Below the pieces are notes generated by a model. The model saw nothing but the letters and a program-made list of their open reading frames with translations. It did not search any database and was not told the origin of the DNA. The translations under genes and the position numbers were made by a program. Below, in pieces: positions 1 through 64,000 of a stretch of DNA of 64,000 nucleotides (position 1 is the first letter of the stretch; the number at the start of each line of letters is the position of its first letter). This stretch comes from Candidatus Enterousia sp. Its GTDB lineage: Bacteria; Pseudomonadota; Alphaproteobacteria; Rs-D84. The stretch lies in the NCBI GenBank assembly GCA_045630455.1, contig JAZQTD010000030.1, positions 50,422 through 114,421 on the forward strand, given 5' to 3'.

Positions 1-735
1 GCTAGTATCCAGTTGTACAGTTGCTTCTCCGGGGTGTTTGCGACCTGCGCCGCCAGCTGGCACATTAGCCACGGTTCCTTCGATTAACTTTAATAAAGCC
101 TGCTGAACGCCTTCGCCGGAAACATCGCGTGTCAAAGATGGATTTTCAGACTTGCGTGAAATCTTGTCGATTTCGTCAATATAGATAATACCGCGTGATG
201 CACGTTCTACATCAAAGTTTGCATTTTGCAACAAACGTGTCAGAACGCTTTCCACGTCATCGCCAACGTACCCTGCCTCGGTCAATGTGGTTGCATCTGC
301 GATTGCAAATGGTACGTCCAAGATACGTGCCAACGTCTGGGCAAACAATGTTTTACCGGTTCCCGTTGAACCAATCAGCAAAACATTAGACTTTTGAATT
401 TCTACATTTGAAGATGCGGCAACACTGTGACGTTTATAATGATTATACACCGCCACCGCCAGTGTGCGTTTTGCGTCATCTTGACCAATAATGTAATCGT
501 TCAAGAAATTATAAATCTGACGTGGTGTCGGCAGTTTTGTCGACTCACGATTAATTTCATTTTTGACATCATCCGCCATAATATCATTGCACAGATTAAT
601 ACACTCGTCACAGATGCAGACATTACGTCCACTGACCAGTTTTTTAACCTCATACACGGCTTTGCCACAAAAACTGCAGAACTGATTGTTGTTTTCTGCG
701 GTTGGTGGTGTTGATGTTGTTTTATCGTCACTCAT
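1..735 (-). CDS. clpX: ATP-dependent Clp protease ATP-binding subunit ClpX (partial; C-terminus runs off the window start)
   Basis: The minus-strand frame is open from ATG at 735 ([11 protein letters not shown]...) to position 1. It has an N-terminal C4 zinc ribbon (CSFCGK...CICDEC), Walker A GSTGTGKT and IIYIDEIDK. It lies 15 nt downstream of clpP. It is absent from the ORF track because it has no stop codon in the window. Confidence 0.93.
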
Positions 736-750
736 TACACTAAACCTAAA

Positions 751-1338
751 TTATTTGCGTTCCAAGATACCATCGATTAAACCGAATTCTTTTGCCTCAG
801 TCGGGCACATCCAGTTATCACGTTCCATTGCATCAAATAGCTCTTTTTCTTTGCGCCCTGTAAATTCAGACATTTGTTTGATTAATGTCTTTTTATTTTT
901 TTGATACTGGGTTAAACGAATTTCCATATCTGTGATTTGCCCTTCGGCCCCGGCCAATGGCTGGTGAATCATAATCTGGGTATTTGGTAAAACAAAGCGT
1001 TTGCCTTTTTCGCCAGCGGCCAACAATACCGAGCCCATAGATGCAACCAAGCCCATACCGATTGATGATACCGGTGCCTTGATATACTGCATCGTGTCCA
1101 TAATTGCCCAGCCTGCGGAAACATCGCCGCCCGGGGAATTAATATACATAGAAATTTCTGCATTTGGATTTTCTGATTCCAAGAACAGCAATTGTGCAAC
1201 GATACTGTTCGCCATTGCTGGTTCAATTGCGCCGTTAACCATCACAATACGGTCACGCAACAGGCGCGAGTAAATATCAAACGAACGTTCGCCACGTGGT
1301 GATTCTTCGATAACCATTGGTATCAATGCCATAACCAA
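751..1338 (-). CDS. clpP: ATP-dependent Clp protease proteolytic subunit ClpP
   Basis: 195 aa. Typical ClpP sequence: ERSFDIYSRLLRDRIV, INSPGGDVSAG, GMGLVASMGSVLLAAG, IMIHQP. Confidence 0.96.
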   Translation of the reverse strand: MVMALIPMVIEESPRGERSFDIYSRLLRDRIVMVNGAIEPAMANSIVAQLLFLESENPNAEISMYINSPGGDVSAGWAIMDTMQYIKAPVSSIGMGLVASMGSVLLAAGEKGKRFVLPNTQIMIHQPLAGAEGQITDMEIRLTQYQKNKKTLIKQMSEFTGRKEKELFDAMERDNWMCPTEAKEFGLIDGILERK

Positions 1339-1612
1339 TTCCTTTTTTTACAACTTGTATTATATCACACAAAAATCCGATTCGCGAATTTTACAGCATA
1401 TTATATAACGATTTTTGCTTCTTTTTAGAAAACCTAATAAAAAATCCTGAAAAAAGCCTGCTTTTTGAGTGTGATTGATTGTGGCTGTTTGGGCAACTGG
1501 GGCAAATTTGAAAGAAATAATTAGGCGGATTTTAGTACGATAAATCTTGCCTTAGAGAAAAAATACGACTATCATTCACCTGGTGTGTAATTTCAGGTAA
1601 GGAAGAAGTATT

Positions 1613-4600
1613 ATGTCTAAATTGATTGTTGATGGAAACTGGGCGGCGGCAGACGTTGCGTACAGATGTGTTGATTTTGCAGCGATTTATCCTATTACCC
1701 CCAGCAGTACTATGGGCGAACTGGCGGATGAATGGTCGTTCCAACATAAAAAGAATATCTGGGGTGCAATCCCACAGATTATTGAAATGCAATCTGAGGC
1801 GGGTGCGGCTGGCGCAATGCATGGCGCACTTCAGATGGGTAGTTTGGCAACAACATTTACTGCATCCCAAGGCTTGTTGTTGATGATTCCAAATATGTAT
1901 AAAATCGCGGGTGAACAGACGCCTTTTGTTATGCATGTTGCGGCGCGCGCATTGGCAACGCATGCACTATCGATTTTTGGTGACCACAGTGATGTTATGG
2001 CTGTGCGTTCTACGGGGTTTGCAATGCTGTCTTCGCATAATGTTCAGCAGGCGCACGATATGGCGGCGATTGCGCACGCGGCGACACTGCGAACTCGTGT
2101 ACCGTTCTTGCATTTCTTTGACGGTTTCCGCACCAGTCACGAAGAATCGCGCTTGACCCGTATTGAAGATGACGTATTGCGTGAAATGATTCCTGATTCG
2201 TTGGTCTTGGAAAATCGTGCACGTGGTATGACACCAGATAATCCAACAATTCGTGGTACAGCGCAAAACCCAGACGTGTATTTCCAGGGGCGCGAGGCTG
2301 CAAATCCGCTGTATGACAAAACGCCTGAAATCGTCCAAGAATGTATGGATAAGTTTGGCGAATTGACGGGGCGCAAATATAAACTGGTTGAATATATTGG
2401 CGATGAAAACGCAGAACACGTTATTGTTGCAATGGGCAGCGCGGTTGACACAATCGAAGAAACATTGGTGCATTTGCCGACAGGATTGGGTCTGGTTCGG
2501 GTGCATTTATATCGTCCATTCCCAGCTGAGGCTTTCAAGACTGCATTGCCAAAAACGGTAAAAAATATTGCAGTCCTAGACAGAACAAAAGAACCTGGTG
2601 CATTGGGTGAACCGTTGTATTTGGATGTTAAATCGGTTGTTGGTGATTCGGCTAATGTATTTGGTGGTCGATATGGCTTGGGGTCTAAAGAATTTAAACC
2701 ACGTGATGTTAAGGCGATTTATGAAAATATGATGCGTGGCGAATTAAAGCATAACTTTACAGTTGGAATTGATGATGATTTGACGGGATTGTCGCTAAAA
2801 ACAGACCCTGCGTTCTCGGTCGAAGATCCGAATTTCAAGACGGCGATTTTATATGGTATCGGCAGTGATGGTACAGTTGGTGCGGTTAAAAATATCGTGA
2901 AAATAGTTGGAGAAAATTCTGATTTATATCCACAATCGTACGCAGTTTATGATTCGAAGAAGTCTGGTGGACTGACTGCTTCGCATATCAGATTTTCAGA
3001 TGCGCCGATTAAAAGTCAATATTTGGTAGAGGTTGCGGACTTTATCAGTGTTTCAAACTTTATGATTGCCCAGCGTTTTGACGTGTTCCGTGGTTTGCGT
3101 GCGGGTGGTACGGTTATGATTAACACATCGATGGCGCCAGATGTCGCGTTCGCGAATCTGCCAAAAGACGTTCAGGAACACTTGATGCGAATTCGTGCGC
3201 GTGTATTTTTCTTGGATGCGAATACTGCGGCGGCGGAATTGGGGCTGGGGAATCGTATTAATACGTTTATTATGCTGAATTTCTTTAACTTAACTCAGGT
3301 TATTAATCCAGAAATTGCAGCTAAAAGCGCAAAGGTCGCAATTGAAAAAACATACAAGAAAAAGGGTATGGATATCGTAGTGGCAAACTGGGCGGCGGTA
3401 GACAAAGCAGCTGATTATTTACACGAGTACCAGTTGCCATCATCTGTATCAAATTTTGCGCCTGATTTTGTACCGGCTATGACATCCGATACGCCGGCGG
3501 AAATTGCGGGTACATTGGGTGAAATGGCGGCGCAACGTGGCGATGCAATTCCGGTTTCTCGTTTCCGTGTTGATGGTGAATTTGGGGCAGGGCAATATCC
3601 GGTCGGCACGTCCAAATATGAAAAGCGTGCGGTATCACCACGTGTCGCAACGGTGGATTTAGAAAAATGTATCCAGTGTGGCAAGTGTTCTATGTTGTGC
3701 CCACATGCGGCAATTCGTATCAAGGTTATGACAGAAGAACAAGCTGAACAAGCGCGCAGCGAAGGTGTTATTGTTGTGCCGATGAAGACCCCAGAACTGG
3801 GTGCTAATATGTACTATACATTGAATATTTCGCCGGCAGATTGTACGGGCTGTAATGTGTGTGTGAAAAATTGTCCGGTCAAAGCTTTGTCTATGGAAAA
3901 CGCATCTGATGTGATGGAAAAAAATCAGGCGGCATTTAATGCGGCTGAAAAGTTGCCGGATGTGGAACGCGAAAAATTAAACTTGAATATTCCAAAGCAC
4001 GTTGAATTATTGCCGCATTATTTTGAATTCCCGGGGGCATGTGCGGGCTGTGGTGAAACGCCGTATGTTAAAATGCTGGCGCATTTGTTTGGGGACAGAA
4101 TGGTTGTTGCAAATGCAACGGGCTGTTCGTCTATTTATGGGGCGAATTTGCCTACGACCCCATGGACCAAGGATTCTTGTGGTCGTGGGCCGGCGTGGTC
4201 TAATTCGCTGTTCGAAGATAATGCAGAATACGGTCTGGGGATGCGTTTAGCACTGAATCAGAAGCGCGAAAACCTAAAATCACTGTTGTTCGAGGTCGGT
4301 ATTGAAAATGTAGAACAGTTGTTTGATGAAGCAGACCCGGCTAAGCAACGTGAAATTGAAACAAGTCTGCGTACCCAGTTGGCAAATATCAATGGCGAAC
4401 GTGCCCGATTGGCAGAAAGCCTGATTGGTGAAATTGTTGATAAATCTGTATGGATTATCGGCGGAGACGGTTGGGCGTATGATATTGGCTATGGTGGTGT
4501 AGATCATATCTTGCACAGTGGCGAAAATGTAAATATCTTGGTTTTGGATACCGAAGGCTATTCGAATACTGGCGGGCAACAGTCTAAGTCAACACCATTC

Positions 4601-5122
4601 GGTGCCAGTATGAAATTTGCCATTGGTGGTAAAGAACACGCCAAGAAAGATTTAGGATTAATTGCGATGATGAGTGGCGCATACGTTGCTCAGATTGCGA
4701 TGGGCGCAAATCAGGTCCAAGCGATTCGTGCATTCCGTGAGGCTGAATCTTTCAACGGTCCTTCGATTATATTGGCGTATGCGCCATGTATCGCGCATGG
4801 ATTCGCGCTGCAAAATGGGGTCGAACATCAAACGCAGATGGTTCAGACTGGGGCGTGGCCATTATTCCGATTTGACCCGAGACGTATTGCCGCAGGCGAA
4901 AACCCATTAAGTATGGATTCGTCGACTGAAAATCCGTTGCCATTGGAAGACTTTTTGAAAACAGAATCTCGTTTCGCGGCGGCGCGCGCGGCTAATCCCC
5001 AATTTAATAAACTGGTTGATTTGGCCAAGGCTAATAATGCGTATAAAAGCGAACTGAAACAGCATATTGCGCATTTTGCAATGGCCAATAAACCATGTGT
5101 CAAAGAAAATGGCGAGGGATAA
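1613..5122 (+). CDS. nifJ: pyruvate:ferredoxin (flavodoxin) oxidoreductase (PFOR)
   Basis: 1169 aa single-chain PFOR. N-terminus reads DGNWAAADVAYRCVDFAAIYPITPSS. Two 4Fe-4S ferredoxin motifs (CIQCGKCSMLCP, CTGCNVCVKNCP). TPP-binding region GGDGWAYDIGYGG. Confidence 0.96.
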   Translation: MSKLIVDGNWAAADVAYRCVDFAAIYPITPSSTMGELADEWSFQHKKNIWGAIPQIIEMQSEAGAAGAMHGALQMGSLATTFTASQGLLLMIPNMYKIAGEQTPFVMHVAARALATHALSIFGDHSDVMAVRSTGFAMLSSHNVQQAHDMAAIAHAATLRTRVPFLHFFDGFRTSHEESRLTRIEDDVLREMIPDSLVLENRARGMTPDNPTIRGTAQNPDVYFQGREAANPLYDKTPEIVQECMDKFGELTGRKYKLVEYIGDENAEHVIVAMGSAVDTIEETLVHLPTGLGLVRVHLYRPFPAEAFKTALPKTVKNIAVLDRTKEPGALGEPLYLDVKSVVGDSANVFGGRYGLGSKEFKPRDVKAIYENMMRGELKHNFTVGIDDDLTGLSLKTDPAFSVEDPNFKTAILYGIGSDGTVGAVKNIVKIVGENSDLYPQSYAVYDSKKSGGLTASHIRFSDAPIKSQYLVEVADFISVSNFMIAQRFDVFRGLRAGGTVMINTSMAPDVAFANLPKDVQEHLMRIRARVFFLDANTAAAELGLGNRINTFIMLNFFNLTQVINPEIAAKSAKVAIEKTYKKKGMDIVVANWAAVDKAADYLHEYQLPSSVSNFAPDFVPAMTSDTPAEIAGTLGEMAAQRGDAIPVSRFRVDGEFGAGQYPVGTSKYEKRAVSPRVATVDLEKCIQCGKCSMLCPHAAIRIKVMTEEQAEQARSEGVIVVPMKTPELGANMYYTLNISPADCTGCNVCVKNCPVKALSMENASDVMEKNQAAFNAAEKLPDVEREKLNLNIPKHVELLPHYFEFPGACAGCGETPYVKMLAHLFGDRMVVANATGCSSIYGANLPTTPWTKDSCGRGPAWSNSLFEDNAEYGLGMRLALNQKRENLKSLLFEVGIENVEQLFDEADPAKQREIETSLRTQLANINGERARLAESLIGEIVDKSVWIIGGDGWAYDIGYGGVDHILHSGENVNILVLDTEGYSNTGGQQSKSTPFGASMKFAIGGKEHAKKDLGLIAMMSGAYVAQIAMGANQVQAIRAFREAESFNGPSIILAYAPCIAHGFALQNGVEHQTQMVQTGAWPLFRFDPRRIAAGENPLSMDSSTENPLPLEDFLKTESRFAAARAANPQFNKLVDLAKANNAYKSELKQHIAHFAMANKPCVKENGEG

Positions 5123-5124
5123 AG

Positions 5125-5577
5125 ATGAAAGAGCAAAGATTTTGTCGTAAAATCGTGCTTGCGTTGGTTTGTTGTGCTGGGCTGACGGCGTGTACTTTCC
5201 AGACCAAGCATCGTGGCTATGTGTTCCCAGAAAATCTGGAAGCCGTTGTGACGGACATCAAGACAACCGCACAGTTGCAGGAAAAAATTGGTGCGCCCCA
5301 GGTAAAAACAATACACGGGGATACGGTTTGGGTTTATTTTGGTGCTGATGAAAACTATCGTGGGCCGTTAAAGCAAACTTATACAGATGAAACGGTGCTG
5401 TTGGCATGGGTCAAGGGTAACCAGGTTGTAAAAACAGCGGTTTTACGTGATGCAGATTTGCCAGACGTAGTCATAGCTGACGGAGAAACCCAGATTCCGG
5501 CTGCAATCGAACTGAACGCAATCGAAGAATTGTTCAATAATATTGGGCGCTTTAGTCCAGCAGGACTGGGACAGTAA
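5125..5577 (+). CDS. bamE: outer-membrane lipoprotein, BamE (SmpA/OmlA)-like
   Basis: ATG at 5125 follows GAGGGA. Lipoprotein signal LVCCAGLTAC. The mature part begins TFQTKHRGYVFPENL, typical of alphaproteobacterial BamE/OmlA. I prefer the internal start over the track start at 5095, which overlaps the nifJ stop. Confidence 0.6.
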   Translation: MKEQRFCRKIVLALVCCAGLTACTFQTKHRGYVFPENLEAVVTDIKTTAQLQEKIGAPQVKTIHGDTVWVYFGADENYRGPLKQTYTDETVLLAWVKGNQVVKTAVLRDADLPDVVIADGETQIPAAIELNAIEELFNNIGRFSPAGLGQ

Positions 5578-5620
5578 AATACTATTGTAAATATGTTAAA
5601 AAAAGTGTAGAATACTAATT

Positions 5621-6166
5621 ATGAAGAGAATGATTTTACTATTTTTAGGACTGATTGTTTCAGATGCTTATGCTGTTGCGGCGGCTGATTTTGCGTGTGG
5701 GCCGGGTTATATCTTGACGGAACACAAAAAAATTGATGGGCTGGATGCCGCAGAATGCCAAAAATTGTGGTGCGTTGATTTGGAAACAGGAAAGTCAATG
5801 GGGCGGGGTGATACACCAAACAGTGGCTATAAATCAACATCATATCCTGATGAATTGTCTGTTGGTGGTAAGAGTGTGACATGCTGGGGCGAACGTAAAT
5901 GGTGCGCCGGTCAGGTCCCTGGGGAATGGGATTCAGAACACGGAATGTATGTGCGTGGCACCTATAATCCAGACAGTGCATATCAATCTTATCAAAAGGG
6001 TGGATGTTTTACATGGCGATTGGAAGAGCATGATTGTCCGGCGGGTCAGACGGCGTTCTTAGGTGATGACGGTGTTTGGGATTGTCGTGAGCAGAAAAAG
6101 ACCGTGGAACAGGTTCGTGGGTCTGCAATACGTCGAACCAGTGCCCCGCGTCGAATAATAAGATAA
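5621..6166 (+). CDS. secreted cysteine-rich hypothetical protein
   Basis: 181 aa. N-terminal signal peptide MKRMILLFLGLIVSDAYA, about 10 Cys, followed by an intrinsic terminator. No family recognised. Confidence 0.6.
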   Translation: MKRMILLFLGLIVSDAYAVAAADFACGPGYILTEHKKIDGLDAAECQKLWCVDLETGKSMGRGDTPNSGYKSTSYPDELSVGGKSVTCWGERKWCAGQVPGEWDSEHGMYVRGTYNPDSAYQSYQKGGCFTWRLEEHDCPAGQTAFLGDDGVWDCREQKKTVEQVRGSAIRRTSAPRRIIR

Positions 6167-6171
6167 ATATA

Positions 6172-6197
6172 AAGCCCCATTTCGGGGCTTTTTTTAA
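6172..6197 (+). terminator. intrinsic terminator
   Basis: AAGCCCCATTTCGGGGCTTTTTTT hairpin plus T-run directly after the 5621-6166 ORF. Confidence 0.7.
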
Positions 6198-6259
6198 TTT
6201 TTTTGTTTCAATCATTTGTTTTTCGGCTTTTTTGTGGTATAATACACAGGGCAGAGAGA

Positions 6260-6844
6260 ATGGCAAACCTGATAAAGAGTGTAAATATGCCAAGTAAAAA
6301 GTTAGATTTTAAAACCGGACAATATGTAGTCTACCCGACTCAAGGTGTTGGTAAATTAGTACGTATCGAAGAACAGACAATTGCCGGACAAAAAATAAAA
6401 ATGATGGTAATTGATTTTGAACGCAATCATATGACATTGCGTGTGCCACTGGAACGTGCTGAAATTTCTGGGTTGCGCCCATTGTCTACGGTAAAAAAGT
6501 TGGATGAGGCTATTGCATCCGCCAAGGGTAAAGCCGGTGCCAAGCGTATGATTTGGGCACGTCGTGCCGCCCAGTACGAAGAAAATATTAACTCGGGTGA
6601 TCCAATGAAATTGGCAGAGGTTGTACGTGACCTGCAACGTCGTAGTGCCGCGGATACAATGACTTTTTCTGCGCGCCAGTTGTATTTGCGTGCTTTGGAA
6701 CGTATGGCCCAAGAATTTGCGGTATTGCATAAAATGGATTTGGATGCTGCATCTGATAAAATTGAAGATATATTAGGCATTCCAAAGGAAATAGACCTGA
6801 ATGCTGTTGAGGTTGACGAGGACGAAGTAGAAGAAGATAATTAA
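6260..6844 (+). CDS. carD: CarD/CdnL family RNA-polymerase-binding transcriptional regulator
   Basis: Contains FKTGQYVVYPTQGVGKLVRIEEQTIAGQKIKMMVIDF...MTLRVPLERA, the CarD N-terminal Tudor-like domain. The start is uncertain (6260 or 6287; the track start at 6203 is less likely). Confidence 0.85.
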   Translation: MANLIKSVNMPSKKLDFKTGQYVVYPTQGVGKLVRIEEQTIAGQKIKMMVIDFERNHMTLRVPLERAEISGLRPLSTVKKLDEAIASAKGKAGAKRMIWARRAAQYEENINSGDPMKLAEVVRDLQRRSAADTMTFSARQLYLRALERMAQEFAVLHKMDLDAASDKIEDILGIPKEIDLNAVEVDEDEVEEDN

Positions 6845-6876
6845 AATCCCACCGTTTGGTGGGATTTATTTTTTTG
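6844..6876. terminator. bidirectional intrinsic terminator
   Basis: AAATCCCACCGTTTGGTGGGATTT flanked by A- and T-runs, between convergent carD and the 6866-7072 ORF. Confidence 0.65.
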
Positions 6877-7072
6877 TGCCGATAACCAGTGCGTAAAACC
6901 AACCGACAAGAGACCATCCAAACAGCCAAGACCCCAGTCGAACAAGAAACATATCTTGTTTGCCTTTGTCGGTTTGGCGGGCAATCCATGCCGGGGCGCA
7001 AATAATGCCGACCAGTATGGATGTCGCCAGAATATATTTTATAATCAAAATAATCGTCGTTGTTGTTATCAT
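6866..7072 (-). CDS. small membrane protein, superinfection-immunity (Imm)-like
   Basis: Two predicted TM helices. The C-terminal WLFGWSLVGWFYALVIG resembles the Imm_superinfect signature (GWT.IGW..AL.WA). I used the internal ATG at 7072 because the track start at 7156 would overlap the eno 3' end. Confidence 0.4.
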   Translation of the reverse strand: MITTTTIILIIKYILATSILVGIICAPAWIARQTDKGKQDMFLVRLGSWLFGWSLVGWFYALVIGTKK

Positions 7073-7136
7073 TGCCGTGATTAAAATAGGGGGGGACGCA
7101 ATTGCGTGTCCCCCCCATACATTTTTTTCAATGTGA

Positions 7137-8411
<1,275 letters not shown>

Positions 8412-8498
8412 TTATGTGCAGTTTAATGTTGCCTTGATTTTGGGTTTTGTGCAATAATATAATCATAAATATATGGGAAAAAGAAATAGAAAAATAAT

Positions 8499-11400
8499 AT
8501 GTTAAAGAAATTACTTGCTTTTGTATGCGGAATTGTGCCGGCTGGTGCTTTTGCTGCGACGGAAAATATACCAGTAACGGATGTCAAAGATTTGGCGGGA
8601 TACAATGCGATTGAATCTTCGACTGCTGGGATTGTGATGGATGATTCTGTGTCTGTTGCGACGAATCAAATAGTTGCTGTGCAGGATAATGGTATTGCTG
8701 CCCTGACAGTTAAAGACACGCTGGATGTTGCGGGAGATATGCGTGTGTTTGATACGGCTTTGGCGCAGTCTGGTGGTGGTACGCTTTTTATTGATAACAA
8801 AGTTTCGAATACTTTTTCTTTGCAAATGGGTGGTGATTTAACTATTGGTGGGGGATTGACGGTTGGTGCTACGGATAATGCTGCGCGTACATTTAATATA
8901 ACGAATTATTATGGTGATACCTTTAATGTTTTAATAGATGGTTCTGTTGATGTTTTTGGTACACTGACAGTAACGGGGGTAAATGATTTTGAATCTGGGG
9001 CGATTGACGTTGATGGTGTAATTGATGTTGTTGCAGCCAACGATATAACTGTTGATGCTGTGACGGTGGCAAGTGGTAGTGCGACTTTTAAAGCAATGGA
9101 CACTTTAACTATTGTAGGTGCGCTACAAAATAATGGTGTCGCAGGTACTGACGTTGTTTTGTCTGGTGCAGAAATATCAGTTGCAGATATTCAAAATAAC
9201 GCTTCTGGTAAAATGGATGTCACTGTGTCTGGGAATTTGACTGCCACTGGGGTTGTCGAAAACAAGGGGCAGAGTCTGACAATTGATGCCACGGGTGCCG
9301 CTGTTGTTATAGATGGTACGATGACCAATGAAACTGGAAATATGATTGTCAAAGCCGACTCTTTGACTGTCGGTGGTGGTGATGCTAATAATGCTTCGTT
9401 TGTAAATAAAGCAGATTTGTCACTTACGGTTAGTGGGGCTGCTTCGTTTGCCAATGGAATCAACCTGGATATGAGTGAGGAACATTGGGGTGATTTTTTC
9501 TATATGAAGGTGGGCAGTTTGGATTTTGGGGATGGTGATACGACTGCGTTTTTTGCAAATAATTTGAATGATTATGATGTTATTGTAGATTCTGCATTTT
9601 CTACGAGTGATATATCCAATGGTTCGCAAAATGTGAATGCGAATATGTATTTGGCGGCGGCTGGGTTAACTGTTGAAGATGTTACAAATAATGCAGGTAC
9701 AATGAAGTTAGTGGCATCGAATTCTACAAATTTGACGGCGAATAGTGTGACAGATTCAGCTACTGCTAAGACAGACTTGTTTTCAGATGGTGGTACTGTC
9801 AGTGTTACAAATGATGTGATTGCCAGTGGAACTATGACTTTAAGTGGTCAACAGGTGTTAGTTGGTGGTGTTGTTGGAAAAGGTGGCAGTTTGGTTGTGA
9901 CGGGCAGTGCGGGTGAATCTGGTTTGGTGACAGTAAATAAAGATATTACAAACGCTAATGGTAACGTTAAATTGTCTGGTCGTCAGATAAAAGTTCTCGG
10001 AAATATTACAAATAATTCGGGAACTGTGACGGTTGGTGGATCTGACTTACAAGAATCTGCAATTCATTTAGGTGGTGTCAATGTTGTTAATGGTGTTGTT
10101 AACCTGAATGGGTTGTTGGGGGTTGATATTGCCCAGAAAACAGTAGAAGATAATACTTTTGGTACGGGAACTTTGAATGTTTCTGGTGGTGTTTTAAATA
10201 TTGGTTCTGCTACACACGCTTTGACTATTAATGGACCGACTGGTAATAGCGGTTTTGTTGTTGATATTGCGGGCAATGTTATCGCAACGGGGGTACAGGG
10301 GGTTGCGGGAACGGGTGATGTATATGTTGCCGCGTATGGTAATCAGGGATTTTTGCTTGATGCAAAAGGTGCTGTGAATATTGATGGCAGTATTTTGGCA
10401 AACGCTTCTGATGCCGTGGCACGCACATTGAATTTTGCAACAAATTCTTTGCAGGTCGGTGGTAATGTGACAGCAACGGGTTCTAATAATCGTATTGTTT
10501 TCCAAGGGTTGCTGAATCCAGATGATGATGTGATACCTGTTGGCAAAGTGATGGTTGATGGTGTTTTATCTGCATCAAACAGTGGGGCTGTTGAAATACA
10601 TAGCACTGATATTAGTGTTGGTAAGTTGACTGAAAGCAGTGGTGCGATTTATGTCTATGGTAATGATACGGCTCAGATGGCTGTGTCTGGGGGCGGTGTG
10701 TCTATATCAAGTGGTATTGCATATGGCGCGTCGGGTGCAACAAACAAGGGCTTGATTATTGCTAATACGCCGGTATTTTCATTGGTGTCCCAGACTCCAA
10801 ATGCAGATATAACCACAGATATTGACATTTCTGGTGGAATTGAATTGGGAAATGCGGGGCGTTTGAATCTGCAATCTGTGCGTGATATACAAATCGCTGG
10901 ACTAATTACATCTGGTGGTTATTTGGATATTGATGCAGGTGGTGATGCCAACATTTTAAATAATGTGACTGTTGACAGTCAAATGGATGTTACGGCTAAA
11001 AATATTGATATGGCTGATTTGAACAACAATGGGACTGTTAATTTGACGGCGAACGGTGATATTAATATCGGTATTTTAGAGAATACCGAAAATGCAGTCG
11101 GTTTGGATATTGATGTGTACGGTGATATTTATGTGACGTCTATTGAATCGGTGGCGGGTGATGTGGATATTATTGCGAATACTTTGGATGTTGATAATGG
11201 TCTGGATATCACGGGCGGCACGTTTAGTTTGGAAGTGTCAAAGGCAGAATTTGGCGGCGATGTTAATGTTTCGGGTGTTCTGAATCAGGGTGTAAATGAA
11301 ACTGGTATGCTGAATTTGACAGGGAATGATTTTACATTTAATGCGGTAAATCTGACAACTGGTGGATTTGTTGCCGATTCGAATACAGTGACGTACAATA

Positions 11401-13799
11401 TTACAAATGATGTTACAATTAATGGCAATATGACGATTGGCGAAATATCTGTGGCAACAGTTAATATTGATGCGGATGCATTTTACAATACCAGTGATGA
11501 TGAGGATAATTTATATACGTTCCGTAATAATGCTGCATTCAAGTTAGATGCAAGGGATGTGGCGACATTTGATAATGTTATCAATTCTGGGGCGTTGGTA
11601 ATTGATGCCGCAAAGGGGATTACGATGGCTGCTGTGCAAAATAGCGGTACGTTAAGTTTGGATTCTGGGGCTGATATTATTGATATGGCCAGTTTGGAAA
11701 TTAATGGTGGCAGAATCACGGTCAGTGGGGCGGGGTGGAATATAGATTCTGCGCTTTATACTACGGGGATGCTGTATCAGAATTATGCGGGAACTTTGTC
11801 AGATAACGATATCAATGTTAGTGCAAATGATTATTCTATAACTGCATCAAGTGTAACAGTTGCTGGAATCAGTCAAGCTGCTGGGACAACAATGAATATT
11901 TTAAGCAGTGATGTCACGGTCAATGGTGATATAAATACCACAGATTTAACGATTGCGGCAAACCCAGATACAGATTGGCTGGATTTATCTGTCGGTGGCA
12001 GTATATTGGGCAACACCAAGATTTATAACTTGGAACAGATGACAGTTGGGGGCAATTATGTCTTTGATTCAAATAGCCAACTGTTGGCGGCAATATTGCC
12101 ATATAATGTGACACCTGGGATTAATTCAACCACACGCAATTATTGGTCTACGGTCAGCACTAACGAAGATGATACATTGGGGCAGATTACAAATGCTGAT
12201 GATGGTGCGGCGTTGATTCAGGTTGTCGGTAAGTTTACATCTGGGACCCAGTATGATTCAAGTTTAACGTTAAATTCGACTTTGGCAGATGGTCAAATTG
12301 GGTTGCGTTTCCAAGATGTGTCTAATATTTCTGCGGAAACTGCGATTTGGTTGTTGCAGGCAGAGCAGGGATTGTCAGAATTTAGCAATCTAGAAAAAAT
12401 CCGTAATTTAAATGTGTTGTTCTGTAATGCGGGCAATACAACGTGTGTATTGTTAAACGAAGATAATTTGGGGGCGTATATTTCAGTTCGTGACACTGAT
12501 GCCAGTGGTTCGGCAGACAGTTTATATGTCGTATTTGACCCGCGATTTGGCGGACCGGTCTTAATCGAAGACAATCGGATTCAGCCGATTGTCGCGCGTC
12601 AGCCAGAATACACAGATGGTGAATATGTCGCTGCTGGTGCATTGGATAATTTAATCTCGGGACAGTTATTAAATACTGGATTCTTTAATAAAAGCCCGAT
12701 TGAGATTATTCCTGCGATTTTTGATGGTACGAATGTCGAAACTTTGATGACAGAATTGTACAATCGTATGGAATACCATGTTGAAACGTCTGATGGGTCT
12801 GTGTTCCTTCCTTTCAGTCGTTTGGTTCAGCCACGTGAAATCGAACAAATTGCGGGTGCGATTGCATTGAATGAACATACAGCGGCACGCAATTTCGAAG
12901 ATAGAATGATTGACGAATTTATATGGAACCGTAACCGTAACTTGAAAAAGGTTTGGGCGGATTTTGATTTTGGTATGTTCAGTCAGAATGTCTCAGATGA
13001 TAAACGTGTTTATGGTAATCGTTTTGAATTGTCGGGCGGATTTGATTGGCAGGAATCAGATACATTGATTGTTGGTTTGACGGGGCGTGTATCTCATATG
13101 TCGTCTGATAATTCGGATGCAATGGATTTGGGCTATATCCCGGGGCAGAGTATTGCGGGCAATGTATCTGTTGATGTTGCAGATACTAATATTGGCTTGG
13201 GTGCGTATTTGATGAAAGCACTGGGGCAAAAGTTCCGTGCATATGGAAATGTATTTGTCGACCTGCATTTGATTGATACGACACGTCATCAGACGTTTAT
13301 GGATGTGATTGAAGGTTCTGGTACTGCGTTGGCTTTAACGACAGAGTGGGGGTTGATGCACGATTGGTTGAACCAGTATGTTGTTGGTAATCTGTATGCA
13401 CGCGCGGGGTATAATTTTGGTTTCAGTGTGACCGAAGAAGCGGCGGGTGAAAACTATATGGACTTGGAATCTGATGGTTACTTTATGTTGACACCGGGGT
13501 ATTCGCTGACGGCGCAAAAGCGTATTTATCCATCTGCGTGGTTCCAGGTTCGCCCATATGCGACAATTGGTATTGAATATGATGTTTTGGGTGTGCCAGA
13601 TTTTGCAAAGTATAAATTTGCATCTGCAAATGCGTTTAGTGAGTATGATATTGCGATTGATCCATTGTGGGCGAATATTGGCGGTGGTTTTGAGTTCTTG
13701 TCTGCAAATGGTTTGCAGTTTGGTATTGATTATCGTTATCAGTATAATAATGATATGCAATTACATAATATCAAGGTTTCCGGTTCATATCGGTTCTAA
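8499..13799 (+). CDS. giant autotransporter-type outer-membrane protein (repetitive beta-helical passenger plus C-terminal beta-barrel)
   Basis: 1766 aa. Signal peptide MLKKLLAFVCGIVPAGAFA. G/T/N/V-rich degenerate repeats typical of passenger beta-helices. The C-terminal roughly 280 aa have alternating beta-strand patterns and end in ...SGSYRF (terminal aromatic). Confidence 0.85.
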   Translation: MLKKLLAFVCGIVPAGAFAATENIPVTDVKDLAGYNAIESSTAGIVMDDSVSVATNQIVAVQDNGIAALTVKDTLDVAGDMRVFDTALAQSGGGTLFIDNKVSNTFSLQMGGDLTIGGGLTVGATDNAARTFNITNYYGDTFNVLIDGSVDVFGTLTVTGVNDFESGAIDVDGVIDVVAANDITVDAVTVASGSATFKAMDTLTIVGALQNNGVAGTDVVLSGAEISVADIQNNASGKMDVTVSGNLTATGVVENKGQSLTIDATGAAVVIDGTMTNETGNMIVKADSLTVGGGDANNASFVNKADLSLTVSGAASFANGINLDMSEEHWGDFFYMKVGSLDFGDGDTTAFFANNLNDYDVIVDSAFSTSDISNGSQNVNANMYLAAAGLTVEDVTNNAGTMKLVASNSTNLTANSVTDSATAKTDLFSDGGTVSVTNDVIASGTMTLSGQQVLVGGVVGKGGSLVVTGSAGESGLVTVNKDITNANGNVKLSGRQIKVLGNITNNSGTVTVGGSDLQESAIHLGGVNVVNGVVNLNGLLGVDIAQKTVEDNTFGTGTLNVSGGVLNIGSATHALTINGPTGNSGFVVDIAGNVIATGVQGVAGTGDVYVAAYGNQGFLLDAKGAVNIDGSILANASDAVARTLNFATNSLQVGGNVTATGSNNRIVFQGLLNPDDDVIPVGKVMVDGVLSASNSGAVEIHSTDISVGKLTESSGAIYVYGNDTAQMAVSGGGVSISSGIAYGASGATNKGLIIANTPVFSLVSQTPNADITTDIDISGGIELGNAGRLNLQSVRDIQIAGLITSGGYLDIDAGGDANILNNVTVDSQMDVTAKNIDMADLNNNGTVNLTANGDINIGILENTENAVGLDIDVYGDIYVTSIESVAGDVDIIANTLDVDNGLDITGGTFSLEVSKAEFGGDVNVSGVLNQGVNETGMLNLTGNDFTFNAVNLTTGGFVADSNTVTYNITNDVTINGNMTIGEISVATVNIDADAFYNTSDDEDNLYTFRNNAAFKLDARDVATFDNVINSGALVIDAAKGITMAAVQNSGTLSLDSGADIIDMASLEINGGRITVSGAGWNIDSALYTTGMLYQNYAGTLSDNDINVSANDYSITASSVTVAGISQAAGTTMNILSSDVTVNGDINTTDLTIAANPDTDWLDLSVGGSILGNTKIYNLEQMTVGGNYVFDSNSQLLAAILPYNVTPGINSTTRNYWSTVSTNEDDTLGQITNADDGAALIQVVGKFTSGTQYDSSLTLNSTLADGQIGLRFQDVSNISAETAIWLLQAEQGLSEFSNLEKIRNLNVLFCNAGNTTCVLLNEDNLGAYISVRDTDASGSADSLYVVFDPRFGGPVLIEDNRIQPIVARQPEYTDGEYVAAGALDNLISGQLLNTGFFNKSPIEIIPAIFDGTNVETLMTELYNRMEYHVETSDGSVFLPFSRLVQPREIEQIAGAIALNEHTAARNFEDRMIDEFIWNRNRNLKKVWADFDFGMFSQNVSDDKRVYGNRFELSGGFDWQESDTLIVGLTGRVSHMSSDNSDAMDLGYIPGQSIAGNVSVDVADTNIGLGAYLMKALGQKFRAYGNVFVDLHLIDTTRHQTFMDVIEGSGTALALTTEWGLMHDWLNQYVVGNLYARAGYNFGFSVTEEAAGENYMDLESDGYFMLTPGYSLTAQKRIYPSAWFQVRPYATIGIEYDVLGVPDFAKYKFASANAFSEYDIAIDPLWANIGGGFEFLSANGLQFGIDYRYQYNNDMQLHNIKVSGSYRF

Positions 13800-13804
13800 A
13801 TAAG

Positions 13805-13832
13805 AATCCCGCAATTGCGGGATTTACTTTTT
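13805..13832 (+). terminator. intrinsic terminator
   Basis: AATCCCGCAATTGCGGGATTTACTTTTT immediately after the autotransporter stop codon. Confidence 0.7.
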
Positions 13833-13879
13833 ATGTTGTTTATGATATAATTATCTTTATTAATATCAAGAGGTTATGT

Positions 13880-14473
13880 ATGAGTGTAAAAAAAGATTTT
13901 GATAAATATGATGTTTTGGCTGATGTTGTGCGCGCTTTGCGTGATGATACCCAAGAGGTTTTAGTTGAAACAATTAATGCAAGATCTGTCGGGCATCAGT
14001 CATTTGTTATTGAAGACAAACCGATTATCCCAACAAAAAAAGAAAAATTTTTTTCTGGGATTGCATCGATTAATCGTATGCACGCAGAAAGTATAAAAAT
14101 TGGCAAAGATATTTCGATTAAACGTATTCGTCGTGAACCGACAAGGGTAAAGACAGATAAAAATGATTATTTTATAGATAATGGTTGGTATTATCAAGTT
14201 CGTACCAAAGACGGTGAAGCCCAATTTGATGGAAACGATAGTGACTTTCTGATGGCTTGGGGGATTGCATTGCAAAAGTATGATGGTACATATTCATACG
14301 GCAGACATCAGTTTACTAATAAAAAAGTCAGGGATGTTTATATGGGGCCAGGCAAATTGAAAAGTCACGATGCGCGTACAAACGCAGAGAAGGCAACTGA
14401 TCAATTGACAGGGCTGGGAATAGAACCAAATCATCTGGCTCACTATATTGCTCAAAGAAAGCAAAACGCTTAA
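13880..14473 (+). CDS. hypothetical protein
   Basis: 197-aa ORF with an AGAGG RBS-like sequence upstream. No recognisable motif. Confidence 0.5.
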   Translation: MSVKKDFDKYDVLADVVRALRDDTQEVLVETINARSVGHQSFVIEDKPIIPTKKEKFFSGIASINRMHAESIKIGKDISIKRIRREPTRVKTDKNDYFIDNGWYYQVRTKDGEAQFDGNDSDFLMAWGIALQKYDGTYSYGRHQFTNKKVRDVYMGPGKLKSHDARTNAEKATDQLTGLGIEPNHLAHYIAQRKQNA

Positions 14474-14629
14474 AAAGAACCGCCATTTGGCGGAAAGCTT
14501 GTTGAAGCAACTGTGTGTGAGGGTCTTCGTAGTTCTTTTAAATGTAAAGTGTATGCTGGCGACTATTATAATACATAAGGCTTTGAAACTTGGAACTAAG
14601 AAAGAAAAAGATGTCGTATGTATTAAACA

Positions 14630-14657
14630 AAAAATCCCCCAAACGGGGGATTTTTTT
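14630..14657. terminator. bidirectional intrinsic terminator
   Basis: AAAAATCCCCCAAACGGGGGATTTTTTT just downstream of ssb (minus strand). Confidence 0.7.
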
Positions 14658-14668
14658 GTTGTATGCCT

Positions 14669-15121
14669 TTAGAATGGGATATCATCGCCGATATCGGCAA
14701 CAGAAATCTCTTCGCGTGGGGCAGATGGTGCCGTTGGTGCACCCCCGAAATCACTATCACCCATTGTTTTGGCACCAGACAAGATTACCATTTGACCTGC
14801 GAATGGGTTTAATACAACTTCGGTTGTGAAAACATCAACACCTTGCTGGTTTTGCCATTTGCGTGTTTTTAATGAGCCTTCCAGATATAATTTTGTGCCT
14901 TTTTGTAACATACGTTCGGCAACTTCTACCAAATTTGGATTAAAGATTACAACGCGATGCCATTCGGTTTGTTCTTTTTGTTCGCCACTGTTGCGGTCGC
15001 GCCAACGTTCAGATGTCGCCAGTGAAAAACTAACTACCTTTTGACCGCTGTTCATTGTGCGAACCTGAGGTTCTTGGCCGATGTTACCGACCAAAATGAC
15101 TTTATTAATACTGCCTGCCAT
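14669..15121 (-). CDS. ssb: single-stranded DNA-binding protein
   Basis: Reads MAGSINKVILVGNIGQEPQVR, ERWRDRNSGE, TEWHRVV, with the acidic tail DDIPF. ATG at 15121 is preceded by AAGGAAG. The track start at 15166 adds an unlikely extension. Confidence 0.93.
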   Translation of the reverse strand: MAGSINKVILVGNIGQEPQVRTMNSGQKVVSFSLATSERWRDRNSGEQKEQTEWHRVVIFNPNLVEVAERMLQKGTKLYLEGSLKTRKWQNQQGVDVFTTEVVLNPFAGQMVILSGAKTMGDSDFGGAPTAPSAPREEISVADIGDDIPF

Positions 15122-15282
15122 TTTCGCTTCCTTTGTTTTATTATTAATCTGATCTGATTTGACCAAGAATATGGGTAAAAATCAAGAAAAAAAGCAAAAC
15201 TTGACTTTTTTGTCAAATTGTATTATAATAATGTCGTCAATTAAGCACGGTTCTGTGCGAAAACTTCCAAAAGGATATATTT

Positions 15283-16551
15283 ATGCATATTAATGAGTTA
15301 AAGGCGAAGTCGCCTCAGCAACTGCTGAAAATGGCAGAAGATATGGGTATTGAAAATCCAGCGCAATTAAATGTGCAACAACTGCGTTTTGCGGTTATGC
15401 GCGTGTTTGCTGCGGACAAAAAAATTACACTGATTGGTGATGGTGTGCTGGAACGTATGCAGGACGGTTTTGGTTTCTTGCGTGCGCCAGAATCGAACTA
15501 TCTGGCGGGACCAGACGATTTGTATGTGTCGCCAAATTTGATTAAAAAATACGGATTGAAAACCGGTGACTATGTCGAAGGGCAGATTCAGGCGCCGGCC
15601 GCTGAAACAGAACGCTATTTTGCGTTGGAAACGATTGAACGTGTTAATGGTGACAATCCAGAAAAATTGAAGCATCGTGTGTCTTTTGATGATATGACAC
15701 CACTGTACCCAGATGAACAATTGAAGATGGAAGTGCCGTCTGATACAGACAAGGGGCGCAATTTGTCTGCGCGTGTTATCGATTTGATTTCTCCAACAGG
15801 TAAGGGGCAGCGTTCGCTGATTGTTGCGCCGCCACGTACGGGTAAAACGGTTATGTTGCAGAATATTGCACATTCTATTGCAACGAATTATCCAGATGTT
15901 AAATTAATTGTTCTTTTGATTGACGAACGTCCCGAAGAAGTGACTGATATGCAGCGCAGTGTTAAGGGTGAGGTTATATCGTCAACCTTTGATGAACCAG
16001 CGGCACGTCATATTCAGGTTGCAGAAATGGTTATTGAAAAGGCTAAACGTTTGGTTGAGGCAGGACAAGATGTTGTGATTCTGTTGGATTCTATTACACG
16101 TCTGGGGCGTGCGTATAATACCTGTGTTCCATCCAGCGGCAAGGTTTTAACCGGTGGTGTTGATGCGTATGCGTTGCAACGTCCAAAGCGTTTCTTTGGT
16201 GCAGCACGTAATATCGAAGGTGGTGGTTCGCTGACTATTATTGCAACGGCATTGGTTGATACGGGGTCAAAAATGGATGAAGTCATCTTTGAAGAGTTTA
16301 AGGGAACAGGTAACAGTGAAATCATCTTGGATAGAAAACTGTCTGATAAACGTGTTTATCCGGCGATTGATATTACTAAGTCTGGCACACGTAAAGAAGA
16401 TTTGCTGGTTGGTAAAGAACAACTGGCAAAAACATATGTGTTGCGCCGTATTATCAATCCGATGGGAACGTTGGAAGCAATGGAATTCTTGCTGGATAAA
16501 TTGCGTGTGACAAAAACAAATTCGGACTTTTTCAGTTCAATGAATCAGTAA
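15283..16551 (+). CDS. rho: transcription termination factor Rho
   Basis: 422 aa. Reads FGFLR....[13 protein letters not shown], Walker [28 protein letters not shown]. Confidence 0.97.
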
Positions 16552-16578
16552 AAAAATCCCCCGCTTGGGGGATTTTTT
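16551..16578 (+). terminator. intrinsic terminator
   Basis: AAAAAATCCCCCGCTTGGGGGATTTTTT immediately after rho. Confidence 0.7.
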
Positions 16579-16595
16579 AGTGGTTGGTGATGACT

Positions 16596-16826
16596 ATGAA
16601 AACTTATTTATTTGTATTCTTGGTGGCGTGTGCCACCTTGTTTTTTGCGTATGGTGCGGGTGTGTGGGTGGGACGCGAAAAATGTAATGCTCAAACAGAA
16701 CGCAATGTCGCCATACAGCAATCTGAAATAATTAAAACAATGGAGACGGTAAATGCAGAAACTTTTAATACTGGGGTGCGTGATATTCGTCGCATCTTGT
16801 ACGAAAAATACACCATTGCTGAATAA
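16596..16826 (+). CDS. small N-terminally membrane-anchored protein (i-spanin-like architecture)
   Basis: About 77 aa. A single N-terminal TM segment (MKTYLFVFLVACATLFFAYGAGVWV) is followed by a charged helical segment. Its 3' end overlaps the next ORF by 74 nt. Confidence 0.45.
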   Translation: MKTYLFVFLVACATLFFAYGAGVWVGREKCNAQTERNVAIQQSEIIKTMETVNAETFNTGVRDIRRILYEKYTIAE

Positions 16827-16959
16827 TGTATGTGTGCCAATTGTATGCACGCCAATTTACGGACGCGAATCGGATTGGCGTGTGATAAGTGATGATATGG
16901 CGCGTAATATTTATCGCCATAATCGTATGTGCAGCGAAATTAATCGTTCGCGACAATAG
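16753..16959 (+). CDS. small lipoprotein (o-spanin-like architecture)
   Basis: 68 aa. Lipobox FVASC. The mature part is short and Cys/Pro-containing. It starts inside the preceding ORF in the +1 frame. Confidence 0.45.
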   Translation: MQKLLILGCVIFVASCTKNTPLLNNVCVPIVCTPIYGRESDWRVISDDMARNIYRHNRMCSEINRSRQ

Positions 16960-17776
16960 ATATTAATTCGCGTACAATTTGTACGGATTTTTCATCGCCG
17001 CTTGGTGCGTATTCTACAAATTCAAAGCTATCGGCATCGCGAAATTCAGATACAAAATACTTGGCTGCTTCTAATGATATTCCATTGGGTTCTGGTACCC
17101 AAACATCGCGGAATATGGTGGGGTCAATCACGTCAAAGTCAAAAGACACAACAAATGGTCGGGTGCCGATTCGTTTGCGAATTTCACGAACGGCAGCCGT
17201 CCAATCCGATTCGTTTCTTAATTCTGATGCAGGGCGAATGAATATGTTTTGTGTGCGGGCAAATTCTATCTCAGCGGGTTCAAATGCGCGTGTGCCGATA
17301 TAGAATAAGTTTTCTGGTTTTAAAGACGGTTTCTTGTTTGTTAGCCCCAGCCAGCGTTCATCGCCATCCCCCAATAATGCACGTACATTTGTGCCGTGGG
17401 GCGCACCAGATGCCTGAGATTTTGATGATTCTGGGGTATGAATGTCCAAGTGTGCATCAAGATAGACCAGACATAAATCAGATTCAGGTGTATGGTCTGC
17501 AACAGCCGCAAAATGTCCAAAGTTTACAGAATGATCACCACCAATCATAATATGCTGTTCGCGTGGTGTGGTCGCGTAGGTTTTTTTATGGACACCAAAA
17601 GCATCGCCAAAACGGTCTTGGGCGGCGACTTCTGGGGCAATATTGTCAGCGGTCACAATTTCCCAGTTGTGATTTGGAAACATTTTTTGAATTGTGTGTG
17701 GGGCTAATGCAGGGCCTGTATTTCTGATTGTGGCGGTTGCGCCACGAGCATACTTGATACCGATAAACTTAGTCAT
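16940..17776 (-). CDS. arginase/agmatinase/formimidoylglutamase (ureohydrolase) family protein
   Basis: Carries the Mn-binding signatures GGDHSV, YLDAHLDIHT and SFDFDVIDP. ATG at 17776 overlaps the stop of the upstream ORF (AATGACTAA). The track start at 17875 lies inside that ORF. Confidence 0.8.
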   Translation of the reverse strand: MTKFIGIKYARGATATIRNTGPALAPHTIQKMFPNHNWEIVTADNIAPEVAAQDRFGDAFGVHKKTYATTPREQHIMIGGDHSVNFGHFAAVADHTPESDLCLVYLDAHLDIHTPESSKSQASGAPHGTNVRALLGDGDERWLGLTNKKPSLKPENLFYIGTRAFEPAEIEFARTQNIFIRPASELRNESDWTAAVREIRKRIGTRPFVVSFDFDVIDPTIFRDVWVPEPNGISLEAAKYFVSEFRDADSFEFVEYAPSGDEKSVQIVRELISIVAND

Positions 17777-18731
17777 TATAATACTCCAATATACTTTCTG
17801 CGCCAGTTTTGATTCGTTGAAGATATTGCTCGTATACGGTGCAATCACGTGAAATTTCAGAACGATATGCATCACGTAAATTTGATGCCATATAATAGCA
17901 ATTATTTAAATGCTGGACACAGTATTCGTGTCCCATCGCGAATGCGTTTTGACCGCGTACTGTGCTTTCCAGCCCAGCCCAGTCAATGTCCAGCGCATTG
18001 TCTAGATTTGTCCAAGAGTTGTCAGTGTCCGTATAGACACCAACGGTTTCCATCCAGTATTCGTTCATTTCGTCGTCAGACCATTTATTTGTTCCCTTAA
18101 TAGTCAGTATTTTTGTGATTAATCCTTGAATTTCTGGTTGGTATTTTGAATCAATCTGGGACAGTTTTGCGCTGCAATAACAGCGATTGTATTCTGTATC
18201 TGGGCGTTCGCAATATCTGTTCATACACTCGGTATAATCTGCCATACAGCGCGCGGTTGATACGGTTTCTTTGACGGATGTGGTTGTTATATTTGATGCG
18301 GTGCGATTGTTTGCAGTAACTGGACTTGTGCGTCGATTACCGCGTGCGACCACGTTATTTGTGTTGCGATTCGTTGCGCTGCGCGCGACAACACGGCGAT
18401 TCGATTGATTTGCAACAGATGAGGTTGTTGTGGCAGCGCGTGCGATTGCGCCACTGTTCCTGCGTGGCACAACGCGACGCGAGGATGTAGAATTGTCCAG
18501 TTGTTTGGTTTTTACGACCACGTCCATTGGATTTGTAGACTGAGAAATTGTAACCCCAGGGTTTAAATCTGTGCGCATTTGATTGTTCATATATGGATAC
18601 ATGTAATTATATGTGTCGCGCTTGATATACTGGGATGTGGCGCGTGGCGTGGTTGTGACAGCCACCGCCCAGGCGGTATTTGATATCGCCAATGCAAGTG
18701 ATAGGACTAAAAAATATGTAATATTCCTCAT
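17769..18731 (-). CDS. secreted hypothetical protein (R/N/T-rich repeat region plus Cys-rich C-terminal domain)
   Basis: 320 aa. Signal peptide MRNITYFLVLSLALAISNTAWA. Degenerate RRVV(A/P)R repeats. C-terminal domain contains CMADYTECMNRYCERPDTEYNRCYC. Confidence 0.6.
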   Translation of the reverse strand: MRNITYFLVLSLALAISNTAWAVAVTTTPRATSQYIKRDTYNYMYPYMNNQMRTDLNPGVTISQSTNPMDVVVKTKQLDNSTSSRRVVPRRNSGAIARAATTTSSVANQSNRRVVARSATNRNTNNVVARGNRRTSPVTANNRTASNITTTSVKETVSTARCMADYTECMNRYCERPDTEYNRCYCSAKLSQIDSKYQPEIQGLITKILTIKGTNKWSDDEMNEYWMETVGVYTDTDNSWTNLDNALDIDWAGLESTVRGQNAFAMGHEYCVQHLNNCYYMASNLRDAYRSEISRDCTVYEQYLQRIKTGAESILEYYND

Positions 18732-18790
18732 ATGCGTATATCATAGAAAGTTTCGCAAAATCAAACAAGCATAAAAATATACAGAAATAT

Positions 18791-18818
18791 TTGCATTTTC
18801 AAAAAATGCTGTTATAAT
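18791..18818 (+). promoter_or_regulatory. sigma70-type promoter for tRNA-Pro
   Basis: TTGCAT, 16-nt spacer, TATAAT, ending about 12 nt before the tRNA 5' end. Confidence 0.5.
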
Positions 18819-18829
18819 GTGACTCGTTT

Positions 18830-18906
18830 CGGGGTGTAGCTCAGTCTGGTAGAGTGCTTGGTTTGGGACCAAGATGTCGAAGGTTCGAATCCTTTCGCCC
18901 CGACCA
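18830..18906 (+). tRNA. tRNA-Pro (anticodon UGG)
   Basis: CGGGGTG acceptor stem pairing with CGCCCCG, D-arm GCTCAGTCTGGTAGAGT, anticodon loop TTTGGGA, T-arm GAAGGTTCGAATCCTTT, encoded CCA. Confidence 0.93.
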
Positions 18907-19037
18907 CGAAATTCAAACCCGCCACTAAGGGCGGTTTTTCTTTTGATTTCTAATACTTACGCCGAGTTCGAGAGTCGTGTTTTTGAAAAGTGCTATTTTT
19001 TGCATTTTCGAACTTTTTATGATACAATACAAGAACA

Positions 19038-19337
19038 ATGACCATTAAAAGTATTCTTCGTTTACTGTTAATTATACTGACAATTTTAATTGCTACAGTT
19101 GTTGTTGATATTCTGTTATTAAAATTGTTATGGGTTGTTATAGATGGAACATTTTTTATGTTGCTGTGGTATCCATTGTTGTTATTAGCGCCCATGTTTG
19201 TGCAATCTTTCATTATGATGAAAATTTTTAAACTAAATAACAAAAAAACTGTCGTGGCTATAACTTTTATTGCAACAATTATCATTCAATTTGTTATGTA
19301 CCGTTTTTTTCTGCTACACCTACTTGCTATTGTATAG
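19038..19337 (+). CDS. small hydrophobic membrane protein (hypothetical)
   Basis: 99 aa with 3 predicted TM segments, in an AT-rich tract downstream of tRNA-Pro. Weak evidence. The antisense ORF 18950-19285 is the alternative reading. Confidence 0.3.
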   Translation: MTIKSILRLLLIILTILIATVVVDILLLKLLWVVIDGTFFMLLWYPLLLLAPMFVQSFIMMKIFKLNNKKTVVAITFIATIIIQFVMYRFFLLHLLAIV

Positions 19338-19533
19338 AATAAAATATTTTTCACATTTTCTATCTCTCGCCCTATTTTAATAATATCGGTTCGAGAATTG
19401 TTCATCAAGCCCGACCAGAGATAGATAAAAAAGTCGCAGTTTGTGCGACTTTTTTGTTGAAATTTGTGTGCTGTGGTTGAATATCGAAAAATATAAGGTA
19501 TAATTAGCTGGTTAAGCAAATGGGGTAAGTATT

Positions 19534-21228
19534 ATGAATGTTTATAAAGTTATTTCTGATAATGTTAAATCCAAATTGATGGGAATTGATGGTTTGGCTG
19601 ATGTTTTACCAAATGATATTTCGATTGAAACGCCTAAAATCCGCGACTTTGGGGATTTTTCGACTAATGTTGCGATGATATTAGCACGTCCGCTGAAAAA
19701 AGCGCCACGTGAAATTGCAGAAATGATTTTACCAAAAATCTGTGAAATTCCGTTTGTTGAAAATGCAACTATTGCGGGGCCGGGTTTTATAAACATTACA
19801 CTGAAAAATGATTTCTTGGTTACTCCGGAAAAATACAATGTTGCCTTGCCCGCGGCGCAGCCATTAACAATTGATATGGATTACGGTAGCTATAATATTG
19901 GTAAGGCTTTGCATATTGGACATTTGCGTACAACGGTTGTAGGGGATACTTTTAATCGTATTGCGCGCGCATTGGGGCATAAAACAAAATCTTATAATCA
20001 TATGGGCGATTGGGGGCGGCCAATGGGGCTGATTATTGCGTGGATTTTGGAATATGGTATGCCTAAAAATGCAGATGATATTAACGCAATGTATCCAGCA
20101 TCTTCGGCGCGTGCTAAAGAAGATAAAGAGTGGTTGGAACGTGCGCAAAAGGTCACAGTTGATTTACAAAATGGTAATGCAGAATATCTGAAAATTTATA
20201 ATGAGTTTGCGCCAATGTCACTGGCTCAGATTTCTGATATTTTGGTGCGCTTGAATATTTTGCCATTTGATGAAAACAAAGGCGAACGCTTGGTCGCAGA
20301 ATATGTGCCGGCGGTTCAAAAGATTTTAGATGAAAAAAATCTGATTGTACACGATGACGGTGCGGATGTTATTCCAGTAAAATTGGAATCGGATACTGCG
20401 CCAATGCCACCGGTTTTGTGGCGGTCCAGTACTGGTGCGCAAACTTATGCGGCGGCGGACTTGGCGGCGATTTATTATCGTACGACAACTGACAATCCAA
20501 CAGATATCGTGTATTTCACAGACAGTCGTCAAAACTTGCACTTTACTCAGGTGTTTCGTGCGGCAAAAATGGCGGGTATGGATTCTGCGAATTTGCAGCA
20601 TATCGGATTTGGTACAATAACAGGCGCAGATGGTAAGCCTTTCAAGACGCGTGATGGCGATGTGCCAAGCCTGCATCAGATGGTTGATATGGTTGCGGAT
20701 TCTGTGCGTGCACGTGCGACTGAGGCGGGTAAAGAATTATCAAATGAAACAGTTGAAATGATTGCGTTGGCGGCGTTGAAGTTTAATGACTTGATGCACG
20801 ATGTTAAATCAGATTATGTGTTTGATGTCGATTCGGTGACTCAATTCGAGGGGCGTACCGGTCCATATATCTTGTATACTGCGGTTCGATTGAACGCGGT
20901 TATGAAAAAGGCTGCGGATATGGGTGTTGTGGCAATGGCAGACAAGATTTCAGAATTGCAGCCTGCGGAACGTAATTTGTTATTGCGTGTGATTGATTTT
21001 GAGCGTGTGCTGGAAAATGCCTTTACACGGCGCGCAACCGATTTGTTGGCAAATTATGCGTATGATTTAGCCCAGGATGTAAACACGTTCTATCATCATT
21101 GCCCGATTTTGCGTGACGATGTTGCATTGGATGTAAAGCAGGGGCGTTTGTATATTGCTGATGCTGCACGCAAGACATTGTTAGATACAATCGATTTAAT
21201 GGGCTTGCGTGTGCCGGAATCAATGTAA
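19534..21228 (+). CDS. argS: arginine--tRNA ligase
   Basis: 564 aa. HIGH-type motif ALHIGHLRTT, a DALR anticodon-binding C-terminal region, and the ArgRS-typical terminal Met (..RVPESM). Confidence 0.93.
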   Translation: MNVYKVISDNVKSKLMGIDGLADVLPNDISIETPKIRDFGDFSTNVAMILARPLKKAPREIAEMILPKICEIPFVENATIAGPGFINITLKNDFLVTPEKYNVALPAAQPLTIDMDYGSYNIGKALHIGHLRTTVVGDTFNRIARALGHKTKSYNHMGDWGRPMGLIIAWILEYGMPKNADDINAMYPASSARAKEDKEWLERAQKVTVDLQNGNAEYLKIYNEFAPMSLAQISDILVRLNILPFDENKGERLVAEYVPAVQKILDEKNLIVHDDGADVIPVKLESDTAPMPPVLWRSSTGAQTYAAADLAAIYYRTTTDNPTDIVYFTDSRQNLHFTQVFRAAKMAGMDSANLQHIGFGTITGADGKPFKTRDGDVPSLHQMVDMVADSVRARATEAGKELSNETVEMIALAALKFNDLMHDVKSDYVFDVDSVTQFEGRTGPYILYTAVRLNAVMKKAADMGVVAMADKISELQPAERNLLLRVIDFERVLENAFTRRATDLLANYAYDLAQDVNTFYHHCPILRDDVALDVKQGRLYIADAARKTLLDTIDLMGLRVPESM

Positions 21229-21395
21229 AGTGCAGACTTTGTGGGCTTTTCAGGCGGTCGTATGGCCGTCTTTCTTTTTTTGTTGTTTGGTATTGTTTAT
21301 ATAGTTAATCTTGGTTAATTAATATAGTTTATTGAGGTTAATTATTGTTGGGTGTTTTGTTTTGTGGTATAATATGCGTAAAACAGGGGGTGAAT

Positions 21396-22676
21396 ATGGG
21401 AAATGTAAAAGAGTTTCGCGAAGCGATAGAAGCTATAAAAACAAAAAACAGAACACCGGAACAAGAATATCTTTCAGATATGAATAATTGGTTTTGTGTT
21501 CATACTACAAAATATTTGCCATTGGTAAATAAAGATGGGACGCAATACATTCCGACAACTGCGATGGCTACAGGGTTTGCCGGTGCACCACGAAATACAG
21601 TACATTTTACGCTAAATCACGTTGTGACCAGTCATGGATATGGTAATTGGGATGCAACGCCATATATTATTATTGCACCATATAAATCTGTGGTGGAATT
21701 GAATCAGAATCCAGCCCAGGTTTCTGCACACGATACATATTGGTCTGTGGGGGTAGATACAGGGTTTCGATTGCCACAAAATTCGTTTGTTATAAAAACG
21801 TCAAATGATGTGCTGTTTAGTATTGGTGAAAATGTGGCGACATACAAAACCGATAACTTTACAGACGAAGAAATTCAACAAATTGAAACGCTTATGACGC
21901 CTTATGACAGGGGGCAATATGAAAAATATAAAAATGCAGATTTTGAGGATTATGAAATAGAAGATATTCTGCGATTTGCACCAGAAATTGTCAAAAAAAT
22001 GTATGCGGGCAGCAAAGATAAAAAAGCATTTCTGCGTGGAATGTATGAAGAGGCAAAGTTTGAAATTTTGACAAGATATTTGCGCAATGCCGTTGTGAAA
22101 ATGGTTATAGACAAGATGGGTGGACGTCAAATTAATTTTTATGATGCCTGTGATAATAGTATGGCTATTGCAAAAACAGCAGATGAAAAGGGCTTGGATG
22201 GTGCAGCATCGAACAAAGGACATTCTGGTTCGATTTATTATGCCATAGAAGAGAGTTATGCAGGTTTAAATGTCCTTTTTAATGGAGGTTTTTTTAATGG
22301 TGGGGCTTACAAGCAAAAAGACGTTGAAGCTTTGTATAATGATATTGTTGATTCGCAACGGTTGAGTTATATAGATTTGCTTATTGATAGTATCATAAAT
22401 AATAAGCCAATAGATTTTTATGAGATTTATATGAAACGGTTTGAATATGAAGTTGGGTGTCGTGCAAGTAATGGATGGTGTAAAAAATATAAGTCAATAG
22501 CAGAATTTGACGAGAATTTGGATAAGACACTACGAAAACATGTAGAGGTTTTGTCGGCTAAGCATATGCAATGGTTGGCGCAAATTCGTCAGTGGCCAGG
22601 CTATGCGGGATTTATTGAAAAATTGAAAAAATTAAAATCGCCTGTTCAATTGATGGACAATGGACGTGATATATGA
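21396..22676 (+). CDS. hypothetical protein
   Basis: About 426 aa from ATG 21396 (RBS AGGGGG). No recognisable motif. Its stop overlaps the start of the MarR gene (ATGA). Confidence 0.55.
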   Translation: MGNVKEFREAIEAIKTKNRTPEQEYLSDMNNWFCVHTTKYLPLVNKDGTQYIPTTAMATGFAGAPRNTVHFTLNHVVTSHGYGNWDATPYIIIAPYKSVVELNQNPAQVSAHDTYWSVGVDTGFRLPQNSFVIKTSNDVLFSIGENVATYKTDNFTDEEIQQIETLMTPYDRGQYEKYKNADFEDYEIEDILRFAPEIVKKMYAGSKDKKAFLRGMYEEAKFEILTRYLRNAVVKMVIDKMGGRQINFYDACDNSMAIAKTADEKGLDGAASNKGHSGSIYYAIEESYAGLNVLFNGGFFNGGAYKQKDVEALYNDIVDSQRLSYIDLLIDSIINNKPIDFYEIYMKRFEYEVGCRASNGWCKKYKSIAEFDENLDKTLRKHVEVLSAKHMQWLAQIRQWPGYAGFIEKLKKLKSPVQLMDNGRDI

Positions 22677-23080
22677 TTATTGAAAATGAAATCGCGTTAT
22701 TTTGTCGGACGTATATGTCTTTACGGCCGCGGCTGTCGATTCGGCGCAGTGAGATGACGGTGTTGGGTATATTGTGTGGTGTGCCTGGGGTGCATACACC
22801 GGTATCTTTGGCGAATATGTTGTGTGTATCGCGCCCAATGATTGCATCGCATTTGGCGGCACTGCAAAGTGCGGGGTATGTCACACGTGTTGCGTCGCCT
22901 GAAGATGGGCGCAGTGTCTATATATTGCCAACAAAAAGTGGTAAAAAATTGTATTCTGAATATCACAGTGCCAGTCAGCGTGTTCTGGCGAATTTGTCGC
23001 GGCAAATGGGTGCTAAAAAGTTCGATACGTTTGTTAAATTAATCACGACGGCAAATAAAATTTTGGGTGCTCAGGATTAG
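22673..23080 (+). CDS. MarR family transcriptional regulator
   Basis: 135 aa. Winged HTH: LANMLCVSRPMIASHLAALQSAGYVTRVASPEDGRSVYILPTKSGKK. Confidence 0.8.
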   Translation: MIIENEIALFCRTYMSLRPRLSIRRSEMTVLGILCGVPGVHTPVSLANMLCVSRPMIASHLAALQSAGYVTRVASPEDGRSVYILPTKSGKKLYSEYHSASQRVLANLSRQMGAKKFDTFVKLITTANKILGAQD

Positions 23081-23159
23081 AAAATTAGGAAATCTTGCAA
23101 GTTTATAATTCTCTAATTTTGCTGTATCGTAGTTGTTGTAATAAACAATGGGGGAAGTT

Positions 23160-23768
23160 ATGGCAAAAAAAGACAAAAAATCACGTTGCAGCATATGCGA
23201 CTCTATTGCATCATCGGTGGAAAGACTGTATCATAAAAGCGCGCCACTCTTACTGGGCGAGGCTTTATTGTTGGGGGTTATTGCGCTGTTTATGGTGTTT
23301 AAGCCACTGGCAACTTTGACGACGTTGATGTTTGTATTGGGGTGCGGGTTGATGCTGTTTGGGCTGTATCGTGCGGTTGCAGGTTTTGTAATAACGCGTC
23401 CGTATGGTGGTGGTTGGGTTGATGTTATTTTTGGTCTGGTTAATGTGATTCTAGGGGTGTTGTTTTTAGTATATCCTGCGGGGTCAATGGTTGCGTTGTT
23501 GTATGTGTTTTTAATTCTGTTCTTGTTCAAAGCGTTCCAAGCATTGGTTTTTGCGATTAATATGACGCGTGCGCGTTTTGGACACTGGGGATTGGATTTA
23601 GTCGTGGCCTTGTTTTTGTGTGCATTGGCGATTGCTTTGTTGTTCTGGCCGATGGCGGGTGCGGTGGCGATTGTGTATTATCTGGCGATAACAATGCTGT
23701 TTTATGCCGCGGCAGACGTCTATATGTTCATAGAATTGCGTCAATTAAAAAATGAAGTTGGTGATTAA
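23160..23768 (+). CDS. HdeD/DUF308 family membrane protein
   Basis: About 6 TM helices with the repeated DUF308-like pattern (LLLGVIALFMVFKP..., GLVNVILGVLFLVYP). ATG 23160 follows GGGGGAAG. Confidence 0.65.
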   Translation: MAKKDKKSRCSICDSIASSVERLYHKSAPLLLGEALLLGVIALFMVFKPLATLTTLMFVLGCGLMLFGLYRAVAGFVITRPYGGGWVDVIFGLVNVILGVLFLVYPAGSMVALLYVFLILFLFKAFQALVFAINMTRARFGHWGLDLVVALFLCALAIALLFWPMAGAVAIVYYLAITMLFYAAADVYMFIELRQLKNEVGD

Positions 23769-23773
23769 AATTA

Positions 23774-23796
23774 AACCGCCCATTCGGGCGGTGTTT
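23774..23796. terminator. bidirectional intrinsic terminator
   Basis: AACCGCCCATTCGGGCGGT between convergent genes. Confidence 0.6.
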
Positions 23797-23797
23797 A

Positions 23798-24232
23798 TTA
23801 GAAAACTTCAGAGGCTACACTCATTGGTGTGTAATCTGGCGATTCTTCAATTGGTGCGCGACAGTTGTTACCTTCAAAACGATAATCTATAACTGTGTGG
23901 TTGTGAATTGTAAATGTTGTTTCGCACCGCAGATGTAGCGTTGTGGGCGATGTGCCTCCAACTGCAGTTGTGTGTGCTGAATATCCTGTAAAAGTTGTAT
24001 GATATGATGGAGATGTGCCAGGAAGCGATACGATTCTTGAATCGCTGAATGTTATGTATTTTATATCTTCAATATCATACGTCCTTATAGGTGTCCCCCA
24101 GCCTTGAATTAAGGCGTGTTCTGGCGCGCCTAACCATGTGCTACACATTTTGTCATATTCTATTGACTGGTCCACGCAAGCGCTTAATCCGCTTGAAACT
24201 ATTATTAAACTAACATAGCTTAATTTATTCAT
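23798..24232 (-). CDS. lipoprotein (hypothetical)
   Basis: 144 aa. Lipobox SSGLSAC. Last gene of a three-gene AT-rich minus-strand operon. Confidence 0.6.
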   Translation of the reverse strand: MNKLSYVSLIIVSSGLSACVDQSIEYDKMCSTWLGAPEHALIQGWGTPIRTYDIEDIKYITFSDSRIVSLPGTSPSYHTTFTGYSAHTTAVGGTSPTTLHLRCETTFTIHNHTVIDYRFEGNNCRAPIEESPDYTPMSVASEVF

Positions 24233-24235
24233 TTT

Positions 24236-24526
24236 TTATCTCCTGTGTATTAAGTAATGCAAATAACTTGCTGTTAAAATATTTAATGTTGCCCAGGTTT
24301 CAGCATCTCTATGTAGTGGAAATATTGGGTTGTAAGTTACTATAAACAGCGTTAGAATTATATATTCTGCTGGGTCTGATATTGTGTGGGCTTTCTTGGC
24401 TTTGATTGTAGACAATATGAGTGTTCCGCAAACCACTATGCGCAATAGTATATAAAAACTATGCGTCATCGGCAAAAACGCGGCCAGAAGAAGTAATGTG
24501 CAGTTTACTGTGAATAAGTGTGTCAT
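24236..24526 (-). CDS. small membrane protein (hypothetical)
   Basis: 96 aa with 3 predicted TM segments. Its start overlaps the stop of the upstream ORF (24523-24526). Confidence 0.5.
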   Translation of the reverse strand: MTHLFTVNCTLLLLAAFLPMTHSFYILLRIVVCGTLILSTIKAKKAHTISDPAEYIILTLFIVTYNPIFPLHRDAETWATLNILTASYLHYLIHRR

Positions 24527-25146
24527 AATCTTTCTTTATCTTGTGTGAATCCATCGGTGATATATTCAATGATTTTTGACACTATAAATGGCGTACAAAA
24601 TGCAAGAGCTAAATATAAAATGCTGTATAATTCAAAATGTTCAAAAAAATTACAACTATAGTGATAGTGGCATTTCCATTCTGTTGTGGATAAGAGTATG
24701 TCCCCTAAGAATCCCGCGACTAAACATAAACGTTTTACACCTGTGTTTTTCGGAGTAAAGTATTTTATACAGTATAATGATATCTTTTTTAACGTAAATA
24801 TACATATTGGGATAATTGTTGCTATGACTGTAGCTAATAATATTTTAACAGATATTTCTAATGATGGATCATACGAAAAAAACGAACCGCACAATGCTAT
24901 AAGGGCACTAGTTGCTGCAGCAAAGTAAATAAATTTCTTATATGTCAATTGTAGTTTTTTTGCTAAATACATAGGAATTGTGTGTATTATGCCAGAACAA
25001 TAAATTACTAACAAAGAAAAGACTATTTTCTGTAAGCCGACAAAATAATCAGATAGCAAGACATGAATTGTAAATACGCTAAATATAAACAAAATAATGA
25101 AACTGAATTTTAACCATTGTCTAGGGAATATATCTTCGTTGCTCAT
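24523..25146 (-). CDS. polytopic membrane protein (hypothetical)
   Basis: About 207 aa from ATG 25146 (RBS AGGAGA 8 nt upstream), 5-6 TM segments. First gene after the structured leader. Confidence 0.55.
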   Translation of the reverse strand: MSNEDIFPRQWLKFSFIILFIFSVFTIHVLLSDYFVGLQKIVFSLLVIYCSGIIHTIPMYLAKKLQLTYKKFIYFAAATSALIALCGSFFSYDPSLEISVKILLATVIATIIPICIFTLKKISLYCIKYFTPKNTGVKRLCLVAGFLGDILLSTTEWKCHYHYSCNFFEHFELYSILYLALAFCTPFIVSKIIEYITDGFTQDKERL

Positions 25147-25378
25147 TTTTTTTCTCCTGCACAAAAATAGACCGCCGGTGGAATTGGCGGTCGGGTGCTT
25201 TCAAAATCATACGATAAATGACCCTGTTGCTTTTGGGCGAACCCTGTTATATAACAACAGACACCCGACCAGTGTGGTCAGGTAATAACGGTGCGATGCA
25301 CCATAAATGGGTTCACGATGCAGACACACCGTATCGTATGGGGTTTGAAAGCCCCGAATCCAATTCCCATCGGATTCA
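25147..25378 (-). promoter_or_regulatory. structured 5' leader with terminator/antiterminator alternative (candidate riboswitch or attenuator, class unknown)
   Basis: Roughly 230-nt untranslated RNA between a near-consensus promoter and the RBS of the 24523-25146 ORF. It contains long-range helices (CATACGATA/TATCGTATG, GCTTTCAAA/TTTGAAAGC), an 8-bp hairpin CCTGACCA-CAC-TGGTCGGG, and a segment GGTCGGGTG that can pair instead with CACCCGACC, which overlaps the terminator 5' arm. Confidence 0.5.
25160..25192 (-). terminator. intrinsic terminator inside the leader
   Basis: The minus strand reads GACCGCC-AATTCCACC-GGCGGTC followed by TATTTTTGTG. It ends about 14 nt before the AGGAGA RBS. Confidence 0.65.
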
Positions 25379-25384
25379 ATGCTT

Positions 25385-25413
25385 ATTATAACTGATTTTG
25401 TATTTGTTTGCAA
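25385..25413 (-). promoter_or_regulatory. sigma70-type promoter of the leader/membrane-protein operon
   Basis: The minus strand reads TTGCAA (25413-25408), a 17-nt spacer, then TATAAT (25390-25385). Confidence 0.6.
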
Positions 25414-25438
25414 ATATAGGATTTTTTATTTGCGGGGC

Positions 25439-25467
25439 TTGAATTTTCAATAAATTTAATATAAAAT
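25439..25467 (+). promoter_or_regulatory. sigma70-type promoter of the (now split) host tRNA-Arg gene
   Basis: TTGAAT, 17-nt spacer, TAAAAT, ending 10 nt before the tRNA 5' end at 25478. Confidence 0.5.
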
Positions 25468-25477
25468 ACACGACAGT

Positions 25478-25518
25478 GCGCCCTTAGCTCAGCTGGATAG
25501 AGCATCAGATTTCTAATC
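25478..25518 (+). pseudogene. 5' half of host tRNA-Arg(UCU), truncated in the anticodon loop (attL side)
   Basis: GCGCCCT-TA-GCTC-AGCTGGATA-GAGC-A-TCAGA-TTTCTAATC, after which tRNA similarity stops abruptly (GTTCGTAATTCTTATGG...). Confidence 0.85.
25508..25518. repeat. att core direct repeat, left copy (GATTTCTAATC)
   Basis: Identical 11-mer at 42810-42820. Both lie in the tRNA-Arg anticodon-loop sequence. Confidence 0.75.
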
Positions 25519-25646
25519 GTTCGTAATTCTTATGGATAGATTTGGATAAAGATGTATAAATGCTGGATTTGTGCGGGTGCGCGTGAAAATCAGTTCTGTA
25601 TAAAACTTGATACAGATTGATTGAATTATATGTAATTGTATGTATA

Positions 25647-25677
25647 ATGTTACATATTTGTTACATAGAATGTTACA
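25647..25677. repeat. arm-type repeat cluster, left (three GTTACA motifs)
   Basis: ATGTTACATATTTGTTACATAGAATGTTACA. The first 26 nt match 42715-42740 at 24 of 26 positions, in direct orientation. Confidence 0.6.
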
Positions 25678-25723
25678 CAGGAATTGGCCGCATATTTGCA
25701 CCGAATTCCACACAGTTGGTTAT

Positions 25724-25800
25724 GTGCCCATGGCTCAATCGGATAGAGCAATTGCCTTCTAAGCAATAGGTTGCAGGTTCGAGTCCTGCTGGGCACGCCA
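25724..25800 (+). tRNA. island-encoded tRNA-Arg (anticodon UCU)
   Basis: GTGCCCA-TG-GCTC-AATCGGATA-GAGC-A-ATTGC-CTTCTAA-GCAAT-AGGTT-GCAGG-TTCGAGT-CCTGC-TGGGCAC-G-CCA. All stems pair perfectly. A possible own promoter is TTGAAT(25621)-16-TATAAT(25643). Confidence 0.92.
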
Positions 25801-26003
25801 CTAATTTGTAAGTCAAAAAATACCTATGTTTCAATAAGTTGTTTTATGTTTTTTCTTGGCTTTGTGCCGATTGTTTAAGGTTTCTGTTGACTTTTTGTGA
25901 ATCATATATTATATTACACATGTAATAACTCCCTTGCGTGCAAGGGATGGGGGCTGAGGGGAAACCCAAATAAGCCCCAATTTTTTTAGTATGGGGTGAT
26001 GTC

Positions 26004-26678
26004 ATGACAGTGGTTCAACGAGTAGGTGTATACATAGACGGTAACAATTTATTTTATGGAGCATTGAAAAGGGATGAGCGCCGAAAATATCGTTGGCTTA
26101 ATCCAGAATTGTTGGTTCGTGAAGTTTGTGATAACTATTTTAAGAACAATCTGGTACATGTTCAATTTATAAAATTTTATACGGCGCGTGTTAGTAACCG
26201 TTCTGGTAATCTTGATGCGCCACGTAATCAGCAGTTATATTTTAACGCATTAAAAACCATTAAAAATTTAGAAATTATTCTTGGCAACTTTCAAGTACAT
26301 GAAAAAATTTTGCCTATAGCACCTTTGGAATACAAGCCTAATGGTAAGCCAAAGTTGCAAAGTGTTTTGTCAACCGAAGAAAAGGGTTCGGATGTTAATT
26401 TGGGCGTACATTTGGTATATGATGCTTGTATGGATAACATTGATGTGGCCATTGTTATTACTAATGACACTGATTTGGCAGAACCTATCAAATTGGTTGC
26501 GGATAATTTAGGTAAGACCGTCATAAATTTATGCCCGCATAAAAGTGTAGCGTTTTCATTAAAGAAAATTAAAAATGTTAAGCACTATAAAATAGAAACA
26601 GCACATTTAGCGAAGTCACAGTTTCCTGATAGTGTAAAAGGAATTATACGCCCATATCATTGGTCAGAAGAGAATTAG
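26004..26678 (+). CDS. NYN (LabA-like, PIN-related) domain protein, putative RNase
   Basis: 224 aa. Reads VGVYIDGNNLFYG ... EEKGSDVNLGVHLVYDA ... DVAIVITNDTDLAEPIKL, the conserved acidic NYN signatures. Confidence 0.8.
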   Translation: MTVVQRVGVYIDGNNLFYGALKRDERRKYRWLNPELLVREVCDNYFKNNLVHVQFIKFYTARVSNRSGNLDAPRNQQLYFNALKTIKNLEIILGNFQVHEKILPIAPLEYKPNGKPKLQSVLSTEEKGSDVNLGVHLVYDACMDNIDVAIVITNDTDLAEPIKLVADNLGKTVINLCPHKSVAFSLKKIKNVKHYKIETAHLAKSQFPDSVKGIIRPYHWSEEN

Positions 26679-26765
26679 CTCTTTTTGATTTATTTTTGTC
26701 TGTGGCAGTTTCTAATAACCTGTTGTACTGTATAATTTGTTTATGTGGTAAGTGTTCTCATCAAA

Positions 26766-27977
26766 TTATCCTGTTATCATGCTTGCAACATTGTTTGCGG
26801 TGCGACGTGCGGCAATACTTGATGCATGTGCGTATATTTCAGTTGTGGTGATTTTTGTGTGTCCCAATACGTCTTTTAATATTCGTATATCTTCGCCCAT
26901 GCTGGTGGCCAGTGTTGCAAAAGAATGGCGCAGGTCGTGTATACGCATCCGTGGTAATTTGGCACGATCCAATGCCCACCAGAACGCTTTACGCAAATCT
27001 GTCAATGGGCGCGTATGGTCGATTGGTGAATGAAATACATACTGTTTGCTTTTACAAATTCTCAATGCCTGTTTTATAACTTCTATTGCCGGATCGCCCA
27101 GCGGTACATTAAATGCATCTGTTTTGCGTTTATTTAAACGTAGATACCCGTTTTCTAGGTCTAACTCGTCCAGTTCCAGGCTTGTTATTTCCCCACTGCG
27201 ACAGCCTGTCAGTGCAAGTGTTTTAATAGCCAGGATGGTTTGCGGTGCATATTTCCCAGCGCAAAATGCCTCGTCCAGTGCAGTAAACAAACGTTTATAA
27301 CCATCAATGTCCAGAATCGTATGGTTCATCTTTGGGGATTTTGCCTTTTGAACCAAATGGCATGGATTTGAATTTATTGCGCGATAATTGTATTTTTCAC
27401 ACCAATTTAGAAAGGTCGATAATAACCGCATAACATGCAATCCAACTGCAATAGTTTTTGTGTTTTTGATTTTATCGTACATATCCTGGATTGTGCGCAG
27501 ATCAATATCTGCAATGTATTTATCGCCAAGATATGGGATTATATACAGGCGCATCAATATTTCGTTTGATCGATAGGTATTTCCCCGATTGTTTTCGCGA
27601 CAATGTTTTTCCATAAATATTGGGGTTAGTTCACGGACTTGTTTACGTCGTGCTGCGGCCATTTCGTTTTGCTTTATGCGTATGCGCTGTTCTGATTGCG
27701 GGTCCAGACCGTTGGCGATATCTTGTTTGGTTTGTATCGCACGTGCGCGAATCTCATTTAAGCTAAATTCCGTCAGCGTGCCCAATCTTATGTGCTTTTG
27801 TTGATATGAACCGCGAACGCGATATCCCAAATAGAACACTTTGCGTCCAGATGCGGCCGAATACCGGCATTGTAGCCCTGGCAGTGCTGCATCTGTTATT
27901 TGCAAATCAATGTCGGATTTCAGTTTGTTCAGAAATCCTGTTGTTAAAACCAACTTTTGACATTTAAGTGTCCGCAT
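26766..27977 (-). CDS. int: tyrosine-type site-specific integrase (P4-like, DUF4102-type arm-binding N-terminus)
   Basis: About 403 aa from ATG 27977. The N-terminus reads LTDAALPGLQCRYSAASGRKVFYLGYRVRG...IRLG. The catalytic region reads LTGCRSGEI ... HDLRHSFATL ... LGHTKITTTEIYAH (R-H-R-Y). Confidence 0.9.
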   Translation of the reverse strand: MRTLKCQKLVLTTGFLNKLKSDIDLQITDAALPGLQCRYSAASGRKVFYLGYRVRGSYQQKHIRLGTLTEFSLNEIRARAIQTKQDIANGLDPQSEQRIRIKQNEMAAARRKQVRELTPIFMEKHCRENNRGNTYRSNEILMRLYIIPYLGDKYIADIDLRTIQDMYDKIKNTKTIAVGLHVMRLLSTFLNWCEKYNYRAINSNPCHLVQKAKSPKMNHTILDIDGYKRLFTALDEAFCAGKYAPQTILAIKTLALTGCRSGEITSLELDELDLENGYLRLNKRKTDAFNVPLGDPAIEVIKQALRICKSKQYVFHSPIDHTRPLTDLRKAFWWALDRAKLPRMRIHDLRHSFATLATSMGEDIRILKDVLGHTKITTTEIYAHASSIAARRTANNVASMITG

Positions 27978-28306
27978 ATGTTGTCCTTTGTTATACACAA
28001 CATTGATAATAAAAGTGCACAAGTCCAGTGAATAAGATTATCAAGGTTCTTGTCTAACAATATGCATTCGTGCAGTTCCTTGTACACGGATTCCGTGTTG
28101 CCAAAGACCATCCATTCGTGTTGGTGCTGGTACCTGGCCCGGGATAATGCAAATGAATTTTTTATCCAGCTGAACTTCATTATCGATGTAGCAATCTGCT
28201 GAATATGTTCTTTGCTGTGCGTGCGTGGGTTGCGTGCAAACGGTTTTGTCAGATTGATGTCAAGGTACCGAACATCCAGTTTAAGATTTTTAAAGTCGAT
28301 TTTCAT
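27944..28306 (-). pseudogene. ParB-like nuclease N-terminal domain remnant
   Basis: MKIDFKNLKLDVRYLDINLTKPFARNPRTHSKEHIQQIATSI matches the ParB-N motif (..NPRTHS..QI..IA.SI). The remaining sequence has no similarity and overlaps the int start, so this is probably a truncated ParB-N/methylase gene. Confidence 0.4.
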
Positions 28307-28326
28307 TTTTCTTTCCTTTTCTTTCG

Positions 28327-28420
28327 TGCGGCATAATATGCGGCACACTGCGCCGCAGATGCCGCAAGCAAAAACCGCAGAAAACCGCCACTTTGTCAAA
28401 ACAAGTGCGGTCTGCGGTCT
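28327..28420. repeat. cluster of TGCGGC/GCCGCA and CTGCGGT short repeats (iteron/operator-like)
   Basis: TGCGGCataataTGCGGCacacTGCGCCGCAgatGCCGCA ... ACCGCAG ... GTGCGGTCTGCGGTCT, inside a 196-nt intergenic gap. Confidence 0.4.
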
Positions 28421-28502
28421 ATTTTTTAATTCTGTGTGTAGCAAGGTCTCGCGGTTGCCGTTACCCTCAATACGAAATGTCGTCACAGAACCTATTATGT
28501 TT

Positions 28503-29084
28503 TTATGTGAATTTTCCTTCATTCCTTATCCATCCTATGATTTGTGCTATTGTTTTTTCCTGACCCATACATTTGCGTTTCAATGATATTTGCCCGCTTT
28601 CCAGTTGTTCCGGTGTAAATTCATTGAATAGCGGAAATAAATTTGGGTTTCTTTCAATGATTTTTGATAGCGAAAATTCGTTGTCTATATGATATTTTGG
28701 CTCTCGTAATGGACTGAAAGAGGTTGTTAGTTTCTGAAGCAAATCATTCGTGTGGCGTTGCATTTCCTTGCTTTGTTTTATTGTGTTTGTACTGTACTTG
28801 TTATTTGCTATTGCGTCTGATTTCTGTCTGATATCTGATAATGTCTGTTTGATATCTGATGAATTCTGTTCGCCCCAACGTGCCAATCTGTTTGCCGCCA
28901 GCCGTTCACATTTTGCTTTATACTTAATGTCGTCCTCATCTAATTCGGCTTTTATAAATGGCCACACAGCGCTTGAACATTCCATGTCGGGGTATTTCAA
29001 AATCGCCATAAATATGTCGCCGCGTTCTTCGCGTGATATATTTTCCAATAAAAGCGCCCATTTCGGGTTGGCCAGCCGTTTCAT
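28503..29084 (-). CDS. hypothetical protein (island core)
   Basis: 193-aa ORF in the AlpA-to-int operon. No motif recognised with confidence. Confidence 0.5.
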   Translation of the reverse strand: MKRLANPKWALLLENISREERGDIFMAILKYPDMECSSAVWPFIKAELDEDDIKYKAKCERLAANRLARWGEQNSSDIKQTLSDIRQKSDAIANNKYSTNTIKQSKEMQRHTNDLLQKLTTSFSPLREPKYHIDNEFSLSKIIERNPNLFPLFNEFTPEQLESGQISLKRKCMGQEKTIAQIIGWIRNEGKFT

Positions 29085-29093
29085 AACCGTTTC

Positions 29094-29303
29094 CTATTGC
29101 TTGTCGCTTGTACGCTGGAATATGTTGTTTTGTTCAAATTCAGCTATATCTTGTTTCCGATATACAATGCGACCGACACGTTTCAGAAATTTTGGTCCAA
29201 CACCGGTGCTGCGCCATTTTTGTAAAGTATTGCGTTTCAATCCCCACATTTCAGCCAGCGCACGTTCCGTCATATATTCGTCCTTGGATAATATTGTTGT
29301 CAT
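29094..29303 (-). CDS. AlpA/excisionase-family helix-turn-helix protein
   Basis: 69 aa. MTERALAEMWGLKRNTLQKWRSTGVGPKFLKRVGRIVYRKQDIAEF is a MerR/AlpA-type HTH, typical of island Xis/regulator proteins. Confidence 0.7.
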   Translation of the reverse strand: MTTILSKDEYMTERALAEMWGLKRNTLQKWRSTGVGPKFLKRVGRIVYRKQDIAEFEQNNIFQRTSDKQ

Positions 29304-29464
29304 GGTTTGTCCTTTTGTTTCGGGTTTTGATAGGTCTATGTAAAGATATATGCATAAAAAATAACCGTGCGCAATGCACGTTTTTGCGACAAAAAGGAAA
29401 TTAAGTTAGTTTAGGTTACTTTACGGTATAAAAAGGTACGATATAAGTATACTGGTTAGTTTGT

Positions 29465-29917
29465 TTAGTGGTTTAATTTCCAAACCAGCGCATCGATTGC
29501 GTTGGTGTAACGACGACTGGCGGTCTGACGTAACAGCCCGGTCTTTTTGCCAATTTTATTCATTGATAAACCTATTGAGTGCAGAATCAATAATTTTCTA
29601 TCTGTGACACTGTCCACAGAATCTAACCAATGCACCAAAACATTATAAAAATTATCGTGTGTATTATCAAAGGGGGCTATATTTGGGGGCAATTTAACGT
29701 CTGCAATAACAGATTCAAACCATTCGTATCGAACAGAACATTCCGCTGGCCATGTTGCCAACATGTGTTGCCGTGTTTTGTCGTTTTTATCCATTTGAAT
29801 AGCAAGGATGACCGCAGAGTAAATTTGTGCCTCAACGCGCGCTCGTGTCCACTTTGTCTCATCGTCCAATTCTTCAAAAAAACGGTTAAGAATAACACGT
29901 CGATTATTATTTTTCAT
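29465..29917 (-). CDS. hypothetical protein with C-terminal sigma70-region-4/LuxR-like HTH
   Basis: 150 aa. C-terminus reads LLILHSIGLSMNKIGKKTGLLRQTASRRYTNAIDAL. Confidence 0.5.
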   Translation of the reverse strand: MKNNNRRVILNRFFEELDDETKWTRARVEAQIYSAVILAIQMDKNDKTRQHMLATWPAECSVRYEWFESVIADVKLPPNIAPFDNTHDNFYNVLVHWLDSVDSVTDRKLLILHSIGLSMNKIGKKTGLLRQTASRRYTNAIDALVWKLNH

Positions 29918-30109
29918 ACAGAGATCATACCCTATAATCCATAAAAATCAAGAAAAAGCAATAAAGTAAGAAGATTATTTTCAGATGCTCCAAAAAATCA
30001 ATCGTTTGAAAAATTGTGTCGCCGCCAGATACAACACAAAAAACGCATTTTCCTGCCCGCCCCAGCACAGGAATATGGCAAACGGTTTTGAAGTGTTGTG
30101 GGGATGTAC

Positions 30110-31372
30110 TTAACGGAATGACGTATTTTTATTCGGTTTAAACCTCCACGTCATTTCTGTTTTTCTTTTATTACATACCGAAAGATCATGACTTTCCCAT
30201 TTTTTTACTGTTGACCATACCTTATCAAAGAAAAAATCTTGATGTGCTCTTACGGCAAAAAAATCATTTTCTTCTTTGGAACTAGGCACAATATAAACCA
30301 TGGACAAGTTTCCAAAGGTTAAAAAAGCCCATAATTTTGGCAACTGTTGTTTAGATTTTGCTCGTTTCACAAAAACAATTAACTCTGGATATTCACATAG
30401 TTTATATTTTTTCGTTCGTATTTTAACTACTGGCAAAGTTCCCCAAAATTCATCTTTAGTAATCCAGTTAATGGTTTCGGTAAAATTGCCACAAAATAAT
30501 TCTGCATTTATAACGCTTAGAGCATATTTACATAATGTTTTATAAATATTTTGTGGTGTTATTGATAACCCTTTACACACAGGAATAGTTAACAAATCTT
30601 GTAAATGGTTAACAGGGCGTTTTATTGAAATTTTCAACTTTTTATCTAAATCCTTATCATCACGATACATTCTCACTTCTGAGTTAGACATTGTTGGTGT
30701 TCCTGTTTTCCCACACACATTAAAAAAGATACGACTTGGCAATATCCAGTTACCGAAATCCTGTTCTATACCATTTCCAAACTTCTCATTACATGTATCA
30801 CATTCTTCGTTTAGTATTATTTTTTTATTATTTAAAAACTCAGAAAAAGCATGAGCTTTATGCTTAAAACTCACTTCCGGCATAGATTTACCACAAAATC
30901 TGCATCTTCTTTTTTGTCGAATTCTTTCGCCTACTTTTATTTCGTTATCAGCGTAAAAAGAATAATAATTATAATTATCTAAACATTTCATTGGAAACGG
31001 CATTTTTATACTTACACCATTAAGCCGAGCTAAAATTTTGCGAATTTTTATTTCTCGCTTTTGTGGTATTTTACTTATATCAGAACAAACAAAGATATAT
31101 TCATTTATACTACATTCTTCTAAGAATGTCTTCACTGTCCACAGTTGTGGACAATTTGAAATATAATGATTGAAAAAAAACTCAAAATCTTGTTTTTGTT
31201 TCTCAGAATAGCGAAAAATTGGACATTTTAATTTATTGTTTTTTACTTGTAGCCCAAAAAGTTTATATAATTTTAATATAAATTCATACGTTTCTTTATT
31301 TGGTGCTACAGATAAACTGACTAATTTTTGGGTGGACATAAAGCATATAGATATATTGTTTTTACCATTCAT
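30110..31372 (-). CDS. HNH-like (HNH_5-type zinc-finger nuclease motif) protein, otherwise uncharacterised
   Basis: 420 aa, very AT-rich. The central CRFCGKSMPEVSFKHKAHAFSEFL...NEECDTCNEKFGNGIEQDFGNW matches the C..C...H....C..CN..fG..lE layout. The N- and C-terminal regions are unrecognised. Confidence 0.55.
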   Translation of the reverse strand: MNGKNNISICFMSTQKLVSLSVAPNKETYEFILKLYKLFGLQVKNNKLKCPIFRYSEKQKQDFEFFFNHYISNCPQLWTVKTFLEECSINEYIFVCSDISKIPQKREIKIRKILARLNGVSIKMPFPMKCLDNYNYYSFYADNEIKVGERIRQKRRCRFCGKSMPEVSFKHKAHAFSEFLNNKKIILNEECDTCNEKFGNGIEQDFGNWILPSRIFFNVCGKTGTPTMSNSEVRMYRDDKDLDKKLKISIKRPVNHLQDLLTIPVCKGLSITPQNIYKTLCKYALSVINAELFCGNFTETINWITKDEFWGTLPVVKIRTKKYKLCEYPELIVFVKRAKSKQQLPKLWAFLTFGNLSMVYIVPSSKEENDFFAVRAHQDFFFDKVWSTVKKWESHDLSVCNKRKTEMTWRFKPNKNTSFR

Positions 31373-31414
31373 ACCGAATTCCTTATCTTTTTAGCCATTA
31401 TAACATATATTATA

Positions 31415-31687
31415 TTAAGAACCTGTAAACACAATCCCAAACCATTTTTGCATGACGGTCAGGCGGGGTTGATAGTCGTTCGCAGAGTTGATTTCTGTTT
31501 CGTATTCGTGTTTTAGTTGTGCTGACAATCCAAGTTCACGCACCAGGTGATTGCACACACCCATAAGATAGAAGATATTGCCCGCCGGACCGCTCAGGTC
31601 AATGACTAGGCCTGTTTGATATCTCGCCCCCGGCACACCCCGCCGGGCGGCGTGCAGTTTCCGTTCCAGCGCATCAATCGTTTCCAT
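31415..31687 (-). CDS. hypothetical protein (GC-rich block)
   Basis: 90-aa ORF. Its start overlaps the stop of the 177-aa ORF by 14 nt. Confidence 0.45.
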   Translation of the reverse strand: METIDALERKLHAARRGVPGARYQTGLVIDLSGPAGNIFYLMGVCNHLVRELGLSAQLKHEYETEINSANDYQPRLTVMQKWFGIVFTGS

Positions 31688-32207
31688 GTGCGTTGCCTTT
31701 GTTTTTTAATTCCTGCTGAATCTGTGTCCACATCAATTCCAGTTCATCCAGCCCCGTCAGGTCTGATTTCAACCACATTTCTGGGGCCTGCCATACGTCG
31801 TCCTGGGCACAGGCCAGCGCACCCTCCACCAATTTGCGGATGCGGAGGTTGCGTATTTCGTTCTTGATTGCGGACCGGTACAGCATGCGTTTGTCCACCG
31901 TGATGGGGCGTGATGTTGTGCCGGTGTGATACGCCCACCACTTGGCCATTTTTAGTTTGTTCAGCATTGCCACGCGCAGCATCGCCACCCCATAACTCAG
32001 GGGGCCGGTGCCGTCGAATATTTCATCGGCCAGGTGTCGCCCGGCGCGCCCGTTCAGAAATTCCAGGATTTCATCGGCGGACTTTTCGGGGTGAATTTGC
32101 CCCAGGCGTTTAACCGTGATGTCCCAGATTGCGTTTCGGTGGTCTGGGCTGTCATAGTGTGCCGCCAGCGCACCATAGAATCCATGTTGCTTGTTTATCG
32201 TTGTCAT
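31674..32207 (-). CDS. hypothetical protein (GC-rich block)
   Basis: 177-aa ORF, visibly more GC-rich than its surroundings. No motif recognised. Confidence 0.5.
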   Translation of the reverse strand: MTTINKQHGFYGALAAHYDSPDHRNAIWDITVKRLGQIHPEKSADEILEFLNGRAGRHLADEIFDGTGPLSYGVAMLRVAMLNKLKMAKWWAYHTGTTSRPITVDKRMLYRSAIKNEIRNLRIRKLVEGALACAQDDVWQAPEMWLKSDLTGLDELELMWTQIQQELKNKGNAHGND

Positions 32208-32340
32208 GTTTTGCCTCTTGTTTTTTCAACATAACAATGCCAACAAAAAAAGGAATAGCCAGGGAAATAAAAATAATTTGTATTTACTTGAATAAAACGA
32301 AATATACGGCATATAGAACAACAAACCAAAGGAGTTTATT

Positions 32341-32937
32341 GTGATATATGGTTATATTCGGGTTTCTACCGACAAACAGGACTGCGAAAATCAAAAATTA
32401 GGCATTGAATCCAAAGCCAGCGCATTAGGGCTTTGTATTGATAAATACATTGAAGATGCAGGCATTTCCGGCACCAAAGAACCAGAGCAACGCGCATTAG
32501 GCGGTGTTTTGCGACATTTAAATCCGGGCGACGTTATAATATGTAGTGAACTTTCGCGTCTGGGGCGAAAAATGTTCATGATTATGCGAATATTGGAGCA
32601 TTGTATGAAAATTGGGGCGCGTCTTTATACCGTCAAAGATGGCTATGAGTTGGGTGACACTATTCAATCTAAGGTTTTAGCATTTGCGTTTGGGCTATCA
32701 GCTGAGATTGAACGTAATCTTATTGCCCAGCGCACCAAAGAAGCATTGGCGGCATTACAATTACGCGGTGTGAAACTGGGCCGTCCAAATGGCCAAAAGA
32801 ATACTTACCATATCATTGACGGTCATGAAAACTTGATTTTAGACATGTATTCAGCAGGAGTTTCTAAACGAAAAATTGCCAGAACTATCCGGGTCAGCCC
32901 GCCCACAATTTCGCGATTTCTTGAAAGCAGAAAATGA
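32341..32937 (+). CDS. serine recombinase (resolvase/invertase family)
   Basis: 198 aa with a GTG start after AAGGAG. YGYIRVSTDKQ contains the catalytic Ser. Also SELSRLGR, a GLSAEIERNLI E-helix, and the C-terminal HTH SKRKIARTIRVSPPTISRFL. Confidence 0.9.
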   Translation: MIYGYIRVSTDKQDCENQKLGIESKASALGLCIDKYIEDAGISGTKEPEQRALGGVLRHLNPGDVIICSELSRLGRKMFMIMRILEHCMKIGARLYTVKDGYELGDTIQSKVLAFAFGLSAEIERNLIAQRTKEALAALQLRGVKLGRPNGQKNTYHIIDGHENLILDMYSAGVSKRKIARTIRVSPPTISRFLESRK

Positions 32938-33032
32938 CCCTTTAATTGTTCCAAAATTGTAAATAAAAAAACCGCGAAAATCAACCGATTTCAGCAATTG
33001 TTTTTGTGTAACAACAATGTCGTGGTTTAACT

Positions 33033-33713
33033 GTGGCAAAATCTTCGCAAGATTCTTCCAACAAACAAATCGTTTCAAAACGTCGTATTGCCGATCATGG
33101 GGAAGTATTCACGGCCCCACGGGAAGTTAATGCCATGCTGGACTTGGTAAAACAAGAAACCCAGCGCATTGACAGTCGTTTCTTGGAACCTGCCTGTGGC
33201 AAGGGCGCATTCCTGACCGAAATTTTGCGCAGAAAACTGGAAATTGTAAATTCACGCTATCATAAAAGCCAGATTGAATATGAACGATACATGGCATTGG
33301 CCGTGTCCAGCATATATGGCATTGATATTTTGCCCGACAATGTGGCGGATTGCCGTTCTTTGTTATTGGGTATCTGTATCGATAATTATGCCAGCGCATG
33401 TAAATTGAAATGCGAATGTATTCCAACTGATTTTATTGAAACGCTGCGCTTTATTTTAGGCAAAAACATTGTGCTGGGGGATGCATTAACCCTGAAACAG
33501 GTTGACGGTTCAAACGCCCCGATTGTATTCAGTGAATGGTCGTTGGTCATGGGTGACATGTTCAAGCGCCGTGATTTTTATTTCTATTCCTTGGTTGACA
33601 GCGAAATGGGCGGCGAATATTGCCGTTCTGATATGGGTGGCGGCACATGGATGCCCGTGCCTGTGCGTGAATTTCCCCTGACACATTACAAAAGGTTAAA
33701 ATATGCAGAATAA
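33033..33713 (+). CDS. adenine-methyltransferase-like protein lacking the catalytic (D/N)PP(Y/F) motif
   Basis: 226 aa. Motif X-like GEVFTAPREVNAMLDL, SAM motif I LEPACGKGAFL, then IYGIDI. I find no NPPY-type motif IV. GTG start. Confidence 0.55.
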   Translation: MAKSSQDSSNKQIVSKRRIADHGEVFTAPREVNAMLDLVKQETQRIDSRFLEPACGKGAFLTEILRRKLEIVNSRYHKSQIEYERYMALAVSSIYGIDILPDNVADCRSLLLGICIDNYASACKLKCECIPTDFIETLRFILGKNIVLGDALTLKQVDGSNAPIVFSEWSLVMGDMFKRRDFYFYSLVDSEMGGEYCRSDMGGGTWMPVPVREFPLTHYKRLKYAE

Positions 33714-35271
33714 CACATATAACCCAGACGTGTTAAGTTGCCTGGCAAATTTAAGTAATGACGAAGTATTTACACCACCTGCATTGGCAAATCAAATGCT
33801 GGACATGTTGCCAGCGGAATTGTGGTCAAATCCCGATGCAAGGTTCCTGGACCCGTGTTGCAAAAGTGGTGTATTCCTGCGTGAAATCGCGAAACGCCTT
33901 ATTGTTGGATTAGAACATCAAATTCCAGATTTACAGGAACGTCTGAACCACATTTATAAAAACCAGTTATTCGGCATTGCCATCACGGAATTAACATCGT
34001 TGCTGGCGCGACGTTCGGTATATTGTTCCAAGAACGCAAACAGCCAATATTCTATTTGCACCGATTTTAACACCAACAGTGGCAACATCATATTTGAACG
34101 GGTTCAACACACATGGGAAAACGGTCGCTGTAAATTTTGTGGTGCCGTACAAACAGAATATGACCGTGACACCAGCCTGGAAACACACGCATATCAATTC
34201 ATTCACGCAGACGAGGTATTTAATATGAAATTTGACGTAATTATTGGCAATCCACCTTACCAAATGAATGTTGGCAACGATGGCGGCAATAAGGCTAAAG
34301 CCAAAGCAATTTACCATAAATTTGTTGAACAGGCAGAAAAATTACAACCCAAATATTTATGCATGATTATCCAGAGCCGTTGGATGACCCGAACTGCAGA
34401 AGGAGTGCCTGAAGAATGGACAGACAGAATGCTTAATTGCAATCATATAAAAACGATGCATGACTTTGTAGACGCTAACATCTGCTTTCCTGGCGTAGAT
34501 ATAAAGGGGGGCGTTTGTTATTTTCTGTACGAAAAAGATTATGTTGGCAAATGTTCATATTTTTTACACAAAGATTCGAATTCTGCGCCTCTGCTAAACA
34601 AGGATTTCCTGAACGCTAAGGGGATTGGTATAGTTATAAGAGATTTGAATGCACTTTCAATATTATCAAAAATTGAGGGTGTTGAAGGTGCTTATTTAGA
34701 ACAAGAAAGTACGAATTTCTCTGGTCTAGTAAGCCCAAAGGATTTTTTTACCAACAAACAACAACTAACATCCAGTTGGGACCAATATGATGATGTTAAG
34801 TCAAGGGCTTCAGACATAAAATATTATTTAAACAAATCCATGCACAAGAAAGAGTTTGGCTGGATTAACGAAACCCAGATTCCAAAAAATAGGCAAGCCA
34901 TTAAACTGAATAAAGTATATATCACATCCGCTGCTGGCTCTGGAACAGATAGTCAGGTTTTAGGAAGACCTTTTTATGGGGAACCCAACAGCGTTTGTTC
35001 GCAAACATATTTAGTAATTGGTTATGACCCAGATAAACATAATTTCACTCAGACACAATGCGAAAACATAATATCATATATTAAAACCCGTTTTTTCCGA
35101 TATTTGGTGAGCATAAAAAAGAAAACCCAAAATGGCCCCAGGGGTGTTTATCAGTTTGTTCCCATGCAGGATTTTAGCGAACCGTGGGACGATGCCAAGT
35201 TATACAAGAAATATGGCCTGACGGCGGACGAAATCGCCTTTATTGAATCAATGGTTCGACCAATGGAGTAA
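33703..35271 (+). CDS. N6-adenine DNA methyltransferase (Eco57I/gamma-class) with C-terminal putative target-recognition region
   Basis: 522 aa. Reads EVFTPPALANQMLDML, LDPCCKSGVFL (motif I), LFGIAI, FDVIIGNPPYQ (motif IV). Confidence 0.85.
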   Translation: MQNNTYNPDVLSCLANLSNDEVFTPPALANQMLDMLPAELWSNPDARFLDPCCKSGVFLREIAKRLIVGLEHQIPDLQERLNHIYKNQLFGIAITELTSLLARRSVYCSKNANSQYSICTDFNTNSGNIIFERVQHTWENGRCKFCGAVQTEYDRDTSLETHAYQFIHADEVFNMKFDVIIGNPPYQMNVGNDGGNKAKAKAIYHKFVEQAEKLQPKYLCMIIQSRWMTRTAEGVPEEWTDRMLNCNHIKTMHDFVDANICFPGVDIKGGVCYFLYEKDYVGKCSYFLHKDSNSAPLLNKDFLNAKGIGIVIRDLNALSILSKIEGVEGAYLEQESTNFSGLVSPKDFFTNKQQLTSSWDQYDDVKSRASDIKYYLNKSMHKKEFGWINETQIPKNRQAIKLNKVYITSAAGSGTDSQVLGRPFYGEPNSVCSQTYLVIGYDPDKHNFTQTQCENIISYIKTRFFRYLVSIKKKTQNGPRGVYQFVPMQDFSEPWDDAKLYKKYGLTADEIAFIESMVRPME

Positions 35272-35274
35272 GTT

Positions 35275-37806
35275 ATGGCAAAGAAAGTTATGTTTCCAGC
35301 ACGTCCTGATGCCAACCCAACTATTTATGCGTATTCGGACAAAAATCCACAATATGATGGCATGTTAAAGGTGGGCTACACTATAAAGTCCGCTGCAACC
35401 CGTGTGGCCGAACAATACCCCATACTAAAACCTGGCGATATTCCATATGTCATCCATGTGGACGAACCTGCCATTCGCAAGGACGGCTCGGTATTCACAG
35501 ACAAAGACGTCCATCGCATATTGCGAAACCGTGGCATTATTCAACTGCACGACAAAGACGGCAAGTTAACCGAATGGTTCCAATGCGACGTCAAAGACGT
35601 TATGGCGGCAATCACATCATTGCGCACAGGCACCGACCTGGAAACCCAGCGCACAGAAACATTTGCCATGCGCCCCGAACAGGCCGAAGCCGTTGAAAAA
35701 ACAATCGCTTATTTCAATGCTTGGCACCATGAAAACCCTGGTAAAACTCCGCACTTTTTGTGGAATGCCAAAATGCGTTTTGGTAAAACATTCGCCACAT
35801 ATCAACTGGCCAAACAAATGGGGTGGTCCAAGATATTGGTGCTGACATTCAAACCTGCGGTGCATCAGGCATGGGAAGAAGACCTGAACAGCCATTGTGA
35901 CTTTGACGGGTGGCAGTTTATTTCCAAAAAAGACAAAACAACCGAACAATTCATGGATGCGGTCAAACACCTGGACAGCAATCGCCCCATTGTGTGCTTT
36001 GGTTCATTCCAGGATTATCTGGGCAAAAATGATGCAGGCGGCATCAAGGCACAGAACGAATGGGTGCATGGCACAAACTGGGATTGTGTCGTATTTGACG
36101 AGTATCATTATGGCGCATGGCGTGAAAATGCCAAAGACCTGTTTGAAAACGAATCCAAAGCCGAACAAAAAAATGCCGCTGGCGAGGCTATGGACTATTT
36201 TGACGAGTCTAACATGCCAATCACCACAGGGCATTATTTATACCTGTCTGGCACCCCGTTCCGCGCCATAAACAGCGGCGAATTCATAGAAGAGCAAATT
36301 TATAACTGGACATATTCGGATGAACAGCGCGAAAAAGAAGAGTGGAAAGGTCCAAACAATCCGTATGCGGCTTTGCCACGCATGGTAATGATGACATATC
36401 AGTTGCCCGACACCATTCGCAATATCGCATTGGGTGGCGAATTTAACGAATTCAACCTTAATGAATTCTTTGCCGCCGATGGCGATGGGGAAAATGCCAA
36501 GTTCAAATATGAAAACGAAGTTCAAAAATGGCTGGACTTAATTCGTGGCCAGTTGGCAGAAACCACCCTGGACAGCCTGAAAATGGGCGCCAAGAAACCG
36601 CCAATGCCATTTGCAGACACACGCCTGTTGGGCATCCTGTCACATACAATATGGTTCCTGCCATCAATTGCGGCATGCAATGCCATGGCAAACCTGCTGA
36701 AACGCCGTCAAAACACATTTTACCATGATTATCGGGTAATTGTGGCCGCAGGCACGTCCGCTGGCGTTGGCATAAAAGCCCTGGCACCTGTGCAAGAGAA
36801 AATGGCCAACCCATTGGAAACAAAAACAATCACCTTGTCATGCGGCAAACTGATGACGGGGGTATCGGTTAAACCATGGTCTGGCATCTTTATGCTGTGC
36901 AACCTTAAAAGCCCAGAATCATATTTCCAGGCGGCATTCCGTGTTCAAACCCCATGGACAATCAAAAATCCAGACGGAGAACACCCAAATGCCACCCAAA
37001 TCATGAAAGAAGAGTGTTATATCTTTGACTTTGCGCCTGACCGTGCGTTGCGCCAAATCACAGATTATAGTTGCCGACTGAATGTAAATGAATCCGACCC
37101 AGAAAAGAAAGTTGCTGAATTTATTAACTTTTTGCCTGTATTGGCCTATGACGGCAGCGCCATGCGCCAAGTTAATGCCAGCGAAATTCTGGACATGGCA
37201 ATGAGTGGAACCAGCGCAACCCTGTTGGCACGCAGATGGGAAAGCGCATTGCTGGTAAATGTGGACAATGCGACCCTGTTGCGCCTTATGAACAACAAAG
37301 CGGCCATGGACGCACTTATGAGCATCGAGGGATTCCGCAGTTTGAATCAGGACATTGAAACGGTTATTAACAAGTCAAACGCCGTGAAAGAAAAGAAAGC
37401 AGCCGCCAATGAACGGGAATTGACCCCAAAAGAAAAGAAAGAAATGTCGGAAGAAGAAAAAGAATTCAAATCCGCACGCAAACGCATCCAGGAAAAACTG
37501 ATTAAGTTCGCAACCCGTGTGCCGATTTTCATGTATTTAACCGACTATCGTGAACGCAGTTTGAAAGACGTCATAACCCAATTGGAACCTGGGCTGTTTA
37601 AAAAGGTGACGGGGCTGGACGTAAAAGATTTTGAATTGCTGGTAAGTTTGGGTGTGTTCAACGATGCGCTTATGAACGATGCGGTGTATAAATTCAAACG
37701 CTATGAAGACGCCAGTTTGGAATATGCAGGCATTAACAAACACGCAGGTGAAAGCGTTGGATTATTCGACACAGTCCTAAGCCACGAAGATTACGAGATG
37801 ATGTAA
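35275..37806 (+). CDS. GIY-YIG/T5orf172-domain plus SF2 (ResIII/SNF2-like) helicase fusion, putative restriction subunit
   Basis: 843 aa. The N-terminal roughly 115 aa read IYAYSD...MLKVGYT...RVAEQ...DKDVHRIL...LTEWF (T5orf172/MUG113-like GIY-YIG fold). Helicase motif I AKMRFGKT, motif II VVFDEYHYG, motif III LYLSGTPF. The start is 4 nt after the MTase stop. Confidence 0.8.
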   Translation: MAKKVMFPARPDANPTIYAYSDKNPQYDGMLKVGYTIKSAATRVAEQYPILKPGDIPYVIHVDEPAIRKDGSVFTDKDVHRILRNRGIIQLHDKDGKLTEWFQCDVKDVMAAITSLRTGTDLETQRTETFAMRPEQAEAVEKTIAYFNAWHHENPGKTPHFLWNAKMRFGKTFATYQLAKQMGWSKILVLTFKPAVHQAWEEDLNSHCDFDGWQFISKKDKTTEQFMDAVKHLDSNRPIVCFGSFQDYLGKNDAGGIKAQNEWVHGTNWDCVVFDEYHYGAWRENAKDLFENESKAEQKNAAGEAMDYFDESNMPITTGHYLYLSGTPFRAINSGEFIEEQIYNWTYSDEQREKEEWKGPNNPYAALPRMVMMTYQLPDTIRNIALGGEFNEFNLNEFFAADGDGENAKFKYENEVQKWLDLIRGQLAETTLDSLKMGAKKPPMPFADTRLLGILSHTIWFLPSIAACNAMANLLKRRQNTFYHDYRVIVAAGTSAGVGIKALAPVQEKMANPLETKTITLSCGKLMTGVSVKPWSGIFMLCNLKSPESYFQAAFRVQTPWTIKNPDGEHPNATQIMKEECYIFDFAPDRALRQITDYSCRLNVNESDPEKKVAEFINFLPVLAYDGSAMRQVNASEILDMAMSGTSATLLARRWESALLVNVDNATLLRLMNNKAAMDALMSIEGFRSLNQDIETVINKSNAVKEKKAAANERELTPKEKKEMSEEEKEFKSARKRIQEKLIKFATRVPIFMYLTDYRERSLKDVITQLEPGLFKKVTGLDVKDFELLVSLGVFNDALMNDAVYKFKRYEDASLEYAGINKHAGESVGLFDTVLSHEDYEMM

Positions 37807-37889
37807 AAAACAGCATTTAATCTATGGATTTTTAAGGATTTCTGTACTAGGATTTACTTGGTAAAAAGTCACCAAGGAATGTTATTGTT

Positions 37890-38573
37890 ATGGAATTTGA
37901 CAATCGCGATATAGAAATCCCGAATGCCATCATATCGATGGAGAATTTTTATGCACAAAATTTGGGACCAAAACGTAAAAAAATTTGTGAAATTCTTAGA
38001 ACCTTTAGCGATGATGCCGTCAACATATATTTAGCAGGCGTTGCTGCATTAGAAATTCCTAATTTTCCGGCCAAGCAATCTATTATTGGACATTGTTTCA
38101 GGGAGTTAATAAATGCCCTTGTAAGATCTGACGAAAACGAATTAAAGCAACAAGTGTTCACGGCTTTAAAATCTGCTGAATTTATAAGAAACAGTGAAAG
38201 CAAAAACGAACGCATTGAGCATGTAGTTAACGAAATATGGGAAAAGATAAAACCCTTAAATAATGAGACTTCAAAATTAAAAACAATGTTTATAGATAAA
38301 AATCCAAAACAAAAAAAAGATTTACTATTTTCTGATATAGAAACACGAAAAAAAACACAAAAAAATATAGATGATGTTATTCAGCAGGTTTTGACTGCGA
38401 AAGGGAATCTTGATAAAAGAAGACACTTTAATAAAAAATTTTCTATAATACCCAATGAACAGTTGATTGAAAACGTAACCATATTAGAAAATTATATTTT
38501 ACAATTAGAAGATCCAACATATATAAAACAAAAAGGGATGTTAGATGAAATCTTGGAAACAGCCAACTCCTGA
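37890..38573 (+). CDS. hypothetical protein (227 aa, predicted alpha-helical)
   Basis: AT-rich ORF 84 nt downstream of the helicase gene. No recognisable catalytic motif. Its 3' end overlaps the next ORF by 29 nt. Confidence 0.55.
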   Translation: MEFDNRDIEIPNAIISMENFYAQNLGPKRKKICEILRTFSDDAVNIYLAGVAALEIPNFPAKQSIIGHCFRELINALVRSDENELKQQVFTALKSAEFIRNSESKNERIEHVVNEIWEKIKPLNNETSKLKTMFIDKNPKQKKDLLFSDIETRKKTQKNIDDVIQQVLTAKGNLDKRRHFNKKFSIIPNEQLIENVTILENYILQLEDPTYIKQKGMLDEILETANS

Positions 38574-41427
38574 ACAGGTTTGTTTTGTTACAAATAGCAT
38601 GAAAGGGAACCTTAAAAGTTACTTCCTTTCTAGACTAGAAAATCCATTGTGGTTTCAGCCTTTGTATGACGAACATCTATTAGATTTCTCAAAAAAGTAT
38701 GCTGATGAGATACAAGATTATATATATTCATGGGATGCTTTACCATACTTATCAAGAATGGCGTCCATAATTCCAGAACAAGTTTTTGCACTCATAGAAC
38801 CTTTAGTAAATGCAATAAAAGACGCTTCAATTGAATCACCTTGGTTGGTTAAAGTAATCGTATTATCAATAGCTAAAGAAATGCCAGATACGCAATTTAA
38901 AGCCATTATGACGGCGTTCACATCATATATTTATAAAACACCATTTATCGATTTGTTTGATTTTACAACATTAAAATCTAATTTAATTAGATTTAAGAGA
39001 CTTGATCCTGCACAAGCTTTGAATTTGACAGAAGCGTTATTATCGTTGCAAATAAAATATGTTGGGGAATATGGTTCTACAGAAGTTGTGTCTAAATATG
39101 GAGACAATGATTATTATAGATACCAAGAGATGTTGAAAATTTTTCAAGAAATCTACAACAAACAAAAATTAAAACTATTTTCTGTTTTGGTTAAAATCTT
39201 TGATGATACAATTTATAAAACTTGCACACAAGAAGAACGAGAGAAATACGATAATTCTGTGTATATGGATCGTCCTGCTATAGAGAATAGCGAACAAAAT
39301 CATAATTTTTCTGGTCCAGAACACTTTGCAATAGATGCGATGCGCGACATTGCATCGTCCATAATATCCACAAATAAAAAAGACGAGGCCAATAAAGTTT
39401 TTGATCTGCTACAAAATTCTAAATCGCCCATCCTTGTGAGATTATACTTGTTTTTATTATCCGTGACTGATGTTTGTGACAAAAAAATCTTATCAGAAAG
39501 CTTGACGAATTATGAATTTTTTGATGGCCTAAATTATCACCATGAATACTTCCATTTGTTGAATAAAAAATTCAAAAAATTATCCAAAACAGCTCAATCT
39601 GTTATTCTCAAATATATTGAGGATGGCCCAACTGGTGATTATTACAAAAATAGTGAAGATAGCACTTCTGCAAAAGAACGTCAAAATCGTTGGAAGTTTA
39701 AACACTTGATACCTATATTAGGCTCTTTAACAAAAAAACAAAAGGAACGATTTAAAGATATATTGTTTGATGATACTGGGAACCCTATCATGCCAGGAGA
39801 CCACCCAGACTTTCTAACATGGATGAGTGGTTTTATAACTGTAAGACATGAATCTCCTTTAAAATCAGAAGAAATTCAAAACTCAAGCGTTGCAAAAATA
39901 ATTAAAACAATGCAAGAATGGCAACCTGCGCCTGATAATTGGCACGGCAAGCCGGACAGAGAAGGTTTTGCTGAAGCTATCAAACAGGATGTCTTAAATA
40001 CCCCCAAAAAGTACATATCTTCGCTCGGTAAATTAACAACTATAACTGAACCAACATACATTAGAGCCATTTTGCGCGGCATTATAGAATCTGGCTCAAA
40101 AACATCTGATGACTGGGTAAAAATTATTGATTTTATTGATTGGGTTGCAAAACAAAATGAAACATTTGATGATAGAAAAAGTTTTCATGACGGTGACCAA
40201 GATTGGTATTGGACAAAACAAGAAGTTGCTTCGTTGTTAAATTCTGCTTTTGTAAAAGATTCTAGTATAGATAAAACAGACGAACAATTGATTGAAAAAT
40301 CTTTCGATATTCTATATTCCTTGATAAATTCTGAAGACAAATTACTTGAAAATAAAAAAGATGAGGTTTGTTCTGGAGATAATTACATAAATAGAGCTAT
40401 TAACTCTGTTCATGGCCAAGCTTTGGATTCGTTATTAACTTTTGCTCTATGGTTAAAGAACAACAGCAAGTCAACAAATCAGGTAGAAGCATTATTAACC
40501 GATATTGTACAACGCCCCAAATATATTGACTCCCTTGCTATAATTGCTCGTGCTCTACCGTGGGTACATTTGTCTATGCCGGAATTTACTGAAAAAAATA
40601 TCGATATTCTTTTCCCGGAATCAAAAGAATACCAGTATATTTTAGATGTAACATGGCCAACTTTTGTTCTGTATACACGTGCATATGAAGACATGTTCTA
40701 TCTTATGAAAGAGAAATTTTGTTATGTGTTAAAAAAACATTTGTATATTGATCAAGATAAAAAACGTACAGATAAACAAATTGCCCGTCACCTAATGCTC
40801 TACTATGCTTGGGGATTGTATGACTTAGATTCTGAAATTTTATCTCTTCTTTTTGACGATATGGCAAATAAAGAAGAAATGGTGTCTTTTGTAAATCTTA
40901 TCGGTTTTATGCTATATCAAGTTAAATCGGATAACGATAATGTTTCAGATGAAATGATCCAACGTTTTATAGATTTTTGGGAATGGTTTATTGAGCATAT
41001 AAAGGGCAAAGAATCCGATTACAAAGATGTATTAAAGGAATTTGAGCGATGGTATCAATGCGGAAAATTCACAAAAGGAAACTGGGGTTTAAAACATTTG
41101 CATAGATTGGTAGCAGATGATAATCTGAAAATATCCATGTCTAATTTTATGTTAGAAGAGACTTTGGTCAGCGATTTATCAGAGAATCCCAGACTGGTAT
41201 TTGATATTGTTTCAAGGTTGGCTTTTAGAGGTGCAAGATTCGATTCTTTCAGAAGGAATGGGCTTATAGAACAAACTCTTGAATATATAAAAAATCATGA
41301 TTTTCCGGAAGACGAGACATTAAAAAGCGAAAAAGATGACTTTATAAGTAAATTATTACAAAATGCCGATTCTTGGGAATTAGACGATGCGTCTGCAAGA
41401 TTTGAAAAATATAGAGAAGATAGATAA
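38545..41427 (+). CDS. large hypothetical protein (960 aa, predicted helical-repeat)
   Basis: Uninterrupted 2.9-kb ORF in very AT-rich DNA. I see no Walker A/B, HNH, PD-(D/E)xK or other motif. Confidence 0.65.
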   Translation: MKSWKQPTPEQVCFVTNSMKGNLKSYFLSRLENPLWFQPLYDEHLLDFSKKYADEIQDYIYSWDALPYLSRMASIIPEQVFALIEPLVNAIKDASIESPWLVKVIVLSIAKEMPDTQFKAIMTAFTSYIYKTPFIDLFDFTTLKSNLIRFKRLDPAQALNLTEALLSLQIKYVGEYGSTEVVSKYGDNDYYRYQEMLKIFQEIYNKQKLKLFSVLVKIFDDTIYKTCTQEEREKYDNSVYMDRPAIENSEQNHNFSGPEHFAIDAMRDIASSIISTNKKDEANKVFDLLQNSKSPILVRLYLFLLSVTDVCDKKILSESLTNYEFFDGLNYHHEYFHLLNKKFKKLSKTAQSVILKYIEDGPTGDYYKNSEDSTSAKERQNRWKFKHLIPILGSLTKKQKERFKDILFDDTGNPIMPGDHPDFLTWMSGFITVRHESPLKSEEIQNSSVAKIIKTMQEWQPAPDNWHGKPDREGFAEAIKQDVLNTPKKYISSLGKLTTITEPTYIRAILRGIIESGSKTSDDWVKIIDFIDWVAKQNETFDDRKSFHDGDQDWYWTKQEVASLLNSAFVKDSSIDKTDEQLIEKSFDILYSLINSEDKLLENKKDEVCSGDNYINRAINSVHGQALDSLLTFALWLKNNSKSTNQVEALLTDIVQRPKYIDSLAIIARALPWVHLSMPEFTEKNIDILFPESKEYQYILDVTWPTFVLYTRAYEDMFYLMKEKFCYVLKKHLYIDQDKKRTDKQIARHLMLYYAWGLYDLDSEILSLLFDDMANKEEMVSFVNLIGFMLYQVKSDNDNVSDEMIQRFIDFWEWFIEHIKGKESDYKDVLKEFERWYQCGKFTKGNWGLKHLHRLVADDNLKISMSNFMLEETLVSDLSENPRLVFDIVSRLAFRGARFDSFRRNGLIEQTLEYIKNHDFPEDETLKSEKDDFISKLLQNADSWELDDASARFEKYREDR

Positions 41428-42246
41428 TTATGCTTTTTTAGCTGATGCTGGTGTTAAACCTTCTGTTGCGAGTGGTTTGATATGTAATATATGATCGCCG
41501 TGTTGTTTAAGAACGAAACAGACATTTAGTAATGAATTCAAAACAGTTTGCAAAACCGCCGCCCTAGCATATTTACTTTCATCTTCTTGAAAAGATTGAC
41601 TTGTTGCAAAAAATCTTCTTACCAAATATGGCGAAAAGTGTTTATAGCCACAAAACAGTTGATAATTTTCGTAGTTTATATCTTTGTTTTCATAATATGC
41701 AATCAACTCTGGTGTGTCTTGAATTGACTCTAAAACAAGCTTGAAATAATCTTCTGATATGTTTTGTATCGTATCTCCGTACCACTTTTTGTTGTAACTG
41801 TTACGATCAAGCCTATTTGGATTCTTAAGGCTTTTACGAAGGAATCTATCACAATTATTTTGATTCAGTAATTCTAAAACCCTATCTTTACGATCTGGGT
41901 GTACACGTAACATTTCTATTTGTTCAACATATCCAAAATCTATAAAATCTTTACCCCTGGTATTAAAATGCTTGTTTAACCATAGCAGTTGTATTTCAGC
42001 TTCTAAAATTTGACACGTAATGGAACTAGCCACAAAAACTCTGTTATTTTGCAAAGCATCATAAACCTCTGCCGACAGAGAAATAATAGCCCCCACCAAA
42101 CTATGTAGCCCCATAAGAGCCTTGTCTTTTGTAGCCTGAGGGTGAAATGATTCCATGGTGCGAACCATCATCCTTAATTTTTTCATTAAGATGTCTACGT
42201 CATCATTCTTTAACGGATGTGGCAATGGATATTCTTTGTTTAACAT
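41428..42246 (-). CDS. hypothetical protein, DUF5677/AbiV-like (tentative)
   Basis: 272 aa. The segment SSITCQILEAEIQLLWLNKHFNTRGKDFIDFGYVEQIEMLR resembles the R.l.E..i.l.yl core I associate with DUF5677/AbiV-type helical proteins. This is from recollection only. It converges on the 960-aa ORF, and the two stop codons abut. Confidence 0.4.
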   Translation of the reverse strand: MLNKEYPLPHPLKNDDVDILMKKLRMMVRTMESFHPQATKDKALMGLHSLVGAIISLSAEVYDALQNNRVFVASSITCQILEAEIQLLWLNKHFNTRGKDFIDFGYVEQIEMLRVHPDRKDRVLELLNQNNCDRFLRKSLKNPNRLDRNSYNKKWYGDTIQNISEDYFKLVLESIQDTPELIAYYENKDINYENYQLFCGYKHFSPYLVRRFFATSQSFQEDESKYARAAVLQTVLNSLLNVCFVLKQHGDHILHIKPLATEGLTPASAKKA

Positions 42247-42345
42247 TTCATCCTCGTGTTATTGTAAAATTATGCATATTTTTGTTGAATTTGTAAAGGT
42301 TATGATTTGTTACTGTTGATCCGGTAGCAACGATTTGGAAATGCG

Positions 42346-42690
42346 TTGGTTCGTGCAAATTATCAAAAATTGGACAAGAATATTCCTTATACAATGGAAT
42401 ATTTGAATAAGTTCTTTGGCAATTTGCTGTTGGGCGAGAAAAATCGCCTTGATAATCGTGAAATGCAGATAAAGGAAAATGTGGCAAAAACTACCCGGAA
42501 AACTACCCAGAAAACTGCCCAGAAAATTTTGGATATATTGTCGAAGAATCCAAGTGTAACACGTACCGAATTGGCCAGCACAACGGGGCTTAGCCCGGAT
42601 GGAGTAAAGTGGAATCTGGACAAATTGAAAAAGACCGGGAAAATTCGCCGTATCGGTCCAGATCGTGGCGGTCATTGGGAAGTTGTGTAG
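42346..42690 (+). CDS. winged-helix DNA-binding fragment (C-terminal part of a RecG-like/AlbA_2-type putative regulator)
   Basis: TTRKTTQKTAQKILDILSKNPSVTRTELASTTGLSPDGVKWNLDKLKKTGKIRRIGPDRGGHWEVV is the typical C-terminal wHTH of those proteins. The N-terminal domain is missing, so this is probably a remnant. A real start could be ATG 42463. Confidence 0.45.
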   Translation: MVRANYQKLDKNIPYTMEYLNKFFGNLLLGEKNRLDNREMQIKENVAKTTRKTTQKTAQKILDILSKNPSVTRTELASTTGLSPDGVKWNLDKLKKTGKIRRIGPDRGGHWEVV

Positions 42691-42714
42691 CGTTTTATGT
42701 GCATTTCTACAAAA

Positions 42715-42740
42715 ATGTTACATATTTGCTACATAGTATG
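42715..42740. repeat. arm-type repeat, right copy
   Basis: ATGTTACATATTTGCTACATAGTATG. 24 of 26 positions match 25647-25672, in direct orientation, 70 bp inside the right junction. Confidence 0.6.
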
Positions 42741-42809
42741 GAATTTGTAATATGGGAAAAATGGTGCAAATGGGCGGAAATTAGGCAAACAATCGGTTTG
42801 GGGTCAGAC

Positions 42810-42856
42810 GATTTCTAATCTGCAGGTCACAGGTTCGAATCCTGTAGGGCGTGCCA
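42810..42856 (+). pseudogene. 3' half of host tRNA-Arg(UCU) (attR side)
   Basis: GATTTCTAATC-TGC-AGGTC-ACAGG-TTCGAAT-CCTGT-AGGGCGT-G-CCA. There is no matching 5' acceptor strand upstream. It pairs with the 5' half at 25478-25518. Confidence 0.85.
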
Positions 42857-43160
42857 TAAATTCAAACCGTCACGATAGTGGCGGTTTTAATTTATATTGT
42901 GAGCCCTTGGATGAGAACCTAAAGGTTCGAGCCGCAGCGTCAGCGCAGGCGAAAGGGGCCCATAGAGCGAAAGCGAATATGGGAATTACAATCCTGTAGG
43001 GCGTGCCAGAAATTCAAACCGTCACGACAGTGGCGGTTTTAATTTATATTGCGAGCCCTTGGATGAGAACCTAAAGGTTCGAGCCGCAGCGTCAGCGCAG
43101 GCGAAAGGGACCCATAGAGCGAAAGCGAATATGGGAATTACAATCCTGTAGGGCGTGCCA
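42857..43160. repeat. two tandem 152-bp units, each ending with the last 19 nt of tRNA-Arg (AATCCTGTAGGGCGTGCCA)
   Basis: Units 42857-43008 and 43009-43160 differ at about 4 positions. The 19-mer occurs at 42838-42856, 42990-43008 and 43142-43160. Each unit starts with a hairpin/T-run (AAACCGTCACGAYAGTGGCGGTTTT). Confidence 0.9.
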
Positions 43161-43167
43161 GAAATTT

Positions 43168-43191
43168 ACCCGCCCGAATGGGCGGTTTTTT
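43168..43191. terminator. intrinsic terminator
   Basis: ACCCGCCCGAATGGGCGGTTTTTT after the last tRNA 3'-end copy. Confidence 0.6.
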
Positions 43192-43192
43192 G

Positions 43193-43621
43193 TTAATGTT
43201 GGTATGTTTTTTGTGCAGCTTGCGCAATCTTATTCTTGTGATGATAATATGATATATTGCGCAGGTGCATCAGTGATGGAAATGTTAGTAAAGTTTCACC
43301 GTTTGCCATTGGAACATAAACGTTCTTTAATGGTTCGCGATTTGGCCACAGGGCCTGTGCCAGATCTGGTTCAACAAATAAATAAACACTTGTGCCGTCT
43401 GCCCAGCAATATACGCCGTTATCGTAAGACAGGGTTGGTTCTTTGCTTCGTATGGCTGCTTCTTGCGCACGCTGTTTGTCATCAAAAGTTACGTGTTTCG
43501 CAATCCGGCGACCACTTGCGTCAAAAGCACTGATATATGGTGTGCCAGTCGTAAATTTTACATATTGATAAACGCTTGGGTTTTGTTTAACGACGTTTAA
43601 GAAAATTTCTTCGTTTTTCAT
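43193..43621 (-). CDS. hypothetical protein
   Basis: 142-aa ORF with GGAGTAAAAGTAATG-type RBS spacing. No motif recognised. Confidence 0.5.
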   Translation of the reverse strand: MKNEEIFLNVVKQNPSVYQYVKFTTGTPYISAFDASGRRIAKHVTFDDKQRAQEAAIRSKEPTLSYDNGVYCWADGTSVYLFVEPDLAQALWPNREPLKNVYVPMANGETLLTFPSLMHLRNISYYHHKNKIAQAAQKTYQH

Positions 43622-43755
43622 TACTTTTACTCCTTGAATACTTGAATGTGTAGCAAATCTGGGATTATTTTGTCAAGGATGTTGTGAAATCGTTCCTGTG
43701 TCGGGGCGGGGTGGTGCGTGCTATAATGTATCCCAGAGTATAAAGGAGAGAAAAT

Positions 43756-44229
43756 ATGAAAAAGTTTTTTCAATTTATTCTGGCGATGATTATATCTTTT
43801 ATCCCAGGATTTTTAGGTGTTGTATTTACACCGCATAATGCAAATGATGTTTGGTATAATGCGCTAAATAAATCTGTGTTGACACCAGATGCGTGGGTAT
43901 TTGGTCTGGCGTGGACAATACTTTATGCGTTGCTGGGCTGGTCGTTGTATCTGATTATTAGCAATGACAAAACAAGACAAAGCAAGGCACGCGCATATTG
44001 GTTGTTCTTTGCCCAGATGGTGCTGAATTTCGCGTGGACGTATTTTTACTTTGGTTTACATATGGTTGGGGCTGCGCTGGTTGTGCTGGGGGCGTTGATA
44101 GTTATTGCTATCTGGATGGCGGCGGCGTTCAAGCCAATCAGTAAACTTGCTTCTTATTTGGTGTGGCCATATATTATATGGATGCTGTTCGCGACATATC
44201 TGAATGCAAGTATACTGTTTTTGAATTAA
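43756..44229 (+). CDS. tspO: TspO/MBR family tryptophan-rich sensory protein
   Basis: 157 aa, 5 TM. Reads WYNALNKSVLTPDAWVFGLAWTILYALLG, LNFAWTYFYF, WPYIIWMLFATYLN. Confidence 0.85.
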   Translation: MKKFFQFILAMIISFIPGFLGVVFTPHNANDVWYNALNKSVLTPDAWVFGLAWTILYALLGWSLYLIISNDKTRQSKARAYWLFFAQMVLNFAWTYFYFGLHMVGAALVVLGALIVIAIWMAAAFKPISKLASYLVWPYIIWMLFATYLNASILFLN

Positions 44230-44257
44230 AAAAATCCCCAGGATATGGGGATTTTTT
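44229..44257. terminator. bidirectional intrinsic terminator
   Basis: AAAAATCCCCAGGATATGGGGATTTTTT between convergent tspO and rnhA. Confidence 0.65.
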
Positions 44258-44684
44258 ATTTCAATCTTTCAGCAGCGGTGCGGGCAAGTGTATCCACACG
44301 CTCGTTCATTTCGTCACCATTGTGACCACGCACCCAAAACCAATGAATTTTCTTTGTAGATGCCAGTTCGTCTAATTTTATCCACAGGTCTTGATTTTTT
44401 ACTGGTTTTTTATCAGCGGTGCGCCAATTATTTTTCTTCCAATTCTTCATCCAGGATAACATACCGTTTTTTACATACTGGCTGTCGGTGTGGATTTCCA
44501 GTTCATCGTGTTTGCGTGCCGCGGTCAGTGCGCATATCACCGCCATCAATTCCATTCGATTGTTTGTAGTGTCTTTTTCGCCGCCACTACGTTCGGCTAT
44601 GTGTGTGCCGTCGGTCGCAACAAAACCCCAACCGCCGGGGCCTGGGTTGCCTAAACAACTGCCATCTGTCCAAATTTTTAGCAT
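44256..44684 (-). CDS. rnhA: ribonuclease HI
   Basis: 142 aa. Reads IWTDGSCLGNPGPGGWG, TNNRMELMAVI, IHTDSQYV, WVRGHNGDEMNERVDTLAR. Confidence 0.93.
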   Translation of the reverse strand: MLKIWTDGSCLGNPGPGGWGFVATDGTHIAERSGGEKDTTNNRMELMAVICALTAARKHDELEIHTDSQYVKNGMLSWMKNWKKNNWRTADKKPVKNQDLWIKLDELASTKKIHWFWVRGHNGDEMNERVDTLARTAAERLK

Positions 44685-44720
44685 TTTTATATACGTCCTT
44701 TTTATGATATAATATCATAC

Positions 44721-46502
44721 ATGGCTTATAATTCCAAAGATTTAAAAGAAATGTCACGTGCAGTACGCGCGTGGGCGCTGCACGCATTAAAATGCGCTAA
44801 AAGTGGGCACGTTGGTATTGTGCTGGGGGCGGCGGATATTATTACGGCTGTTTATGCAAACTATATGCGATTCGGTCGGGACAAGTTTGTAATGTCAGCA
44901 GGACATGGTTCGGCACTATTATACTCGGTGTTAAATCTTTGTGGGTATGACATTAAATCGCTTGGCTCTTTTCGCAAAATGAACGGACTGCCCGGACATC
45001 CAGAATTTGGCATTGAAGGTGTCGATGCTACAACGGGTCCCTTGGGGCAGGGGGTTGGAAATGCTGTTGGTATTGCGTTGGCGGAAAAGTTGCGTGATTC
45101 GGATGGGCGTGTATATTGCCTGTGTTCAGATGGCGATTTAATGGAAGGTGTTGCGTTTGAATCGATGTCTTTTGCAGGACGTTACGGCTTAAACAATCTG
45201 ATTTGTCTGTGGGATGATAACGGCGTGTCGATTGATGGGGTAGCCTTGACAGACGTGGATGTTTCTGCGCGTATGACGGCGTTGGGGTGGAATGTTGTTA
45301 CTGTGTCTGGCAATGATTTTCCAAAGATAAATCGCGCATTGTCGGCGGCGCAGACGTCTGATAAACCAACTTTTGTTCAGTGCAAGACCAAAATTGGTGC
45401 GGGGTCGTCACTGGCGGGTTCAAATCGTGCGCACGGATATGCGTTAAGTGATGTAGAGATTTCAAAATTAATCGAAGAAAATATTTCTTCGACTGGTGAA
45501 ATGTTGTGGTCGGATGTAGCGCGTCGTCGCGTAGATATGTTGATGGTTAATCCGTCTATGAATGTGTCGGCGGTAAAAATGCCAGAAGTACCAGACGTGA
45601 TTTCAACGCGTGAATTGTCGGGGCTTTATATAAACGAAATTTTACGCGCGGGTTATCCTATATTTGGGGGTAGTGCAGATTTAGGGAGCAGTACAAATGC
45701 CCGTGTCACTGAATCTCGTGAAGTTGAGGCTGGTGTATTTGACGGAAACTATATAAACTATGGTGTGCGTGAACACGCAATGGCGGCGATTATGAATGGT
45801 ATCGTATCGGTTGGGTTGCGTGCGTATGGTTCTACGTTTTTGTGTTTTAGTGATTATATGCGACCGGCAATGCGTTTGGCTGCGTTGTCGGGACTGCCGG
45901 CGATTTATGTTTTGACACATGACAGTATTGCTGTTGGCGAAGATGGCCCAACGCATCAACCGGTTGAGCAATTAGCGTCTCTGCGATTGATGCCGAATAT
46001 GAATGTGTTCAGACCGTGTAACGGGGCCGAGGTTGCAGTATGCTGGCAAATGGCATTGCGTGATAATAACAGTCCGTCTTCGATTGTATTGTCGCGCCAG
46101 AAATTCAAACAGATTCCGACTCCGTCGGATGCGCAGATTTGTCGTGGGGCATATGTTATACGTCCAGCGACAACTGCCCGTGTGCGTGTGACAATTATTG
46201 CGACGGGGTCAGAAGTGCCATTGGCGATTGAGGTTGCAGAAAAGTTGGGTGATGGGGTTCAGGTTGTATCTATGCCGTCTGTTGAATATTTCAAACGCCA
46301 AAACGATGAATATAAAAGCGGAATTCTGCGCGGCTTAGTTGTTGTAATCGAAGCGGGTGCAACCGCGCCGTGGTTTGAATTTGCGGATGCAGTTGTTGGC
46401 ATTGATGATTTTGGAATGTCTGGGGCGGGTGACGAAGTTTATCGACATTTTGGCTTTGATGCGGACAAAATAGCAAAAGATTTGAAAAAGAAAATAAAGT
46501 AG
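44721..46502 (+). CDS. tkt: transketolase
   Basis: 593 aa. Reads SGHVGIVLGAADI, SAGHGSALLYS, LPGHPE, the TPP motif GDLMEGV, and EDGPTHQPVEQLASLR. Confidence 0.9.
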   Translation: MAYNSKDLKEMSRAVRAWALHALKCAKSGHVGIVLGAADIITAVYANYMRFGRDKFVMSAGHGSALLYSVLNLCGYDIKSLGSFRKMNGLPGHPEFGIEGVDATTGPLGQGVGNAVGIALAEKLRDSDGRVYCLCSDGDLMEGVAFESMSFAGRYGLNNLICLWDDNGVSIDGVALTDVDVSARMTALGWNVVTVSGNDFPKINRALSAAQTSDKPTFVQCKTKIGAGSSLAGSNRAHGYALSDVEISKLIEENISSTGEMLWSDVARRRVDMLMVNPSMNVSAVKMPEVPDVISTRELSGLYINEILRAGYPIFGGSADLGSSTNARVTESREVEAGVFDGNYINYGVREHAMAAIMNGIVSVGLRAYGSTFLCFSDYMRPAMRLAALSGLPAIYVLTHDSIAVGEDGPTHQPVEQLASLRLMPNMNVFRPCNGAEVAVCWQMALRDNNSPSSIVLSRQKFKQIPTPSDAQICRGAYVIRPATTARVRVTIIATGSEVPLAIEVAEKLGDGVQVVSMPSVEYFKRQNDEYKSGILRGLVVVIEAGATAPWFEFADAVVGIDDFGMSGAGDEVYRHFGFDADKIAKDLKKKIK

Positions 46503-46504
46503 TG

Positions 46505-47212
46505 ATGGCCGAATTTGAATTTGTTTTATCAAATGGCGAAAAAATTCCTGTGATTATTCAGACTCGTCGTGGTGCGCGGAATATTACGTTGCGCCCGAAG
46601 ACGCGACCGGTGCGCGAAATTCATATGTCGCGACCGTGGCTTGCATCTAATTCGTCAGCGTTGCGTTTTTTAGAATCTAAACGAAAATGGGTTGAAAATA
46701 TTTATAAAAAATGTCCGCAAAAGTGCGAATTATGTCCGGGTGATGAAATTGTGATTTTTGATTTGCGTGTGATTCTGGTGCATGATGCGGGGCGCAGGGC
46801 CAACCAATTTGTTCAAAATAATAATGGAACATATACGTTGGTTGTTGGGGGTGGGGCTGATATGTTTCAGCGTCGTGTGCGCGATTTCATCAAGGTAGAG
46901 TTTTTGAAGCGTGTCAAAGAATTTGTGCGTACGGTTCCTCGCGATTTTTGGCCAGCACGCATTGTAGTGCGTGATACAACAAGCCGCTGGGGCAGTTGTT
47001 CGACAACCGGCACAATGTCTTTTTCGTGGCGACTGGCGTTTGCGCCGGTTGCTGTTATGAGATATGTTGTTATGCACGAATTGGCGCATACAAAACATAT
47101 GGATCATTCTGCGGATTTCTGGGCGACTGTGCGTGAATTGTATGGTTTTGGGGTCGAGCGAGCAAAACGCTGGCTGACCCAGAATGGCGATGATTTGCAT
47201 AAATGGTTTTAA
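46505..47212 (+). CDS. YgjP-like (DUF45/M48-related) zinc metallohydrolase
   Basis: Reads SRWGSCS...SFSWRLAFAP...VVMHELAHTKHMDHSADFW, which contains the HExxH motif. Confidence 0.75.
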   Translation: MAEFEFVLSNGEKIPVIIQTRRGARNITLRPKTRPVREIHMSRPWLASNSSALRFLESKRKWVENIYKKCPQKCELCPGDEIVIFDLRVILVHDAGRRANQFVQNNNGTYTLVVGGGADMFQRRVRDFIKVEFLKRVKEFVRTVPRDFWPARIVVRDTTSRWGSCSTTGTMSFSWRLAFAPVAVMRYVVMHELAHTKHMDHSADFWATVRELYGFGVERAKRWLTQNGDDLHKWF

Positions 47213-47566
47213 TGCTATGAAAACGTACCTGTGGCGGGGTGAAGTTTAATGTGTCATAATCAAATTATCTTGATGGGACACACAAATCTGATGCCAAGCG
47301 ACCCAGATGTTCAAGGCAAGGAATTCTTTTCTTTCGTCATTTGTGGTACGGTTGCGCGGGTCGTGTGTCCCGCCCTTTTTTATGTGTTTTTTCTTGAAAA
47401 AAATAATTTTTGTACTAGAATTAATGAGAAATGAAAGCAAAAACGTTATTTTTATCGGTTTTTCATCACGCCCGCGCGGGCGAATATTAGCATATTGTCT
47501 TTTTGTATGATATAATGTGCACAAATGTGCATCGAGTTTTTCCATTAAAAACAATAGGATATAAAA

Positions 47567-48868
47567 ATGGATCTTAAACCAACAAAACCGTTGTCGGGTT
47601 TTATAGAATTATTGCCATCACAACAGCGTTGCTTTGATTTTTGTGCAGCGCGTATGTTGGATGTGTTAAAAACATCTGGGTTCAATATGCTGGATTTGCC
47701 GGCAATCGAACGGGCTGAGGTGTTAACAGACAAAGATAACTGGGACGAAATCGAAACCCAGATGTTCTTGTTCCAAAAAGGCGATACTAAAATGGGGTTG
47801 CGCTATGATGGAACGGTGGGTTTGTCACGATATGTGGCGGGACATCTGAATGATTTGGTGTTCCCATTCCGTGCAAGTCAGTTTTCAAAACGTTATCGTG
47901 GGGAACGTGCCCAGCGTGGTCGCTATCGTGAATTTTATCAGATGGATATGGATATAATGGGTGTGAATTCGTTGTCTACGAATTATGATGCGGAAATTAT
48001 ATCTGTGATTCAGCGTACATTAAATTCAGTGTCTGAATTTATTGGTGAAAACGCAGTTCGTGTCGGTTCACGACCATTCTGGGATGCGTTGTTTGACTAT
48101 CTGGAAATGACAGACGACCAGAAAAAAGACGTGTTCGTTTTGATTGATAAAAAAGATAAAATGGGTGATGAAGATTTTGCTGAAGGGCTGCGTGATACGT
48201 TGAATGACACAGAAAAAGAAAATCAGATTAAATCTGTGTTTACAAATGGTTATTCTGGTTTCTTGAACAAGTCTGACAACTTGGATGCGGCTGTGGCAGA
48301 ACTGAACGATTTTATGAAAACGTTGGAATTGTTTGGTGTAAAAAATGCTGAAATTGACCTTTCTATTACGCGCGGTTTGGCGTATTACACCGGTTTGGTG
48401 TTTGAATTTAAGTTGTTGAATCATCCAGAACTGGGTACGGCGGCCGGCGGTGGTCGTTATGCCGATTTGGCGGGAAAATTTAGCAAAACCAAGATAATTG
48501 GCGTTGGTGCAGCGATTGGTTTTTCAAGAATCTTTGTTGCGCTGATGGAATCTGGTGCGATTGATTTGTCGCAATTTGAATCGCCGGTTGATGTTGCGGT
48601 GCTGTGTATGGGGAATGATAACTTGTCGTATGCGGTGTCTGTTCTGAATGCGTTCAGAGATGCAAATATTGCGTCTGTGGCGTATATGGACGCCGATAAA
48701 AAGTTCAAGAACCAAATTGAATATGCTGATAAAATAAAAACTAAATTCAGTGCAATAATTGGCGAGTCTGAGAAAGAAAATCAAGTTGTCGCACTTAAAA
48801 ATATGACAACTGGCACACAAGATATGCTGTCGGTTGCGGATGCGATAAAAGTAGTACTGGGGGCATAA
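47567..48868 (+). CDS. hisS: histidine--tRNA ligase
   Basis: 433 aa. Class II motifs: LRYDGTVGLSRYVA, RYRGERAQRGRYREFYQMDMDIMG, RGLAYYTG, GGGRYADL. Confidence 0.88.
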   Translation: MDLKPTKPLSGFIELLPSQQRCFDFCAARMLDVLKTSGFNMLDLPAIERAEVLTDKDNWDEIETQMFLFQKGDTKMGLRYDGTVGLSRYVAGHLNDLVFPFRASQFSKRYRGERAQRGRYREFYQMDMDIMGVNSLSTNYDAEIISVIQRTLNSVSEFIGENAVRVGSRPFWDALFDYLEMTDDQKKDVFVLIDKKDKMGDEDFAEGLRDTLNDTEKENQIKSVFTNGYSGFLNKSDNLDAAVAELNDFMKTLELFGVKNAEIDLSITRGLAYYTGLVFEFKLLNHPELGTAAGGGRYADLAGKFSKTKIIGVGAAIGFSRIFVALMESGAIDLSQFESPVDVAVLCMGNDNLSYAVSVLNAFRDANIASVAYMDADKKFKNQIEYADKIKTKFSAIIGESEKENQVVALKNMTTGTQDMLSVADAIKVVLGA

Positions 48869-48873
48869 TAAAA

Positions 48874-49938
48874 ATGATTATTGAACAAAAATTGCGAGAT
48901 ATTCAGATGCGTGCTGCTGATATCGAAGCGCAGATGAATTCTGGTTCGATTTCAGGTGATGAACTGACCAGGTTGTCCAAGGAATATTCACGTCTTAACG
49001 AAATCTTGCCGTTGATTAATGAATATTTTCAGGTTGTGACAGGTATCAGTGATGCACAGGAAATGTTGAATGATGCGGAATTGCGTGAAATTGCGAATGA
49101 TCAGTTGCACGAATTGAATCATCGTTTGCCAGATATTGAAAAAAATCTGCAAATTGCATTGTTGCCACGTGACGATGCGGATGATAATAGTGTGATTATG
49201 GAAATTCGCGCCGGTGTTGGTGGTGAAGAATCTGCGTTGTTCGCGGGTGATTTGTATAACCAGTACAAGTCATATGCTTTACGCCAGGGATGGAAAGTTG
49301 AAGTTATTGAAGAAAATGCAACATCGTTACGCGGGTACAAGGAAATAGTATTCAAAATTGATGGGGCGGGGGCGTACGGTCGTATGAAATTTGAATCAGG
49401 GATTCATCGTGTACAGCGCGTGCCTGAAACCGAAGCAGGCGGTCGTATCCATACCAGTGCTGCATCCGTTGCGGTTATGCCAGAAGCCAAAGAAATTGAC
49501 GTTGTTATCGAAGATAAAGATATCCGTATCGATATTTTTCGCGCGTCTGGTGCGGGTGGTCAGCACGTTAATAAAACAGATAGTGCGATACGTATTACGC
49601 ACTTCCCAACGGGCATTGTTGTAACGTGTCAGAACGAGCGTAGTCAGTTACAGAACAAGATTTCTGCTATGTCGGTATTGCGTTCTAAGTTGTATGAAAA
49701 ACAGCGTATGGAACAAGAATCGGCCAGTAATGCATCGCGTAAAACAATGGTTGGTTCGGGTGATCGCAGTGAAAAGATTCGCACTTATAATTTCCCAGAA
49801 CAGCGCGTGACAGACCATCGTATTAAACTGACGTTGTACAAGTTAGATGATATCTTGGCTGGTGGCGCAGGATTGGATGAAATGATTGATGCGTTGATTG
49901 CCGCGGATCAGTTGGAACAACTGGCTAATATGGAGTAG
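48874..49938 (+). CDS. prfA: peptide chain release factor 1
   Basis: 354 aa. Tripeptide anticodon region RVQRVPETEAGGRIHTS (P-x-T type) and the GGQ motif SGAGGQHVNKT. Confidence 0.93.
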   Translation: MIIEQKLRDIQMRAADIEAQMNSGSISGDELTRLSKEYSRLNEILPLINEYFQVVTGISDAQEMLNDAELREIANDQLHELNHRLPDIEKNLQIALLPRDDADDNSVIMEIRAGVGGEESALFAGDLYNQYKSYALRQGWKVEVIEENATSLRGYKEIVFKIDGAGAYGRMKFESGIHRVQRVPETEAGGRIHTSAASVAVMPEAKEIDVVIEDKDIRIDIFRASGAGGQHVNKTDSAIRITHFPTGIVVTCQNERSQLQNKISAMSVLRSKLYEKQRMEQESASNASRKTMVGSGDRSEKIRTYNFPEQRVTDHRIKLTLYKLDDILAGGAGLDEMIDALIAADQLEQLANME

Positions 49939-50234
49939 TGCTTATGCGGCGTTGTGCGACAATCAGGGCTGTTTGTACAATGTGTCAAAATTCGTTGGGT
50001 GCGAAATCGTTCGAAGATTATACGTCGTATGATATAGAACTGCTTATCCAGCGTGGTGTGCTGAAAGGGTGTTGGCAGGAGTATGACGAGTTTATGTCGC
50101 ATCAGACAGAGGTTTTATCTTGGGTTGCTGATTTTGATAGGCGTGGTCGCGATAATAAAATTGTTGCCGATACGTGGCGATGGTGTCTGGGAATAAATAA
50201 AAAATTGCCTGTGAAAATCCAAAAACAACATTAA
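49938..50234 (+). CDS. hypothetical protein
   Basis: 98-aa ORF overlapping the prfA stop. No motif recognised. Weak evidence. Confidence 0.3.
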   Translation: MLMRRCATIRAVCTMCQNSLGAKSFEDYTSYDIELLIQRGVLKGCWQEYDEFMSHQTEVLSWVADFDRRGRDNKIVADTWRWCLGINKKLPVKIQKQH

Positions 50235-50260
50235 AAAATCCCGCGTTTGCGGGATTTTTA
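50234..50260. terminator. bidirectional intrinsic terminator
   Basis: AAAAATCCCGCGTTTGCGGGATTTTT. Confidence 0.65.
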
Positions 50261-51493
50261 TTTATAACTGGACGGTATGTTTGCATAGTCGCTTAGGCCT
50301 GTGCAATTAGAATACATCTTGGAGAATGGGTAGTAACCGGAGCCGGTGGTAAAGTAATTATATAGGAATGTTCCGTCTGGCTGTCTTGCGGACGGACCGG
50401 TCAGTCCTCTGCAGCCGTCAAATGCATAAGCAAACATATATGTTCGGTAATAGTTGTTATAGTTGCCAAAAAATCCCAATGGTATTTCGCCGGTCAGACC
50501 GGTGCAACCTTGGAAGGTGCCGTAAAACATGTACATTGCTGGTTGGCCATGTAGGTTTCCGAACAGTTTGTTTGGCAGAGTTTTTAGGGTGCTGCAGTAA
50601 CGAAAAGTTTCGCGGAACATACTGCTGCCAGGGGCGCCGTCTAATCCGCCGAACAGATTTTCGGGCAATTCTGTCAAATTGTACAGGTTATAGAAGGTTT
50701 GGTAAAACATATAGTCTATTGGTTTGCCGGTAATGCCTGAAAATAATTTTTTAGGCAGTCTAGTGATATTATAGTCATAGTAAAAGGTTTTATAGAAGCT
50801 TGGCTGGCTGCCGTCGGCCAGTGTCGGGAATATTTTACCTAGGCTGCCGATGATTTCATTTATCGCAGTTCTGGAAGCAAAACTGATTGTGGCTGGATCA
50901 TAAGAGCTGTAGTATTCCGTTGCCTGGCCGGCAAATCGGATTGTTTGGGGCTGGCTGGATGCATAGGTGTGTGAATAAGATTTTGTATATGATGATGTTT
51001 GGTTGTATGTTTCAACCGTGCCATCACCCCAGTCAATGGTAAATGTGCCTTTGGCGGCAATATCAAATGAAAACGAATTTGTTGCGTTTGTTTTTACTGC
51101 GAACACGTATGGTGGTGTCAAGATTTCTTCGCCTGGTTCTGGTTCGTCGGTATCTTCGGGTGGGGTGGCGGCTGTTTTTATTAGTGTATCAATGGCATTA
51201 TTAACAGTTATAGTGTTTGCGGCAAATTCGGTTGCGTATGTGCTGGTGCCATAGGTTGTTGTGTGTCCGCGTATTTGATTTGCAACGTCAATCGTGGTTA
51301 ATAGGTATTTCATATTGGCCGCCAGTTGTGGACTGGATAGTGCGGGGTTGTATGGTATGCTAAGATCGTATTTGTCTGCAATTGCAGTATGTATATATTC
51401 GATATTGGCAATTGGTGCATATTCAATTGCCCACGTGGCATTAAAAAATAAAGCGAATATGAAAATTAAAATCTTTTTCATTTTATTCGGCAC
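50258..51493 (-). CDS. secreted repeat protein (BspA/LRR-like approximately 25-aa repeats)
   Basis: 411 aa. Signal peptide MKKILIFIFALFFNATWA. C-terminal repeats follow the pattern LF..L.G.P...MF..TF..C..LT. Confidence 0.6.
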   Translation of the reverse strand: MPNKMKKILIFIFALFFNATWAIEYAPIANIEYIHTAIADKYDLSIPYNPALSSPQLAANMKYLLTTIDVANQIRGHTTTYGTSTYATEFAANTITVNNAIDTLIKTAATPPEDTDEPEPGEEILTPPYVFAVKTNATNSFSFDIAAKGTFTIDWGDGTVETYNQTSSYTKSYSHTYASSQPQTIRFAGQATEYYSSYDPATISFASRTAINEIIGSLGKIFPTLADGSQPSFYKTFYYDYNITRLPKKLFSGITGKPIDYMFYQTFYNLYNLTELPENLFGGLDGAPGSSMFRETFRYCSTLKTLPNKLFGNLHGQPAMYMFYGTFQGCTGLTGEIPLGFFGNYNNYYRTYMFAYAFDGCRGLTGPSARQPDGTFLYNYFTTGSGYYPFSKMYSNCTGLSDYANIPSSYK

Positions 51494-51692
51494 TTGGCAA
51501 TGGTTGGGTGGGTACTTTCAGTGTGCCGGTGACCGTGTATTCGCCAGCCATTGTTTGATTTGCGGTTGATTCAGTGGAGATTTTTGTATTGCTGATGTTG
51601 TCGACATAGGAGGTTGACGCGATATCTGCGTATGTGCGCGACACAGGCATTGTCATAAGCAACGTTAAAATGGCTATGTGGGCTTTTCGCAA
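51483..51692 (-). CDS. small secreted hypothetical protein
   Basis: 69 aa with a TTG start 4 nt after AAGGAGAG. It has a signal peptide. Its stop overlaps the start of the 411-aa ORF. Confidence 0.4.
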   Translation of the reverse strand: MRKAHIAILTLLMTMPVSRTYADIASTSYVDNISNTKISTESTANQTMAGEYTVTGTLKVPTQPLPSAE

Positions 51693-51930
51693 TAATCTCT
51701 CCTTGTTGGCATAGTGGGCTGTGCAAAAATAAAACCACCAAGCTGTTCGGGGTGGTCAGGAGGTTAGTGACAATTTACAGGAATTGTGTTGCTTATTCGA
51801 TATATTCGCAAACCCTCCTAACCCAAGTTAGGAGTTATTCCATCAAGACTTTTTATATGTGTCTTGAGGCCTGTAATTTAAGGTCACTACACCTTAGTTA
51901 GCACAGCTTATGCTAACGTTTGTTATGTTA
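51693..51930 (-). promoter_or_regulatory. structured 5' leader with internal terminator-like hairpin
   Basis: The minus strand carries a possible promoter TTGCAC-18-TAACAT (about 51930-51960). It then has hairpins GTTAGCA/TGCTAAC, CAAGAC/GTCTTG and CTCCTAAC/GTTAGGAG (51815-51834). CCACC-N11-GGTGG plus TTTTATTTTT (51725-51755) sits just before the RBS. Confidence 0.35.
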
Positions 51931-51987
51931 GCGAAATTTGTGTGTGTAGTGCAAGTGGAAAGTGTTAGCACTTTCTGGACAAATAAG

Positions 51988-52011
51988 AAAACGCCCAATC
52001 GGGCGTTTTTT
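51988..52011. terminator. bidirectional intrinsic terminator
   Basis: AAAACGCCCAATCGGGCGTTTTTT downstream of the minus-strand OMP gene. Confidence 0.65.
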
Positions 52012-52033
52012 GTTGCTTTATTTATTGTTTTGA

Positions 52034-53110
52034 CTAGAAAATATATTTTATATTCAGACCGCCGCCCCAGCCGTCGCGACCGCCATCGCGGCGAACAATT
52101 GTGCCGGACATATTAAAGCGTCCCAAGGTTTTTTCTAACGACAGACCGTATTCGGTAAAGTTGTCAGATTCCAGTGTTGCGAATTTTACGTTGTTTACTG
52201 TTAAATCGCCGCCGTTATCATAAGTCATAATATGACGTACGTGTGCAGTTCCAAACCAGCCGCTGCCAATATGTTTGATTGCGTGCAGGGCAGGTGCGAT
52301 TTCCAATACGCCTAGGTCTGAATTAGATATATTGTCGCCGGTTGCAGATATGTAGTTGTCTGCGCTTATCCATGTGTATCCGATTTGAACACCTGGTTGC
52401 AACGAGAATGTGCTGTCCAAAATAATATTAATAGATGCGTTTGCTGCTGCGCCTGCCCAAGTGTTTGTATAGCTGTCTGTGCCAACTGCGTATTCGGCAT
52501 CGTTTGTTAATACGCCACTATTAATTGTTGCGGACAAATTAAAGTGCTTTAATCCAAAACGACTGTAAAGCCCCATATAAGCACCGCGTTCGTTGATGTC
52601 TAGGTGTTGTACAGATTGGTCGCCGTTGATAAAACCTGCATAAACGGCCCAACCAGAAATTCCTTCAAACAATGATGGGCGGCCACCTGTTATTCCAACC
52701 ATGGCCAGGTCATAATCGGAATCTGCGCGACCAAAGTTGTCAAGATTGACGTTGTCGCCATAATGCTGCCATGTGAATTGCAGGTTTTTTAACAGAGGGT
52801 TGTTTTCACCGCCGCTACGTCCGGTGAATTCACTTGCATCGTATTCACCGTATATTGACATTGTGCCGTACATTGGCATTTTGCCGTATAGCTTATCGAT
52901 ATTTTGCTGAGGGGGTGTCATAGTTTTTTTGCGACCACTAAGGTTTGCAGCAGGTACGCGGTCGAATGTGTGCATTGCAGTGTGCAGGATTGAATCCTGG
53001 ATGGCGGCAATATTGTTCATAGATACGCTGTTTGCATAAAAGTGCGATGCGTTTGAATTATGGGTTGCCATGGCTAAAAGTCCAGCGGCCAGAATATATG
53101 ATGTTTTCAT
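52034..53110 (-). CDS. outer-membrane beta-barrel protein (autotransporter beta-domain-like, no large passenger)
   Basis: 358 aa. Signal peptide MKTSYILAAGLLAMATHNSNA. Alternating beta-strand pattern. Ends ...GGGLNIKYIF. Confidence 0.55.
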   Translation of the reverse strand: MKTSYILAAGLLAMATHNSNASHFYANSVSMNNIAAIQDSILHTAMHTFDRVPAANLSGRKKTMTPPQQNIDKLYGKMPMYGTMSIYGEYDASEFTGRSGGENNPLLKNLQFTWQHYGDNVNLDNFGRADSDYDLAMVGITGGRPSLFEGISGWAVYAGFINGDQSVQHLDINERGAYMGLYSRFGLKHFNLSATINSGVLTNDAEYAVGTDSYTNTWAGAAANASINIILDSTFSLQPGVQIGYTWISADNYISATGDNISNSDLGVLEIAPALHAIKHIGSGWFGTAHVRHIMTYDNGGDLTVNNVKFATLESDNFTEYGLSLEKTLGRFNMSGTIVRRDGGRDGWGGGLNIKYIF

Positions 53111-53220
53111 TTTTTTATTCTCTCTTTGATAATATTCTTATGTGAATATTATATCATATTTTATAGCGGAATAAAAACATAAAAAGATTTTTTATTGTAT
53201 AAACGGCTTTTTTTGATAAA

Positions 53221-53811
53221 ATGAAAACTGTTATGGATAAAGATTTGATTAAAAAGTTAGACAAGCCAATTGTTATGGTGGGCTTGATGGGGGCGGGCAA
53301 GACCAGTGTCGGGCGTGCGTTGGCGCGGCGATTGGGGGTCTTGTTTGTTGACTCGGATAAAGAGATAGAAGCTGCTGCTGGTTGCAGTGTGGTTGATATT
53401 TTTTCTTTGTATGGTGAGACAGAATTTCGTCGTGTAGAGCAACGGGTAATCGAACGTCTGTTGGATACAGAGCCGCGGGTCAAAGTTTTATCTACCGGCG
53501 AGGGGGCTTTTATAACGCCTGCTGTACGGGAAGTGTTATTGAAAAACGCGTTAACAATTTGGTTAAAGGCTGACTTGGAACTGCTTGTAAAAAGGACGAA
53601 ATCGCGTGATACACGTCCGCAACTTTTGCACGCAGACAGTCGTAAAATTTTGGGGCAATTGATTGACGAACGCTATCAGACGTATGCGATGGCGAACATT
53701 ATGGTTGAAACCCAAGACGAGAATTTGCGCAAGACTTTGGACAAGGTTTTGCGTGCAATAAAACAGCATATAACAAAAGGAAGTAAAAATGGCAGTAAAG
53801 AAACTTGTTAA
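53221..53811 (+). CDS. aroK: shikimate kinase
   Basis: Reads IVMVGLMGAGKTSVGRALARRLGVLFVDSDKEIE, GETEFRRVE, STGEGAF. Confidence 0.88.
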   Translation: MKTVMDKDLIKKLDKPIVMVGLMGAGKTSVGRALARRLGVLFVDSDKEIEAAAGCSVVDIFSLYGETEFRRVEQRVIERLLDTEPRVKVLSTGEGAFITPAVREVLLKNALTIWLKADLELLVKRTKSRDTRPQLLHADSRKILGQLIDERYQTYAMANIMVETQDENLRKTLDKVLRAIKQHITKGSKNGSKETC

Positions 53812-54352
53812 AGAATTTGGTTCTTTTATTCAGCGTGGCAATGCAATCGATATGGCTGTCGGTATCATTGTTGGTAGTGTGATGACCAGTGTGGTTAATT
53901 CGTTGGTAAAAGATGTCTTGATGCCACCAATTGGATTGTTGGTTGGTGGGGTTGATTTTTCCCAGTGGTTCTTTGTTCTGGGTGGGGGCGAAGCAGGGGC
54001 GACATATGAAACAATTGCCCAGGCCCAAGCTGCAGGTGCGACAACGTTGAACTTGGGACTGTTTTTGAATTCGATTGTTAGTTTCTTGATTACTATGTTC
54101 GCGATTTTCTTGTTTGTGCGTACAGTGAACAAGGCTCGCGCCAAAGCACCGGTAACAACGCATCCGTGTCCGTACTGTAAATCGTCTATTAATAACGCGG
54201 CAACGAAATGTCCATTCTGTTGTTCAGATGTAGAACCGGTTGAAACGGCGGCTGTGGGTGAAAGTGAGTTGGAAAAAAGTCTGAAAAATGTAAAGAATTT
54301 GGCAGTTGGTCAAATTAAGAAAATTAAAAAGATTACAAAGGGTAAAAAGTAA
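53789..54352 (+). CDS. mscL: large-conductance mechanosensitive channel MscL with C-terminal zinc-ribbon extension
   Basis: The N-terminal 130 aa read FIQRGNAIDMAVGIIVGSVMTSVVNSLVKDVLMPPIGLL, then GLFLNSIVSFLITMFAIFLFV. The extra tail reads CPYCKSSINNAATKCPFCCSDV. Confidence 0.88.
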   Translation: MAVKKLVKEFGSFIQRGNAIDMAVGIIVGSVMTSVVNSLVKDVLMPPIGLLVGGVDFSQWFFVLGGGEAGATYETIAQAQAAGATTLNLGLFLNSIVSFLITMFAIFLFVRTVNKARAKAPVTTHPCPYCKSSINNAATKCPFCCSDVEPVETAAVGESELEKSLKNVKNLAVGQIKKIKKITKGKK

Positions 54353-54378
54353 TTTTTGATAATTTAGTTTAGTTTCTA

Positions 54379-54405
54379 AGAATGGGGCAAAAGCCCCATT
54401 CTTTA
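54379..54405 (+). terminator. intrinsic terminator
   Basis: AGAATGGGGCAAAAGCCCCATTCTTT after mscL. Confidence 0.7.
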
Positions 54406-54472
54406 TGTGATTTTAGGTGTGGTTGTGTCGGATTATGTATAGTTTTATGTAAAAAGGGTATTCTTTTTTGCG

Positions 54473-54495
54473 AAAATGGCGGATTCCTGCGGTTT
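54473..54495. repeat. direct repeat, left copy (AAAATGGCGGATTCCTGCGGTTT)
   Basis: Matches 55371-55394 (AAAATGGCGGATTTCTGCGGGTTT) with one substitution and one indel. Both copies are preceded by TGC(G/A)A. Confidence 0.7.
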
Positions 54496-55370
54496 TTGTG
54501 CGTTTCTTTGCAAAAAAAAACATCGTTTTGGGCGATCTGAGAGTACGGTGTGTGTTTCTTGTATGGGGTAAGGGTGGATTTTAGTGTTGGATTGGTTTGT
54601 GTGCTTGGGTTGTGTTTGGTTGTGTTGCAATAGTAATAGGTGGTCGTATGGTGTTTTTTTATAAGAGATGAGTTTTTTTATCATACGACCATATGGTTTG
54701 TAGGGTGCTGGTAGGATGCATTCTTTACCTGTGTTTATTCGGTGGGGGATGAGCCGAATTTTTGCAGGGTATTATGGATATACAAAAGGCGCATAATTTA
54801 TATTATGTATAGTTTGATATAGTGGATTGAAGTGCGTTTTGTTGAAAGTGTTGGGTTTCTGGGGTTTGGGGCGGTTTTGTTGTGTTTTTGTGTTTGTTGG
54901 TGTTGTTTTTTTTGTGTCTGTTTTGGTGATGAGTGTGTCAGGTTAATCGATTCTCAGCGCGATGAACGTATTCTTGTATGATTGGCAGATTTCTGCACCC
55001 TGTGGCGCGATTGTTTGTTGTGTCTGTGTTTGTGTTATCTTTGTATGTTCTGTGGTGGCGATGAGTTTTGGTTTGCATATATTTGTATGCTCTGGGTGCT
55101 GAAAATCGATCTGAGGTGTTGGTGTTTTTATGCTGTTTGCGATGCGCAGATATAAATTAAAAATTATTTTTAACTAATAAAAATATCATTCTGATTATAG
55201 ATTTATAATTGAATTTATGTGTTTTTGTAAATATGTGTGTTTTTGGGTGTTTTTGCGGATGTGTCTAATAGTGTTTTGTGATTTATGTGGCTGGAGTTGT
55301 GTTATAGAAAAAATACCAAAAAAGCACAAAAATGGCGTTTTGCCCCCTATTCTAGTACTAAAAAATGCAA

Positions 55371-55394
55371 AAAATGGCGGATTTCTGCGGGTTT
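55371..55394. repeat. direct repeat, right copy
   Basis: See the left copy at 54473-54495. Spacing is about 900 bp. Confidence 0.7.
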
Positions 55395-55499
55395 GCGGGC
55401 AAAAATAGCCCGATGGGGCGGTAAAAATGCCCCTTTTTGTGACGGGGCGGGCGATTATTCATATAAACAGGTTGCTATCTTAGCGTGTTGTGTTAATGT

Positions 55500-56048
55500 T
55501 TGTGGTGTGATAAATCAAGGGGGCTTTGTGTGTTTTCGCAAGATTATAAACTGAATGTTTTGGTATGTGATGGTTGTGCGTGTCGTTGTTCGTTGGGAGC
55601 TGTGGAAAAAGATAAAGGGTCTGGTGTGTTTTATCCGGTGATAAATGGGCGTACGATAGCAACTTGGACGGATGCGGACGGTGCGTCACAAAATTGGGGA
55701 AATTACGTTTATCAGAACAGAACGTCTGCTGCTGCCTTGGTAAGAGCACACCAAATTGCAAAAGTTTGTGATTATTATAAAACGGGCATAATGCCACAGT
55801 CTGGTTCTGTAAAATGCACGATGTGTAATTTGCCGGATTCAGAAAAGTGTGATTTGCATTGGATGCCGTATGCGGGTAAAGATTCTTTTTACGCGTCTAT
55901 TGGTGGTCCGCACTGCAGGTTTGGTAATATCCCTGTGGATGCTATGCTGGTGAAGACTACAAATGTTGAAGGCAAAACGACAACAGAAGTGCTGAATAAG
56001 TTGCGTATGTATATTGCTAAAAATTGTGATAATGCTAAATCGCGTTAA
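55500..56048 (+). CDS. cysteine-rich hypothetical protein
   Basis: 182-aa track ORF. The more likely start is GTG 55530, after AAGGGGG. It has about 13 Cys and is followed by a terminator. No family recognised. Confidence 0.5.
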   Translation: MWCDKSRGLCVFSQDYKLNVLVCDGCACRCSLGAVEKDKGSGVFYPVINGRTIATWTDADGASQNWGNYVYQNRTSAAALVRAHQIAKVCDYYKTGIMPQSGSVKCTMCNLPDSEKCDLHWMPYAGKDSFYASIGGPHCRFGNIPVDAMLVKTTNVEGKTTTEVLNKLRMYIAKNCDNAKSR

Positions 56049-56049
56049 T

Positions 56050-56076
56050 AAAAACCGCCCAAATGGGCGGTTTTTG
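56050..56076. terminator. bidirectional intrinsic terminator
   Basis: AAAAACCGCCCAAATGGGCGGTTTTT. Confidence 0.7.
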
Positions 56077-56089
56077 TGTTTTATATCCC

Positions 56090-56341
56090 CTATTTTGCGT
56101 TTCGTTTGTGGGAACAACAATATGTAGATATCTTTTTTGCTAATTCTTTTGCTTCGGCAGCGGTTTTGCACAAAGGCGTTGTATGATTTTTTCCGCTGTC
56201 GTCATGATATGCGGCAATGATGGTGTCTCCTAATACTGGTATGTAATATTGACTATTAATATCAAAAATGTATTCGTTTGTTATCGGTGCAGCATTAAAA
56301 GCACAGTTTCTTTTACAGCCGTTGCATTTTTCTAATATCAT
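56090..56341 (-). CDS. small cysteine-rich hypothetical protein
   Basis: 83 aa. CNGCKRNC near the N-terminus and CC near the C-terminus. Downstream of the ACP-fusion gene. Confidence 0.4.
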   Translation of the reverse strand: MILEKCNGCKRNCAFNAAPITNEYIFDINSQYYIPVLGDTIIAAYHDDSGKNHTTPLCKTAAEAKELAKKISTYCCSHKRNAK

Positions 56342-56448
56342 TTCTTGTCCTTATTCTTTTTAAAGCGGGTGCTTAGTATAGCTAAAAAATATAGCTTGGC
56401 AAGTTTTTTGTGTAGGATTCATGTCCATGTATAAAGGGTTTGTTTTGT

Positions 56449-57051
56449 TTACCGTTGGTTTGATTGTCTTTTATGTATATAATTTACTATATCTCCAATG
56501 GTTTGAAAACCACAAGTATCAGGCAAATATATGTGATATTTGTTTTCGATGTTTTGTATCGTTAAAAGTCTATCAAGAGAATCCATGCCTAGATCTGTTT
56601 CCAAATTGGTGCCAAGGGTTACTGTTTGCTTGGTGTCAGAAGATACGCGAATAATATCTTGAATTTCTTGTAATAGCAATTGGCGTTGTTTTTCATCGTA
56701 TTGTGCTGATGGAAATAATATTTTTCCCAGTCTGTTCTGAACGTATTTGTTTTTGCAATTACCGTTTGCCAGTTGATACAAGCAGTGTTTTGCACGATGT
56801 GCTGCATTTGCTGCTCTGTGTGTACATTGTTGGCATATATGGCCTTGTGGTTGTGCCAGTCCATTGATTGTTATGTTGTTGAAAGAAAAGTTTATTGTTA
56901 TTGGACCATAGCTCGTTTCTGGATCAGTATTGTTTGATGTTTTGTATAATAATTGTTCGAATTGGGCATGTGTTAATGTGCTGATTCCATATTTGTTTAA
57001 TGTTTTTTCACTGATATATTCTGGTGGTGTTAATTTGTATGTTTTTTGCAT
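56449..57051 (-). CDS. hypothetical protein with C-terminal acyl-carrier-protein (phosphopantetheine-binding) domain
   Basis: 200 aa. The C-terminal roughly 80 aa read LGTNLETDLGMDSLDRLLTIQNIENKY...IGDIVNYI, which is the ACP DSL motif. The N-terminal roughly 120 aa contain the Cys/His-rich segment CQQCTHRAANAAHRAKHC. Confidence 0.6.
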   Translation of the reverse strand: MQKTYKLTPPEYISEKTLNKYGISTLTHAQFEQLLYKTSNNTDPETSYGPITINFSFNNITINGLAQPQGHICQQCTHRAANAAHRAKHCLYQLANGNCKNKYVQNRLGKILFPSAQYDEKQRQLLLQEIQDIIRVSSDTKQTVTLGTNLETDLGMDSLDRLLTIQNIENKYHIYLPDTCGFQTIGDIVNYIHKRQSNQR

Positions 57052-57130
57052 AGCGCTAATCCTCTTTTTTATTAGTATAGACGAAATATAAATGTTGGCA
57101 AGTTTATTTTGTTGTGTTATTATTTGGTGT

Positions 57131-57841
57131 ATGAGACTGGATTTAGAATTAGTTCAAAGAGGATTGTATCCGACACGTGCGCGCGCGGTGGCGGCGATTG
57201 ATGCGGGGCTGGTGACGGTTAATGGAAAGCTTGCTAAGAAGCCGAGTCAGGCGGTTGTGGAAACGGATGTGGTTGTTGGTGGTGAATTGCCCTATTCTGT
57301 TGGTCGTGGCAGTTTGAAGTTGGCGCACGCGTTGGAGTATTTCAAGATAAGTCCAAATGGTTTGTTCTGTTTGGATATAGGGGCCAGTACGGGTGGTTTT
57401 ACAGATGTTTTGCTAAAAAATGGCGCAAAACGTGTCTATGCGGTTGATGTTGGAACAAATCAGTTGGCGGACGATTTGCGTAATAATCCGCGTGTGATTT
57501 CAATGGAACAGACAGATATTCGTGATGTTGTGCCGACAGAAACAGTGGATTTGATTGTGATTGATGTTTCTTTTATATCGTTGGCTAATATTGTCGAGTC
57601 TCTGCCCTGCTGGTCGCCGAAAAATGTAATCGCGTTGATTAAGCCCCAGTTTGAAGTGTCTCGTGAAATTGCGGCTAAATATAACGGAATTATCAAGTCG
57701 CCACAATTGCACCAAGAATCAATTGCGCGTGTTGTTTCGGCGTTTGAAAAGAGTGGCTTTCGATTGTGTGGTGTCACCCAATCACCAATCCAAGGTGGCA
57801 GTGGTAATACTGAATTCTTGGCGTGTTTTGAAAAAAAATGA
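57131..57841 (+). CDS. tlyA: TlyA family rRNA (cytidine-2'-O)-methyltransferase
   Basis: MRLDLELVQRGLYPTRARAVAAIDAGLVTVNG is an S4 domain. SAM motif LDIGASTGGFTDVLL. I prefer ATG 57131 over the track start at 57092. Confidence 0.88.
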   Translation: MRLDLELVQRGLYPTRARAVAAIDAGLVTVNGKLAKKPSQAVVETDVVVGGELPYSVGRGSLKLAHALEYFKISPNGLFCLDIGASTGGFTDVLLKNGAKRVYAVDVGTNQLADDLRNNPRVISMEQTDIRDVVPTETVDLIVIDVSFISLANIVESLPCWSPKNVIALIKPQFEVSREIAAKYNGIIKSPQLHQESIARVVSAFEKSGFRLCGVTQSPIQGGSGNTEFLACFEKK

Positions 57842-57913
57842 TTAAAGTCCCTTGAATTTATGGGGATTAGCGTATAAAATTTCAGTTAGTTTACAAAAAT
57901 ATAGGACGAAAAT

Positions 57914-60310
57914 ATGGCAGACGATATCAAAAAGATTCATGAACGTGAGGCAAAATGGCAAAAACGCTGGGCGGATGCGCGTGCATTCGTGCCAAAAGAT
58001 AATGATTCAAAACCGCGTTTTTACACGTTGGTGGAATTTCCGTTCTTGTCTGGTGCGGGTATGCATGCTGGGCATATGATGAATTATTCAGGAATTGATG
58101 TGCTGGCACGTTTTCGCCGTGCACGTGGTTATGATGTCTTGTTCCCAATGGGTTTTGATGCTATGGGAATTGCAGGTGAACATTATGCGACAAAAATTGG
58201 TAAGCACCCCGCAGATGTTGCCAAAGAATTAATAGAATCTTATTCTAAGATGATTGATCGTGTTGGCTGGTCGGTCAGTCCAGAAACGCGTGTTGCGACA
58301 TCTGATCCAGAATATGTTAAATGGACCCAGTGGATGTTTATTCAGTTTTACAAGGCGGGGTTGGCTTATAAATCTGCCCTGCCGATGAATTGGTGTCCGG
58401 CGTGTAAAACTAACCTGACGAACGAAGAATTAGAAGATGGTTGTTGTGAACGCTGTCACGGACCTGTTGAAAAGAAAATGAAAGTTCAGTGGAATCTGGC
58501 TTTGTCAAAGTACGCGGATAAGTTGCTGGACGGATTAAATGATGTTAATTTTGATGAACGTATTAAAAAAGACGAAGTTAACTTGATTGGTAAATCTCAC
58601 GGAGCAGATGTTGATTTCCGCGTTGGTGATGATATGATGACGGTTTATACAACGCGCGTTGATACTATATTCGGTGTGACGTTCTGTGTAATTGCGCCAG
58701 AACATAAATTGTTGGCTAAATGGCTGGACGAAGGCAAAATCACTAATGCAGACGAAGTACGTACGTATGTCAAAGAATCAGCGGCTAAATCCGAAATTGA
58801 ACGCACGGACGCAACCAAAGAAAAAACAGGTGTTCGCTTGGATGGCATAATGGCCTTAAATCCATATACAGGTAAAGAAATTCCAGTGTTTACATCAGAC
58901 TATGTTTTGGTTGATTATGCGTATGGTACGATTATGGCGGTGCCGGCACACGACAGTCGTGACTGGGATTTTGCAAAGAAATTTGGTCTGGAAATTATTC
59001 CAGTATTGGCGGGTGGCGAACCAGACAAAGTTTGGGAGGGTGACGGTGCGCATATAAATTCGTCTTTCTTGGACGGTATGGGCAAAGAGGACGCAATTGC
59101 CGCGGCTATTAAATATGGTGCTGAGCATGGATTTGCGCGTGGTACGACCAAGTATAAATTAAAAGACTGGGGATTTTCACGTCAAATGTACTGGGGTGAA
59201 CCTATTCCAATGGTGTACTGTGAAAAGTGTGGTTGGGTGCCAGTTGATGAATCTGAATTGCCAATTATGCAGCCATATATGGTGGACTATAAACCAACAG
59301 ACGAAGGTGAAGGACCGCTGGCACGTGCAACCGATTGGGTAAATACAACGTGCCCGCATTGTGGTGCACCTGCAAAACGCGAAACAGACACTATGCCGGG
59401 TTGGGCGGGTTCTTCGTGGTATTATCTACGTTATTTAGACCCAAAGAATGACAAAGAGTTTTGTTCGCGCAAGCAAATGGAAAACTGGATGCCGGTGACA
59501 CATTATAATGGTGGGCACGAACATAATACGCGTCACTTGATTTATTCGCGCTTTTGGCATCATGCGCTGTATGATTTAGGACTGGTCAATACATCGGAAC
59601 CATATGCGCGCCGTACCGCCCAAGGGCTGTTGATGGGGAACGACGGATATAAAATGTCAAAGTCACGTGGCAATGGATTTATGGTGGCGGATTTGGTGGA
59701 TTCTGTTGGCGCGGATGCGGGCCGTGTATCGGTTCTGTCTTTGGGACCATGGGAAAATAATGCTGTTTGGACAGATGGCGCATTGGCGGGCGTTCAGCGT
59801 TTCTTGAAACGTGTAGAAAATATGTCAGATAATTTGACTGGCGATGAAATGACCGCAGAACAAGAACGTCTGATGCATAAACTGATTGCGGATGTCACAG
59901 AACGTATTGATAATATGAAATTTAATACGGCGATTTCTGCGATGATGGAATATATAAATGCGTTCAGTGGTGGTATGCCCCGCCCTGCGTATGAAACGCT
60001 GGTGCGTGTTTTGAATCCGTTTGCGCCGCATTTGACCGAAGAAATGTGGGAAAAACTGGGCAATACAGAAATGCTGGCGATGTCAGATTGGCCAACGTTT
60101 GATGCGGCAAAATTGGTTGAAACGTCTATGACGATTGTCGCATCTGTAAATGGCAAACGTGGCGCTGAATTTGCCGCGCCTGTTGATATTGCCGAAGATA
60201 CCTTGATTGAAATGGCAAAAGGCGCATTGGGGGCGAAACTGGACGGCGCAACGATTATTAAAACAATTGTTGTTCCGAAAAAGTTAGTGAACTTTGTTGC
60301 GAAAAAGTAA
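57914..60310 (+). CDS. leuS: leucine--tRNA ligase
   Basis: 798 aa. HIGH-type GMHAGHMMNY, PMGFDAMGIAGE, and KMSKS as YKMSKSRGNG. Confidence 0.95.
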   Translation: MADDIKKIHEREAKWQKRWADARAFVPKDNDSKPRFYTLVEFPFLSGAGMHAGHMMNYSGIDVLARFRRARGYDVLFPMGFDAMGIAGEHYATKIGKHPADVAKELIESYSKMIDRVGWSVSPETRVATSDPEYVKWTQWMFIQFYKAGLAYKSALPMNWCPACKTNLTNEELEDGCCERCHGPVEKKMKVQWNLALSKYADKLLDGLNDVNFDERIKKDEVNLIGKSHGADVDFRVGDDMMTVYTTRVDTIFGVTFCVIAPEHKLLAKWLDEGKITNADEVRTYVKESAAKSEIERTDATKEKTGVRLDGIMALNPYTGKEIPVFTSDYVLVDYAYGTIMAVPAHDSRDWDFAKKFGLEIIPVLAGGEPDKVWEGDGAHINSSFLDGMGKEDAIAAAIKYGAEHGFARGTTKYKLKDWGFSRQMYWGEPIPMVYCEKCGWVPVDESELPIMQPYMVDYKPTDEGEGPLARATDWVNTTCPHCGAPAKRETDTMPGWAGSSWYYLRYLDPKNDKEFCSRKQMENWMPVTHYNGGHEHNTRHLIYSRFWHHALYDLGLVNTSEPYARRTAQGLLMGNDGYKMSKSRGNGFMVADLVDSVGADAGRVSVLSLGPWENNAVWTDGALAGVQRFLKRVENMSDNLTGDEMTAEQERLMHKLIADVTERIDNMKFNTAISAMMEYINAFSGGMPRPAYETLVRVLNPFAPHLTEEMWEKLGNTEMLAMSDWPTFDAAKLVETSMTIVASVNGKRGAEFAAPVDIAEDTLIEMAKGALGAKLDGATIIKTIVVPKKLVNFVAKK

Positions 60311-60313
60311 GTA

Positions 60314-60337
60314 AAAACGGGCGTTTGCCCGTTTTTG
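60314..60337 (+). terminator. intrinsic terminator
   Basis: AAAAACGGGCGTTTGCCCGTTTTT after leuS. Confidence 0.7.
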
Positions 60338-60348
60338 CTTAATAATTA

Positions 60349-60377
60349 TTGCTATTTTTGGGTTTTTGTATTATAAT
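60349..60377 (+). promoter_or_regulatory. sigma70-type promoter upstream of trpS
   Basis: TTGCTA, 17-nt spacer, TATAAT, leaving a roughly 140-nt leader before trpS. Confidence 0.45.
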
Positions 60378-60520
60378 TTAAAGTATGAGTTCAAAAAACT
60401 TTATCTTTTCTGTTGCATTTTGTTGGCGCGTTGTCGCCTAAGGTATCTTTTGTAGCCCATTTTTGGCTTTCATTTCATTAACAAATTCATTAAAATCAAA
60501 TACAAGAAAAGGTAAATATT

Positions 60521-61519
60521 ATGTCAAATACAGATAAAATCGTTTTAACGGGTATTAAACCCACAGGTATGCCACACTTGGGCAACTATATCGGCGCGTT
60601 GAAGCCGTTGATTGAACGTGCAAAAAGCAATAAAACTTTTATGTTTATTGCGGATTTGCACGCGCTGAATTCTATTCACGATGCGGAACAGATTAAACAG
60701 CATACGTATGAAATTGCGGCGCTGATGATTGCGTTGGGGCTGGATCTGAATAATGCAGTATTATTCCGCCAGTCTGATATTGATGAAATCTATCAGCTAA
60801 ACACGCTGTTATCTAATGTCACGCCTAAGGGGTTGATGAATCGTGCCCATTCGTACAAGGCGGCAATGGATAAAAACGCGGCGGCGGGCTTGGATATGGA
60901 TGCGGGGGTTAATATGGGGCTTTATACGTACCCTATTCTGATGACGGCTGATATATTGCTTTATAACTCGGACATTGTGCCGGTTGGTGCAGACCAAAAA
61001 CAGCACGTTGAATTTGCACGTGATATCGCGGGATATTTTAACAATACTTATGGCGAAATATTTAAGTTACCAGAACCAGTGATTGGTTCGGATACAGGGC
61101 TTATCCCGGGGCTGGACGGCCGTAAGATGAGTAAGTCTTATGATAATACAATCGCATTGTTCGCGCCGGAAAAAGAACTGAAAAAGAAAGTAATGCGTAT
61201 TATCACTGATTCCAAGACACCCGAAGAATCCAAAGAACCGGATACTTCGACAATTTATCAGTTGTACAAACATTTTGCGTCTGAATCTGAAATTGCAGAA
61301 TTTGCAGAAATGTTCCGTGCGGGTGGTATGGGATATGGAACAGCCAAAACAATATTGTTTGAAAAAATCAATTCTGTTTTGTCGGGACCGCGCAGTGAAT
61401 ATGAACGCTTGATGGCAAATTCAGCGGAAATTGATGCGGTTTTGGCGCGTGGTGCGGAATGTGCCCGTGCGGTCGCGCAACAAACAATGGCGCGCGTTAA
61501 AAAGGCAATGTTGGGTTAA
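60521..61519 (+). CDS. trpS: tryptophan--tRNA ligase
   Basis: 332 aa. Reads GIKPTGMPHLGNYIG (HIGH-type), GADQKQHVE, KMSKS (GRKMSKSYDN). Confidence 0.94.
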   Translation: MSNTDKIVLTGIKPTGMPHLGNYIGALKPLIERAKSNKTFMFIADLHALNSIHDAEQIKQHTYEIAALMIALGLDLNNAVLFRQSDIDEIYQLNTLLSNVTPKGLMNRAHSYKAAMDKNAAAGLDMDAGVNMGLYTYPILMTADILLYNSDIVPVGADQKQHVEFARDIAGYFNNTYGEIFKLPEPVIGSDTGLIPGLDGRKMSKSYDNTIALFAPEKELKKKVMRIITDSKTPEESKEPDTSTIYQLYKHFASESEIAEFAEMFRAGGMGYGTAKTILFEKINSVLSGPRSEYERLMANSAEIDAVLARGAECARAVAQQTMARVKKAMLG

Positions 61520-61538
61520 AGTGTAAAGGAGAGAGAAT

Positions 61539-62270
61539 ATGAAAAAAGCACTGACTTGGGTTGGAACGGTTATTGGAACAGCGGCGGTGTTAGCCCTGAT
61601 ATTTGGTGCATTGGAACGCCGTGAAGAGCCACGTACAATCGCGACCACTGGCGAATGTTTGGCGACTGCGCCACGTGATAAAACGGCAATTACGTTGCGT
61701 GTGACAACACTGGATAAATCGGCGGCCACATCTATGAAAATGGCAACAGCCAAGGTCGCAGAAATTACAGAATTCTTGAAAACTCAAGATGTTCAAATGC
61801 AGACTACGCAATTTAATTCGTATGAAAAAACAGAATGGAATCGTGAGCAGCAAAAATCTGTGACGCTGGGGATTGAAACAACAATTGCGGTCGAAGTTTC
61901 AGCCGACAATATAGAAACGATTGAAAAAATCTTGACCCAGTTCGCCGGGCAGACAAACGTGTTTTCCGAAGATTTGCGTATGTACACCAGTCCAGAAACG
62001 CTGAAGCCAATTGTCGAAGATTGTATGGGGCGTGCGGTTGAAAATGCGCGTTCGCGTGCGAATGCTTTGGCGGCAGGCGATGGAAAGCGTGCGGGGAAAA
62101 TGATAGCGGTGTCGTATGGGACGGAAACGGGTGGTGTTGTACGTACAACATCTACTTTGATGCGCAGTGCGAAGTTAGAAGTTGCCACTGCTATGGATGC
62201 GGCTGGCACAATCGTTAGTCGCGATACAGATGTGTCGGTCAACGTTTCTGCAATATTTGAAATACGGTAA
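61539..62270 (+). CDS. SIMPL/DUF541 (BP26-like) periplasmic protein
   Basis: 243 aa. N-terminal anchor or signal, then ITLRVTT..., and a C-terminal RARSRANALAAGDGKRAGKMIAVSYG pattern typical of SIMPL proteins. Confidence 0.6.
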   Translation: MKKALTWVGTVIGTAAVLALIFGALERREEPRTIATTGECLATAPRDKTAITLRVTTLDKSAATSMKMATAKVAEITEFLKTQDVQMQTTQFNSYEKTEWNREQQKSVTLGIETTIAVEVSADNIETIEKILTQFAGQTNVFSEDLRMYTSPETLKPIVEDCMGRAVENARSRANALAAGDGKRAGKMIAVSYGTETGGVVRTTSTLMRSAKLEVATAMDAAGTIVSRDTDVSVNVSAIFEIR

Positions 62271-62273
62271 GAA

Positions 62274-63188
62274 ATGGAAGAACTGGTCCAAGAATTTTTA
62301 GAATATCTGACCGATACCAAGGGCTATTCGGTACACACCGTGACGGCGTATGAAATGGATGTTCGGGAATTTTTGGACTTTTTATCCAGGTTTAATGGTG
62401 GTGAAATTCAGATTAACGATTTAGCCCGCGCAGATACTATTTGTTTTCGGTCGTATTTGGCCGACCGCCAGCGGCGCGGATTGTCACATAAATCTACGGC
62501 GCGCGCGCTGTCTTCGTTGCGTGGTTTTTACAAATTTATAGCAAACAAGCACGATATAAAAAATGATGCGATTGGATTGATTTCTTCGCCAAAAATCCCA
62601 CGCAAGTTATCTAAGGCAATCGATGCCAGTGATGTTTCAGATATGCAAGGCGCAATTCGTGCAACAAATGCGAAAAATCCATGGGTGGCGGCGCGTGACT
62701 GGGCATTGGTGGTGCTGTTGTTTGGATGCGGGTTGCGTATATCAGAGGCGTTGGGGCTGCGTAATCGTGATGTGATGGGGCGGCCAGATATCTTGCGCAT
62801 TGTTGGTAAAGGAAACAAAGAACGCTTGGTGCCGGTGTTGCCGGCGGTGTGGGATGCGATGGATAAATATTTGGCGGTGCATCCATTTGAAAAACATCCG
62901 GACGAGTCGTTGTTTCGCAGTGTGCGCGGATTGCCGATGACACCACGTATGGCGGAAAAGGTTGTTGAAAATTTGCGTAATTATTTACAATTGCCCGACT
63001 ATGTGACCCCACACGCATTGCGACATACGTTTGCAACAGCGTTGTTGGCTGGTGGTGCAGATTTGCGCAGTTTGCAAGAATTGCTGGGGCATTCCTCGTT
63101 GGCCGCGACCCAATTATATACACGCGTAAATATGGCGGATATTTCAAACATATATGCGAACGCCCACCCGCGTGCGAATAACGATTAA
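62274..63188 (+). CDS. xerC: tyrosine recombinase XerC (Xer family)
   Basis: 304 aa. Reads GYSVHTVTAYEMDVREFLDF, GCGLRISEALGL, HALRHTFATALL, LQELLGHSSLAATQLYTRV, ...YANAHPRA. The tail looks more XerC-like than XerD-like. Confidence 0.75.
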   Translation: MEELVQEFLEYLTDTKGYSVHTVTAYEMDVREFLDFLSRFNGGEIQINDLARADTICFRSYLADRQRRGLSHKSTARALSSLRGFYKFIANKHDIKNDAIGLISSPKIPRKLSKAIDASDVSDMQGAIRATNAKNPWVAARDWALVVLLFGCGLRISEALGLRNRDVMGRPDILRIVGKGNKERLVPVLPAVWDAMDKYLAVHPFEKHPDESLFRSVRGLPMTPRMAEKVVENLRNYLQLPDYVTPHALRHTFATALLAGGADLRSLQELLGHSSLAATQLYTRVNMADISNIYANAHPRANND

Positions 63189-63215
63189 AAATCCCCCAAA
63201 CGGGGGATTTTATTT
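63187..63215. terminator. bidirectional intrinsic terminator
   Basis: AAAAATCCCCCAAACGGGGGATTTTATTTTT. The hairpin is identical to the one at 14630-14657. Confidence 0.65.
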
Positions 63216-63629
63216 TTGTTTCATAAGCATTTCTGCTTGTTTATTAGCGGTTAGATTTTGATGAATCTTGAATATATTTAGATGAAGAAAGTTGTCATTG
63301 TCAAAAGATATTACTATCTGGTCACCTTCCCGTGGCATCGGAGTTTTGCTATTGTCTAATTGTGAAGATCTAAATTGAATGGTTTGACCATCTTTTGTTA
63401 CGCAGTTTAATTCGTAATATGTACCATTTTTGCTTGTGTATGGTGTGACACGAAAAACCTTTACTGTATCAATGCCAGGAATTATACTTTTCGTTGTTTC
63501 ATACTCTTTTTTCTCGACCGTTTTAGATATACAACGAGCCGTACCCATCATCATCATACCAAGAATTGTCAGCTTGATAAATATTTTGGTGTTATATGCG
63601 AACTTGTCCGCGAAATCGTTTATGTTCAT
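63210..63629 (-). CDS. hypothetical membrane-anchored protein
   Basis: 139-aa ORF with one N-terminal hydrophobic segment. No motif recognised. Confidence 0.45.
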   Translation of the reverse strand: MNINDFADKFAYNTKIFIKLTILGMMMMGTARCISKTVEKKEYETTKSIIPGIDTVKVFRVTPYTSKNGTYYELNCVTKDGQTIQFRSSQLDNSKTPMPREGDQIVISFDNDNFLHLNIFKIHQNLTANKQAEMLMKQK

Positions 63630-63643
63630 TGGGTTTCCCTATT

Positions 63644-64000
63644 TTAAGAAATTTTTTCAACACGTCTGATGCGGCGTTCGATTGCGTCAAATGGGCTTTC
63701 CAAGAATGCCTGGACACATAAAAATGCCATTTCAATATCGATATCATCGGCCGCCAATGCCAGAACATTTGTGTCATCGTGAAAACGGTCGTCACGTGCC
63801 TGGTCTGGGCGGTCGCAACGTGATGCGCGAATGTGGCGATATCGGTTCGCGGCAATCATTATACCCGCCCCCGTGCCACAAATAATAATACCACGTGATT
63901 TTTCATCGTCTAACATTGCGTCGGCTAGTGTCGCTGCAACGTCTGGATAGTCTGCAGATGTGTTTGGGTCGTCAACGCCCAGATTTACAACGTTATAGCC
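63644..64000 (-). CDS. rpiB: ribose-5-phosphate isomerase B (partial; N-terminus beyond the window end)
   Basis: The frame is open to position 64000. Reads ...GYNVVNLGVDDPNTSADYPDVA...SRGIIICGTGAGIMIAANRYRHIRA...HDDTNVLAL, the RpiB/LacAB signature. Confidence 0.85.
   Translation of the reverse strand, partial: GYNVVNLGVDDPNTSADYPDVAATLADAMLDDEKSRGIIICGTGAGIMIAANRYRHIRASRCDRPDQARDDRFHDDTNVLALAADDIDIEMAFLCVQAFLESPFDAIERRIRRVEKIS

Follow-up and report, generated by a model that had tools for sequence, protein, structure and literature searches.

A covarying leader RNA family of gut Alphaproteobacteria that probably gates transcription at an intrinsic terminator

Our analysis of the window, a 64,000-nt stretch of DNA from Candidatus Enterousia sp., reveals a heavily structured RNA on the minus strand between a promoter and a membrane-protein operon. 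We propose, with a probability of roughly 60%, that this is a cis-acting leader belonging to a large RNA family outside Rfam, and that it controls, at an intrinsic terminator, whether transcription enters the downstream genes. The reality of the family and of its structure is well supported by comparative sequence analysis; that the RNA actually switches is something we infer.

Promoter, leader and terminator in the window

The sequence-only reading had placed a TTGCAA-17-TATAAT promoter, a terminator, an AGGAGA ribosome-binding site and an ATG on the minus strand, and all of them are present where it put them. The promoter scores 10/12 in a promoter scan, and transcription would begin at about 25378-25377. 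The terminator was overlooked by our terminator scan because the scan permits loops of at most 8 nt and the actual loop has 9. Since the U-run abuts the ribosome-binding site and leaves no space for an internal promoter, the downstream genes need read-through. A conserved structured domain fills the stretch from the transcription start to an intrinsic terminator, after which the first open reading frame (ORF) follows, and we agree that no credible ORF occupies the leader: the sole minus-strand ORF (68 aa, from a TTG at 25413) begins within the -35 box, and a conserved upstream ORF is absent from the family. The proposed structured leader between promoter and terminator is not a chance fold: over 239 nt it reaches a minimum free energy of -102.5 kcal/mol, whereas 200 dinucleotide shuffles give -65.2 +/- 5.1 kcal/mol and none of them folds as well (z = -7.3). 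Its parts are listed below, with the percentage of copies paired and the number of pairs showing double-sided changes in the family.

25413-25385, minus strand: sigma-70-type promoter (-35 TTGCAA, 25413-25408; 17-nt spacer; -10 TATAAT, 25390-25385)
25377-25163, minus strand: whole leader RNA, about 215 nt, a family member by fold z-score and covariance model
25377-25356, minus strand: 5'-terminal hairpin GAAUCCGAU-GGGA-AUUGGAUUC (helix 1; 96.4% paired, changes in 8 of 9 pairs)
25367-25360, minus strand: loop region of the 5' hairpin, GGAAUUGG, complementary to the terminator loop
25355-25340, minus strand: X:X' local hairpin, GGGG...CCCC (helix 2; 90.3% paired, changes in 4 of 4 pairs)
25352-25344, minus strand: 5' strand of LR1, GCUUUCAAA, from the X:X' loop; partner 25205-25197
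25340-25332, minus strand: 5' strand of LR2, CAUACGAUA (helix 3); partner 25216-25208
25331-25316, minus strand: hairpin Pa1, CGGUGU-GUCU-GCAUCG (helix 4; 97.7% paired, changes in 6 of 6 pairs)
25303-25289, minus strand: hairpin Pa2, UGGUGC-AUC-GCACCG (helix 5; 90.2% paired, changes in 6 of 6 pairs)
25283-25275, minus strand: segment A, ACCUGACCA, the 5' arm of A:B (helix 6; 89.7% paired, changes in 6 of 7 pairs)
25271-25261, minus strand: segment B, UGGUCGGGUGU, partner of A or C (covariation triples)
25260-25224, minus strand: two-part hairpin P2, CUGUUGU / internal loop UAUAUAAC / GGG-UUCG-CCC / AAAAG / CAACAG (helices 7 and 8; 95.4% and 97.7% paired, changes in every pair)
25216-25208, minus strand: 3' strand of LR2, UAUCGUAUG, overlapping the invariant (search-fixed) UGAUUU, where an alternative Xcc1-like P3 (GGUCA/UGAUU) is possible
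25205-25197, minus strand: 3' strand of LR1, UUUGAAAGC (partner-shuffle test and covariation)
25197-25189, minus strand: segment C, CACCCGACC, partner of B, sharing GACC with the terminator
25192-25163, minus strand: intrinsic terminator (GACCGCC, 25192-25186; 9-nt loop AAUUCCACC; GGCGGUC, 25176-25170; UAUUUUU, 25169-25163)
25187-25180, minus strand: terminator-loop segment CCAAUUCC, complementary to the 5' hairpin loop
25158-25153 and 25146-25144, minus strand: Shine-Dalgarno sequence AGGAGA and ATG of the first downstream gene
23798-25146, minus strand: downstream operon (207-aa multi-pass membrane protein, 96-aa DUF6804 protein, 144-aa lipoprotein)
51917-51734, minus strand: second, highly divergent family member ahead of a secreted-protein operon

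The window copy contains both long-range helices of the sequence-only reading (CATACGATA/TATCGTATG and GCTTTCAAA/TTTGAAAGC), as well as its three rival pairings: the hairpin CCTGACCA-CAC-TGGTCGGG; the complementarity of GGTCGGGTG (25270-25262) to CACCCGACC; and the terminator, whose 5' arm has GACC in common with the latter strand. The description of both as plain helices needs revising, since LR1 is a pseudoknot in the wider family, where the loop of the local X:X' hairpin provides one of its strands. Pa2 is a near repeat of Pa1 and is followed by a conserved UUAU. Most family members carry a GNRA tetraloop, GAAA, in Pa1, and their consensus has tandem hairpins over a region in which the minimum free energy fold of the window copy pairs CGGUGUG with CGCACCG.

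Downstream, the 207-aa protein has 5-6 hydrophobic segments where six transmembrane segments had been claimed; the second product is indeed a membrane protein, assigned to DUF6804, and the third a lipoprotein with the lipobox LSAC. A bidirectional terminator at 23792-23775 closes the operon. The 207-aa protein has very few homologues, only 7 being found, and a comparison anchored on the gene comprised three loci.

A covarying family

Copies of the RNA were gathered by DNA-pattern scans drawn from the RNA itself and by a covariance model, R1, which strongly scores about 135 of them in Candidatus Enterousia, other gut alphaproteobacterial metagenome-assembled genomes (MAGs) and metagenome contigs; the search pattern fixed UGAUUU, CCCGACCG and GRCGGT, and conservation of those bases is therefore no evidence. 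R1 gives the window copy 168.6 bits (E = 2e-46) and its opposite strand 12.5 bits. In named genomes, a scan with the 5' hairpin sequence matched only gut alphaproteobacterial/Candidatus Enterousia MAGs, bar one short contig. The leader was not found among plasmids by blastn, and with just 2 matches among 2.9 million viral contigs we reject a phage-borne element. The divergent copy near 51.9 kb in the window scores 17.2 bits (E = 0.0018; R1, filters off), in an alignment that spans the 5' hairpin, X:X', LR2, A:B and the terminator. By eye we recognise A:B as CUCCUAAC/GUUAGGAG, B:C as GGUUAGGAGG/CCUCCUGACC, a GACCACC/GGUGGUU terminator and a kissing pair between AAGCUGU (51909-51903) and ACAGCUU (51746-51740).

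The layout recurs from copy to copy. A -10 box matching at least five of six positions is found in 81 of 97 copies, and in 86 of the 97 it ends 6-7 nt ahead of the first G of the RNA; at least five T within 10 nt of the terminator stem follow in all copies, and a same-strand ORF lies within 200 nt in 117 of 121, its commonest start being 23-32 nt past the stem. The genes themselves vary, and most encode signal-peptide, outer-membrane, adhesin or glycan-modifying proteins. The RNA is not tied to the one membrane-protein operon of the sequence-only reading; many unrelated surface- or secreted-protein genes follow the other copies. Near-identical RNAs may precede different genes, with the likeness ending right after the U-run (the window copy and L006; L001 and L009), and tandem and divergent arrays occur at four loci (L010, L024, L026 and L063). 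In a natural variant, L002, whose protein is 74% identical, the core of about 200 nt is missing while the promoter and ribosome-binding site are retained, as expected for a regulatory part. Metatranscriptome contigs with related copies run beyond both ends of the RNA, and these may include DNA.

Conservation in related genomes, on which the sequence-only reading had staked its claim, is borne out by the roughly 135 copies and by heavy covariation among them. In the covariance-model alignment, which is biased towards the nested structure supplied to the model, nine nested helices are 94.8% paired, with double-sided changes in 51 of 56 pairs; their covariation score is 0.421, whereas shuffles give 0.174, with none of 500 as high, and slid controls do not exceed 0.064. 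LR2 is 95.9% paired, with double-sided changes in 9 of 9 pairs and four to six pair types at most positions, and X:X' changes across the family to, for example, GGGAC/GUCC and GGGGU/ACCC. G-U pairs are frequent. Two helices stood outside the model: LR1 is 87% paired, with double-sided changes in 4 of 6 pairs, and B:C is 97% paired, its distal pairs occurring as GC 77, UA 11 and GU 4 and as AU 48, UA 16, GC 13 and GU 13. An alignment-free comparison of duplex energies between matched and shuffled partners gave z values of -36 for LR1 plus LR2, -11.5 for B:C and -4.6 for A:B, and the loops of the 5' hairpin and the terminator were more complementary to each other than in any of 200 partner shuffles; the terminator loop is conserved because of this pairing. 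RNAalifold on MAFFT alignments recovered the structure in part only.

The mutually exclusive helices A:B and B:C, both of which the sequence-only reading had proposed, are each maintained in evolution, and one position of B covaries with its partner in A as well as with its partner in C. The triples at A457/B533/C722 are C-G-C in 71 copies, G-U-A in 8, A-U-A in 3 and G-U-G in 2, and those at A461/B529/C726 are G-C-G in 60, A-U-G in 14 and G-U-G in 8; this three-way covariation comes mainly from one subclade and may therefore reflect few evolutionary events.

Resemblance to sRNA-Xcc1 and to other leaders

The sequence-only reading could not place the RNA in a known class, and Rfam 15 likewise claims it for none at threshold. 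In the window and 20 diverse loci only tRNAs reached a gathering threshold, and with all 4227 covariance models of Rfam 15 in E-value mode the window and a further 20 loci gave just sub-threshold matches to sRNA-Xcc1 and matches at chance level. None of the riboswitch classes of Rfam 15 matched the leader in sequence or structure, nor did its T-box, ribozyme or leader families. Literature searches for an earlier description of the leader RNA found nothing relevant, which is no proof of its being undescribed.

sRNA-Xcc1 (RF02221) is reportedly an RNA of Xanthomonas campestris integron cassettes, described by Chen et al. in 2011, and is said to be a trans-acting sRNA. The window copy scores 44.0 bits against its model (E = 2e-6), under the gathering score of 53 bits and hence outside the family as defined, and only one of 20 other leader-family members attains a score, also sub-threshold, of 36.6 bits. 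The same tool gives a true Xcc1 72.6 bits, and the leader-family model is in turn weakly positive on it, at 8.6 bits. The 3' 90 nt or so of the leader (25270-25181) align across the whole Xcc1 model, with P1 corresponding to B:C (GGUCGGG.../...CCCGACC), P2 having A-rich internal loops in both (UAUAUAACA / AAAAG in the leader, AAUACAAUA / GAAUA in Xcc1), and the position of P3 coming next. Within this putative Xcc1-like three-way junction P1 and P2 covary in the leader family; P3 is 97-99% canonical with one-sided variation only, and it overlaps the covarying LR2 and LR1. In contrast to Xcc1, the leader RNA is 2.5 times longer, adds the 5' hairpin, the X:X' hairpin, the tandem hairpins and segment A, uses the regions equivalent to the P3 loop and J3/1 as LR2 and LR1, and finishes with an intrinsic terminator, the loop of which forms a kissing contact with the 5' hairpin.

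Like the leader, Xcc1 lies directly upstream of accessory genes that read in the same direction. symE is downstream of it in Xanthomonas integrons (10.1101/2025.06.18.660453), an ORF6N gene is directly downstream in APSE phages (10.1101/2020.03.17.996009), and on a Pseudomonas plasmid we found a same-strand BRO gene in that position. The one true Xcc1 that we examined (L139) is 38 nt upstream of a gene and contains 11 nt that are exactly complementary to the ribosome-binding region of that gene. Judged by genomic layout, the leader RNA and this true Xcc1 point to a cis role. The link suggests that an RNA held for 15 years to be a trans-acting sRNA is a cis-acting leader of mobile-element genes.

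In its general plan the leader resembles riboswitches that act on transcription and attenuators that depend on a protein. Its fold is conserved, complex and sensor-like and comes directly after the transcription start; the 3' strand of a closing helix shares bases with the terminator's 5' arm, and a third segment would bring termination back. Nearest by biology are the c-di-GMP-I/II riboswitches, which occur in many copies per genome ahead of adhesin, pilus and flagellar genes, much as multiple copies of the leader precede genes for surface structures. We know of no riboswitch class in which the terminator loop takes part in a conserved tertiary contact. A conserved 5' leader common to unrelated, horizontally exchanged surface-structure operons is also a feature of JUMPStart/ops-RfaH, LoaP- and UpxY-dependent leaders, which act by processive antitermination where expression of polysaccharide and other surface-structure operons must overcome terminators. 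Whereas ops-type leaders rest on a short tag of DNA or RNA, ours consists of a large, structured RNA. The ops sequence GGCGGTAG is absent, and GGCGGT is followed by AG in 0 of 131 copies (by TT in 72 and CT in 27), so that an ops/RfaH leader can be rejected.

Termination control and the Rs-D84 cell surface

We propose that A:B would form first in the course of transcription, and that segment C, as it emerges, could displace A to form B:C and close the Xcc1-like three-way junction. B:C, the putative antiterminator helix, would tie up GACC, 4 of the 7 nt in the terminator 5' arm, and so permit read-through. Without a stabilising input, the terminator 3' arm would retake GACC, B would return to segment A, which would serve as an anti-antiterminator by taking B from C, transcription would stop, and a compact RNA of about 215 nt would be freed. 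A small molecule, a second messenger or an RNA-binding protein may supply the input that stabilises B:C; the sequence-conserved tandem hairpins and the junction loops are candidate contact sites. A ligand cannot be deduced from transporter-like genes, because the RNA precedes so many unrelated surface- and secreted-protein genes; no common metabolic theme among the genes points to one.

The switch logic of the sequence-only reading finds support in equilibrium folding, where the predicted populations flip once the terminator 3' arm is added. In the 3' half before that arm, the mean probability of B:C is 0.79 (0.99 in the window copy); at full length, that of the terminator is 0.80 and that of A:B 0.54 (0.99 and 0.94 in the window copy). 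The claimed overlap between B:C and the terminator is present but amounts to only 4 nt, so a shortened B:C could coexist with the full terminator, stacked end to end.

It is also possible that the terminated transcript is itself the product, a free-standing small RNA of about 215 nt that works in trans, or serves proteins as a sponge or scaffold, much as was claimed for sRNA-Xcc1, with read-through incidental. The copies each come with a strong promoter and a terminator that looks efficient, the nearest Rfam family is filed as an sRNA, and the full-length RNA takes the terminated fold at equilibrium. The kissing contact builds the terminator hairpin into the fold, giving what could be a closed, nuclease-resistant particle, and a stable RNA that is released to act on its own would also be in keeping with this. 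We nevertheless consider this rather improbable. In 117 of the 121 copies the ribosome-binding site of a same-strand gene comes a few nucleotides after the U-run with no room for a promoter, a layout that an independent sRNA gene would not preserve before unrelated genes; both A:B and B:C are under selection, which a static sRNA would not need; and the true Xcc1 described above is likewise upstream of a gene whose ribosome-binding region it can pair with.

We give similarly little weight to a constitutive 5' module, that is, an untranslated region that stabilises or insulates the mRNA and doubles as a homologous-recombination anchor for swapping surface-gene cassettes. JUMPStart regions at polysaccharide loci are anchors for cassette exchange of this kind, and a stem-loop at the extreme 5' end, which the leader has, is a classic mRNA stabiliser, as in the ompA 5' untranslated region. 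The variable surface proteins downstream, the near-identical RNAs before different genes with similarity that stops after the U-run, and the tandem and divergent arrays would all fit such a module. However, an anchor or stabiliser has no need of about 60 covarying pairs, pseudoknots and mutually exclusive helices that overlap a terminator, and a strong terminator inside a constitutive 5' untranslated region would be counter-productive.

A DNA-level element is very unlikely, whether a MITE-like repeat or a site of recombination with inverted repeats that mimic RNA helices. The copies are many, the two end hairpins are alike in the manner of imperfect inverted repeats, and L002 resembles an 'empty' site; yet orientation with respect to promoter and gene is constant, no target-site duplications were seen, compensatory changes keep the helices while the sequence drifts, G-U pairs are frequent, the R1 score differs between the strands (168.6 versus 12.5 bits), and matches were 2 among viral contigs and none among plasmids. 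A leader-peptide attenuator, in which translation of an upstream ORF across A would free B for C, is largely refuted and deserves almost no credence: an AUG in the 5' hairpin loop of the window copy does open a 31-codon frame ending at a UGA in A, but no Shine-Dalgarno sequence precedes it, most copies lack an AUG in that loop, indels among copies break the frame, and in place of a conserved short ORF we found ATG ORFs of at least 8 codons ending near A in only 21 of 74 non-redundant copies, with scattered starts.

For the gated-terminator reading, a further step is tentative. The family may constitute a new regulatory RNA class, in which a double-pseudoknotted sensor built on an Xcc1-like junction would let a second messenger or RNA-binding factor co-ordinate the whole variable surface-protein repertoire of the Rs-D84 bacteria, taken here to depend obligately on a host or partner, and in which the 5' hairpin loop and terminator loop would form a per-copy 'address' that tunes termination or prevents interference between copies. 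sRNA-Xcc1 would then represent this sensor in its minimal cis-regulatory form, carried in cassettes of integrons, phages and plasmids. With about 60 covarying pairs, pseudoknots and a toggle, this orphan family is comparable in structural complexity to validated riboswitch classes, and the conserved kiss of an intrinsic terminator's loop with the 5' hairpin is an unusual design that may show how tertiary contacts tune termination.

The gut Alphaproteobacteria of the order Rs-D84 are uncultured, have reduced genomes and are predicted to be obligate symbionts or parasites (PMC12306168). Since the controlled genes are mostly surface, secreted or glycan-modifying and differ from copy to copy, it looks as if the leader family served these gut symbionts, with their reduced genomes, as a shared module for controlling a variable cell surface. 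The genes downstream of it most likely mediate contact between Rs-D84 bacteria and their partners, and the leader RNA may therefore be the main regulatory handle on the Rs-D84 cell surface.

The leader and its family

A sequence-only reading had proposed an antiterminator-type leader, a riboswitch or attenuator candidate, and the promoter, terminator, Shine-Dalgarno sequence and ATG that it named were all found where it had put them. Its two long-range complementarities are likewise present in the window sequence, together with two rival pairings, a hairpin in which segment B pairs with segment A (A:B) and a helix in which B pairs instead with segment C (B:C).

25413-25385, minus strand: promoter, TTGCAA-17-TATAAT
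25377-25163, minus strand: leader RNA of about 215 nt
Within the leader, minus strand: hairpin CCUGACCA-CAC-UGGUCGGG (A:B)
25270-25262 and 25197-25189, minus strand: GGUCGGGUG paired with CACCCGACC (B:C)
25192-25163, minus strand: terminator, GACCGCC, 9-nt loop, GGCGGUC, UAUUUUU
25146, minus strand: ATG, with Shine-Dalgarno sequence AGGAGA

The fold energy of the leader is -102.5 kcal/mol, as against -65.2 +/- 5.1 for shuffled sequences (z -7.3). Of the genes downstream, the first encodes a multi-pass membrane protein of 207 aa that matches no Pfam family; the others encode a DUF6804 protein (96 aa) and a lipoprotein (144 aa). A 17-kb island splits a tRNA-Arg gene, and the unit lies in host DNA immediately beyond the island's left end, pointing away from that tRNA; its neighbour (25477-25520, plus strand) is the tRNA-Arg(UCU) 5′ half left by the split. 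tRNA genes often adjoin leader units, as in the window and at seven comparison loci (L001, L003, L023, L068, L069, L117 and L122).

When a 22-mer of the 5′ hairpin was searched for by exact match in representative genomes of 185,579 species, 15 loci were returned; 14 carry labels of gut alphaproteobacterial or Candidatus Enterousia MAGs, and one is a 2.5-kb contig labelled Muribaculaceae. A second pattern, independent of that hairpin, matched at least 120 loci in metagenomes and only 2 viral contigs, and the family covariance model, R1, gave 104 and 41 matches on fetched DNA. The metatranscriptome contigs tell us only that RNA libraries contain related copies. Homologues of the window's first gene are rare, and three loci were informative. 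At L001, where the protein is 95% identical, the leader ends are identical and the core has diverged with pairing kept by compensatory changes; at L003 the protein is only 30% identical, yet the leader is far closer to that of the window (0.91 by a rough alignment measure); at L002 (protein 74% identical) the whole RNA core of about 200 nt is absent. These comparisons make the RNA a module independent of the gene behind it. L002 (1-110) is a natural variant of the window operon in which the promoter, the ribosome-binding site and a degenerate hairpin resembling a terminator are retained; its remnant CAAUUCCCAUCGG is exactly complementary to CCGAUGGGAAUUG, which the other copies carry in the 5′ hairpin loop.

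The layout is constant. The best -10 match ends 6-7 nt ahead of the first G of the 5′ hairpin in 86/97 copies, with TATAAT matched at five or more of six positions in 81/97, and every copy has at least five T residues within 10 nt past the terminator stem. A same-strand ORF starts within 200 nt in 117 of the 121 copies with enough flanking DNA, most commonly 23-32 nt from the stem, which leaves no space for another promoter. At L005, L017 and L018 spurious downstream ORFs resemble those typical of rRNA gene interiors.

Covarying helices and a loop-loop contact

Alignment A4 (101 distinct sequences) is model-based and leans towards the structure supplied to it; its nested structure (5′ hairpin, X:X′, the long-range helix LR2, Pa1, Pa2, A:B, P2a, P2b and terminator) is 94.8% paired, with double-sided changes in 51/56 pairs and a covariation score of 0.421; shuffles give 0.174, none of 500 reaching the observed value, and slid controls do not exceed 0.064. 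The second long-range helix, LR1, and B:C were left out of the model, hence were not fitted by the alignment, and are supported as well. LR1, joining the X:X′ loop to the strand just 5′ of C, is 87% paired with double-sided changes in 4/6 pairs; because X:X′ itself covaries (GGGAC/GUCC, GGGGU/ACCC), LR1 forms a pseudoknot in most members. In B:C the paired fraction is 97%, and the two distal pairs vary as GC/UA/GU and AU/UA/GC/GU. An alignment-free test, comparing duplex energies of matched and shuffled partners in 74 de-replicated RNAs, gave -16.8 versus -6.3 kcal/mol for LR1+LR2 (z -36), with z scores of -11.5 for B:C and -4.6 for A:B. It is close to certain that the RNA is genuine: structured, conserved and linked in cis.

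The tandem hairpins Pa1 and Pa2 (window 25331-25289) have near-same stems, with family consensus CGGUGC-loop-GCAUCG-UAA and CGGUGU-loop-GCACCG-UUAU, and their sequence itself is conserved beyond pairing; they look like candidate paired binding sites of a dimeric protein, or else like a ligand pocket with pseudo-symmetry. An alternative pairing, of CAUC in the 3′ arm of Pa1 with GAUG downstream of that hairpin, would be available in many copies.

Terminator loops are long, with 8-14 nt between ACCGYY and GRCGGU, and are complementary to the 5′ hairpin loop of their own RNA (mean best match 5.96 nt; with partners shuffled the value is 5.22, and none of 200 shuffles exceeds 5.44). The loop pairs covary: GGAAUUGG/CCAAUUCC in the window leader, AAGCUGU/ACAGCUU in the window's second copy, and GCAAAAU/GUUUUGC and GGGACAC/GUGUUUU elsewhere. 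Possible roles of such a kissing contact are to reinforce a terminator with a large loop, to make the released RNA more stable or to prevent interference between copies.

Genes behind the leader and possible cassette exchange

The downstream proteins are mutually unrelated, 72/117 carry an N-terminal hydrophobic signal, and the majority have no Pfam match. Surface or envelope matches comprise Flg_new repeats (six proteins), OMP beta-barrel, Chlamydia PMP repeats, YadA anchor, BspA leucine-rich repeats, Opacity and OmpA porins and DUF285, and family-2 glycosyltransferases and Acyl_transf_3 proteins are surface-glycan modifiers. Signal-peptide proteins at unrelated loci (L021, L029, L097, L100, L104, L085 and others) share a (T/P)TSK(S/N)YVD-like N-terminal motif, which resembles N-terminal sequences of trimeric adhesins or phage tail-fibre proteins. 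The order Rs-D84, including Enterousia, has genomes below 1 Mb and is predicted to comprise obligate symbionts or parasites (PMC12306168).

Two copies per locus, tandem or divergent and within a few kb, occur at L010, L024, L026 and L063, and the window holds a second copy of its own.

Window 51917-51734, minus strand: very divergent family member (R1 with filters off, 17.2 bits, E 0.0018)
L010, 3946-4177 and 5364-5595: tandem leader-plus-gene units
L024, 413-619 (minus) and 828-1040 (plus): leader-plus-gene units

The second window copy, upstream of a secreted-protein operon, has the family's helix set when read by eye; its B/C is GGAGG/CCUCC rather than GGGG/CCCC, so the true family is broader than the search pattern. 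The window's two copies differ in their loop pairs, as do the tandem copies of L010; cassette arrays look common. The window leader and the RNA of L006, and the RNAs of L001 and L009, are near-identical with entirely different genes behind them, the similarity stopping within a few nt past the U-run. Comparison of these sequences points to cassette exchange or gene conversion, in which the leader may serve as a conserved 5′ boundary.

Proposed switching and the relation to sRNA-Xcc1

Selection acts on both helices open to B. The nucleotides in A, B and C at one B position are C-G-C (71), G-U-A (8), A-U-A (3) and G-U-G (2), mainly one subclade, and at another G-C-G (60), A-U-G (14) and G-U-G (8). 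Folding covered the 3′ half, from A onwards, and thereby avoided pseudoknots. With the terminator 3′ arm absent, B:C prevails, with a mean probability of 0.79 and more than 0.5 in 60/74 RNAs; once the terminator is complete, it (0.80) and A:B (0.54) are the main helices. In the window copy, B:C at 0.99 gives way to terminator at 0.99 and A:B at 0.94. The predicted behaviour is that of a default-OFF expression platform, in which any stabiliser of the B:C junction would cause read-through. Family leaders contain neither a conserved upstream ORF nor the ops sequence.

The Rfam check proposed with the sequence-only reading returned two tRNAs as the only gathering-threshold matches in the window, and 20 diverse relatives gave no gathering-level match. 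Searched in E-value mode, the 3′ 90 nt or so of the leader (25270-25181) match the full sRNA-Xcc1 model at 44 bits (E 2e-6; cut-off 53 bits), Xcc1 P1 aligning to B:C; among another 20 relatives, searched in this mode, only one had a sub-threshold Xcc1 match (36.6 bits). A possible Xcc1-like P3 (AAUCA/UGAUU) is 97-99% canonical, shows one-sided variation only and overlaps LR2 and LR1. sRNA-Xcc1 is the nearest catalogued relative, and the leader falls below its membership threshold. The sequence-only reading is borne out in what it observed, and in part in how it interpreted it. We infer regulated termination, and put the probability that the leader works as a termination/antitermination switch at about 0.6.

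A bona fide sRNA-Xcc1 (72.6 bits) lies at 1198-1320 of L139, the Pseudomonas aeruginosa plasmid NZ_CP093017.1, 38 nt upstream of a BRO-family gene, and its P3 segment CCUCUGCUUGG is the exact 11-nt complement of CCAAGCAGAGG, which spans that gene's Shine-Dalgarno sequence. In the literature, Xcc1 is also found ahead of symE (10.1101/2025.06.18.660453) and an ORF6N gene (10.1101/2020.03.17.996009). The L139 sequence suggests that Xcc1 may be a cis-acting translational leader and not solely a trans-acting sRNA. Its layout and complementarity, taken with the published placements, suggest, as a lead only, a cis-regulatory sensor module in the three-way junction that both RNAs share. The family of the window leader is new and elaborate in structure, and the kind of element is a known one, probably a terminator-based leader switch; if the sensor reading is true, the junction would be wired to the ribosome-binding site in Xcc1 and to the terminator in this family.

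Follow-up and report, generated by a model that had tools for sequence, protein, structure and literature searches.

Results

A tRNA-Arg(UCU) gene interrupted by an island

The window analysed here is a 64,000-nucleotide stretch of contig JAZQTD010000030.1 from Candidatus Enterousia sp., in which ARAGORN called only two tRNAs, a tRNA-Pro at 18830-18906 and a tRNA-Arg(tct) at 25724-25800. The latter lies within an island of about 17.3 kb (25519-42820), and the two halves of another tRNA-Arg(UCU) gene flank this island. The features at the island ends are as follows.

25439-25467, plus strand: promoter-like site of the host tRNA, TTGAAT-17-TAAAAT (consensus scan, 9 of 12 matches)
25478-25518, plus strand: 5′ half of the host tRNA-Arg(UCU), positions 1-40, with the left core copy at its end
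25508-25518, plus strand: left core copy, 11 bp, GATTTCTAATC
25519-25723, plus strand: left arm of the element, the P′ arm of attP, 205 bp
25724-25800, plus strand: tRNA-B, the element-borne replacement tRNA-Arg(UCU) (ARAGORN; Rfam tRNA model)
42338-42809, plus strand: right arm of the element, the P arm of attP, with two arm-type repeats
42810-42820, plus strand: right core copy, 11 bp, GATTTCTAATC
42821-42856, plus strand: 3′ half of the host tRNA-Arg(UCU), positions 41-76 (100% identical to L001:138-173)

When 25478-25518 and 42821-42856, which lie 17.3 kb apart, were joined, ARAGORN called a 77-nt tRNA-Arg(tct) whose acceptor stem was paired at 7 of 7 positions, G1-U72 included. The joined tRNA also contained a single U27-C43 mismatch that was absent from the account in an earlier note on this DNA. 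Taken alone, neither junction yielded a tRNA call by ARAGORN; the left junction had no match to the Rfam tRNA covariance model, and the right junction matched it only as a T-arm fragment (15.3 bits, E=3.8). An empty site was found in the metagenome contigs L001, L002, and L003, which carry an uninterrupted tRNA at the same locus and encode a TspO protein identical to that of the window. The tRNA in these contigs is exactly the joined halves, with the U27-C43 mismatch included, and the 5′ half is 100% identical to L001:97-137. Given these empty-site alleles, the joining of the halves into one tRNA exceeds chance. The earlier note had proposed that the halves were one gene, that neither junction was intact, and that the island supplied a different, intact tRNA-Arg(UCU); all of this is borne out, as are its coordinates for the halves, the 11-mer copies, the 205-bp gap, the intact tRNA, and the promoter-like site. 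The outcome of the ARAGORN check that it proposed (one intact Arg-TCT, with the halves uncalled) was also as predicted. The conditions that it named as refuting did not arise, given the uninterrupted allele, the lack of a covariance-model match at the left junction, and the recurrence of the layout in 20 further left junctions (below).

A motif resembling 25439-25467 was found upstream of the intact tRNA in L001, and we consider that this site probably acts as the host tRNA promoter, now placed upstream of an orphaned 5′ half. Separately, tandem 152-bp units were observed behind the tRNA 3′ end (42838-43160), each opening with a copy of the 19 nt that end the tRNA.

Architecture of the attachment site

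The core corresponds to tRNA positions 30-40, covering the anticodon loop together with the 2 bp of stem that flank it at either side. [quoted passage not shown] In this left arm, arm-type repeats occur three times in direct orientation, TGTTACATA at 25648 and 25659 and TGTTACACA at 25671, and all elements checked have them at the same distances from the core, +140, +151, and +163. The right arm has TGTTACATA at 42716 and TGCTACATA at 42727, and the window, L018, and L021 agree in the offsets of these repeats from the core (-94 and -83); between the right arm and the right end of L021, identity is 84%. A search for the excised circle, or attP junction, gave 0 matches in viral contigs and 0 in metagenome contigs, a weak negative because just 5 copies of the element left end are present in the metagenome collection.

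The element-borne tRNA-B is nearly invariant

tRNA-B begins 205 bp after the left core and scored 73.4 bits against the Rfam tRNA model over 25724-25797. Its anticodon arm, GCCTTCTAAGC, does not contain the core. The anticodon loops of tRNA-B and the host tRNA differ solely at position 32, and all five anticodon-stem pairs and loop position 32 of tRNA-B differ from those of every host variant. When 17 elements were compared, only 4 of the 77 columns of tRNA-B were variable (by position, in the D-loop and T-loop), versus 69 of 205 in the left arm; the 100 nt 3′ of tRNA-B did not align across elements. Such near-invariance relative to the adjacent arm argues strongly for constraint on tRNA-B. 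Moreover, tRNA-B was present wherever sequence adjacent to the left junction existed, being cut by the contig end in L093.

The left arm also contains a promoter-like site of its own, TTGAAT-16-TATAAT, at 25621-25648 (10 of 12 consensus matches), which was kept in 17 of 17 aligned elements. The earlier note had placed tRNA-B downstream of the still-present host tRNA promoter; the host site does persist, but tRNA-B need not depend on it. tRNA-B is probably expressed and needed by its host. Genomes of these hosts are mostly below 1 Mbp (PMC12306168), and the host presumably has no second tRNA-Arg(UCU). AGA codons are rare in host ORFs (2.2 per 1000), a point against the replacement reading; in island ORFs, by a crude ORF set, they reach 10.5 per 1000 codons, about 5 times the host value.

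Genes of the island

The genes between tRNA-B and the right arm, together with the cargo that extends into that arm, are listed below.

26004-26678, plus strand: NYN-domain protein (Pfam NYN, 2.6e-07; PADLOC HEC-09, 8.2e-34)
26766-27977, minus strand: tyrosine integrase, 403 aa, with an N-terminal arm-DNA-binding domain
28503-29084, minus strand: DUF6291 backbone gene (Pfam DUF6291, 3e-07)
29094-29303, minus strand: excisionase-like HTH_17 protein, 69 aa, AlpA/Xis type (Pfam HTH_17, 4.5e-09)
29465-29917, minus strand: conserved backbone gene (weak DUF6362 match; phrog_6836)
30110-31372, minus strand: HNH_5 endonuclease-domain protein (Pfam HNH_5, 1.7e-07; phrog_26663)
31415-32207, minus strand: two backbone genes, 90 aa and 177 aa (phrog_1933 and phrog_8020, uncharacterised families)
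32341-32937, plus strand: small serine recombinase of the resolvase/invertase type, cargo (Pfam Resolvase, 5.5e-31)
33033-37806, plus strand: restriction-modification-like cargo, three ORFs, namely the next three entries
33033-33713, plus strand: methyltransferase fragment
33703-35271, plus strand: Eco57I-type methyltransferase (Pfam Eco57I, 8.9e-35)
35275-37806, plus strand: T5orf172 and ResIII helicase protein (Pfam T5orf172, ResIII)
37890-42675, both strands: further cargo, with 227-aa and 960-aa proteins on the plus strand and the DUF5677 and 121-aa proteins on the minus strand
41428-42246, minus strand: the DUF5677 gene (Pfam family)

The integrase, whose start codon was picked to fit 403-aa homologues, matched Pfam Phage_integrase (1.4e-23), Arm-DNA-bind_3 (2e-10), and Phage_int_SAM_3, and its residues R260, H347, R350, H373, and Y382 were invariant in 18 homologues. 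The block 28422-29980 is conserved at 93-95%. Within it, the DUF6291 gene adjoins the HTH_17 gene, as it does in L005, L007, and L012, and the homologous small gene was called HTH_17 in related loci too; the HTH_17 protein of the island is a putative recombination directionality factor. The pair of 90-aa and 177-aa genes is likewise kept in L016, L017, L018, L021, and L035. The HNH_5 gene is variable, being absent from the complete element L018 (12.35 kb, core-bounded), where the alignment shows a gap.

The slot between tRNA-B and the integrase, occupied in the window by the NYN gene, holds cargo that differs among elements; HEC-09 is a candidate defence family of PADLOC. The PADLOC type IIG model PDLC03626 matched both large proteins of the restriction-modification-like cargo (4.7e-43 and 3e-35). 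No family in Pfam, PADLOC, or PHROGs was found for the 227-aa, 960-aa, and 121-aa proteins. Searches of Pfam and PHROGs found no capsid, portal, terminase, tail, or lysis genes in the complete element; tRNA-B was absent from the viral contig collection, and that collection held no relatives of the integrase above 39% identity. By these measures the island does not qualify as a temperate bacteriophage, and it is on such negative evidence that we call it non-phage.

Recurrence across hosts and in a sister lineage

The layout of the window was shared by 20 further left junctions, from 15 species-level genomes and 5 metagenome contigs, the hosts being gut Alphaproteobacteria (Candidatus Enterousia and relatives). 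Ten distinct host 5′ halves were represented, and in 21 of 21 left junctions the host half closed with GATTTCTAATC. The backbone was 93-95% identical between genomes whose host flanks either did not align or were about 80% identical, which is evidence of mobility. Clean pairing of one 3′ half with all ten host 5′ halves was not obtained; the best single 3′ half adds one acceptor-stem mismatch in just 4 of the 10 variants, and any host-range benefit of dispensing with it is probably modest.

A sister integrase lineage, at 59-62% identity, uses the same split-and-replace layout. Its complete element L034 (11.5 kb) is bounded by the core TTTCTAAT, and the halves join into a tRNA-Arg. In L007 and L008 (integrase 62% identical), the host tRNA-Arg is split and unrestored, and a full tRNA copy is present; the anticodon arm of the L007 element tRNA is the same as that of the window's host tRNA (tRNA-A). 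This lineage was found in a Muribaculaceae MAG. Related integrases (35-43% identity) located at tRNA-Asn follow the conventional mode, in which the repeat is 45-46 nt long and runs from tRNA position 31/32; they provide an internal control for the non-restoring mode.

Elements adjoining a complete host tRNA

Near-identical elements in L026 and L029 adjoin a complete host tRNA and contain neither tRNA-B nor the arm repeats; L013 is probably in the same state. The element in this state, which directly follows the tRNA, was 99.6% identical over 4 kb to one of the split state, with an identical integrase protein and no left arm. The split-and-replace arrangement is thus not the sole state of the element family. 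Fast, perhaps programmed, switching between the state with split tRNA plus tRNA-B and the state with complete host tRNA is conceivable, though we regard it as rather unlikely.

Discussion

The host tRNA gene is split, related contigs hold the empty site, the island carries an intact tRNA, and its ends have an attP-like layout; the arrangement recurs across species, with tRNA-B conserved. We consider it very probable that a defence island has integrated here in the manner of tRNA-dependent lysogeny, with the host tRNA split and tRNA-B as its substitute. In this scheme, a tyrosine integrase, probably that encoded in the window, would recombine the attachment site of the element with the anticodon loop of the host tRNA-Arg(UCU), the element and host sharing only the 11-bp core GATTTCTAATC. 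Because the element carries no tRNA 3′ half, the host gene is left split at both junctions. While the element is integrated, tRNA-B, behind the promoter-like site in the element arm, would supply AGA decoding, and the host gene would be made whole again by precise excision, in which the excisionase-like HTH_17 protein probably helps. The likely benefit is that an 11-bp core match would suffice, with no need for a 3′ half fitted to the 5′ half of each host.

Several other readings were weighed. That the island is a conventional, tRNA-restoring one whose left junction has decayed, with its 3′ half lost and tRNA-B an unrelated piece of cargo, appears very improbable. Restoring islands with related integrases do occur in the same kinds of genomes (at tRNA-Asn), and L026 and L029 show near-identical elements beside a complete host tRNA. 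However, all 21 left junctions, across 10 tRNA variants, pass from the core into the same arm with no trace of a 3′ half, an identity that independent decay would not produce; the arm repeats keep fixed offsets as in a working attP, and each of these elements has tRNA-B, conserved to a much higher degree than the sequence on either side of it. A different proposal, put forward in the earlier note, was that the element may make itself hard to lose. Read as an addiction device, tRNA-B would replace the sole host tRNA-Arg(UCU), destroyed on entry, so that loss of the island would be lethal. The host gene is indeed non-functional while the island is integrated, the constraint on tRNA-B is strong, a single host copy is likely in such small genomes, and deletion of tRNA-B without precise excision would be penalised. 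This proposal nevertheless fails for the usual route of loss, since conservative excision by a tyrosine recombinase restores the host gene exactly and carries no penalty; related strains hold empty sites with an intact gene, and the element retains an excisionase-like gene. The penalty would fall only on imprecise deletions that take the island tRNA with them, and addiction as the main role of tRNA-B seems improbable.

Slightly less improbable, but still doubtful, is the idea that tRNA-B is kept mainly for its own properties, either nuclease resistance or AGA/AGG decoding, with non-restoration as a secondary relaxation. The AGA frequency of the island (10.5 versus 2.2 per 1000 codons in the host), the divergence of the five anticodon-stem pairs and position 32 from every host variant, and the setting in a defence island would all suit it, and the same anti-nuclease idea has been raised in published discussion (PMC10865867) as well as in the earlier note. 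Against this, neither the island nor the window as a whole yielded an anticodon nuclease, the two anticodon loops are distinguished by one position, the L007 element tRNA carries the anticodon arm of the window's host tRNA-A, and the ORFs used for codon counting were a crude set. We give a similarly small chance to the island being a degraded or satellite temperate phage, which would make this a literal case of tRNA-dependent lysogeny. Its integrase, excisionase, and attP layout are phage-like, a size of 11-17 kb fits a satellite, and several backbone proteins match PHROG families, all uncharacterised, one with a ParB-like N-terminus. Such an origin is opposed by the failure to find structural, packaging, or lysis genes with Pfam or PHROGs, by the viral contig searches described above, and by the presence of defence genes in the variable regions.

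Integration with replacement of the host tRNA, as favoured here, was published as "tRNA-dependent lysogeny" by Guerrero-Bustamante and Hatfull (mBio 2024) for mycobacterial phages, with Fionnbharth, Cain, LeBron, Gaia, and others as actinobacteriophage examples (PMC10865867). The earlier note was right that the arrangement is unusual, but this experimentally characterised precedent exists. In both systems the tyrosine integrase has an arm-type DNA-binding domain, arm-type sites flank the attP core on both sides, and the attB lies within a host tRNA gene, as is evident here from the joining halves and the uninterrupted gene in L001-L003. In both the core is short (about 8-17 bp; 11 bp here and 8 bp in the sister lineage), and a common core of this length means that no tRNA is rebuilt at either junction, as ARAGORN and Rfam indicated for attL and attR of the window. 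The element tRNA has the same anticodon as the host target, and close relatives vary in whether the host tRNA stays intact. The present element differs in being an 11-17 kb island with defence cargo, no recognisable phage genes, and no lysogeny, in residing in reduced-genome gut Alphaproteobacteria of the order Rs-D84 (and, for the sister lineage, a Muribaculaceae MAG), and in using tRNA-Arg(UCU) as its target, whereas the published table lists Lys-TTT, Ile2-CAT, and Leu-CAA. Moreover, experiments in that system demonstrated that the element tRNA is needed, whereas here the need is deduced.

Islander-type islands and prophages also insert site-specifically by a tyrosine integrase, with crossover at the anticodon loop (a sublocation of Williams 2002), an integrase gene near the tRNA end, and, at the opposite end, the displaced 3′ fragment of the tRNA. 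The window island has the direct tRNA repeat at both ends (11 bp) and the internal tyrosine integrase. By definition, however, an Islander-type island brings the 3′ part of its target tRNA with it, so that one junction again holds an intact gene (PMC4383910); in the window island neither junction does. Outside Actinobacteria, Lj965 of Lactobacillus johnsonii and phage-related sequences of Sinorhizobium meliloti are reported to leave the host tRNA unrebuilt and to carry a cognate tRNA that replaces it (PMC11476347, PMC12429752), as does the island. Those are prophages or phage-related and come from few genomes, whereas no phage genes were found here and one family accounts for more than 20 junctions with 10 host tRNA variants. 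What the present case adds to a published mechanism is its use by a non-phage island, in a new clade of hosts and at a new tRNA target.

For annotation, island finders that demand a regenerated tRNA and a displaced fragment will miss such elements, and the element tRNA will be labelled as the host's own tRNA-Arg(UCU). The cassettes of integrase, attP, and tRNA could be developed into integration vectors for organisms so far beyond the reach of genetic engineering. Should the complete-tRNA state arise by a second recombination route that regularly uses the 3′ end of the tRNA, or by the element and its host swapping tRNA genes, islands would drive the turnover of an essential tRNA gene across species of reduced-genome gut bacteria, and the relation between restoring and non-restoring modes, left open in the 2024 paper, would be readable from these pairs. 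That paper also asked how common tRNA-dependent lysogeny is beyond actinobacteriophages (PMC10865867). The present family is a widespread one of small defence islands that show no phage genes, in uncultured gut Alphaproteobacteria with genomes below about 1 Mbp, and its entry into ten versions of the target tRNA through an 11-bp match supports the view that an element bringing a complete tRNA of its own need not match the tRNA of each host.

The split host tRNA gene and its empty site

Analysis of the whole window with ARAGORN called two tRNAs, tRNA-Pro at 18830-18906 and tRNA-Arg(tct) at 25724-25800; the latter, carried by the island, is referred to here as tRNA-B. As the earlier note had expected, this was the one intact Arg-tct gene, and the two halves of the host tRNA-Arg(UCU) gene (tRNA-A) were not called. 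The 5' half of tRNA-A occupies 25478-25518, its last 11 nt being GATTTCTAATC, and the segment at 42810-42856 opens with the same 11-mer GATTTCTAATC and continues into the tRNA 3' half. When the halves were spliced, ARAGORN recognized a 77-nt tRNA-Arg(tct) with a completely paired acceptor stem and a single mismatch, U27-C43, in the anticodon stem, whereas no tRNA was called from the left or the right junction taken singly. With the Rfam tRNA covariance model, tRNA-B (25724-25797) scored 73.4 bits and the right junction yielded a T-arm fragment only (15.3 bits, E=3.8). The left junction, where the earlier note had allowed that a functional tRNA might yet be encoded, had zero match to this model. 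The central reading of that note, that the host gene is split and unrestored while the island supplies an intact tRNA-Arg(UCU), therefore stands, given that neither junction encodes a tRNA and tRNA-B is intact.

The empty site was sought among contigs encoding exactly the TspO protein to the right of the island (43756-44229), which returned four short metagenome contigs. A complete 77-nt tRNA was present in the empty-site contigs L001 and L003, and L002 retained the last 66 nt, truncated by the contig end. These tRNAs were identical to the joined halves, the U27-C43 mismatch included, and were followed by the same downstream genes as in the window. The uninterrupted allele that had been predicted thus exists, and, together with the ARAGORN call on the joined sequence, it bears out the assignment of both halves to one tRNA-Arg(UCU) gene. 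It also defines the insertion as 17,302 bp (25519-42820, one core copy counted), exactly bounded by the 11-bp direct repeat. Exact-protein look-ups with the left-flank ORF (24523-25164) and with the two ORFs nearest the right arm returned no further contigs.

Two further observations concern tRNA genes in the window. At 42838-43160, after the split tRNA, there are two tandem 152-bp units and a third partial copy, each unit opening with the terminal 19 nt of that tRNA (AATCCTGTAGGGCGTGCCA) ahead of a 133-nt insert. This insert lacks any match in Rfam, but its folding is much better than that of shuffled sequence (z = -4.68). One such unit is present in L001-L003, and L029, a locus with a complete host-type tRNA, has an analogous insert of different sequence; the unit could represent a small element with the 3' end of this tRNA as its target, or what is left of such an element. 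In addition, a near match to the 11-bp core, identical at 10 positions, is provided by GATTTCTAATA at 18945-18955, 39 nt beyond tRNA-Pro. With a chance expectation of about 0.1 for such matches in the window, it could be a coincidence or a secondary attachment site.

Structure and cargo of the island

Features of the island

25519-25723: left arm, 205 bp, inward from the left core
25724-25800: tRNA-B, next after the left arm
Beyond tRNA-B, before the integrase: NYN-domain gene, matching the PADLOC candidate defence family HEC-09
Strand opposite to the NYN-domain gene: tyrosine integrase, 403 aa, with an N-terminal arm-DNA-binding domain
After the integrase: DUF6291 gene, conserved backbone
29094-29303: HTH_17 excisionase-like gene, 69 aa, conserved backbone
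Several further conserved-backbone genes, function not assigned by family
32.3-42.3 kb: cargo, comprising a small serine recombinase, a split type IIG-like methyltransferase and helicase system, and uncharacterised genes

The integrase residues R260, H347, R350, H373, and Y382 were invariant among 18 homologues. Both cores are accompanied by direct repeats of the TGTTACATA type, with offsets of +140, +151, and +163 relative to the left core and of -94 and -83 relative to the right core; judged by sequence, this is the layout expected for arm-type integrase sites flanking an attP core. The G+C content of the island is 38.7%, compared with 41.8-42.8% in the flanks. Between tRNA-B and the integrase lies a cargo slot that varies among related elements from 30 bp in L020 (11209-11239) to 9.7 kb in L017 (11209-20933), and in the window this slot (25800-26766) is occupied by the NYN/HEC-09 gene. 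Pfam and PHROGs searches detected no capsid, portal, terminase, tail, or lysis genes in the island. Moreover, a viral contig collection contained neither tRNA-B nor a close relative of the integrase, the best integrase match being 39% identical. From its gene content, the island does not look phage-like.

Recurrence of the element and constraint on tRNA-B

Many relatives of the window integrase were found, and a scan with one genome per species gave 79 loci, whose hosts are uncultured gut Alphaproteobacteria, many of them Candidatus Enterousia, from ruminants, horses, and humans. A Bacteroidetes host, at first suggested by the AT-richness of the DNA, was rejected on this evidence. Integrases 91-98% identical to that of the window were encoded at 22 of the 79 loci. 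In 15 of these genomes a host tRNA-Arg(UCU) 5' half ends in GATTTCTAATC, the arm follows directly, and tRNA-B lies 203-205 bp inward; metagenome contigs supplied five extra left junctions of the same layout. Island-bearing assemblies include JAZTYU01, JAWPOE01, JAFSDI01, and JAWPOG01. Together with the window, these 21 junctions contain 10 distinct host 5' halves. In these, the acceptor stem reads GCGCCC plus T, A, or G, or else GCACCCG, the anticodon stem reads TCAGA, ACAGA, or TCGGA, and the D-arm varies as well. One contig (L018) holds an entire 12.35-kb element that extends from the host 5' half through the right-hand core, and the right junction in L021 bears yet another host 3' half. Given that the window shares a backbone of 93-95% identity with genomes in which the host flanks are unalignable or only about 80% identical, these comparisons indicate that the element moves horizontally between species. 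The junction expected of an excised circle or tandem attP (right arm-core-left arm) had no match in viral or metagenome contigs, collections that hold very few element copies: when the left end was sought as a control, irrespective of the sequence preceding it, only five copies were recovered, all ordinary left junctions.

Across 17 aligned elements, 4 of the 77 columns of tRNA-B were variable, and their positions fall within the D-loop and T-loop. In the adjacent arm 69 of the 205 columns varied, and the 100 nt following tRNA-B were unalignable. tRNA-B is thus under strong constraint. A promoter-like site, TTGAAT-16-TATAAT, is located within the arm (25621-25648) and is kept in all 17 arms, with TATAAT or TAAAAT as the -10 element; the host promoter at 25439-25467 is therefore not necessarily required for tRNA-B. 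Between the two, no terminator-like site was found, so read-through from the host promoter could still occur. When crude sets of ORFs of at least 250 aa were compared, AGA made up 10.5 per 1000 codons (23% of Arg codons) in the island (25519-42810) and 2.2 per 1000 (5% of Arg codons) in host ORFs of the flanks, about a fivefold excess, and the island may thus also benefit from its own AGA-decoding supply.

Related elements at tRNA genes

A sister lineage, with integrases 59-62% identical to that of the window, is represented by L007 and L008 from metagenomes and by L034 from a Muribaculaceae MAG. In these elements, too, the host tRNA-Arg(UCU) is cut in the anticodon loop and unrestored, and a full tRNA-Arg(UCU) is carried, here directly after the integrase on the same strand. 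In L034, about 11.5 kb lies between the two halves, which have the 8-bp core TTTCTAAT in common and together form a tRNA-Arg(tct); the phylum of this host depends on MAG binning. The idea that the divergent anticodon stem of tRNA-B guards against self-targeting by the integrase is not general, being contradicted by this lineage: the anticodon arm of the L007 element tRNA is that of tRNA-A in the window, and the L034 element tRNA includes the core of its own element.

More distant integrases (35-43% identical) from the same genome set belong to conventional restoring islands at tRNA-Asn(GTT), with a complete tRNA at one end and, at the other, a 45-46-nt direct repeat from tRNA position 31/32 (L048, 2800-2845 and 17193-17268; L088, 4281-4325 and 20249-20324). 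The crossover position is the same as in the window island, but these islands share a long segment with the host gene and restore it. At several other loci, a tRNA-Asn lies about 650 bp upstream of the integrase. Other arrangements were also seen. At L009 (11563-11610; also L010 and L011), a tRNA-Arg 3' half beginning in the anticodon loop (CCTTCTAATCCGCAGG...) lies 240 bp downstream of a 53%-identical integrase on the same strand, and the orientation of the element to the tRNA is reversed relative to the window; no complete tRNA was found within 10 kb on either side. At L005 (11213-12300; also L006), where the integrase is 69% identical, an IS1595-family transposase fragment comes next, and no tRNA or tRNA fragment lies within 10 kb; this could reflect a disrupted junction or a different target.

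Loci with integrases 91-92% identical to that of the window raise a separate question. At L026 (12135-12211; from contig JBKSMS010000004.1) and L029 (11435-11511; from contig CAJOGC010000004.1), a complete host-type tRNA-Arg(UCU) in its native context is directly followed by the element, and L013 (4050-4078), with a host-type tRNA 3' end, probably has the same arrangement. After the CCA end, these loci continue with the element sequence that follows tRNA-B in a twin element, and they contain no left arm, tRNA-B, or arm repeats. L012, with tRNA-B, and L013 are 99.6% identical over 4,077 nt and encode an identical integrase protein. A separate integrase subclade was dropped as an explanation, since these integrases are interspersed among those of replacement-type elements, in which the host tRNA is split and tRNA-B supplied. 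Chimeras of a host 5' part and a tRNA-B 3' part, arising by deletion or a T-arm crossover, were likewise rejected, the acceptor 3' strand and anticodon stem being fully host-type. Assembly artefacts were discounted because the shared tRNA sequence is too short for misjoins and three independent assemblies make the same switch exactly at the CCA end. These loci may be true restoring relatives, may have arisen when an element re-inserted at the 3' end of the tRNA, or may have been produced by recombination of tandem elements. A composite locus, L027 (4573-6239), has a host-type tRNA 3' part at the contig end, a terminator, 1.66 kb of sequence, and a 16-nt tRNA match, CAACAGATTTCTAATC, to which the left arm, tRNA-B, and integrase are attached; the arrangement resembles what would result if a replacement-type element had entered the displaced fragment of an older restoring element.

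Discussion

The split gene, the empty site, the intact element tRNA, the attP-like architecture, the recurrence of the element, and the constraint on tRNA-B are established. Because the integrase is the island's sole tyrosine recombinase, the only other recombinase being a small resolvase-type enzyme, we infer that it made the junctions. In the mechanism that we propose, the integrase would recombine attP with the anticodon loop of the host tRNA-Arg(UCU) gene through the 11-bp core, tRNA-B would complement the split gene while the island is integrated, and conservative excision would rebuild the host gene. We also infer that tRNA-B is expressed and needed; given that genomes of the host clade are mostly below 1 Mbp (PMC12306168), a single host tRNA-Arg(UCU) gene is likely. 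Overall, we consider this explanation very probable.

Under the Islander rule, sequences inside an island restore the disrupted tRNA gene (PMC4383910), whereas the window island leaves it unrestored. Precedent is provided by tRNA-dependent lysogeny as defined by Guerrero-Bustamante and Hatfull (mBio 2024; PMC10865867), in which a tyrosine integrase with an arm-type domain acts within a host tRNA gene through a core about 8-17 bp long. [quoted passage not shown] Those authors also reported that closely related phages differ on whether the gene is restored, cited prophage Lj965 as an earlier case, and left prevalence elsewhere open (PMC10865867); an analogous substitution by phage-related sequences has been described in Sinorhizobium (PMC11476347, PMC12429752). 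The window island agrees with tRNA-dependent lysogeny in every feature that can be read from sequence, but it is not phage-like, and its target, tRNA-Arg(UCU), and its host clade are new.

The earlier suggestion that the element makes itself hard to lose appears weak, because excision of the conservative kind would return an intact host gene, empty sites exist, and the excisionase-like gene is kept; a penalty would fall on imprecise deletions alone. Independence from the host tRNA sequence is a plausible advantage for the element, and no single element-borne 3' half would pair cleanly with all 10 host 5' halves. Any effect on host range would be modest, since the best candidate 3' half adds one acceptor-stem mismatch in only 4 of the 10 variants. 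As the mechanism is already known, the novelty is confined to the element type, the host clade, and the target tRNA, and the value of these elements lies in the breadth of the family and in its closely related pairs that differ in layout.

Follow-up and report, generated by a model that had tools for sequence, protein, structure and literature searches.

A three-gene locus in a gut alphaproteobacterium-like genome is probably an intact, Type IIG-like split restriction-modification system of the DrdVI family

Introduction

The closest catalogued trio to the locus described here is found on pDrdVI, a 15.5-kb plasmid of Deinococcus wulumuqiensis NEB 479, where three adjacent, co-directional genes are listed in REBASE as M1.DrdVI, M2.DrdVI and DrdVI. 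The specificities of this restriction-modification (RM) system and of MaeIV, its relative from Methanococcus aeolicus, have been assigned experimentally: DrdVI methylates GCAGCC and MaeIV methylates GCACY, and in these two characterised members co-expressed M1 and M2 modify one adenine per short asymmetric site (PMC6430315, PMC10113651). The opposite strand of GCAGCC is free of adenine, as is that of GCACY except at the degenerate position. [quoted passage not shown]

Three other groups of systems invite comparison. [quoted passage not shown] Type III enzymes such as EcoP15I (Mod2Res1) have separate Mod and Res genes and methylate one strand of asymmetric sites; their Mod belongs to the beta class and has identical protomers, each with an internal TRD, and Res is an ATP-dependent SF2 protein with a C-terminal PD-(D/E)xK nuclease. 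In EcoP15I Mod2 the two MTase-fold protomers share out the labour: one of them recognises and the other methylates (PMC4490356). Finally, the DnmA(YeeA)-YeeB-YeeC and OspHL35III operons of defence islands bring together an MTase with its TRD, an SF2 translocase and a T5orf172/GIY-YIG nuclease (PMC9973331, PMC4752239).

Here we analyse three consecutive genes, M1, M2 and R, in a 64-kb stretch of DNA that we refer to as the window. The trio is chromosomal and travels as cargo of a tRNA-Arg integrative defence island; the genome is like that of a gut alphaproteobacterium. It is probably an intact member of the DrdVI family, a Type IIG-like split RM system carried on that island.

Results

The trio matches DrdVI gene for gene

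Features of the locus are collected in Table 1. The M1 and M2 reading frames overlap by 11 nt (ATGCAGAATAA), and between the M2 stop codon TAA and the R start codon ATG lie only the 3 nt GTT. These coordinates agree with the tight packing of three co-directional genes described in the sequence-only reading, and each of the motifs named there (LEPACGKGAFL in M1; LDPCCKSGVFL and IIGNPPYQ in M2; AKMRFGKT, DEYH and SGTP in R) was seen in the translations. A promoter and terminator scan gave counts no higher than those of shuffled sequence, and megablast of positions 32300-37900 against E. coli genomes and PLSDB plasmids returned zero matches. Other defence-like genes neighbour the trio on its mobile island.

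Table 1. Positions of the trio, its domains and the adjoining recombinase in the window
Feature	Position	Strand	Description	Basis
Small serine recombinase	32341..32937	+	198 aa; Mpi-family-like invertase/resolvase	Pfam Resolvase 5.5e-31
M1	33033..33713	+	226 aa; GTG start; truncated gamma-MTase paralogue	ORF
M2	33703..35271	+	522 aa; Eco57I-family gamma-class N6-adenine MTase with TRD	ORF
M2 constant N-terminal catalytic core	33703..34260	+	aa 1-186	family alignments
M2 hypervariable centre, presumed TRD	34261..35116	+	aa ~187-471	locus comparisons
M2 constant C-terminal part	35117..35271	+	~50-70 aa; …VPMQDF…LYKKYGLT..EI.FIE…RPME	alignments
R	35275..37806	+	843 aa; T5orf172/GIY-YIG-clan nuclease domain and SF2 ATPase motor	ORF
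R T5orf172 domain	35326..35616	+	aa 18-114	Pfam 1e-7, 32.8 bits (cutoff 20)
R SF2 motor core	35662..37074	+	aa ~130-600	Pfam ResIII 9.3e-7, invariant columns

Gene order in the trio is identical to that on pDrdVI. M1 is 44% identical to M1.DrdVI (WP_114673821, 212 aa, annotated 'DNA methyltransferase'; E=3e-44), M2 is 44% identical over its full length to M2.DrdVI (WP_114673822, a 539-aa Eco57I MTase; E=3e-153), and R is 55% identical across 99% of its length to DrdVI R (WP_114673823, an 851-aa helicase). With DrdVI and MaeIV the locus shares an M1 that lacks NPPY, an M2 with K in motif I and an NPPY, and an R with a GIY-YIG-type N-terminus and a helicase. It differs from DrdVI in the central TRD of M2, and its recognition sequence is therefore presumably different. 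The settings differ as well: plasmid-borne DrdVI has a recombinase downstream, whereas the chromosomal trio has a serine recombinase upstream.

The M1-M2-R order was kept in 57 of 57 genome loci, a set drawn from species-representative genomes with sufficient upstream sequence. Trios of this kind occur in hundreds of species from most bacterial phyla, and public genomes already contain annotated homologues by the thousand. On an Enterococcus plasmid, a relative has nuclease, motor and MTase fused in one protein of 1456 aa, with an M1-like gene still separate and upstream; in such fused relatives, motifs I and II of the M2 part are still more degenerate. PADLOC model PDLC03626 (REase_MTase_IIG) is matched by R (positions 149-801) and by M2 (863-1357), which, together with the Enterococcus proteins, shows that the fused state exists within the family.

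All three genes are intact and under purifying selection

DrdVI-like loci can decay, and the locus could in principle be a decayed or domesticated relic whose methylase alone still works, in an orphan or epigenetic capacity, while R has ceased to restrict. The Bibersteinia example gives this reading a precedent, and the analogous DnmA-YeeB-YeeC system of B. subtilis (an MmeI-type MTase, a helicase and a T5orf172 protein) showed no RM or anti-phage activity (PMC9973331). Against it, all three ORFs in the window are full length and tightly coupled, and family alignments place every invariant catalytic residue in them. Purifying selection acts on all three genes, with dN/dS values of 0.10-0.21 for M1, 0.125 for the M2 N-terminus and 0.03-0.04 for R; the lowest value is that of R. 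The position of the module among defence-like genes on a mobile island also argues against decay, and we consider a relic improbable.

M1 is a conserved paralogue that lacks motif IV

The 226-aa protein carries motifs X, I (EPACGKG), II (GID) and III (GDAL), with FSEWS at the position of NPPY; the translation confirms the earlier observation that it has no (D/N)PP(Y/F). Residues G56, G58, D98 and G149 are invariant in the M1 family alignment, as are the canonical AdoMet-binding elements (GxG of motif I, Asp of motif II, GDAL of motif III). Residues ~1-95 are 32% identical to the M2 N-terminus, and the short C-terminal part is beta-rich with an invariant KRRDF. The sole Pfam match is a sub-threshold hit to MmeI_Mtase at residues 45-105. 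At E<=1e-30 the M1 family comprises 363 clusters (50% identity), nearly all of 200-290 aa. The AF2 model of M1 (pLDDT 76) matches the N-terminal half only of CamA, BrxX, LlaBIII and MmeI; in the Foldseek search these matches covered only ~100 residues of gamma-MTases (E ~0.03), and the C-terminal part was unmatched.

From these motifs, M1 is very probably an MTase paralogue without catalysis. The sequence-only reading had offered a non-catalytic paralogue that might act as a regulator, specificity factor or SAM sensor. The non-catalytic part of that proposal is borne out by the absence of motif IV and by conservation of the family, and M1 may be a regulator or SAM sensor. A role as specificity factor is contradicted, since M1 is 99-100% identical between islands in which the M2 TRDs have been exchanged and are ~30-50% identical at the DNA level.

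M2 carries the variable region of the trio

M2 matches Pfam Eco57I (8.9e-35), and its motifs follow the gamma-class order of X, I ... IV and then a variable region. In its catalytic core, motif X is followed by a non-canonical motif I, DPCCKSG, in which K54 is invariant, and by a non-canonical motif II, GIAIT, in which A93 is present in at least 90% of relatives. Motif IV, NPPY (34249-34260), is invariant in 45 relatives. In a motif-level alignment with the solved PglX structure (8c45), K54 takes the place of the first Gly of LDPACGSG and A93 that of the Asp in FGLDID. Four cysteines (C108, C119, C143 and C146) lie in an insert that is probably a zinc ribbon.

Locus comparisons single out the centre of M2. 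Between the window and locus L009, identity is 84-100% in the regions flanking the presumed TRD and 31-56% inside it. Locus L001 compared with L002 and L003 shows the same pattern, at ~95-100% in the flanks (100% in most 100-nt windows) and ~28-69% across the equivalent ~900 bp. In one metagenome, contigs matching the locus end their match at 34216-34253 and at 35271 and continue into unlike sequence. As judged from these comparisons, M2 bears the only variable region of the trio, the presumed TRD, which is swapped while M1 and R stay unchanged. The limits of the TRD fall where conserved coding sequence ends, matching what ordinary homologous recombination would produce.

R joins a predicted GIY-YIG-type nuclease to an SF2 motor

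The N-terminal domain of R falls in the T5orf172 branch of the GIY-YIG superfamily and is a predicted nuclease. Its candidate catalytic set, consisting of Y18 and Y20 (IYAY), K32-x-G34-x-T36, R43, H80 and E100, is invariant in 28 of 28 relatives, and it is the best-predicted region of the R AF2 model (pLDDT 75-92). Placement in this clan rather than among Mrr or PD-(D/E)xK nucleases, as had been proposed from sequence, is upheld by the Pfam T5orf172 match and by the absence of any PD-(D/E)xK match. The motor contains Walker A GKT (170-172), DEYH (275-278), SGTP (325-328) and motif VI QAAFRVQ (552-558); motifs I, II, III and VI are invariant across relatives in the family alignment, together with the nuclease motifs. 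R is 66-73% identical between homologues from many phyla, and its helical C-terminal region (250 aa) has no family match. The top Foldseek matches of the R model are ZorD, Snf2, ISWI and a Sulfolobus SWI2/SNF2 protein, with probability 1.0 and low TM. The full-length model is poor (pLDDT 60, pTM 0.41), and because of this low confidence the matches give only a hint that the motor may be a Snf2-like double-stranded DNA translocase.

The same fold matches could suit a BREX-like, non-cleaving exclusion guided by methylation, in which R would be a remodeller or translocase and T5orf172 a DNA-binding module. T5orf172 domains are sometimes called DNA-binding rather than catalytic (PMC9973331), and the DrdVI cleavage site has no publication. 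Invariance across phyla of the Tyr/Arg/His/Glu constellation of GIY-YIG catalysis speaks for cleavage, as does the naming of DrdVI as an REase by the NEB authors (PMC4996451); we regard non-cleaving exclusion as very unlikely.

The neighbouring recombinase is an occasional companion

The recombinase ORF lies 95 nt upstream of M1, as previously noted. It scores 247 bits against the NCBIfam Mpi family model, under the cutoff of 272. It adjoins the trio in the window and in loci L001-L004, L006 and L008, and homology between the window and L008 runs from ~32282 to ~37806. Since a recombinase is nearby in just 5 of the 57 representative loci, we reject it as a core component and regard it as an occasional hitch-hiker.

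A phase-variable RM system, in which this Mpi-like invertase flips or shuffles M2 specificity, would fit the position of the gene, its company with the trio in several lineages, and M2 TRDs that differ between islands identical elsewhere; Eco57I-type MTases and Mpi-family invertases are, moreover, both enriched at programmed inversions (PMC9881135). Several results count against it besides the rarity of the recombinase. A repeat search around and within the module gave short, chance-level matches only, in agreement with the earlier failure to see convincing inverted repeats. A search of the window for further M2 fragments or silent TRDs gave none, and no inversion joints were found in metagenome contigs, from which rare variants would be missing. 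The TRD boundaries fit ordinary homologous recombination. Programmed switching at this locus therefore seems highly improbable.

Comparison with other RM architectures

The general logic proposed from sequence, an RM system of nuclease, translocase and gamma-class N6-adenine MTase with TRD, is supported. Type ISP enzymes share these components, together with methylation of one strand of an asymmetric site, as in characterised DrdVI-family members, and the M1 model weakly fold-matches the MTase part of LlaBIII and LlaGI. The trio has the SF2 motor, the gamma-class MTase and the C-terminal TRD of that type; in place of a single polypeptide with an Mrr-like nuclease it has three polypeptides and a T5orf172/GIY-YIG nuclease, and Type ISP lacks a counterpart of the extra, motif-IV-less paralogue. 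Solved Type ISP chains show no detectable sequence similarity to the trio.

The likeness to Type III lies in separate modification and restriction genes, an SF2 restriction subunit and, in the family, one-strand methylation. M2 is gamma-class rather than beta-class, its partner is a truncated paralogue instead of an identical protomer, and R has a GIY-YIG-type nuclease at its N-terminus rather than a PD-(D/E)xK one at its C-terminus. In DnmA-YeeB-YeeC, the MTase is a large MmeI-family protein, helicase and T5orf172 protein are separate, and there is no M1-like partner; in the trio a 522-aa Eco57I-type protein serves as MTase, nuclease and motor form one chain with the nuclease at the N-terminal end, and M1 is an obligatory member. 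Strict Type IIG enzymes have R and M in one polypeptide, which here are split, and the trio agrees with them in having a single TRD.

The module had been called unusual, a new split architecture resembling Type ISP or Type III with a GIY-YIG nuclease. The trio is not recognised as one system under a name of its own by any Pfam, NCBIfam or PADLOC model, searches of solved structures with the R and M2 sequences and with M1, M2 and R profiles returned nothing significant, and the literature search gave no mechanistic paper; nonetheless the idea of a previously undescribed type is refuted by the gene-for-gene match to pDrdVI, by thousands of annotated homologues, and by REBASE and three NEB papers in which the identical architecture already appears as DrdVI or MaeIV with methylation motifs assigned, and its chance of surviving is slight.

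Discussion

As an intact DrdVI-family member, the locus would work as follows. M2, together with M1 as its obligatory, non-catalytic, AdoMet-binding paralogue, would recognise an asymmetric site of 5-6 bp via the central TRD and methylate one strand. At unmethylated sites the M1/M2 module would recruit or activate R, whose Snf2-like SF2 motor would burn ATP and travel along double-stranded DNA, and whose single-site GIY-YIG/T5orf172 nuclease would then cut. With methylation on one strand only, replication yields one daughter site that is unmodified, so cutting would probably require that two enzymes converge or cooperate, as they do in Type ISP and Type III systems. Fresh specificities would arise when the TRD is replaced by homologous exchange between the conserved M2 flanks. 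Restriction, ATP dependence, translocation and the collision requirement are steps that we infer, since in the literature searched we found no publication on cleavage biochemistry or a phage-restriction phenotype for the family, nor a mechanistic paper on a DrdVI-type trio that addresses the role of M1.

The two MTase-like proteins are complementary in their motifs. M1 keeps the canonical AdoMet motifs and lacks NPPY; M2 keeps NPPY and the TRD, but has an invariant Lys at the first Gly of motif I and Ala at the motif II acid. It is conceivable, if rather doubtful, that M1 and M2 form a true 'split' methyltransferase, with cofactor binding and catalysis on two paralogous polypeptides. By analogy, the division between EcoP15I protomers may be a precedent for M1 and M2. 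If the split reading is true, M1 would be an AdoMet-binding subunit required for methylation, and might also license, in an AdoMet-dependent way, the coupling of the M module to R, the GIY-YIG/Snf2-like subunit; in that case the DrdVI family would form a class of ATP-dependent restriction enzyme set apart by its mechanism.

Taken alone, the locus in the window adds little: an RM family that is already catalogued gains one more intact member. The family itself is worth study, being widespread, always accompanied by a motif-IV-less paralogue, and free in the swapping of its TRD. Biochemical work on it would close a gap that lies between the Type ISP, Type III and Type IIG classes, and could yield an RM enzyme that is reprogrammable by TRD exchange.

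Gene organization and relationship to DrdVI

The module consists of three tightly packed, co-directional genes encoding a small methyltransferase (MTase) paralogue (M1), an Eco57I MTase (M2) and a nuclease-motor protein (R). The layout described in the sequence-only reading was confirmed by the ORF coordinates and junction sequences: M1 and M2 overlap by 11 nt (ATGCAGAATAA), and the TAA stop of M2 is followed by GTT and then by the ATG of R. All motifs quoted in that reading were found in the translations, and its domain calls are backed by Pfam, with an Eco57I match in M2 (8.9e-35) and T5orf172 (1e-7, above cutoff) and ResIII matches in R. For M1, Pfam returned a sub-threshold MmeI_Mtase match at residues 45–105 and nothing else. 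Its description as an MTase paralogue with motif I but without NPPY also held, as its first ~95 residues share 32% identity with the N-terminus of M2 and FSEWS occupies the NPPY place.

Coordinates of the module and of neighboring features in the window
Feature	Position	Strand	Remark
tRNA-Arg(TCT)	25724-25800		adjoins island holding the module
P4-type integrase	26766-28022		Pfam
420-aa protein, central HNH_5 domain	30110-31372	-	
Serine recombinase ORF	32341-32937		ends 95 nt upstream of M1
M1 ORF, 226 aa	33033-33713	+	ORF list; GTG start
M2 ORF, 522 aa	33703-35271	+	ORF list
R ORF, 843 aa	35275-37806	+	ORF list
Overlapping 227-aa and 960-aa pair	37890-41427		immediately downstream of M1-M2-R
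DUF5677 protein	41428-42246		convergent

A tblastn search of PLSDB matched R to pDrdVI of Deinococcus wulumuqiensis NEB 479 with 55% identity over 99% of its length. The pDrdVI record contains adjacent, co-directional genes for a 212-aa 'DNA methyltransferase', a 539-aa MTase with an Eco57I domain and an 851-aa DEAD/DEAH helicase; M1 is 44% identical to the first (E=3e-44) and M2 is 44% identical to the second across its full length (E=3e-153). [quoted passage not shown] The window trio agreed with the DrdVI family in every character that could be tested, and by homology it is a further member of this already named family. The homologous pDrdVI trio and the DrdVI literature thus essentially remove the earlier claim of an unusual, undescribed RM architecture.

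Comparison with other RM systems

The resemblance to Type ISP or Type III enzymes that had been proposed stands at the level of working logic, which is comparable but is split over three chains. It does not extend to the features that define either type: the trio is not one polypeptide, as in Type ISP, it has no beta-class Mod, as in Type III, and it lacks the PD-(D/E)xK nuclease of both. OspHL35III/DnmA-YeeB-YeeC shares the logic of the trio but is built from different proteins (PMC4752239, PMC9973331).

No PADLOC system model covers the trio. In the REBASE-derived PADLOC model PDLC03626 (REase_MTase_IIG, 1359 positions), R matches 149–801 and M2 matches 863–1357, and single-chain relatives therefore exist. 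Enterococcus plasmids encode a 1456-aa fused protein with a motor and an Eco57I module, the N-terminal domain of which carries Y.Y/KIG.T/R..EQ/H/EWF as in the window R. Upstream, with an 8-nt overlap, lies a separate 248-aa M1-like gene whose product is 40% identical to the window M1. Motifs I and II of the fused enzyme are more degenerate than those of M2 (ADLYVKSGMY; YACAPS), with NPPY retained, and its M1 partner has canonical motifs.

Conservation of the trio

R, M1 and M2 each belong to a very large family. Protein database searches with R and with M1 each gave at least 8000 candidates, and R is ~70% identical in Chlorobiota, Bacteroidota, Actinobacteria, Anaerolineae, Planctomycetota, Bacillota and other phyla. 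M1 and its relatives, proteins of ~200–290 aa, make up a family of their own, with 363 clusters (50% identity) at E<=1e-30. Gene order was counted in those of 80 species-representative genome loci that had >=3 kb upstream of the helicase gene. The order M1-M2-R on one strand was present in all 57, which makes the trio an obligatory unit and shows that M1 is no pseudogene. All three genes are under purifying selection (dN/dS of 0.03–0.04 for R, 0.10–0.21 for M1 and 0.125 for the M2 N-terminus).

A 3.3 kb contig of a Candidatus Heimdallarchaeota MAG (L045) carries an R gene with 69% identity to that of the window; as the contig is short and binned as Asgard, the gene was either transferred horizontally or misbinned.

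About 25 of the 57 relatives carry 0.3–4.4 kb inserted between M2 and R (among them L011, L013, L017, L030, L031, L037, L042, L048, L050, L051, L057, L058, L060, L064, L065, L069, L071, L076, L077 and L081). The longest co-directional ORFs of 22 such gaps (27 ORFs) include DUF1016/YhcG PDDEXK proteins, RhuM, AlbA_2+HATPase_c_4, Bro-N and transposases, as well as AAA_15/AAA_21 with DUF4276, which we take to be a PARIS-like pair. DUF1016 and RhuM genes have also been reported within Type I RM operons (PMC9881135).

Island context and the serine recombinase

Further cargo of the island includes the HNH_5 protein, the 227+960-aa pair and the DUF5677 protein. The HNH_5 gene, likely a further defence gene, lies directly ahead of the recombinase in a block of very AT-rich DNA (32.5% GC). 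The 227-aa and 960-aa proteins had no match in Pfam, NCBIfam or PADLOC, and their genes and the DUF5677 gene lie in a block of 31–33% GC.

The serine recombinase resembles Mpi-family invertases, scoring 247 bits against a family cutoff of 272. Inverted repeats that would point to phase variation were looked for and none was found, in agreement with the sequence-only reading; nor were there silent M2 fragments in the window or inversion joints in metagenome contigs. A recombinase is nearby in only 5 of 57 representative loci. In some lineages it travels with the trio: L004 has a recombinase of 45% identity ahead of its trio, in unrelated surroundings, and pDrdVI has one downstream. Between the window and L008, a locus from a Candidatus Enterousia MAG, homology runs from ~32282 to ~37806 exactly, with unrelated flanks. 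We regard the recombinase as a passenger linked to mobility rather than a means of phase variation.

In contigs of three metagenome runs (gut or bovine), an additional 1277 bases separate 32270 from 32283. Because the homology with L008 begins at ~32282, this interval is the exact left edge of the recombinase-M1-M2-R cassette, and it is apparently a junction at which the island exchanges cargo.

Exchange of the target-recognition domain in M2

Three metagenomic copies of one island (L001–L003) have identical R proteins, 99–100% identical M1 and recombinase proteins, and flanking DNA that is ~95–100% identical (100% in most 100-nt windows), while their M2 proteins share just 61–65% identity. 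The divergence is limited to ~900 bp, from directly after NPPYQ to ~50–70 codons before the stop. Between the window and the related locus L009, identity is 31–56% over 34261–35116 and 84–100% on both sides. In one metagenome, contig ends at 34216–34253 and 35271 continue into unlike sequence, and one such contig extends as 'PYQLSDGG…', resembling the start of the target-recognition domain (TRD) of the L001 allele. As judged from these alignments, recombination between the conserved flanks has replaced the TRD, which places specificity in M2, not in M1. Since TRDs are swapped while M1 is unchanged, M1 is excluded as a specificity factor, one of the roles suggested for it earlier.

In a Polaribacter MAG (L054:3944-6981), two tandem M2 genes lie between one M1 and one R. 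The two products share a near-identical N-terminal stretch of ~190 aa and have unlike TRDs, and the second copy lacks the 40-aa Cys-rich insert; it may confer dual specificity or act as a TRD donor for recombination.

A possible division of labor between M1 and M2

Across 43 diverse M1 proteins there is no variation in motif I (E52-P-A-C-G56-x-G58), at D98, the acid of motif II, or at G149 in motif III, where D150 and A151 are at least 90% conserved. Across 45 M2 proteins, NPPY is invariant, an invariant Lys (K54) stands where the first glycine of motif I is expected, and Ala replaces the acid of motif II in at least 90%. The M2 equivalences come from a weak, motif-level alignment to the solved PglX (LDPACGSG vs LdPvsKsG; FGLDID vs fgiaite). 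The two motif sets look complementary, and NEB practice is to clone M1 and M2 together. Both points suggest an obligatory role for M1 as a non-catalytic subunit that binds AdoMet. In gamma-MTases such as M.TaqI, however, a residue other than Gly is tolerated at the first-Gly position of motif I, so M2 may bind AdoMet unaided. In an AF2 model of M1 (pLDDT 76), matches were limited to the N-terminal half of CamA, BrxX, LlaBIII and MmeI, and the small beta-rich C-terminal part had no structural match.

Between motifs II and III, M2 has an insert (aa 108–146, window 34024–34140) with four conserved cysteines, of which C143 and C146 are invariant and C108 and C119 reach >=90%. The insert probably forms a zinc ribbon; we know of no such insert in Eco57I-type MTases.

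The R subunit and a proposed mechanism

The T5orf172 domain of R was modeled confidently (AF2 pLDDT 75–92), and 28 relatives show no variation at its Tyr/Tyr, Lys-x-Gly-x-Thr, Arg, His and Glu positions or in motor motifs I, II, III and VI. The best fold matches of the motor, from a poor overall model, were Snf2-family double-strand DNA translocases (ZorD, Snf2, ISWI and the Sulfolobus SWI2/SNF2 core), with SauUSI ranking lower.

Type III and Type ISP enzymes resolve one-strand methylation by needing two sites or converging motors, and a GIY-YIG domain has one active site. The published motifs of DrdVI (GCAGCC) and of MaeIV, the Methanococcus aeolicus member (GCACY), have the methylated adenine on just one strand (PMC6430315, PMC10113651). 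In the mechanism we propose, M1/M2 would recognize the site, and R would be loaded at unmethylated sites and translocate in an ATP-driven manner. From one-strand methylation and the single active site, we favor a model in which cutting would need two cooperating enzymes. This locus alone is of low interest; moderate interest attaches to the possible division of labor between M1 and M2 and to the putative GIY-YIG/Snf2-like cutter.
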